A DNA stretch of 64,000 bases, taken from NCBI GenBank assembly GCA_013115145.1, contig JAAPAO010000100.1, positions 14,364 to 78,363 of the forward strand, given 5' to 3'. Position numbers and translations under genes: made by a program. The first letter of the stretch is position 1. The number at the start of each line of letters is the position of its first letter. This document shows, in pieces, positions 1 through 64,000 of the stretch. The stretch comes from Perkinsus chesapeaki ATCC PRA-425 (lineage: Eukaryota > Protista > Perkinsozoa). The notes under the pieces are model-generated. The model ran no database searches and was not told the DNA's origin. It saw only the letters and a list, made by a program, of their open reading frames with translations.

Positions 1-456
1 CAGTAAGGTGCGGTGGAGGAACCATATGCCCGTATCAGATGATGCCTACCGAATCATCCTCAACATGCCATGGTTGTTGTGCCACCTTAACTAATATCCG
101 AAACGAGAGGGCATTGTCCGGGTCGAGCCCCATCGAGGATGCGTACTCCACTGAGAAGTCTATGATATCTTGCACTGCAGACCTACATAACAACAACAGC
201 AGCAGTAAAACCACCTATAGGTGTACATGAATATAATATATCTTATACCGTTGTAAAAGTGCCTATTCGCGCTGTACTAGACTATTATGCCCTTCGCTAT
301 TTAAGCCGCTCCCACCCTACCGTATAGCCGGGGCAGTTGCCGGTATAAGACTCCTTATGGCCATCGGTCGAGAGAAGTCCACAACGTACTTATTACACTC
401 CATCATTCTACCAGTTACACCTGACCGATCAGACTCCATCTCTCCCTGCACTATAC

Positions 457-1887
457 TCACGATCTACTCCTTTTAGTGTTTCTCGGCTCCTCCCTGAAGT
501 AGAGCTCCCCCAGCTTAGGCTTGGCCCGAAGGTTAATGTCCACACCGAACTTCCCCGAGTGTCCTGTGTCCTGCGGCAAACGTAACCCTGACAACAGACA
601 GTTCCCTCCCAAGAACCATTTTCCCATAGAAGAGGACGCGTCTCGGTAAAAGAGGAGCTTCCTACTCCGACCATCAAAGTAGGAACATCCCCCTTTCAGC
701 CAAAGTCCGACTTCTTAACCTCGATTCATTGATTCTAGTCTTTATAGTGTTATTAGCATTATACTCTAATAATCCCATATGTTTATCTAACTAATAGTCT
801 ACAGTTAGATCCAATATGATCAAATCTCCCTCATCTTGAATTCTCTACCCTCACGATGTCCTCCCTCCGCCTCCTACTCATAATGCCCTCCAAAACATCC
901 TTCTCAATATCATGCCTCGCCACGCCATCCTCCTCGGTCATATCCTCTGCAAACAAGTAGTTCCCAAGATACCTGACCATCACCACCCTAGCACATTCCC
1001 AAGCCTATTAGCAATACAGCTTGTAAGCATCCTCATCAGCAGGGCCAGGCACACTGTAAATGCACCATGGCATCGGTGGTGGGTTTCGTATATACCCCAC
1101 CTTCTCCGTCTTGTTCATCCGCCTATATGCCTGCAGCGACCCCTACCTCATCGACCGCGTCCTTCCATTACCCAATCCTTCCCTTGAAAGTGTGCTCGCT
1201 CCATAGCTGAGTCAACCATCTTCTGGACGACAGGATCAGGATCAAATGTTCCGAAAAGATCAAAGACGGGCTCCCAGGTGGGCCGGTATGGACCTGCCCA
1301 TCACGGTGCTGCCCTATACCCAGTAAAATCACCACGAACCTCTCTACTTTATAATCTTTTAGACAGGCGTCTAGTACGGTTAAACTATAGGTCTACTGTA
1401 TAAAAGCTCATGCCAATTCCCTTTTCCCACGATATTTCAGACTCGGGGACCCTTACCAGAGCGGAGCACAGTATCCTATGCTGCGACCCGAAGTAGGGCA
1501 CCGCTGTAATAGCGCCCACGAGTAGCGGTTGGGTGTCTAAATTCCTCTAGTCCAAGTAAGTTTACTACACAATACCAGACAAGCTATGCCGATTCATAAA
1601 CAGTGATTATTAGCCCTTCCAACCATAGGCTACTATTCTGCTCTGCACTCCTCCAAATTAACTTAAAGTATCACGTTTTTGTGACCATTCCCTATCAGAT
1701 TTGCGACTCTGTGCCCCTTTGGAGGACTGCAGCCCCTACACAATCATGTAGCTACCCTGCCAACCAAACTAATGCAGCTTATGAAATGTGACTGGTTTTT
1801 TTCCACACAGGGGTTCCGAATGAGTTCTGATACATGCTTAGGACTGGCGAATCTCAGCAGGCCAAGATGGGGCACCCCAAGACCCTC

Positions 1888-1919
<32 letters not shown>

Positions 1920-2219
1920 GAAAGAAGACCACCGAAGCGTAGGTTCCCCATCCGGCCCCATGGTTGTATTACCGTTGGTATAAGATGGTGACCATGCCAC
2001 TAGAACGTACACCGGTGCTTTAAACTCCAATATGTTGAGTACCTCATAGTAATCGGTTGGACATACTTCAATATAATCACAAGTCATAATAATAAGCAGG
2101 CCAGCGATGATGATATTGATAGGCAGTAGCAGTAGCAGCAGGAATCAACTGTAATGATGAGATACTACCCTTCCCTCCGTCAACGATTGCTCATCGTCCT
2201 CTTTTGGGCGAGCTCCCAT
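457..2219 (-). CDS. Multi-exon hypothetical protein (ends approximate)
   Basis: Coding-like segments join across short GT-AG introns, e.g. RILCSAL|TYSLTVLDACLKDYK|SPYRPTWEPVFDLFGTFDPDPVVQKMVDSAMERAHFQGKDW, YLGNYLFAEDMTEEDG and LWLKGGCSYFDGRSRKLLFYRD. No family recognised. Confidence 0.45.
1887..1919. repeat. (GAT)n microsatellite
   Basis: About 11 GAT units read directly. Confidence 0.9.
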
Positions 2220-2390
2220 TAACTGTCGATCCCTTCGTTAATAGCCGGCAGAATGGGACAGGGCCGCAAAGGGACAGCAGCCCACTACGGGAAATTAATA
2301 GTAATAACTCAAAGCCCACAATTGAACTATAGGAACACCTTTAAGCATGCCGCAGACAGCAGCAGCAGAAGCCGCCGACGCCGCTAATCA

Positions 2391-5300
2391 TCATCTCCAA
2401 CGACTTCCATGTTTATGTCTAACACTTCTACCAAGCTTAGCAGCCTTGCCTAACTGAGGCAGACTCTGCAACGTAGTATCCATTGTGGTCGAAGCAACGC
2501 CCTGGAAGTCGACATAATCGCTAAGAGAGCTCGTCGAGAGCATCTGACTGGCCTCCTCGCTCGTCATTGCCATAACATCCGTACTGACCTATCCAACATA
2601 GGACATCCCTCGTCTGCCTACTACCACTACCTACCTCCCGAACCCCCTCTAGGGCCGTACCCCCCTCAGAGCGAACCATCTTGATGCTGGATGGATGGGT
2701 CCCCGGCAATCGAGCCATCAACACCTACCAATCCCATCTACAGTACTAGGGTGGCCTTCACTCCTGACCTGTTTTCCTTCCACTATTTCAACCCCGACCA
2801 CCACAGAGCCGGTAGCCAAGTCCATAGCTGACTCGAGCAGGCAGAAGTTAGCCCGACCAAAAGCACTACAAGTGCCGTCAAACTCAAACGTCACATTGCG
2901 AGTCTGGCGACCAATGAAGAGATTTCCCCTCACTGATGTGCCCGGAGGGGCCCTAAGGTACCTGCACGAGCGAGTTGACCGGCGGCCGATGGAAGCCCGA
3001 ACAGGAAGCCTACAGGGAGCAATAACCAGTGGCTGCGTTGAAGTATCCTGATGGATAGAATACCAATCTAACTTGCTCGAGCCCAGCTATGGTAAACGAG
3101 CAGCTTTGCAGAGATCTTCCCTGGGCGAACGTCTACAAAGAACCATTAACAGACGGCTTGCCGAAGGACAAATTCCCCCAAGAAAATCAAACAGTATACC
3201 GATAAGGAACAATAAGCTGATATATAATACCATTGGTATATCTATAGGTATAATACCACACCTATAGAAGCACACCGTCGCATACCCGGTACTACCGGTA
3301 ACACTCCATCCAAGCCTCAAAAATGACACGTGCTACTACTACCCGAGCCAAGACAGAGACATTCTCTATCTTCCATTCCACTCTCTTACACGACCTGTTC
3401 TTCATCTCCTCTACATACCGTCTCACCTAACATCATCAATGTTGCTGCTGCTGTTGCTATCTCTATGTAGCCTTACTTGATCAAGGACTCTATGACTGGT
3501 GTACCGCATAATATTGAGGGACTGTGGGAAGTCACCACAAATGTTATCAAACTTGGGCAAGGGTACATTAGCGGGGTTCAAGGCAGCTAGAGGAAGAGGA
3601 CTAAGATAGACACAACTCAACCGAAGGAGCATTAACCTCAAGGACCTGACGTAACTGCTTGGACCCATCTGAGCATGCTTCTGATGGATGGATTTCTGCG
3701 AGAGTTACCAGCAGACATTTACTTTACACTTTTTATTATAACAATCTCATCGAAAATGAATATAATGTAACTTAGGTCATTGAGTTCAGACTATTACAGA
3801 TACCGGTACTACACTAGCGCCATGCCCAGATACGAAGCAGGCACCCACCCCACCACTTCACCCATACCGTACTCTTCGCCCATCTCATTCGCCAACGCTT
3901 CCGCTAGCTCTTGAGGGCTCTTCAATGTCGACAATAAAGGCATATTAACTTGAATCTCGAGAATCTAAAGGATGGCCCTTCGAAAGAATAATTATAATAC
4001 AGCGACTACCTCGACTCCAAGAGTGAGGGAATCCTCTATCCAATCTGTGAACTGCTTCAATAGGAAGTCCATGCCACCGAATGCAGACATAGTGGCATTG
4101 AACGAATGCTCGTATCGGATCGATCGGTATCTAATATCTTACCAGTCCAAGTGGCGCCTTAAGATCCTACTACCGGGCAGCAGCACTACCGCTGTGATCA
4201 TCCCCATTGCTCGAGCCCCCCCATTTATCACCCACATGCAGCTCGAAGACTATTCGAGTGCCAGCCGGGGCCCAGAGGAATAGGGAACAGTCAGAAGGCT
4301 GCTGTCGCTGATACTGAGACATGCCATCACCGCCAACCCGGGGATCTAGAGAATCCTCTAGATTCTTCAATCGTTGAACTCTGACCTAGGAAGATTCATT
4401 CGAGGTCAACAAGTGAGCTAACGCACCTCCAACCGCAATATGCCAGCCCCGCCCGCAGAGATAGGCGGGCTGAAGACTTGAGCGTTCCTAGGCTCCCCAA
4501 GCACTCGGCTAACTTCCTGCATTTTCCACTGCACTCGTCTCGTAGAGAGATTGTGCGCAACCTGCAGTGGATCCCTAGACGACGGACTAGCCTCTACTAT
4601 TACAGTAATAGCATCACCGACTTGCTCTTCAACATTCTGCATCCTTTCTGTCAATGCCTTCTCTATACTTGCACTCCTATCGCTTACCATTTGACTAGCG
4701 GATTTAACCTGTAGTTAGACCGGATATGATACAGGGCTCTTCTGTGAAGAGGTATCTTCCCTCGATCAAGCTCTCCGCTGGCACTACAGCCCAGCTTTAA
4801 ATGACTATCAGATAGGACAAAGTTCATACGTAACCTTGTACGTACGTATTTCTATTTTAGTACCGCACATCTCCGCGAACCACTTTACTCATACTATTCA
4901 GGAAGGCTCACCTCCTGCTCGAGTCTTGCCGCCGATTCCGCTGCCGCTCGCTGTATTTCCTCCGATTTCTCACGCGCCTCAGCTATCGCACCTGCTTAAC
5001 AACCCACTCCCTTCCATCTCTATCGCACCATTACCTTTGATATCCGCTTCTAATGATGCCATAGTTTCCTGAGACACTCTCGCAACCTCGGCCAGGTTGT
5101 CCTTCTGCATCCTCCCCACTTTATCATCAACAATCGCCAAGAAATGATCCTGTCCCCAGGTAACCCTACCACACCTCTCTGGAGCTACCTCCTTCCCATC
5201 AAACCGTTTCTCGAGAGCTTTCATATCAGCCCGCGTTCGGTCCAGCGATTTCTGGAAGTCCGTCAGCTTGCTTGTCTGCTGCCTAATAATTTCACATACA

Positions 5301-5600
5301 ACGCCAGTAGCCTCAACGCGTTACATTTCCTGCAACCGAATAGCCTCGGCAAGCTTCCTCTCCACTGTGAGACGGGAGTCGAGGGCTACTTTCTTAATCT
5401 GTTCGGGCAGGTCCATTTCTATACCTACAACAGCCTTTGGGATAGTACAGCCGCGTCGCTGTACTGGTTTTGAACTTTTCAATGTCCATTTTGAGAGGTC
5501 TCATCGCCGTCATAAAATCGCTCTTTTTGACCATCTCAATCATGCCTATAAGCTCGCTCCTTAATAGAGCTAAGTCTTCGTGTGTTACACCTTTAGGCAT
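2391..5600 (-). CDS. Coiled-coil protein with two C-terminal MATH/TRAF-like domains, multi-exon
   Basis: N-terminal helical exons (MPKGVTHEDLALLRSEL..., ASIEKALTERMQNVEEQ). Domain 1: RVQWKMQEVS...VFSPPISAGG...FLWAPAGTRIVFELHVG...FGGMDFLLKQFTDWIEDSLTLGVEV. Domain 2: RVEWKIENVS...SFTIAGLEQVRLVFYPSGY...YLRAPPGTSVRGNLFIGRQ...AFGRANFCLLESAMDLATGSVVVGVEIVE. Confidence 0.75.
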
Positions 5601-5980
5601 TCAACAGGGAAAAAGTCAATGTGCTTTGCAAAAAGCGCAAGATTAGTAGCGCGCGCCACAAAATCCGACCTCGTATAGGAAAATCCACTTCCGAACCGAA
5701 AACATTTACCGCGCGCTCAATAAACGAGGGCTTGGGCGATTCTGGGTTTATAGTAAACAGACAGATGCATCGAGAGATTCTATTGGTAGCCCGCTTGAGA
5801 GGATCTTTTGATGGCGTCCCAGTAGAGATAGATTAATGCGAAGGGGAATGCTAAGATCATTCCGACTTCATGCTCGATACTCGGAAGGAAATTCCTGCCG
5901 AGCTTTGTGATGAGCTCGCATAACGAGTTCCTTCTCTCATTGATTAGTAGCTGGTTCTATTGGAAATACCCCATTCAGAA

Positions 5981-6970
5981 ATGACGTTGTCCCCAGATGA
6001 TTCGCGATCGTCTTTCGAGACGTTCTCTGTCGCTGAACTCGAGGTCATCATTCGACTTCCTTATGTATCTTCCTTTGATAACTTAGATAATCGTAACCCG
6101 ACTCGATAGAAGTATTTCGGACTTGCGGCGTATGAATAACGAGGAGGAAGCGCAACGGGAACTACTGACCGCTGAGAACAAGAAGCTCAATGAGGTACAC
6201 GCCTGTATCTCCCATGAGTAACACAACGCCCCGCAGGCTTTGGCAACATTGATCGCTCGAGCCAATGAGCTTAGCATACAGTGGACACCCCTTCCAAAGG
6301 TCGAGGGTGACACAGGACTATCGGCTCTCCGACGCTCAATTGATCAGTCAGTTCGGCGCTGGATGGGGACTTACATCGGAGATAGACCAGTTGCAGTAAA
6401 AACAGCCGAAAAGCAACTGTGATTCCTCCTCAGAAAGTGAGCAAGAATATTGGAGAACTTCGGCCTCGACACCCAACTGTTGTACCTCCTCCTCCCCACG
6501 ACGATAGCTCCGTGACATATTACGGAAGAGATAGGCTAGAACGGTCGGAGGCGCCGTGGGGAATCCTCCCACGATATCAAATATCCGATGCGGGCAACCC
6601 AGGACGAACGTGCATTGTAAAAAAAGAAACCGAACGCTCCACCAAGAGTAGCTCTCGATCACAGAGTGGTGGAGCGGTACAGCAGGCGATCTCTAAACAG
6701 TGTGAAGTTGAAAGTGATGACGAGGTCGAAGAAGGAGTGCTTGTCTCAATACCGCTGCGACTGAATAACGGTGGAATAGATACGCTGAGGCTATTTGCAT
6801 GCGAGGCCCCTAAGGACGCGGCAAAACGTTTCTGCCAGAAGAATACTTTGGAAAATCGGCTTGTGAAACCGCTGGCAGCGAGGCTCGAAGAGTTAGAGGA
6901 TAATGCAACAACTTTGCCGTTGCATCTGATAGAGCCGCAAGATCTTGCTGGATTACTAGATGATCATTGA
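5981..6970 (+). CDS. Hypothetical protein with N-terminal coiled coil, multi-exon
   Basis: Exons MTLSPDDSRSSFETFSVAELE | IIVTRLDRSISDLRRMNNEEEAQRELLTAENKKLNE | ALATLIARANELS..., ending in the 183-aa ORF 6419-6970. Start uncertain. Confidence 0.5.
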
Positions 6971-7200
6971 TTATGCTCATAGTGATATAAGTTTCATAAA
7001 GAAATATCGTGTTGCGTGGGGCGGATCAAGGTCGGAGATTGGATCAGCCTCGTTAAGGGGTCTCGGAGACACTGTCTCCCCCATACGCAAGCAGATCCTG
7101 ATGACAAGGAAGATCTAGCCTGCAAGGCTTATAGACCTCCGGTTCACGATCTCAAAGTCAATGCACTATGCCTGCTACTTTACAGGAATTGCATGGTGTA

Positions 7201-8316
7201 ATGTCAGACGTACCTCCTACTGCAAGCACACTATCGAGGAGTGTATCCGATTATACCACCCCTGACATCGAAAACTTACCACAAGTTTCACCGTCCTTAT
7301 CATTGCGCGAGGGAGACAAGCAATCCACTCCTCCATCATATCTTGGCTCGGTGCTATGCCTGATAGGAGTCCTGTTCTTCTCGTTTACACAGCTCTGCGC
7401 ATACCTGGCCTCGAGCCGTTATTCTGCGTCTGAGATCACGCTGGTGCGGTCAGCGATTCAAACGGTGGGAGCGACCCTCTTCGCCTTGGTGATTGGAGTG
7501 AATCCTATCGGCCCTTCTGGTCTTCGCTTAATGTGCTTCATCCGCGGATTCATCGGAGCTTTGGCAAACCTTCTTTTACTGTATGCAGTGGCTCACATGC
7601 CCATGGCTGATGCTAATGCCATTTTCTTTACCAACCCCATCTTCACCACAGTCTACGCTTCCCTCATACTAAAGCAGAGAGTTTCCGTACTGGAACTCTT
7701 CGCCCTTTGTATCGGTCTGGTTGGATCACTCCTAGTTGCTCGCCCTACTTTCATTTTTGCCACGGAGAATGAGACTGTAATTGGTGATCCTGATCCTGGT
7801 GTGCTGCTTATAAACATCTTTGGAGCAGCTCTAGCTGGTGCGGTCCCAGTCATTGTAAGTTTCATTGGTTCATCAGTTCACTACGTCTGCCTTGTATTCT
7901 CATTTGGTGCATGTGGTGCGCTTGAGAGTGCTGCAACCCTTGGCCTGGGACTAGATACCAGAGACGCACCGGCAGCAGTAGGTAGCTCTACCATGGGCTA
8001 TGTGTTCCTAGTAGGAACAGGGCTATTCGGCATGCTATCCCAATTCTTCTATAACAAGTCGCTTCAATTGGAAAAGCCGCAGAACTGTGCCATACTTTTC
8101 CAGACAAATGTAGCATTAACTTTCCTGTGGCAAGCCCTCGTGAATGTTGACGAGCTCAGTTCGCTGAGTGTCGTCGGATCCCTGCTGATAGTGTGCTCGA
8201 GCTCTGCTATCCTCGGTGGGAGGGTAGTTACATCCAGAAGTGCATCGAGTGTCATGAGCGAACCGAAAGTCGAACGCATAGAGATATCTATAACGGCTTC
8301 TCAGCTGAAAGAGTGA
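7201..8316 (+). CDS. EamA/DMT family (SLC35G-like) membrane transporter, intronless
   Basis: About 10 hydrophobic helices; motifs RGFIGALA...LYAVAHMPMADANAIFFTNPIFT...ILKQRV and SQFFYNKSLQLEK. Confidence 0.9.
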   Translation: MSDVPPTASTLSRSVSDYTTPDIENLPQVSPSLSLREGDKQSTPPSYLGSVLCLIGVLFFSFTQLCAYLASSRYSASEITLVRSAIQTVGATLFALVIGVNPIGPSGLRLMCFIRGFIGALANLLLLYAVAHMPMADANAIFFTNPIFTTVYASLILKQRVSVLELFALCIGLVGSLLVARPTFIFATENETVIGDPDPGVLLINIFGAALAGAVPVIVSFIGSSVHYVCLVFSFGACGALESAATLGLGLDTRDAPAAVGSSTMGYVFLVGTGLFGMLSQFFYNKSLQLEKPQNCAILFQTNVALTFLWQALVNVDELSSLSVVGSLLIVCSSSAILGGRVVTSRSASSVMSEPKVERIEISITASQLKE

Positions 8317-8830
8317 TTTGAAGCTCTAATTTGGCCACTGTCTGACTGCGGGTAATGAAGAAGCCTATGAATACATGAACCATTTGGGCTGTAATAGTGA
8401 AAGAAGTGTAGAGTACAGTTGATACTTAATCATAATATTTTATGACTCATATCACCAATTATCATAGTTCTTGGCCCGAAAGCAAACGCTCGCAGTGTAG
8501 ATCGAACAGAGAGATTCTCGCACGCAAGTGGCATGGAACCCAAATGCTTCAGGCTGAAACCTTCAGCGTCACACGACCTCTCGACGTCCTGAGCATGGAC
8601 AGCGGTCTAGCACAAAAAGAGACTTTACGGAGTTGAGGAGCAATTCAAAGTCAGATTTTGAACAGGCTACTAACACCATTATACTTTATAGAAAATGTTA
8701 TCCATTGTAATCGTATAGCTAAACCGAGCATTACAAGTTGTAATGTCTGGCTGTAATTTACAACTGCATAACGTGTACAGCTGGAAAAATGCGAGGCTTC
8801 CGGAGATGCAGGGGCATGACACTGGTCAGG
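7935..8830 (+). repeat. Duplicated segment, left arm copy 1 (EamA 3' end plus flank)
   Basis: Aligns by eye to about 17445-18020 and 18411-18650. Confidence 0.9.
8730..8764. mobile_element. hAT-type excision footprint, variant (8-mer ATTACAAC)
   Basis: ATTACAA GTTGTAATG tctggc TGTAAT TTACAAC; identical at 18550-18584. Confidence 0.7.
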
Positions 8831-8889
8831 GGGCATATGCCCTCCTGGTTCTATGCCCTCCTGATTCTACTCAAGCGGTACCGACTGCA

Positions 8890-9720
8890 TCACCAAATTG
8901 GTATCCGTGAGGTTGGTTAGCAACCCCTCAGCTCTACCGCTTTCATCGAGATGGTCTCTAGCGAAGGAGCTCCGAAAGTTGTATTATCGGTTAGAGGATC
9001 ATGCTTCACATCCTCTAGTAGAGGACATCTACCTGCAAGCAGATCCTTTCAAGATGCTGCATCTTAGATGCAACATCGTGCTATTTGCACGGTGCAGGCC
9101 TTATGTCATCCTAACGACCCAGCATAACGAGGCTGGTAAGAACGAGGTCATAAGGAGTTTGGAGCTCTACTCCGAGCATCAGCTATCGAAGACAAGGCCT
9201 CAGACCCTCGGTCGCTGAACAACGCTAAGAGATGGATCAGTATGGCCGCCATACTATGGCGGCCTTCACTATAAATTGCCTACCGTACCCTGATGCAGAT
9301 GATCCATCACAAATAACGATTCACTATACCCATAGCCTATGGAACCCATAGTATGGGCCATATGTATGCTGCAGAGCCCCTAACGGTATGGCGAAAGCCG
9401 TACCTTCGGTGATGATGCTAACGCAGTACAATAGGCGGGAGAGTGGTTAGGGAGCGGACTCCTTATTGAACACCTCCCAGCCGACTTGGCTGTCGTACGC
9501 CAAACCTTCTCTGGTGAACGGTCACTCTCACTGCGAGCACTACAAGATTTCCAAGATGAAGCCACAACCTATGGCTTCATTGAATAGCCTGTGGCCCACA
9601 GGATCCGAGATACGGCGCCGCTGATGCCTACTATGACGCTGGACGAAGAAGAGGCAGCTGTCGGATCCAGCAGTCTAGGGGAGTGTGCCGAGTGTCGAGA
9701 TTTTCGTCGAGGAAACAATG
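8890..9720 (+). pseudogene. Coding-like remnant, unidentified
   Basis: Protein-like stretches (LRKLYYRLEDHASHPLVEDIYLQADPF; AGEWLGSGLLIEHLPADLAVVRQTF) broken by in-frame TAG stops and a +14 footprint. Confidence 0.3.
9240..9261. mobile_element. Perfect 7+8+7 excision footprint (GTATGGCG)
   Basis: GTATGGC CGCCATAC TATGGCG. Confidence 0.85.
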
Positions 9721-10016
9721 ATTCTTGATAGTATCAGGCTGTTACTTTTCATTCAGATGGCAGGTCGGCCAGAGCAGAGTACATTGCAACGGCTTTAATG
9801 GCTGGTGTGGCGCAACTCAGTGCTCCCGCACTTGTACTACTTTTTAAGGATAGGCGGCATCGAGACCTCTTCTTGAGGTGTCGCAGGAATCCTGCGGCAG
9901 GATCCATTAAACCTGGTAGACCGGTCCGCTAAGTATTGGTATACGTGACGATGGATAATAATAAGATATTCCGGAATTTGATACTTTTGTGCTGTTCTGT
10001 CGCCATTCGTGTATGC

Positions 10017-10038
10017 GTGCAGAATCTGCACTGCAGAT
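10017..10038. mobile_element. Perfect 7+8+7 excision footprint (GTGCAGAT)
   Basis: GTGCAGA ATCTGCAC TGCAGAT. Confidence 0.85.
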
Positions 10039-10282
10039 CACTGTGATACGCCACTAAGATACTTAAGCGCGCTACCGTTTTGTATTACCAGCCTTACAAA
10101 GTTAAGTTACAACTTAGTTACGAATTCATTAACCACAACCATTGTCAATGGTTAATTTTACAAATTCAATGGTCCATTGAATTTGTAAAAATTAAGAACA
10201 CAACTTGTGTTCTTAATCTTGGCACACTGAACCGTCATTCGCTCACAGGATTACAATCATATCTTATATTAATCCACATTTA

Positions 10283-10729
10283 ATGATTTGCTGCTACGCA
10301 CATGTAACTCATTTTCTTCTGGTGATACTAGTAGTATCGCTCATAAATGTGATGGGTAACACAACTTATGGTGCGCTTTGGGACAATCGAGGCACTGGTC
10401 CGAGCTTCACAGTTTTGGTTCGCGATGATGGTGACGTTCATATGTTCATGTCGAATGGACCTTGTTATGTGAGGGCTCAGGGTCACTCTGGGAGCAGATT
10501 CTTTATACGTTGGAAAAGTACTCAAGACAGACTTAATGCCATTAAGGAGTTGAACGACAGGCATATACTCGGATTTGTCATCCATCAAGATGGCTTAACT
10601 ATGATCGATTTCTGCTGTGATCACTGTTGCCAGCTAGATCTAGGCGGTAGATTTTTCCTGGAAGCCTACAGACTCTTCGACCATGCTACTGCCGCTGAAA
10701 TGTACAACAATATGACGTGCAGAGAGTAG
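10283..10729 (+). CDS. 148-aa putative secreted Cys-containing protein, copy 1
   Basis: Intact ORF; hydrophobic N-terminus FLLVILVVSLINV; DFCCDHCC cluster; ORF also open in the duplicate. Confidence 0.65.
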   Translation: MICCYAHVTHFLLVILVVSLINVMGNTTYGALWDNRGTGPSFTVLVRDDGDVHMFMSNGPCYVRAQGHSGSRFFIRWKSTQDRLNAIKELNDRHILGFVIHQDGLTMIDFCCDHCCQLDLGGRFFLEAYRLFDHATAAEMYNNMTCRE

Positions 10730-11337
10730 CTCTTGTGCAGAATAGTCGTGCAGGAATGCCTTGTCCATTTTTCTCGACTCCGTTAGGCAGTATTTTTCTA
10801 CAATATGAAAAGCTTCTTTCACATTCACCCATAGAGGCACTGATCGAGCGTCTTGTGTTAGTCACTGTGAGCGATAGCGAGCGAAACCCACATGCTGTTT
10901 GGAAGCAGCTCAGTGGCATCCGATGACCACGGAGCAAAGCCTCACCGGCCAAGTACAAAGCGACTGGCTCATTACATAGTTTAGCTCATTTCAAAAAATC
11001 TATTCTCCTTGCACGGAGTTTTGCACTTTAGTGAGCATGCCATAAGCCTTGTTATAGGAGGTGGAATATTGCAGCGTGAACGCGTCAGCGGACCTTCAGC
11101 ACCGGAGGAGGCCGACCGCCGGGATCGAATTACGTCACCAAAATCAAAACACAAAAGCTCGGGTTCAAAGAAGGAACATAACTGACTTTAGACAGATGGA
11201 ACCACATGTGATTCATGAAGTTGAGAGCCCATCGCCGATGAGTCGCTGCAATCGTCTTATTTCTGATAACAGGACGTTCTCGTCTAGGCTGGAAATGAGT
11301 AATCGTAGTAACCTATGTGAAGTGACCTTCTACAGCA

Positions 11338-11692
11338 CTAGCGTACTTTTAGGCAGTACTTGTCGGATACAGCTTTCAGTTGTGTAGGATCGTTGATATC
11401 CACCACTGTAGCATTGCAGAAGTCGAACATCGGCATATCTCGGTTCGCACCGAAAGCTCCCCCAACGCTTGTTCGATAGGAAAGGCGGGGAGAAGCCCCT
11501 CGGCATGCGCTACCACTGGAGTCGGCATCCCTGAACGATATTTCGGAAATTATATTTAACCCTCTCGTGGCTACCTACTGTGCGGCACAGCTCTACGCCA
11601 TAGCCGCAGGGCACTATTGACTTCCCTGAGTTCACTTTGAGCTTCGCCTCTCCATTAGCGTTTGGTGTACCGTCGAGAGTGATGTTACGAGC
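11338..11692 (-). pseudogene. Truncated duplicate of the last two MSH4 exons
   Basis: Matches 21162-21521; homology stops abruptly at 11692. Confidence 0.85.
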
Positions 11693-12276
11693 ACTAGATA
11701 TAGGCTAGTAGTTAATGCATCAAACAGTGTTGAACCAACACTGTGGAATTGCGGAGGCGTGACGCGGGCGAGCCCGACGGTGACAAAGGCTGCCTTTGCC
11801 TTTTTGCCTGTGAAAGGCGGCGGGAAGCACATGGACTGTATTCCCGGCAGTAAATAATATGCAACCGCGCTTAGTGCGAGTATTTCGCGATGCTAACTCG
11901 GCCCTCCCTGCGCTTGGGCTACAGGGCTCTGTAAACAAAGGGCCTACCCCCTGTATACGGCTTGGAAGTTACAATTTGTCGTTCATCTGTGAGTTACAGA
12001 CTGCGACCCTCGAGTGGCATTAGGAAACCTACCTACATCTTGCTTAATCTGAGCAGGTGTTGGCATTTGAGGGACCCCTCGTTATGAAACGGGATGATCA
12101 ACAGGCTCAGTCACCGTTCCTCACTTAACCTGGTTCTGCGCAGGTTTACGAGCATGTTATTGACTGCTTTGGTTCTAATGACTTTCATCCACGCTATCGT
12201 GCCCAGCTACCTTCTAATGCTAGTGATGATGCTGCCAGAACGAGTTCATAGCCTTACTTACGGTGGCCCACCGTAG

Positions 12277-12428
12277 GTGTTGAAAGTGAAAGTGGTGAAA
12301 ATTATTTGTGCCGACGCATGTGTTGAAAACAATCCGCATGTGTTAGTAAGAACCACAGATGTGTTGAAAATGTTATGTGTTGCCAGATACTGGTGTTGAA
12401 ATTGTTCACAAAAAACAAAAATTGGTGG
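12277..12428 (+). repeat. Cluster of GTGTTGAAA motifs
   Basis: Exact copies at 12277, 12320, 12361 and 12393, with degenerate copies between and after. Confidence 0.8.
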
Positions 12429-24100: not shown

Positions 24101-25350
24101 TACGAACGACGTAGCTAGCGTGTGTCTCCAAACGAATGCATGTGCACGCACAAGTCATAACTCATCAGCCAAGTGTGAAAATGTAATAAGTCAAAAGTGC
24201 GTTCGACAAGGGAAGGGAGCTAAGACACAGAACACTATGTCAGCTATTCCTCAGCTATCAAGCACCTCATGATAAAGATGAAGATAGCAGTTTGTAGATC
24301 ACCTGACGCTCTCGAATGGCCCCGGCATCGCAGAGAGGCTGAGTTAGAGATTGTCTGAGAAGTCGTCTTCCTCCCGACGTCGAGCACGAGAAAAGCTGCT
24401 GTAAGTAGAGCAGGTTCTCATCACTCCTCCCCTTCGAGCCAGTTTGAGGGGAGTAATTAGCATATGGGACCACCTGCTCCCAAAAGACAGTGTAACCGAA
24501 AAGCAGATCACCAGCAGGGATCACCAGCATCAGCGCTCTGATAGTATGCGAATCGAGGGAGAGGACACTCTGACTTTCCATGGCTGTGATCATTAAGGAG
24601 TCCATCCTTAATCGGTAATCCGTATGGCCGTTGATGAAGGACACAAGAGCTCCCAGCGAAGCTATTGAAACGTGGTACGAGCTAAAGCAGGACAGTTAGA
24701 GAGACGACGTGGGATTCCATCTTGCCTCGGGTCTATTTTAACGCAGTGGGATACACGTTTGGCCTTCTCCATAATCTCTCGGCCTGATACTTCACAGAAC
24801 GACCTTCTGGGCACGGTAACAATCTCACCAAACCCCTCCGTCTCGAGGAACGTCCGAACCTATTCCGGAGGAACAAAGCTACGATGTAGGGAGCGACCGA
24901 GGCATCATCACCTGAGCGAGAAGCGAACTGCAGATTTTGCAAGCTCGATTGTCTCCCGATTTTGCACCATCCTGTTTAGGAACGAGATCATCACACATTA
25001 GCACGATGCTTGGTGGGCAGCCTATGAGGGCTTTCTTCGTAGTGAGGTAGTTTGGGCTATCATGATACTGGTACAGGCAAACTCGAGTAGGAGAGTTCCT
25101 GACAAGTAGATTATAGAGTCCATGTAACCAATGAGGCTTGAAGGATCTAGCAGCTTGCTGCTCACCTCCCACAGATAGCCAAGCCGATCTCTCGTGGTTC
25201 GGCAGTTCTATGGAAACCGAAGGAGTCAGCCTCGAATATAGCTATCATGTACGACTCGGCTACGCTATGATCAGTAACGCTCATCGAGGCACTCGTCCTA
25301 GTGCCTGCTGGGCATTGAGAAAATACTAACGGTTGATGACTTACCACGAC
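21162..25350 (-). CDS. MSH4: MutS homolog 4 (meiotic), multi-exon; the 5' end may extend to about 25790
   Basis: Walker A ITASNGAGKSTYL, SSFSSEMTEL, Walker B LVLLDELGRGTS, STHF, YGVELC. The N-terminus MIAIFEA...REIGLA...LYQYHDSPNY matches the MSH4 connector with no mismatch-binding domain. CSTSGGRRLLRQSLTQPL core motif. Confidence 0.8.
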
Positions 25351-26129
25351 TTCTAGTAGGTCTTGATCGCTTGCTGCACTCTGATCGCGGGGGTGCAGGT
25401 AACGAAGCGCAAAGGATGCTCCTTCCCTGAGTTCGTTGTAGTATCAGCAACAAATCTCGTCAGATTCAATACATTATTCTCCATTTTGTCGCTGGTATCG
25501 AATGATCCTACAGATTCTGCTCGTAAACCAGAACATTCGTTCCAGCAAGATGATATGCTAGAGCTTGCAGAGGAAAACGAAGTTCGATTGGACCACATCA
25601 GCGATCTGTGATCCGATGGCTTGATAGATAAGACTTGGAGTTAAAAAGGCTGAAGAGGCACAGCATGACTCAAAATCCCGGGAACTCTTCGTTAATTCTG
25701 ATAATACGTGTATTCTCCCCTTGAGAATCTGAACTAGCGCAACTCGAGAGCGGTGTGGCTCGAGAATAACTCCCTCATTGCTGGAATACATCTCCAATTC
25801 TATACTTGTGTTTCACGGCCAGTGTTACGTCAAACAAAGCTAGTATAGCCCTATGATGGGGCGGAAATCGGCCCGCAGCGAGTAAAGGCGCGGCATGTTC
25901 ACGTCGGAACGACTCAGCGGGCACCGCCCGCGTATCGGCCGCTTCTCAGAGGACGCTCACAACCTCATACCGCGGCCATTTCGTTCGTGTTCGTGCTTAT
26001 TATAAGAGCTTGACTGCTTGGGGCGAAGCATCGGGCCCCTAACTCGACACGGTTCAGCACATCATGGGATTGAACCAACGCAAATGAGGAAATAGTGTGT
26101 AGGTTATCAGGAGCCATGCAACCATTGAG

Positions 26130-28673
26130 TCACATTATCAACACCAGGCTGGAATATTCTGCCTGTAGTGTCCCAATTCCACCACAGTCCTGATACCTCC
26201 TCCATGATGGCCGTACAGACAGTCTTTGGTATCTTGTAGGAAGAAGTAGTACAATAGAACGCCGGAAAAATATGGGTGCTTTACTTTTACTAATATCACG
26301 TATGGTACTTTGAAGTGAATCATAAGCATGAAGATGCACCCAAGCGCGAACTGCTGTAGCCAAGACATGTTCGCAAATCGATGAAGCCCTAGAAGTTGAA
26401 GTGCTGCAGCACTCTCTGAATGAACAAAGGTCACATGGGTGTCTTTGCCGCAGACTGTTCTCGGTTTCCTCTCGAAAATTCTCCATCTCCTCGACACACC
26501 TGACCACATATATTCTGGTCCACCGGTTTGAAGACTTACTCCTGAACTCTGCGCTGGCTCATCCTATGTTGAATAGTTCGAGCACACTCTTTTGCCTACT
26601 TGAATCACTTCAGGCATCTCGGGTACCTCTACAGTACCGCCATGTCCACCTCTTCGGTCGTACGGAGTGCCCCAGTCTCTTTTAGATAATCAAACCTTTT
26701 GAGTTCCTCGAATACCTTATGAAATACAGCTTAACGATGATGAGCTAACGATCAGTGAGCTACAATAGGATCTGTTATATCTAAACCGAACCTTTCCTTC
26801 ACCTCTTTGCAGACCGAATCATCAACCTTATCAATATCGGATAACAGGAATGGCTGAAGTGAGCAAAACAAGAGTCAACATCCGAATCCTTGGTTTGTCG
26901 TTTGCTAGCCATGTGAGTGCAATAAAAGGCTGATGACATTATCGCCTCACCTTACTATCCTCTTGTGTCTCGCACGACTGCGTATATTGTTTCTCCTTCC
27001 TCCGGAGCTAAAAGCGGTGTCATACGCTCCCTCTCAGCCTCAGCTGGAATGTGAACCTTCTTGATATATTCATTCATGGACTTGGCATTCTCTATCTCGC
27101 CATTATTCTGGTAAATATCCCTTAACACAAAAGAACCCGATTATAGAACGCTCACTTTAGCCACTTACCTCAGAAGCTGCGCCTCCTTCAAACGGGCTTC
27201 AACCGCGGTATGAAGTTCTGATACTTCTGTAACCTTTACGTGAAACAGCATCGGAAAATAGAGAAAAAGAACAGTGCAAGGGGTTCTCAATTTCAGCTAT
27301 GAAAAGTTTTCATTGAAAACGCTTATAACTGCGATCATATCAATCATATATATCGTATATGGCAACTCTCAGCGAAAGGTTTTCGGACTATCTCGGTCCA
27401 GAGAGAGCAGTTCAAGTATTGCTTACGGTCTCCAGCGGTACAGAAACACTTTCATTTATTTGTACATCCTCATCTGAAGTAAGAAGGGTTCCCCGGTCTG
27501 AAATATCTCGCTCTACCCCATTTCGAGGTCGACAGAACTAGGCTCGGCTCTTACTGCACCATCCCGAGTATGTCTTCTTTTCATTTCTTCGTTGATTCAA
27601 GCGCTCGGAGCGCAGCTCCCTCAGCAGCGCCGACACCTCCTGAGAAGAGAGTGGCTCCGATCCAGCCCTTGCAGCCCACTGAGTTATCAGGTTCTATCTC
27701 TTGTGCCTTCGACAGGTCCCTGATAGCACTCTCAACCTCCTCAGCCCCACTTGAGGGTGGTAAGATTAGACACTTTGCTCGTCTGATAGAGCAGTGCTCT
27801 AATAACAGTGTACCCCTCGACGACTGCGCCACCTATATAGAGCCTTCACGTTGCACTTGTCTAGCTCCAACACAACATCGCATGTCCGGCGGGCCTCAGG
27901 GAGCATGTCAGTGCCTACTTCAACTGCACTAGCAGGAGGTAAGCCACATTTGAACATACCCAGCTTCATCTGGCACATAGCGATGTTGCTGTAGCATTGA
28001 ACTCTCAGGTCTTTAATCAGTGACTGCTCTTCTTCACCTACTCCTACACTCTCACGGGAATCAAAGAAGCTTGTCACTCTCGCCAATATCAGATATAATT
28101 TCGATGTAGTCGTCATTCAGACCTTCACTGCGCCAGTTCGGGTTTAGTATCCGAGCATAGTAGAAGAGGCCAGCAGCCCTGGCGTATCTGAGGTACCCAG
28201 TCTAGTGTCTATCGTAGGCCTTAAGAGCTCACTGGTTCATGGCAAGGTGATAATCTCCTTTCCTGAAGTATTCCGTTCCTTCAGTCTTCATCCTGCATCA
28301 CACCCACGTCAACTGCCATTTATCCACTATTGGCTCACCTTCTGGCCACCATTAACCTTTTCTTATACGGTAGCGCCCGGAGCTCTTCAAAGATTTCTCC
28401 CTCGTTTTCAATGATACTATGTATTCTATTATCTGATGGTCAGCGCCATTTCATTGTCTTTCACTGCTGACCCGACCTGGTTGCTCTTGCCCCATGAACG
28501 CAGTTTGTTGGAGTAGCACCGGCCAGGATTCGAACCTGTGCTCACTTCCACCCTGCTAGTGCTCGGTTTCTCCTGACCTCTTCCGCCTCGCGCTGGATTG
28601 TGCTCCCTTTATTCTGGCGGCTTCGGCCACAATCTTTCCGAACGAGGTTTCTTCCATCTCGAAAGATCTTCAT
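26130..28673 (-). CDS. TPR-repeat co-chaperone-like protein with coiled-coil C-terminus, multi-exon
   Basis: KTEGTEYFRKGDYHLAMNQ|YARAAG; LRVQCYSNIAMCQMKLG; EARRTCDVVLELDKCNVKALYR|RAKCL; AIRDLSKAQEIEPDNS. Ends approximate. Confidence 0.7.
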
Positions 28674-28786
28674 TGAGTACTCGAATTAACACCACACCAT
28701 GGTTCGCTGACAACAACGTCTGTGGCTCATGGCAAGCCTTACGATAACACAATTTCAAGGAGGGGAACGGCTTGCTCAAGGGCAAG

Positions 28787-31122
28787 TCAATCAACAGCAA
28801 CTACCGACGGAGGAACGAAATTCGTTCCCACAACGTTCACTTGTATATTGCAGTAAAGTATATGCGGAAAGCGATGAAGGAGGGAAGGAAGACCGAGTCA
28901 TGCCTTTGTGGGTGGTAGAATTAAAGCACCCTTCTCATCAGACAGATCTTGCTGGTAATCCAGCCATTGAACTGCACAGGCATCCAGTGACTTATGCTTC
29001 ACATCAGCTGGTAGGGGTAAGGCGACAACTGAGGAGACGGATTCGACGCCAAGCCAAGAGGAAGATGCCTCCTACCTGTACAAACCGCGAAGAGGCTGGC
29101 CAGGAGCACTGAGAAGGGCCATGTCCGGATGTGATTCCCGGGAAGTTGCTCGTGCATCATATCGTCACTAACGCGCCCCAAGGCTTCGAATGCCAGCGGG
29201 ACCTGGCAGATCACGAGTCACCTAAGGCGGAGTTCTGCCAGTGTCGTCCTACCACTGCGGCTCCGATCCTGCCCCAACTGACACAGAAACCCGAACCTGT
29301 AGTGCGGCAAAACGCAGGGTAAACCTGAAGGAGGCTTGAACAAGGCGAGCTACTGTGATGGTTTTACGTGAGGAATGTAGATGTAGACTGTACTGAGGAA
29401 GGGCTGGCTCAATAGGTTGTAGAGGAAGGCCAGCAGAAGACCGATGACGGGCGTCGCGAGGTCCAGAGTTATCATGCTGAGACTCTAAAGGACAAAGCAT
29501 CTCCCAGCGCAGAGAATGGTGAGGGCTCACTAGTAGCGCCGAGACGAATGCAGAGATGACGATGACCCCTCTTAAGCCAATGGGGAAGTTATCGATGACA
29601 ACGAGGCAAGACAAGGCATCACCGATGACCCCTGCTATGGTAACGAGATATAGCGACAGGGCCGGGCTAGGGCCACCAGCAGCATCCCAACCTGAGGAGA
29701 TGTAAGACAGGAACATCTCAGACAGGGGTACCTCGCTCGGCCATCTGGCGAAGGGCGATAGGCAGCATGTACGAGACGCCAACAAAGGCAAAGTTGCCAG
29801 TGAAGGTAAGGAAGCATAACGCTGCAGTGACCCAGCCGGTACCTGGCAAGGACCTTCGACAACAGGGCTACCGTAGAACTCACGGTCAGCAAATATGCCT
29901 GATAGTCGGCCACCAAAGGAACGGTTATCCTCGTCTATAGGTATGTCAGCAAGCATTATTGCCGTCTGGAAGGAAAATGGTCTTGGCGGAGAAGCGGCGA
30001 GCCGACTCACCTCATCGAGACGGGCTAGGTTCTCTGAAGTACCATTGCCTCTGGCCATGTCCTTCAATAGGGTCACTAGATCATCCATCCGCTGATGACA
30101 TAACAGGTAGTACGGTGATTCCCGCAGCAGGCAACTGCAAGAGATGGTAAGACGGCGAGGATTCCAAAGCATTCGGACATGGCAAATGGTAGACATGCTG
30201 TGGCCGGTATGATAGAAAGTCCGCTAACCCAGCGCCAGTTGTTGCCATGTAGCCTCAGGTCGGGCATCAGCCACCAGAGCAATGTCTGAAGGAGGCAGGC
30301 AATTCACAGGTATAACAGAAGACAAGGAAACTTACAGTAACGAGGAGCTGCCCCGCGGAGAACATGCTCAGGATGAACGCCACGACCAGGTTGCGCTTGG
30401 TCGAAGGGGTGCACTCTAATAGTAGAGCAAGCGTGCTGGGGGTCACCACACCTGACAAGGAGAGATGGAGCTGGTAGTAGTAGGAGGTGGGGGTTTACCA
30501 TAGGCAAGCCCGACAAAGATCCTTGAGATAACCAAAGTATCGACTGAGTTGGCGAATGCTGATAATACCCCTGCCAGTACCATAACGATGTAACTAAGAG
30601 GGGGTATTGACAAGACAATTTAAGGAAGGAGTGGTACGATATCAGTATAGCAGGCCTTCTGCCTAGACCGTCGGCCAGTTGACCAGCGATGAGGCTACCT
30701 AGCAGTACCCCTACAAAGGGCACGGATACCTGAGCACATACGGCCTGAGACGGCCGAGAATCGGAGGAAATGGCGGACCAAGAAGCCCCTGATCCAATTA
30801 GAGAAATGCCACTCTTCTTGAAGTGCCTGGAGGATACTCGACATCAGCACTACTTCAGCACCGTCCTGCATTTGCCTGATGTCCGACGATGGCATAACAA
30901 AGCCCCGAGGGTATGTAGTGCTCACATTCCGCTAACTGCTATCATCATCTTCCAGTGGGACCACCCGAACCCGACTTCATCAACCCAATAGTTCAACCGT
31001 TGAGGCATCATCACTGACGGGTAGCTTTGATTCGATTTCCGAGTTGGGTACGAGCCAGTGCCGCCATCGTGGTCCGAGAGGGCAGCAGGCTCGGTGCGGT
31101 ATAGGTCCCATGAGTCCGCCAT
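28787..31122 (-). CDS. MFS transporter (SV2/sugar-porter-like), multi-exon
   Basis: VDEVGFGWSHWKMM; DGAEVVLMS; motif A GQLADGLGRRPAIL; LLLECTPSTKR; WRWV; LRESPYYL. The 3' end is uncertain. Confidence 0.8.
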
Positions 31123-31798
31123 GGTACCAACTATGGATGGAAGCTCATGAATTGACAGCGCAACAGTTGAGTTGGTGGATATAGTAGTGCAGAGATAGCA
31201 ATAGGTTACTGTGGGGTTTATTACCGTAATCACATCTACGACATGATTGGTACTAGAGATCGTCTGCTAAGCTTCAATTGAGATGCACACCGAATAGCTT
31301 TGGCATACCAAAGCTGCTAATATGTGTAGGTGCTTCTAAGGGCACCGCTCTACCACTGCGACGAGCCCGATAGAAAGCCAAACCTCGGACATAACAGTGC
31401 GCGAGTTTAATCAGTGTGGAATAGCTACAACCCCAAAGACGCTTGTCACTCTCTCGTGGGCCTTGATAGGTAAATGAGTCTGCGTGTACTGCCGAAAGGC
31501 AATCATGCACCGGAAGTGAACGAGACAGCGCAAGCTGCGCTGGGACCTAAAAAAATGACCATTGGCCCTTGCTAACAAATAGTGTTTGACTGGTGAGTGG
31601 CCAATCGAACACTAGTCCGTAGCGAGCTTATCATACAGTACGAAGCGTTCAACACACTGTGAAGCCACTGCGTGCCGCTCAACTAGAATGTTCATTCATC
31701 AGGCCGCAACCCGCGCTCTGATAATCGATCAGAATGGCGAGCGCTATTAACGTTTGCCGGTCCATCGGCAGAAGCAACAGTCGTCATCCATATCGAAC

Positions 31799-32995
31799 AT
31801 GACTACAATGATGACAACTGGCCGGTGGGCTGACGAGGATCCTATCTCTCCAAGTAACAGAGAGATACCTCAACCATCCGAAACGGACATCGGTAAGGCC
31901 TATTCTAAAGCTGCCGCTGCAGTGTATGTTGGATCAGATCCTGAAACAGGGCTTAAGACTATTACCGAGTACGAAGAGAGAGATGGTGCTGTTTATAAGA
32001 TAAACAGGGTTGTTAAAGTCACCACTGTTAGGGTTACATGTAGCAAGGCGGAGGCTGACAGGTAGTCTAGAGAGGGCATCGAACCGACCTCTAAGGTATC
32101 TTTATAGGCGAAGACGATGGACGCCTTTTGGCAAGGCAGTAGAAACCAGCAAAAACAATACATTTGCGAATCGGACTGAGGACGAGATCCTTCTAGAGCC
32201 GAGCAAGCTCACTGGTGCCAGCGCCGCCGCCGCCGAAAACGATGATGGCGATGAGCAAGAGAAGTTCTGGGCAGCCAGTGTGGACCAGGTAGTAGCAGTT
32301 TGGGGGATGAGATAGGCCATGGCTGACTGGGGACAGGTTCTCGGACTTAATAAGAAGAAGGCTAGCGTGTGGACCAAGTTCCGCGGGGATGGGGAGCCGG
32401 GCGAGGGTGAAGGAGAGGGAGATAAGGAAGCGATACCGGTAGGAATAGATTTGGCCAAGTCCACCGCTATACGTGCTAAATACAGCTACGTGTACACGCC
32501 CCTGGACGGTACGTTCCGCCGAACCAGCGTGGCATCCCTGGTGGAGCCAGACCATTTGATCAGCAGAAGGATAGGGATGAGCATACATTACGGTGAGGAT
32601 GCATGCTTGCCGGTTGCCCAGTGTTACGTGTCGGCTCAGTGTATCCAATCTCTCTGAGGATGTCGGTGATGGTGATCTCCAACAACTGTTCTCTACTGCG
32701 GGTCGCGTACAGAGGATCTATCTTGGTAAGGATTTATTGGCTTTATCCTATGTAAGGTCTGATGTGTCAGCTCGTAACCCGGAGACAGGCTTATCCAAGG
32801 GATTTGCATTCGTTACCTACTACAATAAGAGGGATGCCGAGAGAGCTCTTGAGAAGCTCAACGGTCACGGGTAGGGTATAAGCCCCCCTGCTTCGCTTGC
32901 ATTGCCTGCTTAGTTACGATAATCTCATCCTCAAGCTCGATTGGGCTAAGCCAGCTCAACCTAAGGGTGACCGCCCTCCTCCTCCTCGCCGTTAG
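31799..32995 (+). CDS. eIF3g: Translation initiation factor 3 subunit G
   Basis: RWADED N-terminus; KTITEYEERDGAVYKINRV; RRRWTPFGK; RRM VSNLSEDV...KGFAFVTY...LNGHG|YDNLILKLDWAKP. Confidence 0.93.
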
Positions 32996-33047
32996 GCAAT
33001 ACGTCCCTCTCTCTGGTGTACGATACCCTTCTACCACCTTGTCAGCG

Positions 33048-35486
33048 ATGAAGTCTCTATGGCGGATGAGCCTCCAGAAGACGTTGCAGCAGCATCAGTC
33101 GTTGCGTTCCTTCTCCTCCTCCACCCCCTTCTCGTTGTCTAAACCTGTGGAGTTTTATGTCGACTCAATACCTCTGGGGGATCTATCTCTACCGACAGTA
33201 TTTCCTATCACGTCATGACAGCCCCTTCGCCCGATGGAGCTCCTGTGATAACCCCGGATGCCAGTAGGAATAGATACTGCGGACGACGTAGGATAACGAA
33301 TAATTCTGGTCAGCACCGTCTCCACGATCAAGCCCGATGGAAAGGGCGACAGCACCGTTGGTCTCGACGTCCCTCCATGCGCAAGCTGGTCCTCTGATGA
33401 TCGGTATTGCTGGCGGCACTGCCAGCGGTAAAACCGAAACAGCGATGGAGATAGCATCACAGCTTAACCTGCATGAGGACTTGGAGGTTAGCTCTGGCGC
33501 ATTTGGGAAAGGAAGATGTGCTGTATTGGTAGGTAATACATCAGTCCTCTTTTTATAAAGATGCGAGGGCGTATCCAGAGGTTAACGATGAAAACTACAA
33601 CTTCGACCATCCAGATGCGGTAGGGACTTCGGGAAGGCTGGCGAGGTGGAGGTGTGCGGCTGTTTAGTTCGATTATGATTTAATGATCCGGACGCTGGTG
33701 GATCTGAAGAAGGGCAAGAGCGTTTACATCCCTCATTATGATATGAGAACGAGGCTACGAAATGACAAGTCGGTGGAGGAGGGGGGATTCGAACCTCTGC
33801 GGGAAATGGTGTGCTGGGTTCAGGGCTCGCAGAGTCTCGGGCGTCCACGTTGTTATTTTCGAGGGCATCTTTGCCATTTACTGGAAGGCCGTGAGGGACC
33901 TATTGGATCTAAGGCAGGCAGCAGCAGCTTCACCCGCTCTGATGTTCTTCCCACTTCCCTCTCTATCAGATTGTTCATCCACTGTGATGATGACACTCGG
34001 CTCTCGAGGCGCCTGGTTAGGGATGTTAAGGGGATGGGGGAGAGTGTCGAGTCTGTAATATCAAAGTAAGGAGGAGCAATGAGATAACTGGCGGAGAGCT
34101 GGACGGACGCGGCGACGGCGGCGCTTAGGTATCTGAGCACGATCAAGCTGTCTCACGAGCGATACCTGAAGCCGTGTATGAAATACGCCGATCTCATCAT
34201 ACCTGATGGCGTCGAGAACGTGATAGCACTGCAGGCAATAGTACAGGTTATCAGACTGCAGCTGATGGCCAGGGGGCTACTCAGCTTCCATAGGACGCTG
34301 GCCGATGTGGTAATAAGTGGGGTCGTAAAGAAGAGGACTCTCGTGGTGGTAGGCTTGAACGAGAGCTCCTCGGCGTTACAGTGCTGCCACGGGGGAGGGT
34401 AATACGAACTACTCCTGTTAGGGACCACATGACGACGAGCCACAGCTGATGATTCACGAGTTAAAGTCAAGTGACGAGGTGGCGTATATAACTCGGGTAC
34501 TGAGAAAGCCTCGAGAGCTCCGCAGGGAGTCTCTGCTCTTCTATTGTGATCGTTTGAGCTATCTTATTGTGCGGTACATCGATGGCATTATGTTTGCTGG
34601 GGAGCCCCCTGCCCCTGATCACAGTGAGTCAGTGGTTTACGCCTCCCTTATCGGGTATGGTGATGTTATGGAGTCGGGCGTAAAGCAGCATGACAGGTAA
34701 TAAACGAAGGGTAGCCATTGGTAGTTCCTTAACCCCTCTGTCTCAGGCTTTGCAGCTTCGGTAAGCTAACCGTGCCCCGCTCGCAGCTCACCGCTCGTCG
34801 TCACTTCCTTGCTTCGGGCACTCTAGCTCCACAGACTACCTCACTTGGGGCGGCATCACCAATGTCGGCTTCTGGAAGCGACTGCAATGTGACCATTGGT
34901 ATCACGCCAAAGTTTGCTGGTACGAAAAAATGCAGCTCGCGAGTATCTTGCATGCTTGACCTCAGATCCGCCGGCCCCTCTGCAGCTTCCTGGAGCAGCT
35001 ATGTCATCAGCTAGCCCAATGTGTTCGCCAGTGGGCCGTAGTATCACTATTGATGGTTGTAGTAGTGTTGCTTCCAGTGCTCCGCTGGTTGAGGTGGTTT
35101 ATCTTCCGGCTAGGGCACAGAGCAGTGTAAGTGGTCCTTGGACTTTCTTGCCACCATGGAACTTGTTTTAGATAGTTGTCGTATTGATGGCCGTGCTAGC
35201 TGACCAGGAACTGGCCATTGCCACTGTGAAGGCTTTGCAGGCACAAGGTGTGTCCCCGTCAAGGATCATTATCGCTTGCATGTTTGCGGATGCCGAGATG
35301 TGCAAGAGCACTCTCAGGGCCACTGGAGGCGCCGTGCAGGTAGGCATCACCGATTGGGCTTCATGCCCATCATGCCGCTGTTTTCATCAGGTTGTTGTTG
35401 GCAGCCTTGACGTCACTAACAACGTAGTAGAACTCAGAGGGCTTGAACGTGACTTGTGTACTCGTTACCTTGGTATGGCAGACTGA
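33048..35486 (+). CDS. Uridine kinase / uracil phosphoribosyltransferase-like fusion (UCKL1-like), multi-exon
   Basis: IGIAGGTASGKT P-loop; NYNFDHPDA; VIFEGIF; DTRLSRRLVRD; YADLIIP; then a UPRT-like part (FYCDRLSYLIV...IIIACMFA...RYLG). Confidence 0.85.
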
Positions 35487-35658
35487 CTGAAGTTTCATCC
35501 CCCAATACAAATCGTGTCGCCCCCCTCCACCGTTGTACTTCTTACTACAGTTTCTACCTCTATCTGCATGGCCTTGCGTAAGTGGTGACAGTGGCAGTTT
35601 TGGAGAGTTAGTTGGTGTTGCCGCGGTCCTTGGAGACTGTGTTAAAGCGAACAGCAAA

Positions 35659-35926
35659 ATGATGGCCGCTAATCGACCCAAGGTCACTAGGAACGTAACC
35701 GTCTGCACCATGATGCCTCTACGACGGTGCATAGAGAACCATATGGGCGACATTTCCCAGTGTGTGAAAGAGGTAGGTTGTGGGCCCCGTGGCGGCTCTT
35801 CCCGACGGCCATGGTCAGGTACGAGACTTCGAGAGGACGTGCAATAAGCGGAAGCATTATGTTCATGATCGTGATGGCCTTGATGACTGTCGAAGTGGCC
35901 TTTACGGGTCTAAACAGACTGTATGA
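35659..35926 (+). CDS. Small Cys-helix (CHCH-like) protein, one 46-nt intron
   Basis: Intron 35773-35818 gives ...CTMMPLRRCIENHMGDISQCVKE|VRDFERTCNKRK...*. Confidence 0.5.
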
Positions 35927-36043
35927 TTATATCATCTTAGCGAATCAGTTTACAGAGAGTTGAAGTTTTTGGAAGCCGCCTCAGATTTGGGTTGAAGTGT
36001 TAGGCAGGTGGTGGGTCCGTGGTAGTTCATAGAGGTGTGCACG

Positions 36044-36343
36044 ATGGCGAATCTTGGCGATGTGAAAAACCGAATACCCTCCGATGGTCCTACGGTCAGC
36101 CCTCGTATTGATTTCGCAGAAATTAGAGCAAATGTAGGAGGTCGGGGTGATTCCTTACCTTCAAGGTGGTATCAGGCAACACTGTTCTGGACCCAACTTC
36201 AAGTAGAGTGTGGGCGAATAGATCCCCGCGGGAAGCTCTTCAAGGAGTATCGAGCGTCCCACCGTGACATGTTCCGCCGACTGAATCTAGAGGAGCTGGA
36301 GGAGCTTGTTCTAGAAGCCACTAAGCTCATTGCACAGTATTGA
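36044..36343 (+). CDS. Hypothetical 99-aa protein
   Basis: Open frame with a helical C-terminus; no motif. Confidence 0.4.
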   Translation: MANLGDVKNRIPSDGPTVSPRIDFAEIRANVGGRGDSLPSRWYQATLFWTQLQVECGRIDPRGKLFKEYRASHRDMFRRLNLEELEELVLEATKLIAQY

Positions 36344-36400
36344 CAATACCAATGGAGCTTGTGTTGTAACTCTGTTAAACTGAAGTGAAGTTGTGTATAA

Positions 36401-37750
36401 ATGAAGACCCTTCCTGAAGTGCCCTCCTCCCCCTCTCCTTGTCGAAGGTACTTCATAGCCTTCACAACGTCTCTAATCGCTAGCTACCTTTATCTGTACT
36501 TCACCGGACCTGCTCTCGGCCCAGAATTGGTACCGTGGCCACGGTCGTTTATTACTGGACTTGACATGTGGAAATCTAGTACGGCAGCAGCTACCCCCTT
36601 GTGCTCTAATACTTCGGAGTTCATTCTTAGTGATGATGAAGTGAACAAGTTTGAAGGTGCGTATGGCAGGCCCTATGTTATCGACCTTGGTTTCGCGCAC
36701 GGTCTCGGCCACAAGCTGGAGCTGCAAATGCTTGCAATGGTTGCCGGTCTTCGGGGGCAAGGCATGTTTTCCGGTGCATTATGGACCACTACGAATGGGA
36801 GCGGTGACCACAGTGATATGATGTCGGCTGCACCTCTCCTTGGCCAGCTATGGGGTGGCAATATTTCGGACGAGGCATCGCTTCGGTTGAAAGGCGCTGT
36901 AAGGATATCACCGATAGATGGAGGCTCCTGTCCCCGAAGAAATCCTGGTCAGCAAATCCAGAGTGAAGACAGCAGCATCAGGGGCATTACACTTGATGAG
37001 ATGGCCGACTATTTAAAGGAAGGCCCGTTGGCCATTGTTTGCCCATGGTTCGATAAACGTGCGGGAGAATTTCCCTCCACAGCTGAGACCCTGCTGGTGC
37101 GACACTGGCTCCGCTCGCGCATTGTCAAAGTGGGCAGAGGGCTCACCTTTTTCGAATCTGCTAAGCGGGAGCTTCTCGTAGCCATTCATATAAGGCGCGG
37201 CGACCTTCTTGTTAGACAGCAGCATCGCATGACTCGGAACCGCTTCTTTGCCAACACAGCAGCGCATGTTCTCAGTGAACTAGCATCCAACAGCTCCGCA
37301 CAGGTTGTGGTGGTCAGCGAGACATGGAAGGAAGGAGGTCATGAGTGCAGCCTTCAGAGGAAGCTCTGCAACCACTTGGGCCAGTCTGTAGATTTCGAGG
37401 ACTCCCTCCGGAAGCAGATAGCCGCTCTTGGCAAGGAGTACGGCAACTGGCGAGTAAAGGTCAAACTGGATGCGAACACAGCACGTTCCTTCATCACTCT
37501 CGTAGCGGCTGATATAGCTGTCCTATCGAGCAGTGGCTATAGTGCATGGGCCGGCCTGCTAAGCACCGGTATCACCATTTACCCTTACAACGCCAAGTCC
37601 CAGAGTGTCATGCGCAGGATGCAGACCGATGCTATTTCTTCTATCCCAGTTAATTCCTCTGAGGCGTGGGACGGTGATGCTCTCGTGCGTGAATGGTCTT
37701 GGTATCGGAAATGCCCGGCGAGATTGCAAATTCGAGAGGCAATTATTTGA
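36401..37750 (+). CDS. Type II membrane glycosyltransferase, GT11/alpha-1,2-fucosyltransferase-like, intronless
   Basis: N-terminal TM anchor; GLGHKL (GLGNQ-like); VAIHIRRGDL GDP-fucose-binding motif; VVVVSE; ADIAVLSSSGYSAWAGLLS. Confidence 0.75.
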   Translation: MKTLPEVPSSPSPCRRYFIAFTTSLIASYLYLYFTGPALGPELVPWPRSFITGLDMWKSSTAAATPLCSNTSEFILSDDEVNKFEGAYGRPYVIDLGFAHGLGHKLELQMLAMVAGLRGQGMFSGALWTTTNGSGDHSDMMSAAPLLGQLWGGNISDEASLRLKGAVRISPIDGGSCPRRNPGQQIQSEDSSIRGITLDEMADYLKEGPLAIVCPWFDKRAGEFPSTAETLLVRHWLRSRIVKVGRGLTFFESAKRELLVAIHIRRGDLLVRQQHRMTRNRFFANTAAHVLSELASNSSAQVVVVSETWKEGGHECSLQRKLCNHLGQSVDFEDSLRKQIAALGKEYGNWRVKVKLDANTARSFITLVAADIAVLSSSGYSAWAGLLSTGITIYPYNAKSQSVMRRMQTDAISSIPVNSSEAWDGDALVREWSWYRKCPARLQIREAII

Positions 37751-38164
37751 TGAGACATGTATGATTTGGCATGCTCCCATCATTGACTTTCGTTGACAAA
37801 TCTAAGACTTGCGTGTCGAGTGATAACGCCGCAGCACGATGTACAATCGCGTTATGTACTTGCATGTCACATAGTGATAGTGGGTGTGTAGTAAACACTG
37901 TGTACGGTTACCATACTATTGTAAGCTTTCCCGTCTGGGCTCTACTGAATAGAGTCTACTTGGAAAGCACCCGGCTGTGTGATAGATTCTCCAGAGATAC
38001 ATTTCGTAGAGATAGATTCTCCTCTGGCACCATCTTAACTCGAAGCTCAGAAGAATTGGGCATTGATTATTATATAAGTGATAATGTTAATAATATGAGC
38101 GGGAGTAAAACAGCTGATAAGATATTTGTAAATGTGTGCATCTTGTTCGCTTCTTCCGTTCCGT

Positions 38165-38186
38165 GTATCTACTAGATACTATCTAG
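38165..38186. mobile_element. Perfect 7+8+7 excision footprint (GTATCTAG)
   Basis: GTATCTA CTAGATAC TATCTAG. Confidence 0.82.
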
Positions 38187-38373
38187 GCTAGTGTATCTTG
38201 GATCATTGATTCAAGATACACTGGCCTGGATAGTTACCAGTCTAGCCTTAGTAACTAGCCTAGTGATTCAGAATCAACCCGATCTTCTAGTTGTTACTGA
38301 ACCGCACAGGCTGCTGCGGAATCTAACTTGCTTACTTGTAATTGCCCGCACTTCCCATAACAGGAATCCCATT

Positions 38374-38395
38374 GTAGCTATTAGCTACTAGCTGA
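38374..38395. mobile_element. 7+8+7 footprint, 1 mismatch (GTAGCTAA)
   Basis: GTAGCTA TTAGCTAC TAGCTgA. Confidence 0.68.
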
Positions 38396-38869
38396 GGGGC
38401 GCGCAACTTGCGTGACGCATGTACATATATTAGTTGGTTGAATAGGTCAATCACAAATATTTCTAGTATGACAGCAGACAATGAAAAAAGCTACTAGACG
38501 TACGGTAGTCAAGTAAAGCACACAAGAGAGATACTAGCGCACGAGATGAACAAACTGCTGAGAGCGATGAATCAATTGAGCGAGCGAGATATTTCATACG
38601 ATATGTAGCGCGCATACACTACTGTACAGTATTAGTTACTCTGTCTCACAGTCTGCTACTAACAGACTGATTTGTGACTAATTCACGGTATTATGTAATT
38701 AGGCTAGTATTATCAGCCTATAGGCTACAGCCTATCAGCCTATTTACTTAGGCTACAGTAATTACTCGCAGTATTATCACAACTAATTATTGGCTACTAG
38801 TACATATCCCTCAGTAAATTTTCAATTATGGGGAAGTCAGCAGTCTCACGAGTCGCAAGATTATAGGTA

Positions 38870-38891
38870 ATCTTGAGTCAAGATTCTTGAC
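38870..38891. mobile_element. Perfect 7+8+7 excision footprint (ATCTTGAC)
   Basis: ATCTTGA GTCAAGAT TCTTGAC. Confidence 0.85.
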
Positions 38892-40061
38892 CCAAAACCG
38901 CTTGGCGAAAAGGCTTATGTGCTCCTTATCGTGCGAATATCCACGTGGCCCATTCAGAGTGTGCTTGCCAACGAGTGCAGCTATCTCATGCAGTTTGCAC
39001 GACACCTCCTGTCCCTTAGACCATGATGTGTACGTACCATTGACTGTCCGCAACCTAAAGCGGTGGTTTTTTTCTGTATGGCGTGCGGGGGAGGTCGAGT
39101 GCGAGTGCGTTTTGCCCCATGAACCCCTTCAACTGTCGCGTCCACGAGTGATAGCGGATAAGCCCGCGCGTACGTGTGCTTTCGCCATAGGCATAAATTA
39201 CGAGGAGGGATGAGGTTCCATACTAAATATGGGCAAGTCTTGCCCTAGCGGTGTGCTGGCTGATACTCGCTTTCAGCTCGGTGATTGTCGCGCTCCTTGA
39301 CCGTCGCGCGACAGTTGTTCATCTTGCTGGGGTTGGTGGGTGCTGCTATTCAATTGCGAGGGGGTCCGCGCACCCCACGTTGTGGGGGCCCCGCCCGGAC
39401 CCTTCTGAGTTAGGATCGAACCTGCGACCTGCGCGAAAATTGCGGTATGGCGGATTGCGCCTTCCACCGAGTGTGCCCGGTTTAAACTCTGTATCCGCTT
39501 CCCTCATTGGAAAGCAATCCCAGTGAAACACCGGGAACGCACAATATCAGTTCCCATAATGGGACCTGGTTCGTGGCGCTTTTCATGCGAATTAGCAGAG
39601 TGCGCACGCGTACGGTGCGAGTCGCAATAGAAAATTCATTGAAATATTTTATCCGTACTGTTGGTGAGAAGTTAGCTTCACCTACGCTTTATTACTTGTC
39701 TCCGATGCCTCGAGCTATTGTACCTTGAAGCTGTATTGCCCGCCTGCTTATCGTTACTTTGTATAAAGCCTAGAGATTGTATTAGTAATACAGTATTACC
39801 AGAGTCGCCCGTTGTCTACCGGCAGTATCAATCACGACTATGCCCACAGAATGCATCGCGCAACATTACCCCGTTATTCCAAACATCAGACTCGGACTGT
39901 GATTTATCAGTGAAGAGTTAGACTTTCGATTTCTTTCTGAATAAATAGTCTAAATTGGCGCTAAGATCAGCATTCGCATACAGCCCCTGGAGCGACCTAA
40001 CGAGCATCTGAGCAGCTTAGCGCGCCCTTTTAGTTCTTTCTTCGTTTCCCTCGTGGCTTAG

Positions 40062-42392
40062 ATGGTTACGTCTCTTTTTTGGCCGGTTGTTTACGTAGCC
40101 TCTGTGATGGAAGCAATTGCGTGTGCGAAACTAGGGTCTGTTGGAGCTCCTCAGCAGTTGGTTCGCTACTCGCAAGTGAAGGGAAGGCCCTACGTGGTGT
40201 CTTACGATTCCCGGGCCTTCCTCATCGATGATAACCGAACCTTGCTGCTTGGAGGCTCAGTTCACTACCCTAGGCTTGCCCCAGAAGAATGGGGTCCAAT
40301 ATTGAAGAACATGGCTCTTGATGGGTTGAACCATGTCCAAATTTATGTTTTCTGGAACGTCCATGAGCCAAATCCTCCCAAGTACGATGCAGCCTCTAAG
40401 ACTTATGCGCATTCCTACGATCTTGGTGGGAGAGCTGATTTGGTTAAGTTCATCAAATTGGCGGGCGAGAATGATTTATTTGTTAATGTTCGTATTGGAC
40501 CTTATGTCTGTGCCGAGTTTACCTTTGGTGGCATCCCTGTCTGGACCAAGGACATCCCTGGCATGTGTTACAGGTCTATTTGTGGATGGCATTCTGGAGC
40601 TCCTGAAACCTGCGAGCCTTGGAAGACTGGTACCACAGCTGGATGCGATCCCTGGAGGCAGCAGATGGCCGACTTTACTCTCTTCATTGTCGATCTTATC
40701 AATAAGAATGACCTTAGTGCTGAGCAAGGTGGCCCTGTGATTATGGCACAGATCGAAAATGAGTATCATTATCACGAACCTGTTGGAGATGCCTATATCG
40801 CGTGGTGTGGCGATTTGGCTACGAATAGCACCTTAAATGTCCCTTGGGTTATGTGCAACGGCATGTCTGCTAAAGGCACGCTAAATGTGTGTAATGATGA
40901 CGACTGCGAAGATTTCGTTGGGTGGCATGACAGCCAATGGCCTAATGAACCTCTTGGGTGGACTGAGGACGAAGGCTGGTTCATCACTTGGGACCCCTAT
41001 TACTATCTAGCAAACTACAATAGACCACCAGAAGAAATGGCTTATGTTGTGGCGAAGTGGGTAGCTATTGGTGGTAGTCATCATAACTATTATATGTGGT
41101 ATGGTGGTAATCATATTGGTCAATGGGGTGCTGCTTCTCTCACTAACGCTTATGCTCAAGGGGTCAATGTACTTCCAAGCGGTCTTCCTCATGAACCCAA
41201 GAAGTCTCATTTGGCAAAACTTCATAAAGTGCTTGGGGCACTTAACGGAGAACTCATGAGCGTTGTGGATCGTAAGACGATCAAACCTCAAAATCTGACT
41301 GGTGGCGTGAAAATCTATCAGTGGACAGATACACTTGGCTTCTTGCACCGTCCAGCTTGCCAAGGTTATCCGGAGTATATCACCTTCAAGGGGATAAAAT
41401 ACATGATATCATGTCAAGAGGTTCTGATCGTCAATCCCCAGTCGGGAACGGTTTATTACGCGAGTGCCCAAGTCCCCGCTGGAGGATCCATAGTAAACAA
41501 TGTTATTGCGACCCTTGATACAGTGAGCTCCGCGCCAGAGAAGTTCTCAAAGGGTATGGGCATTCGTAACAGCTCCTATCCTATCGATCAGCTCAGTATC
41601 ACTGGACTAGATACTGACTATGTCTTATACATGACATCTTTTATCAGTCCATCCAAAGTTCCTCTAGAATTGGCTATAAAGTCAAGCTGGTCACAGGCTT
41701 TCTATATATCAATAGACGGAGGCAGATCCTTCCCCACGACATTGCTCAACATCGACAAAGGCAGCTACGAATGGGTCGCGAAAGCAACATTAACAGGAAT
41801 TGAGGCTGGCCAGCGCTATGCTCTACACATTCTCTCTGAAAGCCTGGGCATAGAGAATGGCAATGTCGAGTCTGGTCTAGCCTCAATGGAGCCAGCGCTG
41901 AATAAAGGTATATTCGGCGACGTAACAGTTGGTGGTAGGTCGATATATGAAGGCGAATGGACTATGGTTAAAGGTCTCGATGGTGAGGTCTCAAATGGGA
42001 CCGAACCCTTTGATACAGCAGGTACGGCTGTCGGTGCCACTAGTGCCAACGTTCCCACATGGTTCTACTCCGAGTTTGACTTGCCTCCGGCTAAACCTTC
42101 TGATTGGGGCGTGAGGTCTGTATCTTTGAGGATTCCCAAGGGGCTCCCTAACAATGCCGGTGGCCATATCTGGTTGAACGGTAAGAATATTGGAAGATGG
42201 CGAGCGACCTTCCAGCCGAGGACCGGAGATTATGTCCAACCCGAGTACAGACTGCCAGCTGATGCTTTATTTATTGGTAAGAACAAGTTGGCCGTCTTTA
42301 GCGCCACTGGAGACTGGGTATCATCTGCTATACGACCAGCAGAGATAATTGAGAGCTTCTACGTTCCGGTTAGGCATGTTAAACATCATTAA
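40062..42392 (+). CDS. Secreted GH35 beta-galactosidase, paralog 1, intronless
   Basis: Signal peptide; GGSVHYPR; YVFWNVHEP; RIGPYVCAE; acid/base QIENEY; nucleophile WTE; NYYMWYGGN; C-terminal GHIWLNGKNIGRW. Confidence 0.93.
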   Translation: MVTSLFWPVVYVASVMEAIACAKLGSVGAPQQLVRYSQVKGRPYVVSYDSRAFLIDDNRTLLLGGSVHYPRLAPEEWGPILKNMALDGLNHVQIYVFWNVHEPNPPKYDAASKTYAHSYDLGGRADLVKFIKLAGENDLFVNVRIGPYVCAEFTFGGIPVWTKDIPGMCYRSICGWHSGAPETCEPWKTGTTAGCDPWRQQMADFTLFIVDLINKNDLSAEQGGPVIMAQIENEYHYHEPVGDAYIAWCGDLATNSTLNVPWVMCNGMSAKGTLNVCNDDDCEDFVGWHDSQWPNEPLGWTEDEGWFITWDPYYYLANYNRPPEEMAYVVAKWVAIGGSHHNYYMWYGGNHIGQWGAASLTNAYAQGVNVLPSGLPHEPKKSHLAKLHKVLGALNGELMSVVDRKTIKPQNLTGGVKIYQWTDTLGFLHRPACQGYPEYITFKGIKYMISCQEVLIVNPQSGTVYYASAQVPAGGSIVNNVIATLDTVSSAPEKFSKGMGIRNSSYPIDQLSITGLDTDYVLYMTSFISPSKVPLELAIKSSWSQAFYISIDGGRSFPTTLLNIDKGSYEWVAKATLTGIEAGQRYALHILSESLGIENGNVESGLASMEPALNKGIFGDVTVGGRSIYEGEWTMVKGLDGEVSNGTEPFDTAGTAVGATSANVPTWFYSEFDLPPAKPSDWGVRSVSLRIPKGLPNNAGGHIWLNGKNIGRWRATFQPRTGDYVQPEYRLPADALFIGKNKLAVFSATGDWVSSAIRPAEIIESFYVPVRHVKHH

Positions 42393-43134
42393 GAATCTCG
42401 TCATGGTATTTATAGTCCGACCTTATTCGTCATTCTCAATTTTCGGTCTGGCCCTTACCGGGTTATAAGCCTGTATGAAATTCGTGGCGGTAATCAGTAT
42501 TGTATCTGGTGGTATTCGAGCTCCGTCCTACGTTGGGTTGGATGCTCGAATCGCTGTCAATCGGCATGAGTAAACGGTTTATAACCGGCCTGGTTAAACA
42601 ACTAAGCTTATTTGATCGTCGCATCTCTTTGATTAGCCCTTTCTACGGAAGTCAATGCGATGCGTTAAGTCCAGGGGATCGGAACAACGGCAGTCGTATA
42701 TTGTCGACATTACGGTAGAATCGATCTGTTGTACGAGGAGACTTCCTGTCGTCCGGTTCCTCCAAACAGGAGACTTCGATATATGATCGGGGTGCTGTGT
42801 GGAGGCTTCTTGTACGATCCTATTCACGACCAATCCCTCAGCTCACAGCCCTATCTTCTCCGTGTTGTGGGCGAACAGACAAGGAAAAGGGAGCTCGAGA
42901 ACATCAACAAGTCTCGCTCGGCCAACCACGCTGTATCTACAGTTCGATCTAAATATAGGGACTATATCTCCGGGATATCCAGCGACCCAAGCCGCTGCAT
43001 CACTCCGAGGAATACACTGGCTTGGATTATTCTCGTCTGCACGCGAAAGTAGGATCTCCGTCATGGTTTGCTATGATCACACTTGGATCTGTAACCCTTG
43101 CCATGGCGATGCTTGCAGCCTCTGATTTAGGAGG

Positions 43135-43156
43135 CTTGCCAGTGGCAAGTGGCCAC
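43135..43156. mobile_element. 7+8+7 footprint, 1 mismatch (CTTGCCAC)
   Basis: CTTGCCA GTGGCAAG TgGCCAC. Confidence 0.72.
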
Positions 43157-43351
43157 TGGAAGATTTTTCTTAACTGCGCAAGGCTTAAATAATCGAATTT
43201 CGAGTTTGACTGTCACAAAGTAGAGTACGCATTGCGCCTTGAGAAAGACCGAGTCCGTGGCGATTACAGCGAGTAAGAACTATACCACCTCCTGAAGGTG
43301 ACCTTCATGGACATCTGGTAGATATGAACGATACTTGGTCGAGAGTGAACT

Positions 43352-43505
43352 CCGCTCTTGGCCAGGAGTACGGCGACTGGCGACAGTGCAGTGGCTGATA
43401 TAGCTTTTCTATCGAGCAGTGGCTATAGTGCATGCGCCGGCCTGCTAAGCTCCGGTACCAGTGGTACCGTACCACCATTTACCCTTAAAACGTCCTAGAG
43501 TGTCA
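43352..43505 (+). pseudogene. Degraded fragment of the fucosyltransferase-like gene
   Basis: Aligns to 37422-37610 with an internal deletion of about 50 nt and a +14 footprint at 43454. Confidence 0.85.
43454..43475. mobile_element. Perfect 7+8+7 footprint (GGTACCAC) with empty paralogous site
   Basis: GGTACCA GTGGTACC GTACCAC; the intact gene has a single GGTATCAC at 37568-37575. Confidence 0.9.
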
Positions 43506-44867
43506 AGCACCTGTTTGTAGCCTACGTGCGCGCTAACTCTCACGCATACAAATCGTACCTATCGTCTAAACAGAGGAGTAACAGAACAGACCAATCTAAC
43601 AGTCTGTTAGATTAGTAGAAGAGCTCTTGAAGAGAAAAAATAATTTCAACTAGTGGAGATGTCGGTAATTCTGATATCGTCACCGCAACGTAAGAGCAAT
43701 GTAATAATACGAGGCAATGAACATATAACAGTCAACAAACAGTCTTCATTCTGAGGAAGCCTTCTCACGACTCTAAAGGGTATTGATATAGCGAAAACTG
43801 CGCGCGTGCTTCCACCATGTGCGTTAACTGACATGAAGGACGAGTTTTCATATCCTTACTTAACTAACCACGTCGGATTTACCTCTGCATCGCCCCCTTA
43901 ATCAAGAACACACAATGTCAGCTCCTATAATGGGACCAACGAAGACCGCAAATGGAGCGTCTTTTACAGTGCAACAGCGACCGAGGGTGCTCCTCGATAG
44001 CGACTCCGAACATCCTCACTTCATGGGGCCCCTGTCCGGACTGGACCTGGCAAATAGCTCCGGGGTGACTGAGCATCAAATCAAGCTGTCGAAAGCGCCG
44101 ACTCGACACCGTAATGAGCAGCCTCAGATCTACGTTTGCGTGCCCACAACCAGCGGCTGGGGCTAGCATCATGTAACATGATACATGTTTCGGTATTCGA
44201 CCACTCAAGTCCGGAGGAGACAGCATGGTTTACTCATTTATTGCACGAAGTTCGCACAACTGACCAGGAGGTTGGAGCTCCAACAGTACGCAATGTCCCG
44301 ACACTGATCAGCATATGAACGTCAGACTGGTAAACTCGCTAGTTACGGACCATACACTGCAGGTGAGACCATTCTGCTGCTAGAGCAAGAATCCACGGTC
44401 TGCTGTGGCGTGTGCGTGTTGACACTGCATGGCGCCAAAATAGTGGTATCTTGGCGCTTTTTGTGAATCGCCTCCTGGTTACCTCCGCCTGGAATAATTT
44501 TACAACGACATATGGTAGCTACTACTGTATTGCGTAAACTCGAGGAGATTTTCACGGTGATTTCTTAAGTCGACACGTAAGTCCCCTCTTATCAGCGGTC
44601 GACGGTTCCCTACGCGTACAGAGTGGAGGCGCCCTCTCGGGCCCCCGAGCGCCCGAAGGCGCCACGGCCTAGCCTAGAGGTTTTGGCATAGCAGGAAGCC
44701 GGGCATTTAGTTCATCAGGCACACGCGTAGACGAGGATCTTACACTCATCTGTCCTCTTCTCGATCATCTGCAGGAAAATCCATCCATGTTCCGGAGCAG
44801 CATGATTGACGACCTAGCGAGTTCCTCAGAATCCTGTTTTGCTCTCAGCTTTCTTATTATTTCATTC

Positions 44868-47198
44868 ATGACTCACTTGAAACGTATATCATGGCTAATC
44901 TTGTATGTAGCCTCGATGATAAGAGAAATCACGTGTGCGGGAGCTCCGCGCGCGGAGCTAGGATCTGTTGGAGCTACCCAGGAGTTGGTTCGCTACTCGC
45001 AAGTGAAGGGAAGGCCCTACGTGGTGTCTTACGATTCCCGGGCCTTCCTCATTGATAATAACCGAACCTTGCTTCTTGGAGGCTCAGTTCACTACCCTAG
45101 GCTTGCCCCAGAAGAATGGGGTCCAATATTGAAGAACATGGCTCTTGATGGGTTGAACCATGTCCAAATTTATGTATTCTGGAACGTCCATGAGCCGAAT
45201 CCTCCCAAGTATGATGCAGCCTCTAAGACTTATGCTCATTCCTATGATCTTAGTGGAAGAGCTGATTTGGTTAAGTTCATCAAATTGGCGGGCGAGAATG
45301 ATTTATTTGTTAATGTTCGTATTGGACCTTATGTCTGTGCCGAGTTTACCTTTGGTGGCATCCCTGTCTGGACCAAGGACATCCCTGGCATGTGTTACAG
45401 GTCTATTTGTGGATGGCATTCTGGGTCGCCTGAAATCTGCGAGCCTTGGAAGACTGGTACCACAGCTGGATGCGATCCCTGGAGGCAGCAGATGGCCGAC
45501 TTTACTCTCTTCATTGTCGATCTTATCAATAAGAATGACCTTAGTGCTGAGCAAGGTGGCCCTGTGATTATGGCACAGATCGAAAATGAGTATAACAATC
45601 ACGAGCCTGTTGGAAATGCTTATATCGCGTGGTGTGGTGATTTGGCTACGAATAGCACCTTAAATGTCCCTTGGGTTATGTGCAACGGCATGTCTGCTAA
45701 AGGCACGCTAAATGTGTGCAATGCGTACGACTGCGAGGGTTACGCCAAGCAACATGATAAGGAGTGGCCTGATCAGCCCCTTGGGTGGACCGAGGACGAA
45801 GGCTGGTTTGTCACTTGGGATCCTGCAAATACACACATATATGACAGATCTCCGGAAGAGATGGCTTATGTTGTGGCGAAGTGGGTAGCTATTGGTGGTA
45901 GTCATCATAACTATTATATGTGGTATGGTGGTAATCATATTGGTCAATGGGGTGCTGCTTCTCTCACTAACGCTTATGCTCAAGGGGTCAATGTACTTCC
46001 AAGCGGTCTTCCTCATGAACCCAAGAAGTCTCATTTGGCAAAACTTCATAAAGTGCTTGGGGCACTTAACGGAGAACTCATGAGCGTTGCGGATCGTAAA
46101 ACAATCAAACCACAGAGTCTCGATAAGGGTATACAACTATATCAATGGACACCAAATCTTGGATTCCTACATCGTCCTACGTGTTCTGATCAGCCGGCAG
46201 TTGTTACTCTAAATGGAACCAGCTATACGGTATCATGTCAAGAAGTGCTGATAATCAATCCCCAGTCGGGAACGGTTTATTACGCGAGTGCCCAAGTCCC
46301 CGCTGGAGGATCCATAGTAAACAATGTTATTGCGACCCTTGATAGTGTGAGCTCCGCGCCAGAGAAGTTCTCAAGGGGCATGGGAACTCGTAACAGCTCC
46401 TATCCTATCGACCAACTCAGTATCGCTGGACTCGATACTGACTATGTCTTATACACGACATCTTTTATCAGTCCATCTGACAATTATGTGGATCTGAAGA
46501 TAGGCTCAGGCGGGTCACAAGCCTTTTATATATCGTTTGATGGTGGCAAATCGTTTCCCGCGTCCACGATGAACATCATTAAGGGTACCTATCAGTGGAC
46601 GGCGACAGCAAGTCTGAAAGGAGTGAAGGTTGGCCAGAGGTATGCTTTGCACATTCTCTCTGAAAGCCTTGGTATTGAGAACTATGGAAACATGAAGGCA
46701 TGCCTAGATAAAGGCATAATGAGCGACGTAACGGTTGGTGGGAAGTCGATATATAAAGGTGAATGGACCATGGTTAAAGGTCTCGATGGTGAGGTCTCAA
46801 ATGGGACCGAACCCTTTGATACAGCAGGTACGGCTGTCGGTGCCACTAGTGCCAACGTTCCCACATGGTTCTACTCCGAGTTTGACTTGCCTCCGGCTAA
46901 ACCTTCTGATTGGGGCGTGAGGTCTGTATCTTTGAGGATTCCTAAGGGGCTCCCTAACAATGCCGGTGGCCATATCTGGTTGAACGGTAAGAATATTGGA
47001 AGATGGCGAGCGACCTTCCAGCCGAGGACCGGAGATTATGTCCAACCCGAGTACAGACTGCCAGCTGATGCTTTATTTATTGGTAAGAACAAGTTGGCCG
47101 TCTTTAGCGCCACTGGAGACTGGGTATCATCTGCTATACGACCAGCAGAGATAATTGAGAGCTTCTACGTTCCGGTTAGGCATGTTGAACATCATTAA
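44868..47198 (+). CDS. Secreted GH35 beta-galactosidase, paralog 2, intronless
   Basis: Same motifs as paralog 1. Start placed at MTHLKRISWLILYVAS for the signal peptide; the ORF is open from 44787. Confidence 0.93.
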   Translation: MTHLKRISWLILYVASMIREITCAGAPRAELGSVGATQELVRYSQVKGRPYVVSYDSRAFLIDNNRTLLLGGSVHYPRLAPEEWGPILKNMALDGLNHVQIYVFWNVHEPNPPKYDAASKTYAHSYDLSGRADLVKFIKLAGENDLFVNVRIGPYVCAEFTFGGIPVWTKDIPGMCYRSICGWHSGSPEICEPWKTGTTAGCDPWRQQMADFTLFIVDLINKNDLSAEQGGPVIMAQIENEYNNHEPVGNAYIAWCGDLATNSTLNVPWVMCNGMSAKGTLNVCNAYDCEGYAKQHDKEWPDQPLGWTEDEGWFVTWDPANTHIYDRSPEEMAYVVAKWVAIGGSHHNYYMWYGGNHIGQWGAASLTNAYAQGVNVLPSGLPHEPKKSHLAKLHKVLGALNGELMSVADRKTIKPQSLDKGIQLYQWTPNLGFLHRPTCSDQPAVVTLNGTSYTVSCQEVLIINPQSGTVYYASAQVPAGGSIVNNVIATLDSVSSAPEKFSRGMGTRNSSYPIDQLSIAGLDTDYVLYTTSFISPSDNYVDLKIGSGGSQAFYISFDGGKSFPASTMNIIKGTYQWTATASLKGVKVGQRYALHILSESLGIENYGNMKACLDKGIMSDVTVGGKSIYKGEWTMVKGLDGEVSNGTEPFDTAGTAVGATSANVPTWFYSEFDLPPAKPSDWGVRSVSLRIPKGLPNNAGGHIWLNGKNIGRWRATFQPRTGDYVQPEYRLPADALFIGKNKLAVFSATGDWVSSAIRPAEIIESFYVPVRHVEHH

Positions 47199-47244
47199 GA
47201 ATCTCGTCATGGTATTTATAGTCCGACCTTATTCGTCATTCTCA

Positions 47245-47266
47245 ATTGTAACTTACAATGTGTAAG
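47245..47266. mobile_element. 7+8+7 footprint (ATTGTAAG) in the GH35-2 3' flank
   Basis: ATTGTAA CTTACAAT gTGTAAG; the paralogous flank near 42439 is exactly 14 nt shorter. Confidence 0.8.
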
Positions 47267-47289
47267 TGTGGCCCTTACCGAGGTAATGC

Positions 47290-47311
47290 GCCTGAAATAC
47301 AGGCTCTGTAT
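47290..47311. mobile_element. 7+8+7 footprint (GCCTGTAT) in the GH35-2 3' flank
   Basis: GCCTGaA ATACAGGC tCTGTAT; single GCCTGTAT at 42469-42476 in the paralog. Confidence 0.82.
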
Positions 47312-47713
47312 GAAATTCTTGACAGCATTCAGTATTGTGCATGGTCGTAATCGAGCCTCGTGCGGCATCGGGTCAGACGGATCTTTTTGCTCAATTTGCC
47401 GTTAATCGGCATGAGCAAACGGTCTGTAAGCAGCCTGGTTGAACCAGAGAGACGATTTGATCGCCGCATCTGTTTGATTAGCCTTGTTTCACAGACCAGA
47501 ATGCGATGCGTTAAGTCCAGTGTCAAAACAACGGTAGTCGTATAGTCAAAAAGAGGATCCCTGTTATTGCTTGCTATGAGAGTCCTGGGTACGGCTCGAG
47601 CTGAGCCAAATGAAAATGTGTCCGGGTTTCGGGTTTGTGTGTTCCTCTCGCACTGTGCGAGAGGAACATGGAAAGAGCAACAAATTTCTGATCTAGTGCT
47701 ACCATTTTCATCC

Positions 47714-48840
47714 TCAGACTCGATCTACATCACATTCAGATCGGCGCTGGACAATTTTTTTGACCAGACTGTATGTCGAGCCTCGACTATAAATTTGGGT
47801 TGAGTAAAAAATCTTCGACAGGTGAAGGTACCTGCAGCAGCTTGTGCTGTCACAGTTCTTTGGCCTTTGAAGATAGAAGGCGAGGAGGAGGGACAAGGCA
47901 CGATCTGAAAAAGATGGCATCGCTGACTAATACCGTATTTTGACGTTCCGTGGAGAGCGTCAACCCCTCACTCACCAAGAACTTCAATGAACCCCATCCT
48001 TTTGGAGAGTGGGATCGCGCCGTCGTTTTCCTCATCAACATAAAGAGTCATTGCGAGTACGTTTTTCGCTTTACGACCCTGAAGGATACGTCAGGTCGTG
48101 ACATACGAGTTTGAGCCCAACAATCAGATTTGCAACATATCATATCCTTGCCGTTACACAGATAGCAAACCATGCAAACCATTATACTGTATTGAAAACA
48201 CTTCTCTAGCAAAGTTCCTTTTGACAAAATATCACAAAACACATGAAGAATTACTTCTTTCTCAATTACGCATACTCACTTGTTGAATGCTGTAACGGAT
48301 TAGTTGCGTACCGATGCCACCTCCACGGAACTTAGGGGATACCTCAACCTGAAATCAAGCAGAAGTCATTATTCCGTAAATCACACTCGCTGAGCGACGT
48401 ACTTCATCTATATAGCCAAATGTCCCGCTCTTCTTAGGATCCGACCTGACGCCAATAGTGATAGCACGTAAGATAGAAAGTCATGCGGCGAAATAGAAGT
48501 CTTTATCGCCTCGCTACATCTCCGATCTGACAGCTGCTTCTTCGATCATGGATTTCGTGTCAGGTATAGTCATCACAATGAATCCAACGACCTCCTAAAA
48601 TGAGAAAACTCGGACCGCGAGTTGAGCTTGGACGGCTAATCTGGCGAGCCTGATGATATTTACATCATATATTACATGCGGTTTCCCTTGACTGTCGATG
48701 GCCACATAACAAGGAGTGCTCCTTTCCTTCGAGCATTTAGAGAAGGATGAGCTATCGGAGTAGTCGCCTTCTTGATAGTCACGGTAGGCTATATTCCCTG
48801 CCACGAGCACAAAGGGCAGAAGATACAGATATAGGTTCAT
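47714..48840 (-). CDS. GNAT-family N-acetyltransferase with N-terminal signal peptide, multi-exon
   Basis: Spliced: MNLYLYLLPFVLVAG NIAYRDYQEGD...GKPH|EVVGFIVM...EM|SDPKKSGTFGYIDE|VEVSPKFRGGGIGTQLIRYSIQQ|GRKAKNVLAMTLYVDEENDGAIPLSKRMGFIEVL. The last exon is uncertain. Confidence 0.75.
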
Positions 48841-49328
48841 CTTTAATGAAACAGCCGACACACAGGCGGAGCTAACATGATATGTAACGCGTGCCAGTTA
48901 TACCAGATCATGGCACGAATGTCAGTTTATGGCTACACGGTATCACTGATTACTAATCAGGGAATTGCGGCTCAGTTGTATTTGGTTATGTGTCTGCGTG
49001 CCATGTAAGTTGTGTGGAGTATCGGTCAGAGGAGGAGAAGGCAAGCTCCACATAGACGGCAACAGAAGTTGTAGTTTGGAATAATAGGATTATTTGCCGA
49101 TATAATTTTGTGTGAATCTCTGCTCTCACCCGGATGTCGGCGTAGTGCCTAACCGATTGACCTTTCGTGGTCGGCTTCCCAGTATCTTCGATTGGTCTTG
49201 TGGGAGTCTGCCTCGGGCGAAGGAAAGCCTTCGACTCTGGGGCTGAGAGTGGGCGCCACAATATAGCATCCTATCATTGACAACACTACGTTACACGATG
49301 TAACTCGACCGCCAAGACAGCCTGTATA

Positions 49329-49350
49329 CAAGCTCGGAGCTTGAAGCTCC
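49329..49350. mobile_element. Perfect 7+8+7 excision footprint (CAAGCTCC)
   Basis: CAAGCTC GGAGCTTG AAGCTCC. Confidence 0.85.
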
Positions 49351-50063
49351 TTATAGGTTGTAATGATGCTCAGTTCTGATCACCTTTCTTCTCATCAACT
49401 TCTCAGATCTCGTGGATAGCACTGTTAGACTGCGCCACACCGGAGCGTTTTCGTGTGTGTGTTTATGGTCCAACGCAAAAAATGGCATAGACTATTCTTT
49501 ATATATGCATCTTCACTATGTGTTCCCTGCTGCGTTCTCCTATCCCCTTATAAACTATTTTGTCTCCCGAAGCTCGGGCCCGAAGACTTAAACATTGTTA
49601 TACATAATCCGCAAAGGAGCCTGTAAGGCTGTGGTAGAGCCTAAATATTCTCCGTCTGTATGATCTGTAACTATCTTCCCGCCATAACCTATGTCAATAG
49701 CTCCCGTAGCACGGGTATTACTCGACTATGTGTCGTTACGAGTATTCAAACTTTCATACTATTTCAGTCGGTCACTGCCCCTGCTCGGAAGCGGGGCTCT
49801 CGGTGCGAGTTATTTAAGTGCCCGCGCGTACGTTGGCGTTAGACACGACGTAGATCCTCAAGAATATCGTGTCGGCATTAGCGACTCACCAATAGTGGAA
49901 GGTTGGCCTGGCCGACTAGGATGCCTACCGCCGATAGTGGTCACGGAAGTGTAGATCAAAAGGGAGAGTTCAAAAGTGGAGCTCCTGCGTGCACATTTTT
50001 CACCGTAAACGCACGTCTTTGTTTGTTGTGTTTGACTACGCCTTCAGGTACGATCCGATGTAC

Positions 50064-50085
50064 TCGTCGGATCGACGACGTCGAT
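50064..50085. mobile_element. 7+8+7 footprint, 1 mismatch (TCGTCGAT)
   Basis: TCGTCGg ATCGACGA CGTCGAT. Confidence 0.7.
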
Positions 50086-50697
50086 AGCCCTTCAACTATG
50101 TAGTAACTTTTCTACAGGGCTCTGCTTCAAGATACTATGGGAGCTCAGAATTCGTGATCCCTGCACTCAAGATCTCTGTACTTTCCCCGACAAATGATGG
50201 CCCAATGTTACATATCGCTGAGGCGGTTCCCTTTTCGACGGCAATCCAATCCCGCGGCAGATTTCTCTACGTAGCCATTTTTGCCCAGCCGTAACTCGGC
50301 GTCCAAGTCTGACCGATACCCAAGTGATTTATACGGCAATAGGGAGAGCGTTCCCTCAGCTCGAAACGGGTGCCGCTCTTGTTGAAGAGTATACACACAA
50401 CACTAAATTTCAGGGGGTGGCCTTTTTTTCGCAGGACCCTGTAATCAAAAGCCTCGTGAAAGAAGCCTTCTCAAGCTTCGTGAGCTACTTCTTGTAAGAG
50501 ACTCTTACACCTCAAGAGGTGCTTCTTTTATTAGACTTTCAATACGCCCTTGTATAAAAAATTGGACTCAGCTGGCATCTTGCTGCTCTTGCTAATCTTG
50601 CATTTTCTTAATTCCTCTGGGGTCTCCGGGGTCTTCAGTCGGTAGTGGTTCAAAGGGGCTTGTGAGTGTCTTCTAGCAGTAATCAATTTTAAGCACA

Positions 50698-52152
50698 ATG
50701 ACCGATCATCCAGAAATAATCAATCCGCCAGATCAGATTTCACCTCATACTTCCAAGTCGGGATCTGCGGACAGGCCCCCCGTCCCTCCTGCCTCTACAA
50801 CCTCGGGCTCTAGCGGCGAGGCAACTCCAGATAGAAGAAGAGTCAAATTCGATGATGATTACACTCCGTTTGATCCTACTGTTGGGAGCGAATCTGTCGG
50901 AAGTGGCTCCCACTTGTATGACTTTTGTGGCAGCGATGTTGACGAGCTACACGAGAGGATAATGTCTTTGTCCAACGCTCTTTCTCAAGCACATATCCAG
51001 TTGGATGAGGAGCAACAGAAGCGACATTTATTGGAGCTCGAGAACGAGACTTTGAAGCTCAAGGTGTTGTCGCTGAGCATGATGAATCCCGAGGCCGCTG
51101 CTGCCCTCGACGCTGCGGTTGATGGTGGTATGGACAGCAGTGTAGACCCCTCTCAGATCTATCTAGGAGGAAGCCCTCCTCACAATCGTGACCGCGCTAT
51201 GACCACTGTTGATGGTATGTCGAGTAATCCGGCGGCTGTATGTCGGAAGTCATCGGCTAATGACGCTATGGTGGCCATGGAGTTCGAGAATAAAGAAGAT
51301 GTGTTGGTGGTACGTCACATTAGCAGTCTTGGCTTTGGTCCTGCTCAGACCCTTGCCGCTTACTTCTCCGTATTTGGTAAAGTACAAGAAGTTATCGAGG
51401 TTGAAGGGCAAGATGCCGCGATAGTGGTCATGGCCGACTCTGACAGTGCCTTGCATGGCTCCTTCTATCCCCATGGTGAAAAAGTCATCAGCGGCGGTGA
51501 AGTGGAGATTGCCTCCTACGACGAAGCTGTATCATCAGGCTGGCTATCATCAAGCACTCCTACTCATGATACTGACTCTATGTCGGTATCCATTAACAGT
51601 AGTGCTGCCCATAATGGTAGCATCTCGCCAGTGTACAACTGGAATAGTCTAGCGGTGCCTCAAAGTTCAATGAGGAATCATGCTCAGACTTGGGATGCAG
51701 CAGCAGATCATCATTCAGTGGTATCTGGAACGGATATAGGTGAAGCTCCTAGAATGAATCTATTGGAGGCTTTACAGGTCTTTAATGAAGAGGACGAGAA
51801 GAGGGTCTTTACTGTGAGGAAAGTTCACAAGCTCGGGTTCAAGTCCCAGCATGCTCTCAGACAGTACTTCAGCCAGTTCGGTCGAGTTAAGGACGTTGTC
51901 CTGTTGCCGATGAGAGCAAAGCCAAAGCCGGGCCCGGGTGGTCAGGTCAGAGGTGTCCGTCCGAGCTCTATGGGTTTCGTCGTGATGCAGCGGCCCGAGG
52001 ATGTTCAAAAGATTCTCGCGTATGGGGATACTCATATGATAAAGGGGTGGCCTATTGAAGTGAGGCCGTTTGTGAGGCCTAATGAGAGGAGAGAGTCTAG
52101 AGCTGATAAGGTTGATGATACTACCGTTATTAACCAACACGGTGGGCACTAA
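50698..52152 (+). CDS. Coiled-coil plus two atypical RRM domains, intronless
   Basis: VLVVRHISSLGF...YFSVFGKVQEV and VFTVRKVHKLGFKSQHALRQYFSQFGRVKDV...MGFVVM...IEVRPF. Confidence 0.8.
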   Translation: MTDHPEIINPPDQISPHTSKSGSADRPPVPPASTTSGSSGEATPDRRRVKFDDDYTPFDPTVGSESVGSGSHLYDFCGSDVDELHERIMSLSNALSQAHIQLDEEQQKRHLLELENETLKLKVLSLSMMNPEAAAALDAAVDGGMDSSVDPSQIYLGGSPPHNRDRAMTTVDGMSSNPAAVCRKSSANDAMVAMEFENKEDVLVVRHISSLGFGPAQTLAAYFSVFGKVQEVIEVEGQDAAIVVMADSDSALHGSFYPHGEKVISGGEVEIASYDEAVSSGWLSSSTPTHDTDSMSVSINSSAAHNGSISPVYNWNSLAVPQSSMRNHAQTWDAAADHHSVVSGTDIGEAPRMNLLEALQVFNEEDEKRVFTVRKVHKLGFKSQHALRQYFSQFGRVKDVVLLPMRAKPKPGPGGQVRGVRPSSMGFVVMQRPEDVQKILAYGDTHMIKGWPIEVRPFVRPNERRESRADKVDDTTVINQHGGH

Positions 52153-53311
52153 TTATTTGTTACTGCTGCTGCTGCTAGTATGGTCATAGTATGATCACGT
52201 TATGCTGTAAGTAAAACACTCTGATTTTACTATCATTTATCTACTTCATTATTGGATCATATACACATCAGCATCATCGTCTAAGATATATTGTATAATT
52301 AACAACCACCACCACAACAACAACATCGTCAATAATTCAACATCACTCATAAGCCCAGTGGCTCATCAGGCTCATCCGTCTGTTGATTTCCTATCTACCA
52401 TCACCATATTCTCGATACCGAGTGTTGATGTAGATAGGTCACCGCGGACAGAAGCCGCCTGGCTTTGCGGTGGCTTATTAGAGAGTTTTCTTTTCTCTAT
52501 TTCTTATTTCTCAGTCTATGTCCTTGCCTAGCTCATTTTTGTGCAGGTGGGTCGTAGGATAGTCTCACTTACTGCTGCTATGAGCGATCGCTGATCGTGT
52601 GGTCCCCCTAGTAGCACCATCGTAGCCTCCGATAGAGACAGTTGTTGTTGTTGTTGTTATACGTTGGTCTTCTATACTAGATTCCCTCTCATTAGTCGTT
52701 ACTAGTATTATCTTCGGAATCAACTCTAAGAGGGTTAGTTCAGCAGCAGCACTGCACAGTTTAACAGTGTTATGCTCAATACTGGGCTCCTCGATATGTT
52801 TTATAACTGTCCTTGATTCTGCTTATCTTGACGGAAGGTTGCTCAAATTGGTATTGCTCAGTTTGCTGCTGCGTGTTCTCAGTCTATCTCTGTTCTATAC
52901 ATGATATTTGGCATGGTATCACCTGCCATCAATGTCATGTCCGAAGTATTGAGGTTGGCCCCTACAGTTGTGATTACTTAGAAGTTTCTTATATCTCCTC
53001 CTCGTCGTCCCCCTCCTCATTGCTGTGAATATTTGTGTCTGAATATAAGAACATGTTGTTCTATATTATCTGTAGTGACAAGTAGCAAGGTGGTGGTGGT
53101 GGTCTCTATAATGTATGCCCTTACTTGTTCTTGTGGCACTATTATTATTATCATAAACGAAGAAGTCATTGTTACTCTTGCTGATGTTTCGAGTTCTCGT
53201 CACTATCCCATTTCAGTGTGGTGGCTTTCTATCCTGTAACCCATTCAGAGTTGCGTGAACAGTCAGCCAGGAAGCTGGGGAGCCAGGGTTGTGTCACCGA
53301 ACAGTGGTAAC

Positions 53312-55248
<1,937 letters not shown>

Positions 55249-55395
55249 AAGCGTGATGTTTCTTACTTTATTTAATAGCAGTTGTGTTGTGGTAGTCCGC
55301 AGTAGTTGACTCGTCATGTCGGCTTAAGTTGTGTACCTTACTCACCCGCGGTTCCACTGGCAATAGAGCCGCGGCGGTTCATCACTCTCTCCGCC

Positions 55396-56808
55396 ATGGC
55401 AGCAGACCATCTGTCATCTGGCAGGCTCGACTACCTTCCCGAAGATGCGCTCTGGCTCATCATGTCCCTTCTTGACACCCATTCCATTATGGCTCTATCG
55501 AGCTGTTCCCGCACTTTAGGCTTCTTTGGTACCTGTTGTGACCCCCGTCGGTTGATCGCGATGCTTATCGAGCCTGTGTTTGGCGACCTTCCTATTATTA
55601 ATATAGCCTATCAAGAGATGCTTTCAGAAGATAGTCATCATCCTTCTTCAATCCTAAGAGTACGTCTTTTGTTGGAGCGGCTACAATACCGCTCATCCGC
55701 GGCAGCCGGTAGCATTCACAGTGCCTATCTCCGGGATGGCCAGGTTTACACATTCGGTGCTGGGACCTCTGGTCAGCTGGGCCATGGCATTCTTAAGGAT
55801 GAGCCTCACCCCAGACGCATTATAAGGCCGTTCAGTGGCATCTCTGTTGCAGCAGTCGCTTGTGGTGATCGTCATACCCTCTTTCTCAGTGCCGATGGTG
55901 CCGTCTTTGGTACTGGTAGGAACACCTTTGGTCAACTAGCTTGTAGAGATCTCTACGACTTCCCCTCTCCTAGGTTCATCGACCTTACTCATACCTCGGC
56001 AAGGCGGCCCGTAGATGTTCGATGTGGAGGAGACCATAGTATGGTTCTCTTGGCCAATGGCCATGTCGTTGCATTTGGTTGGAATGCCTTCGGTCAGCTC
56101 GGCATCGGCGCCTCCCCTGCCTCAACGTCAACTCTAGCCGCAGTTATCGTACCCACACTGGTTAAGATCCCCCTGAATGACGTCCGCTTCGTTAGAGTCG
56201 CATGTGGTTTCGCTCATTCCCTCTTTCTTACCGATTCTGGTCGAGTCTTCTCATGTGGCATGGGCTCCCATGGTCAGCTTGGCAACGGTCTGCGTCAGCA
56301 TCGCTGGGTGCCCACTCCAATACCAGGTATTAAAGACTGTTTAATGGTTTCATGTGGTGGCCATCATTCCCTTCTCCTCTGTGGCTCTAAAGGAGAGGTC
56401 TATGCCTTCGGTAGCGGGTCCACTGGTAAGCTCGGCCGTGGTGATGACATGGGTGACTCGGCGATACCTGTCAAGATATCCGGTCAGCTACCACCAGTAT
56501 CGTCCATCTGCTGTGGTGGAGCTCACTCTCTCGTGGTTACTACAGACAACTCCTCCCTTTACGCGTTCGGGATGGGTCGCCGAGGTCAGCTTGGAGATGG
56601 CCAGCGTCGCTCGCATCCGCTTCCTGTCGGTCCGGTGGCCCAACGTGTCCGATGTGTTGCAGGAGGCGGCTACCATACATTAGCAGTGTCTGAAGACCTT
56701 GGCCCTTTGGTCTTCGGGCGTGGCACCCGAGGCCAGCTTGGCTTAGGATTTGTTGAGGACATTCCAATACCGTGGTCGTTAACTTTTCCAAACCTAGACG
56801 AAACCTAG
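55396..56808 (+). CDS. F-box plus RCC1-repeat protein, intronless
   Basis: F-box LDYLPEDALWLIMSLLD...LSSCSRTL; repeated GQVYTFG..GQLG..., VACG..HTL units. Confidence 0.88.
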   Translation: MAADHLSSGRLDYLPEDALWLIMSLLDTHSIMALSSCSRTLGFFGTCCDPRRLIAMLIEPVFGDLPIINIAYQEMLSEDSHHPSSILRVRLLLERLQYRSSAAAGSIHSAYLRDGQVYTFGAGTSGQLGHGILKDEPHPRRIIRPFSGISVAAVACGDRHTLFLSADGAVFGTGRNTFGQLACRDLYDFPSPRFIDLTHTSARRPVDVRCGGDHSMVLLANGHVVAFGWNAFGQLGIGASPASTSTLAAVIVPTLVKIPLNDVRFVRVACGFAHSLFLTDSGRVFSCGMGSHGQLGNGLRQHRWVPTPIPGIKDCLMVSCGGHHSLLLCGSKGEVYAFGSGSTGKLGRGDDMGDSAIPVKISGQLPPVSSICCGGAHSLVVTTDNSSLYAFGMGRRGQLGDGQRRSHPLPVGPVAQRVRCVAGGGYHTLAVSEDLGPLVFGRGTRGQLGLGFVEDIPIPWSLTFPNLDET

Positions 56809-56978
56809 GCAAAATGCCTCATAATTGTACCTCCCTGATTGGACTCTACTAAGCGGCGTGTCTACCGATCACCTTGTAACATGCCCGTTTGCCGTAGATC
56901 ACCTCCGAGGGAGAATAATAACACCAGTGTCTTGAGTTTGAGTTGACACAAGTGGGAGCATCGCGTAGATCAGATTGA

Positions 56979-58757
56979 ATGCGTTCTTTCGTTGCTTCGA
57001 CGGCTCTCAGGGCGCGGGTCCCGACGAGCGGGAATAGTTTGCTGGAAGAGCTGAGAACAACTACGCCGTATCGAGGGGAAGGCATGAAGTGGGTCGGAGC
57101 ATGCTCGTCGACCAAAGTCGATAGAGCAAGTACTCGAACAAAGCTCGTGAAGGAGGTGCGACGCGGCGCTCACACATGTCACTCTTCGAACCAAATTAGG
57201 TAGCCGAGTCATGGATGCGATTGAAGAACCCAGACGAAGTTATAGAGAGTTTGAGACGCTTAATTAGACTTCATCAAGGACATCGCCCAGTCCCGGGGGA
57301 GATGGCCCTGTCGATGCTAGAGTCGATAGAAGAGTCCTTCGAAGATGTTACAGACTACACTGGCCTTATGTGAGGGGGGTTTCCTCTCAATCATTGTTAC
57401 CATAGTCATTTCACAGCACCTCCTCCTCCTCCTCTTTGCCAGGTACATTCTCTCTGGTGTTATTAATCCAGCTCAGCTCATTGATGGTGACGAATCCCAG
57501 ATGAAGATATTCTATACCAGAGATAGGCTCGTACCAGCTGTATTAAAGCGGTTGCATCGGAGACATGAACTCCTGCCGCTATCCGAAGTTGCGCTTCTCT
57601 TGAATTCATTATCTTTACTCTCCACTAGGTAGGTCTGATGCTGCTGCTGCTGTTTTTGGATGCCACTAGTCGGCTACTTATTCAGTTATCATCGGTTTTT
57701 CGAAACAGTGCTGGCGAGCCTCGACAAGAGGCAGCATAAGCTGGTCAATAGCCCTTTGCAATTAATGGCTTGCAACTATTTCCAGACTGCGCCTTATGTT
57801 GTTAAGGCTTGCGGAGTAGCTAGTGTCATTGATAAGTCTTGTATTGATAGAATAGTCGATGTATGCTATGTCAACATAAACCAGGTAGCCTGATTAATCC
57901 TCTATCCCTTATGGGTCAATTCGTCCAGTAAGGTACCATACGAGGCACTATCACAGCTTTGTCTCGGACTGGGATTACTGGCAATACGGTGTAGTTATAT
58001 CTATCACCAGCGAGGTCAGCTTTCAGAGGCAGTACTGGAACAGGTCCACCTAACACCAAATCCTCTGGATTTGCTACCCATTGTACGCATGCGCATACTT
58101 AAAGGGCTCGTTATGGCTGGTGGCTTGCCCGAAACTGCTGTAGCATCGGCTCTGGACCATATCAGCACCTCACTAGACTTTGCACTAGTAACGGACAGTC
58201 GCGTCCTAGCTGATACATTGTATGTGATGGCTACAAGCAGCGTAACTAATGAGAGTATTCTCAAAGGCGTATGTGCTGCTGCAAGCGGCAGTCGGTTGCG
58301 TAAATGGCCAACCGCTGATCTTGCTGGAGCTCTCCTGTAGGCCTTTCAACCTTATCACAAGTCATGGAGCCTCCTTTCCTTATTCAGACACTCGCTACAG
58401 CTGCCAGCATCGCAGCTTAACGAAGCGCTCTCGGAAAGATGCTTGCAGCACCTTGGTCGGTCTCTACAGAACAGCGGGACTTTGCCCGTCATTTTCGACG
58501 TCCTAGAAGCCATATCTATTATATACAGTGGGTCTGAGAGGTTTAAAGCATTACAGGACGATCGTCCTGTGAGACTGGTTCTTGGATGTTGCCGGAGTAT
58601 AATGAAATGGGCGCCTTTCTCGGACCCCGATGAGCTTTGGCGTGCGAAGGCCTCGGTGGTGAGGCTAGAAGGGCGGATTCCTCGACTGCGCGTCCCAGAG
58701 TGGTTCAACTCCAGTGTTTCTCATGTGGCTTTAAGAGTTTCAGATCCTCCCAGGTGA
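56979..58757 (+). CDS. Alpha-helical repeat protein, possibly organelle-targeted, multi-exon
   Basis: Arg/Ser/Ala-rich N-terminus (MRSFVASTALRARV); Leu-rich helical exons (LSEVALLLNSLSLL, VLADTLYVMA). Confidence 0.5.
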
Positions 58758-59139
58758 CTGACTGAGGTCTTTTGTTCTCCGACTGTCATATTCCACTTGA
58801 ACTATTCTCCATGTCACTAATCCACTTTTACGATTAGGGGGCTGTTAGCAAATATAATGTAAAAGACTCAGAACACAAGGCTGCACCTACCGCACGAACG
58901 CGCACAAAGTAGGCTCAGCCGAAGGCGGCTGCCGATCAAAAAGGCATAATATCATACCATATGAAGTGTGGCTATCATTGCGATCACTAATGCCCCACTT
59001 GTAACTATGAACGGTGTCCTCGCTGAACTCTGAAAACATATATTGGCAAACTGGATTATAACCGTAGAACATACTTTGCTGCTATAACGAGTCGAATTTA
59101 ACAGAGGATCCACCGCCTGTCCAACCACAACCTGGAAAG

Positions 59140-62100
59140 TCAGAATAGACGATTGACGTTAGTGATTATCCTTGAACATACGCTAGGATCCATTTTGGTG
59201 ATTTCATCTTCCTCGGTCATCTTCACCTCTCCAGTGTCTCCCTCCTCCGCATTATGGGCTTTTACTGCCACTTCAACCGGTGTTGTTGGCAGTTTAGTCG
59301 GTATCGTCGCAGTCGTCGAGGTAGAGAAGTGTACTGTTATGGTCTTCTGTGTTGTAGCGCTAGTGGGTGGTGGATAAGTCGTCTTCTCAGTCTCTGGCGT
59401 TGGCTGGGGATTCACCACTCCACTCAGTGATGATGCTTCATCTGACATAGGAAGCGGTCTGCTTATAATCGGGCCGGGCATACTTGACAACAAGATATCA
59501 ACGCTACCGATGGCCGGATTAAGTGGGCACGCGAAAGTCGAGGACCCTCCAACTTTACCTGAGTTTTTGCTAGCTGGAGTAGCAGGAGGCGTCGGCGTTA
59601 CCGAAGATACGCCACGAGACATTGCTGGGGAAATCATTCAAGTTTGAATATCACATAATCCGGTTCACCTTCTCTGAGGGGCTCGGGTGGCACGCGCACA
59701 ATCATCTCTTGTGGTATCATAAACCTCGATGCACATGCGTTGGTCAGCGCCTTGAGGAATGAAGCCCCCTTCGGAACTTGGGATTTCAAAAAATCGATGC
59801 ATGTCATTTCGCTGCGGACGGAAGTATTGGTGTATGTAATTCTAAGGGAGAATCGATGCCCAAATATGATCAACAATAACGAACTCACTCAGGCTCGCCA
59901 GTCGCTTCGTTCTTGCATCGAAAAGCCCCTATCCAGTCCCCGACTGGGGGTCTGTAGAGTCCCATGTACAGTTGTGGTGGGTTGCCGTACATGATGCCAC
60001 ATAGATCGGGTGATAGAGATACCATCTGAAGAAGGCAGCCAATAGAATCGGCAGAGGGGGTTATCGAGGACGGACTGTGGTCAGCAAGCTCATACAATGA
60101 GAATGTTAAGGAGCCCCGCGAGAAATTGTATACAGAACAATCCGAGCGTCAGAGCAAAATACCCTCAACAATGCAATCGCTTCCTCACCGAGTCTTCCAC
60201 ATCAGAAGTGCGCTTCTCTGGGGCGGAGTCCTTCACGAGAGGGGTACCTGATTGCAGGGAAGGTGTAGGCAAACTCGATACATGCTTTTTGCAAGCTTGC
60301 CTCGTGGACTTGAGAGATACTCAACCTCTCCATTTAGCACTGTCGCTTGGCTATAATCACAAACCATCCTAATTGCCTGTTCGGCAGTGGAGCTGCTCGG
60401 CAAAGGGAAGCCTCCAATAACTTCTCGGCAAGTAGCATCAGGATCACTCGTGACGAAGGTGTAATGGTCCCTAAGCTCTCGAACGTGAACATAACGTTGA
60501 ACAGCTTGTTTGCCTCACCTGATCATCTGCCTCAATTGGTTATGGCAGTGTCCTGCGAGCTTCCAGCGCCCGGTACCGGTTTTGATTAGCATGAACGTGG
60601 GGGCGTTGGGGTCGCCAGTGTAAATGTCGCACTTGGGCACGCTCTCGGATCCGTATACTCGTATCTGTTAGCAAAAGTAAATAGAACCGGAAAACAGATG
60701 AGCCTGGTCCGACAGTCTTACCGCTTCTCTCCATGGGGTAGTGCGGTAACGTTCGACAGTGACGCGAAGTGACCTGAGACTCAAACTGTTAGCTTTGTGC
60801 TGTAGAGGGGTCGAGGCTCCTCACCTAGCTTGCAGAAGACACATGCCTGCAATGAACGATCTGAGGGAGGAAAACGTCATCACTAGAAGGTGGCTTGAGG
60901 AATAAATAAATGGGGCCTGTGAAAAAACTACTTCCAGATCGTGGCTAAACTTCAGTCCTCGGCCGCGTAACAGAGCCCAGTTGCACAACTCAAAACAGCC
61001 TTGCGGTATAACACTGCAGGCACATGATGCGGCAGCAGCCGAAAGGGGCTAGAGAAGCGATGGCCGAAGGGCGCTCGCTCCGTATATCAGAAGACATACA
61101 AAACAGTCATTATAAGGATGCTGACTATCCCGCTCGAATATTCCTTCGCATTTGACTTCTGAAAGGTGATGTATCAACGTTGTGGCAAATTGCCACTGGC
61201 AATTGACTTACATCTCCAGAATCACTCTGGGCGTAGAAACGAGGTCGCAGCACGCGTTCAATGACACGACGATCATCCGCAGTTATCATACTCCTCGGCT
61301 TGCTCTCCGTCTGACAAGATCAAAGTGACCATAGCTTTACACTAACCAGAAATATGAACCATCTCCGACCACGACAGAGTTTGGAAGGAGTCCGCCGCAC
61401 AGATTTCTCACCGTAGCGATGTGCGACAGCTCATAAAGCTTCGCAATCCCCCCAGGAGGTGGTTGTTCTTGCGACTTATCAAGACTCGTGACGAGTTCTT
61501 CTTCATTAACAGCTTTTATTGGTAGTCTATCCTCCTTGTCCTCTGCATCACCGATTCCGATCCCTCCGCCACTAGCTCCGCTATGTCCAGCCACAGACCC
61601 ACTCGTTTCAAGAGGGTCTTTTGTGGGACCTAAGGCCAATTTTACGTAAGGCTACTATTGTGGCGCCCACTCTTATCGATGTGCTTTGGGCTTGGTGCGA
61701 GTGTGGAGTAAGAATCCCTGTAAACCAGCGGGTTTAACTCGAAGGCTAAGGAACGAGAGAGGTGCTGTTGAGAAACTATACCTCCCGCATACCTTCCCCC
61801 AATGGCTTTGGTGGCTCGTTCACTCTATATTTGACAAGAATTGTATTCAGAGATGTGCATAGCTCCTTCATGGTATCAGCAGCTGAGAGCTGCCCAACTC
61901 CTGGAGTGGAGCGTAAGTACTTCTCGCAATCTCCAGACAACCCTTTTCCGAGATGTACGAAGTGAGTCCTGATACGAAAACCCGACTGACTGGTCCACAA
62001 GCGCCACATGGAATCCATTCTACTTCGTTTCTCGTGTGTCTGCGTCCGTACATTTAAGCCCCATCGCCCACTGACCAGCGTTAGGTGCGAAAACACCGAG

Positions 62101-62171
62101 GGAGAGACCAGATTCCCCAGGAAGATATATGCCGCACAGATTGGGATCGATGGATACAATCTACCATGCAA
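59140..62171 (-). CDS. Multi-exon hypothetical protein(s) with a Pro/Thr-rich C-terminus
   Basis: Coding-like exons (CEKYLRSTPG..., KCDIYTGDPNAPTFMLIKTG, EMTCIDFLKSQVPKG..., 165-aa terminal ORF). May be more than one gene or continue the mucin-like gene upstream. Confidence 0.4.
61182..61203. mobile_element. Perfect 7+8+7 excision footprint (GTGGCAAT)
   Basis: GTGGCAA ATTGCCAC TGGCAAT. Confidence 0.85.
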
Positions 62172-62341
62172 TAGAGCTTACATTCTACAAGTCGATATCA
62201 ACGAAATCTCTTACTGAGTCATGCCAAGATGATGGCGGGTTCGTATCGCCATCCGATATACCAACGGCACCGGAATTCCCTCGCCCACCTAAACTGAACG
62301 GATTTCGGACTGCCGACCTCAATATAAACAGAATGATGCAC

Positions 62342-62471
62342 TTAAAGGACCGAAGACTCACCTGCCACTGATGCATGCGGTTCATTTCCGTTTTGTTTGG
62401 GAGAGCCTTGATTATTCACTGACGACGTGGTGGACGCCGATGTTGGAGATAGACTCGTGTTAGTGGTCGTT

Positions 62472-62512
<41 letters not shown>

Positions 62513-63042
62513 TGTTGTTGTTGTTGTTGTTGTAGAGGTCTTTTGTTTTGTCGGCAAGAGTTTTCCCACGTTGGAAACTGAAAAAGTTCGAAAAATGTAG
62601 CGTTCGTACTATGACAATAACACCTACAATAGCTTTGATCACACATCACAGACCTCGCCCAATCGAGAGACTTCCCCGGCACGAATCCAACAGCTCGGAA
62701 GTATCGTAAGCAAAACTCCTTGTTATGTGGCTCAGGTATATCCAGATCTTTCGATATATAATTTATTTGCCGGAAGGAATTGAAGCCTTTGTGGTGGCAA
62801 TTTGTGATGACGTAATTCTTCGGCCTTATCATTATTTTGACAGACTCTGTGGTGCCTAGGTCACAGCGGTCGTGATAGGCATAATATGATGCCTGCTCTT
62901 CCCAGCCCATACCGGGTCTTACAGCGATTTCGGAAGTCCTGAACAAGGTGAAGTAGAACCTCAATCGCAATCGACAGGCCCACCAGGCGTGACTCTCAAC
63001 TGAGAGCAATCCAACAAGAATGAAGGGGCGTATCATAACCAT
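62342..63042 (-). CDS. Secreted Cys-domain plus Thr-tract (mucin-like) protein; probably continues downstream
   Basis: On the minus strand (the track label + is wrong). Signal MVMIRPFILVGLLSVESHA; Cys-rich domain; a putative 32-nt intron moves the frame into KQKTSTTTTT...PTTTNTSLS. Confidence 0.6.
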
Positions 63043-63548
63043 CAATAGAAGGTCAGGAAAGAAGCACACTGAATACAGATATGCATAAATATCCACTGAA
63101 CCGCACCAATGGCAAAGGATCTATTCGAACGAGGCGGAAATTCCGTCAACCCAACGAATTGCTGGTACTAAGATAAGCTGACGCCCAATTCTCCATTTTA
63201 GAACTTGCCCCGCATGGTTTTAATTGAGAACGCGAAGTGGTGATGTAGAACATGTCAACAAGTTACAACATTAGAAGAACAGCATAAAGCTAACACAGAA
63301 AGCATGCGAGTGGCCGCTGAATTCGTATTGATTAGTGGTGATAACTAGCACTAAGGATACTGCCCGAAACAGGCAGCCAGATACATTATAAGCCGCTTCG
63401 ACAGTTGATGAGAAAAACTGGAAAACTATCTTCTATAGGAATCTTCATTGCAAGCGAGTTTCAAGTGTCGGTCATGTTACTAAACTTATAACAAACGTGC
63501 GTTCATAATGCTGGAACTGCAACCCTTTGAGTGATCGGACATTGAGGC

Positions 63549-64000
<452 letters not shown>

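Follow-up and report, generated by a model that had tools for sequence, protein, structure and literature searches.

How did a 64,000-nt stretch of Perkinsus chesapeaki DNA, hereafter called the window, acquire 22-bp sequences that are all built by one rule? For an 8-mer X, each of these sequences, here called scars, reads X[1-7]+revcomp(X)+X[2-8]. The scars have no constant sequence, and all their bases derive from X. A scan of the whole window found 38 scars, of which 13 are perfect, 13 have one mismatch and 12 have two mismatches; about 2e-4, 0.01 and 0.2, respectively, are expected by chance (Table 1). The statistics on targets and ORFs rest on these 38 scars. An earlier note on this DNA had listed nine perfect and ten imperfect sites and had interpreted them as traces of hAT excision. 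The nine were all exact in the rescan, and four further perfect scars were found at 9051, 9882, 27299 and 39778. The ten imperfect sites were all present, that at 47290 with two mismatches and the other nine with one. The chance figure given in the note for perfect scars was obtained again (about 2e-4), and no perfect scar occurred in 20 shuffles of the window, which are first-order Markov approximations. We confirmed that the scar pattern in the window is genuine and goes beyond what had been listed.

Table 1. Positions in the window of scars, unmerged double-hairpin products and unscarred paralogous sites (strand:., none assigned).
Feature	Position	Strand	X, TSD or 8-mer	Remark	Source
Perfect scar	9051..9072	.	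AAGATGCA		pattern scan
Perfect scar	9240..9261	.	GTATGGCG		pattern scan
Perfect scar	9882..9903	.	CGCAGGAT	within ~120-bp high-copy repeat	pattern scan
Perfect scar	10017..10038	.	GTGCAGAT		pattern scan
Perfect scar	13081..13102	.	TCACTAAT		pattern scan
Perfect scar	19747..19768	.	CTCTCGAC		pattern scan
Perfect scar	27299..27320	.	ATGAAAAC		pattern scan
Perfect scar	38165..38186	.	GTATCTAG		pattern scan
Perfect scar	38870..38891	.	ATCTTGAC		pattern scan
Perfect scar	39778..39799	.	TGTATTAC		pattern scan
Perfect scar	43454..43475	.	GGTACCAC	within fucosyltransferase-like pseudogene	pattern scan
Perfect scar	49329..49350	.	CAAGCTCC		pattern scan
Perfect scar	61182..61203	.	GTGGCAAT		pattern scan
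1-mismatch scar	7058..7079	.			pattern scan
1-mismatch scar	9011..9032	.			pattern scan
1-mismatch scar	13536..13557	.			pattern scan
1-mismatch scar	15479..15500	.			pattern scan
1-mismatch scar	17082..17103	.			pattern scan
1-mismatch scar	19261..19282	.			pattern scan
1-mismatch scar	19341..19362	.		shares X and flanks with scar 19292 (scar-bearing local ~49-bp duplication)	
1-mismatch scar	38374..38395	.			pattern scan
1-mismatch scar	43135..43156	.			pattern scan
1-mismatch scar	43286..43307	.			pattern scan
1-mismatch scar	44168..44189	.			pattern scan
1-mismatch scar	47245..47266	.		3' flank of GH35-2	pattern scan
1-mismatch scar	50064..50085	.			pattern scan
2-mismatch scar	8546..8567	.			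pattern scan
2-mismatch scar	9337..9358	.			pattern scan
2-mismatch scar	9724..9745	.			pattern scan
2-mismatch scar	12444..12465	.			pattern scan
2-mismatch scar	12938..12959	.			pattern scan
2-mismatch scar	18695..18716	.			pattern scan
2-mismatch scar	19292..19313	.			pattern scan
2-mismatch scar	37884..37905	.		4-nt overlap with scar 37902	pattern scan
2-mismatch scar	37902..37923	.			pattern scan
2-mismatch scar	38400..38421	.			pattern scan
2-mismatch scar	47290..47311	.			pattern scan
2-mismatch scar	48939..48960	.			pattern scan
Unmerged double-hairpin product	15252..15289	.	CCCAAGAC	pair of odd palindromes, each with arm 9, filler AG between	
Unmerged double-hairpin product	8730..8764	.	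ATTACAAC	second copy 18550-18584	
Unmerged double-hairpin product	10137..10190	.	ACCATTGA	left tract 9 nt, filler AA, right tract 18 nt	
Unscarred counterpart of scar 43454	37568..37575	.	GGTATCAC	single 8-mer, intact fucosyltransferase-like paralog	
Unscarred counterpart of scar 47245	42439..42446	.	ATTTTCGG	single 8-mer, GH35-1 flank	
Unscarred counterpart of scar 47290	42469..42476	.	GCCTGTAT	single 8-mer, paralogous GH35 flank	

The length of X is fixed. When X[1..k-1]+rc(X)+X[2..k] was scanned for k=3 to 13, k=8 alone was enriched (13 matches vs 0 in shuffles), which is the single sharp peak that the note had asked to look for. There was no match in the window at k=6, 7 or 9-13, and k=3-5 stayed at the background level (k=5: 1 observed vs 1.45 expected). 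The spacing is fixed as well: among products that retain both TSD copies, only a spacing of 14 was enriched (18 observed vs 0.6 expected). Classical short hAT footprints, with spacings of 8-13, showed no excess over background in the window; the individual matches found there break the P-tract rule and were discarded. One repair outcome can be called "dominant" among detectable products only, since a precisely restored site or a deletion reaching into the TSD could not be recognised afterwards.

Comparison with paralogous sequences gave the size of the change. In three of three pairs, the scarred site is longer than the unscarred site by exactly 14 bp, the difference that had been predicted for empty sites. 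An occupied site was considered for scar 8546; however, the ~380 extra bases in its paralog (18027-18411) are a non-homologous replacement without TIRs or TSD. None of the 38 scars lies inside an ORF of at least 150 aa (p=3.5e-5). The scars are dense in intergenic DNA close to genes, and their sequences are able to fold into alternative hairpins. Rfam and tRNA scans found no RNA genes in the window.

The inferred target 8-mers of the 38 scars follow GTnnnnAC. Position 2 is T in 22 (p=3.6e-5) and position 7 is A in 23 (p=5e-6), while G at position 1 and C at position 8 are each found in 15. GTnnnnAC, or nTnnnnAn, is the classic target preference of hAT elements. Palindromes whose centre is a single base occur in excess in the window, with 42 observed vs 2.4 expected at an arm of 7 and 16 vs 0.8 at an arm of 8, and their longest arms reach 17; even palindromes showed no clear enrichment there. 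In every scar the palindrome centres are comp(X8) and comp(X1). The two sides of a scar are built symmetrically, and their one-base centres lie exactly 7 nt apart. Such a one-base centre is what a hairpin offset of 1 nt predicts.

These features support the hAT-excision interpretation of the earlier note. It is likely that the scars are donor sites of a hAT-type cut-and-paste element, at which hairpins opened far from their tips annealed via TSD-derived palindromic tracts. This may imply the following course of events: Insertion would duplicate an 8-mer X, preferably GTnnnnAC. On excision, the transposase would place a nick 1 nt into either flank, whose 3'-OH would attack the opposite strand. 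Capped in this way, the left end would read X[1-7]-comp(X8)-rc(X[1-7]), and the right end would read rc(X[2-8])-comp(X1)-X[2-8]. A host nuclease would then open the hairpins several to many nt off the tip, leaving tails with long palindromic (P) tracts; tracts directly visible in the window are 9 to 18 nt long. Because both tracts are copied from one and the same 8-mer, they are complementary, and they would anneal whenever their summed length is at least 9, after which flaps would be trimmed, gaps filled and nicks sealed. All annealing tract pairs would converge on X[1-7]+rc(X)+X[2-8], exactly 14 bp longer than the virgin site. In the note, each hairpin was taken to open 8 nt or more away from its centre; this would be sufficient but not necessary, as tracts summing to at least 9 suffice. 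Since transposition would be conservative, with one scar per departure and no element copy gained, scars would build up in neutral DNA roughly steadily and resident elements would be rare. The kind of transposase, the nuclease, the pathway of joining and the steadiness of the rate are inferred.

The two-hairpin intermediate is exposed by three unmerged double-palindrome products. In these independent products both P tracts stand side by side, with lengths of 9-10 and 9-18 nt. The product at 8730..8764 is laid out as X[1-7], rc(X), a 5-nt filler, rc(X) with one mismatch, and X[2-8]. Its copy at 18550-18584 is identical, so this product is older than the segmental duplication.

A source element was sought in the window. 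The strict search (perfect 8-bp TSD, 14-nt TIR, at most 3 mismatches) gave no candidate in the window, and the relaxed search (TSD at least 7/8, TIR at least 10/12, up to 4 kb) gave five vs about 3-4 by chance. These five share no common termini, and their ends are unrelated. A Pfam scan of ~58 window ORFs of at least 100 aa detected no transposase domain; a hAT transposase would show a DDE core and a C-terminal hAT dimerisation domain. No intact hAT was recognised in the window by TIR/TSD structure or by transposase domain, as had been noted before.

The lack of any hAT element in the window would also suit footprints of another superfamily with 8-bp TSDs, such as Merlin/IS1595-like elements, MULEs or an undescribed family, which we regard as unlikely. 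Flank hairpins are not known from Merlin excision chemistry. The scar length is strictly 8 with no match at k=9, and the target preference described above is a hAT signature. Another hAT signature is a palindrome whose central base complements the terminal base of the TSD (PMC5873905). P. marinus has Merlin-related ORFs with intact DDE motifs, and Merlin TSDs are 8-9 bp; however, the P. marinus copies are without detectable TIRs or TSDs (PMC8101967). With respect to a TSD of 8-9 bp, the 8 bp found here are compatible and the 9-bp class is absent in the window. The MULE Muta1 likewise makes hairpins on flanking DNA and has TSDs of 8-9 bp, but more than 90% of its excisions are precise (PMC5499845). 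MULEs, whose TSDs are typically 9 bp (8-11), fit poorly in that there was no match at k=9-11, and Transib/RAG-like elements (5-bp TSD, flank hairpins) were rejected with k=5 at background. P elements also have an 8-bp TSD, and their staggered cleavage leaves element-derived nucleotides in the footprints; constant bases of this kind are absent from the scars.

Explanations that involve no transposon fare worse. Short inverted duplications are known from fold-back priming and polymerase template switching, and an element was seen at no site, so templated insertion during ordinary repair of breaks or stalled forks (snap-back priming, template switching) might be considered. It is very improbable, as it would spread lengths instead of giving single peaks at k=8 and spacing 14, and the symmetry of the scar with its exact 7-nt distance between centres, the specific palindromic base preference of the targets and the unmerged products, in which two independent hairpin-derived tracts surround an 8-bp duplication, all speak against it. 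We give still less credence to selection for functional palindromic motifs (protein-binding or RNA-hairpin sites), to which the density near genes and the possible alternative folds would be suited. The scars decay by point mutation with roughly equal 0-, 1- and 2-mismatch classes, are missing from paralogous copies and in one case lie within a pseudogene; because the rule alone is conserved, they are independent of sequence. Long-read chimeras can create palindromes, and short-read contigs break at several scars, but that the scars are an assembly or sequencing artefact is scarcely credible. Four public runs from 2 samples and 2 studies gave contigs that match the window across many scars without a difference, among them those at 9011-9724 and 12444-13536; mutated scar copies exist, ORFs are avoided, and the P. 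marinus, P. olseni and P. chesapeaki loci, which were assembled independently, have scars too. In the same four runs, all of which carry the scars and whose two samples may be one strain, no empty/occupied/scar polymorphism was found over 8500-14400, that is, no 14-bp indel and no occupied allele, so no site was caught with the element in place.

Excision by a hAT-type element may be compared with known systems. Hermes and hobo form a flank hairpin, have an 8-bp TSD and prefer nTnnnnAn targets. They share with the Perkinsus scars the 8-bp duplication, the 1-nt offset and the GTnnnnAC target, whereas here the chemistry is seen through its consequences alone, with no transposase, TIRs or resident copy. 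In V(D)J coding joints (RAG, Artemis), hairpin-capped ends are likewise opened off-centre to yield palindromic additions. Their P tracts are typically 1-4 nt, in contrast to 9-18 nt in the Perkinsus products, and they are non-complementary and unable to merge because no TSD is involved. The chemistry of hAT transposition has been outlined at review level (PMC5499845). Ac/Ds footprints contain P-nucleotide palindromes whose central base complements the one that borders the element; in yeast the arms reach up to 20 nt with microhomology at ~88% of joints, and in C. albicans 28 footprint types were found among 128 events (PMC5873905). P-nucleotide palindromes, their explanation by flank hairpins and microhomology joints are common to Ac/Ds (in plants, S. 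cerevisiae and C. albicans) and the Perkinsus scars. However, the experimental Ac/Ds footprints come from reporter loci and are heterogeneous and mostly short, whereas the scars are a natural genome-wide fossil record in which one merged +14-bp product exceeds every other recognisable class. Rice, too, has naturally fixed lesions that DNA transposons left at their donor sites: between O. sativa and O. glaberrima a simple footprint was found at 8 of 94 excisions, most of the others being deletions or foreign filler, and a sister genome was required for every recognition (PMC4423477). Unlike these, the Perkinsus scars are self-identifying in a single genome. A full-text literature search gave no account of such scars in Perkinsus, nor of this dominant product in natural genomes.

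Past cut-and-paste activity can almost never be counted, because the footprints of DNA transposons are as a rule short and heterogeneous and cannot be seen unless a sister genome is at hand. Recognition in a single sequence allows excision events to be counted and relatively dated, and hops to be compared with resident copies; it also gives maps of insertion preference, local clustering included. It is conceivable, although we lean slightly against it, that Perkinsus keeps a near-complete, datable record of transposition in which almost every recognisable excision yields one 22-bp product. The equal mismatch classes (13, 13 and 12) would then imply that scars have kept forming steadily until today. 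If so, about one scar would arise in the window for every few hundred point substitutions, and extrapolation would give on the order of 10^4 scars genome-wide, exceeding resident elements by orders of magnitude. It would also imply an unusual alveolate hairpin regime of long-tract opening and microhomology joining, not Artemis-type tip opening. The scars may read out how Perkinsus, a parasite of shellfish, processes hairpin-capped breaks, which is relevant to genome-editing outcomes in this genus, and bear on which end-joining pathways alveolates retain. Every event would lengthen intergenic DNA by 14 bp of nested palindrome. Between 8.5 and 20 kb in the window, scar-added DNA makes up ~2.6% of the sequence, so that scars would contribute measurably to the growth of non-coding sequence and to the amount of cruciform-prone DNA. 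With the scar rule, other genomes could be screened generically for past hAT activity.

Scars are found elsewhere in the genus. In 106 kb of P. marinus, P. olseni and P. chesapeaki loci, where 4e-4 perfect matches are expected and scars are sparse, intergenic DNA contains perfect scars in P. marinus (L004:5313), P. olseni (L005:15745) and P. chesapeaki (L003:15428), and P. marinus has one more with one mismatch (L002:15495). An exact-sequence lookup with the GH35 protein of the window gave no match. The proteins of the window are ~70-72% identical to their P. olseni and P. marinus orthologs, and the window is syntenic with one P. olseni contig.

A direct scan of the whole window found 13 perfect 22-mers that fit X[1-7]+revcomp(X)+X[2-8], where X is an 8-mer. 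These 22-mers, here called scars, include all nine perfect sites of the earlier note and four more at 9051, 9882, 27299 and 39778. When mismatches were counted over the 14 constrained positions, 13 further scars had a single mismatch and another 12 had two, and the ten imperfect sites reported previously were all among them. Uniform composition predicts by chance ~2e-4 perfect, 0.01 one-mismatch and 0.2 two-mismatch scars, and twenty first-order Markov shuffles contained no perfect scar. When the generalised rule X[1..k-1]+rc(X)+X[2..k] was tallied in the window for k=3-13, k=8 gave 13 matches, k=3-5 were at background and k=6, 7 and 9-13 gave none. The absence of a peak at k=8 had been named as evidence against the proposal of the earlier note; since the peak was found, and at k=8 alone, the proposal is not refuted by this count.

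Three ancestral empty sites were compared, all from internal duplications of the window. In the intact fucosyltransferase-like gene, the sequence is ...CCG GTATCACC ATTT... and the 8-mer GGTATCAC stands singly (37568-37575); the pseudogene copy of this gene, which has the perfect scar 43454-43475, is exactly 14 bp longer at this site. Scars 47245 and 47290 match the single 8-mers ATTTTCGG (42439-42446) and GCCTGTAT (42469-42476), respectively, in the 3' flank of the GH35 paralog, each with 14 bp added. Since each of the three paralogous empty sites is 14 bp shorter and has a single 8-mer, the scar is a 14-bp insertion at a single 8-mer, which fits the requirement of the model, and the fixed +14-bp scar claimed from the sequence alone holds at 3 of 3 sites.

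The tandem duplication at 36401-47198 comprises the fucosyltransferase-like gene and a GH35 beta-galactosidase gene, whose copies are 87% identical. Four scars (43135, 43286, 43454 and 44168) lie in the second fucosyltransferase copy (~43.1-44.3 kb), which is a pseudogene. The intergenic spacer between the fucosyltransferase-like and GH35 genes is ~2.5 kb long with 9 scars (37698-40159), versus ~450 bp with none in the syntenic P. olseni contig (L001:9643-10092).

X was rebuilt for each of the 38 scars that had at most two mismatches. Position 2 was T in 22 (p=3.6e-5) and position 7 was A in 23 (p=5e-6), while G1 and C8 were each found in 15. Such a palindromic GTnnnnAC/nTnnnnAn preference is the classical target motif of hAT elements (hobo, Hermes). 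Perfect palindromes with one unpaired central base were also abundant in the window: 42 with arm 7 (2.4 expected) and 16 with arm 8 (0.8 expected), while arms 13, 14 and 17 occurred once each. Palindromes that had two central bases, or none, showed no clear enrichment in the window. The one-base centre is the complement of the terminal base of the target-site duplication (TSD), as a flank hairpin offset by 1 nt yields, and Ac/Ds footprints have likewise been described as palindromes around the complement of the terminal base (PMC5873905).

It is thus probable that the scars mark donor sites of a hAT-type cut-and-paste element whose flank hairpins were opened far from the tip. A non-hAT source that makes 8-bp TSDs, such as Merlin or MULE, is unlikely, but it keeps some weight because P. 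marinus has Merlin-related ORFs (8-9-bp TSDs; PMC8101967) and flank hairpins are formed by MULEs too (PMC5499845). However, the strict 8-bp length of X and the target motif argue against such a source, and excision of the MULE Muta1 is mostly precise (PMC5499845). In the window itself, no element with terminal inverted repeats and an 8-bp TSD was found, and no transposase domain in the ~58 ORFs tested, in agreement with the earlier observation that no intact hAT is recognisable there.

A scan for X1-X7 and comp(X8), then comp(X1) before X2-X8, gave one peak in the window, at spacing 14 (18 observed versus 0.6 expected); classical short footprints (spacings 8-13) were at background level. An extended scan of the window up to spacing 120, with palindromic arms of at least 4 on either side, found three independent unmerged products (see table), in which two hairpin-derived tracts adjoin. 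They document hairpin opening 9-18 nt from the tip, and the 22-bp scar is what such a product becomes after collapse of its two rc(X) copies. The product at 8730-8764 is older than a segmental duplication, as the latter holds an identical copy of it.

Unmerged products and recognisable genes in the window
Feature	Position	Details
Unmerged product	8730-8764	TSD ATTACAAC; identical copy 18550-18584
Unmerged product	10137-10190	TSD ACCATTGA; left tract 9 nt, right tract 18 nt
Unmerged product	15252-15289	TSD CCCAAGAC; arms 9 and 9; filler AG
EamA transporter gene		
MutS homologue gene		multi-exon
PRK/uridine-kinase gene		
GT11-like fucosyltransferase gene		
GH35 genes		two, tandem
RRM protein gene		
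RCC1/F-box protein gene		

Either tract of palindromic (P) nucleotides would be copied from the same 8-mer, so that the two tracts would be mutually complementary. Tracts summing to at least 9 would overlap and could anneal, and flap trimming and fill-in would then yield the identical junction. Opening of both hairpins at least 8 nt off-centre, as proposed at first, would therefore be sufficient but not necessary. We suggest that the +14 product is an attractor of microhomology-guided joining, which would account for the stereotypy of the scars. The events recognisable in the window comprise at least 38 merged scars, besides 3 unmerged products and ~9 long odd palindromes that stand alone and may represent one-sided outcomes. 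One dominant repair outcome, as the earlier note had it, thus stands among detectable products and is limited to them, because a site that was restored precisely, or deleted into the TSD, would leave no visible trace.

If scars arise at a constant rate and decay neutrally, the mutation classes are expected to be about equally filled. The classes with 0, 1 and 2 mismatches are nearly equal (13/13/12) and therefore fit steady scar formation that continues until now, not a single burst long ago.

Loci from further Perkinsus assemblies, mostly gene-dense and 106 kb in total, are expected to hold ~4e-4 perfect scars by chance. Intergenic perfect scars were found there in P. chesapeaki (L003:15428), P. 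marinus (L004:5313) and P. olseni (L005:15745), and a one-mismatch scar in P. marinus (L002:15495). The presence of scars in three species indicates that the process is genus-wide, and it is far denser in the window (~1 scar per 1.7 kb versus ~1 per 26 kb in these mostly gene-dense loci). P-nucleotide palindromes at hAT donor sites have long been known from experiments (PMC5873905). However, hAT footprints in C. albicans are heterogeneous, with 28 types in 128 events, and those in yeast have palindrome arms of up to 20 nt (PMC5873905), while excision sites that became fixed naturally in rice mostly hold deletions or fillers and need a sister genome to be recognised (PMC4423477). A full-text literature search found neither a description of the 22-bp scar in Perkinsus nor a single merged inverted-TSD product that dominates a natural genome. 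The chemistry is thus known; what is unusual is the repair outcome, together with a genome-scale record in which the scars identify themselves.

The scar DNA is real. In region 8500-14400, assembled contigs from four public DNA runs, which came from two samples and two studies, spanned scars 9011, 9051, 9240, 9337, 9724, 12444, 12938, 13081 and 13536 with zero differences. None of the four runs had a 14-bp indel at any scar in this region, so the run comparison gives no strain polymorphism. None of the 38 scars lies inside an ORF of at least 150 aa, although such ORFs make up 24% of the window (p=3.5e-5); gene-poor stretches are rich in scars, with 21 between 8.5 and 20 kb and 16 between 37.8 and 50.1 kb. 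The GH35 beta-galactosidase ORF at 40062-42392 is 72%, 55% and 52% identical to P. olseni, P. chesapeaki and P. marinus proteins, respectively, and the RCC1/F-box ORF shares 70-71% identity with proteins of P. olseni and P. marinus. A P. olseni contig is collinear with positions 28952-42318, with ~70% nucleotide identity in coding parts. The window thus belongs to a Perkinsus genome that differs from the three annotated ones compared.

A segmental duplication (7938-8833/17443-18653 and 10228-11695/19878-21520) has 91-97% identity, but its two copies have unrelated cores of 1.2-1.4 kb, both of them scar-dense. The odd palindromes 8011/17517, 8737/18557 and 10539/20189 predate the duplication, since they are shared by its copies. 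Another odd palindrome (10191-10217; arms 13, centre C) adjoins the unmerged product at 10137-10190 and lies ~10 bp from the duplication breakpoint at 10228; it may be a one-sided hairpin product tied to the rearrangement. A 171-nt insertion (20784-20954), in one copy of a 97%-identical part, has its paralogous empty site at 11134-11138. It is flanked by the 5-bp direct repeat GTCAC, starts with GT, ends with AG and is intron- or introner-like; read contigs confirmed both filled and empty forms (loose ends 11134, 11138). Scars 19292 and 19341 (range 19292-19362), 49 bp apart, have X (GTTATGTA) in common and are nearly identical in their flanks, and the pair is a local tandem duplication of a pre-existing scar.

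Contig depth is ~10x that of the surroundings at 9853-9972 and ~4x at 12277-12402. Because the contigs also continue into differing flanks, both are dispersed repeat families; neither matched an Rfam or tRNA model. The former contains the perfect scar 9882, and the latter holds a reiterated GTGTTGAAA-like motif. Two repeat arrays are located at the window end, a long one of the trinucleotide GTT (63772-63996; 75 copies with 90% matches) and one of the hexamer TCGTGG (62455-62512).
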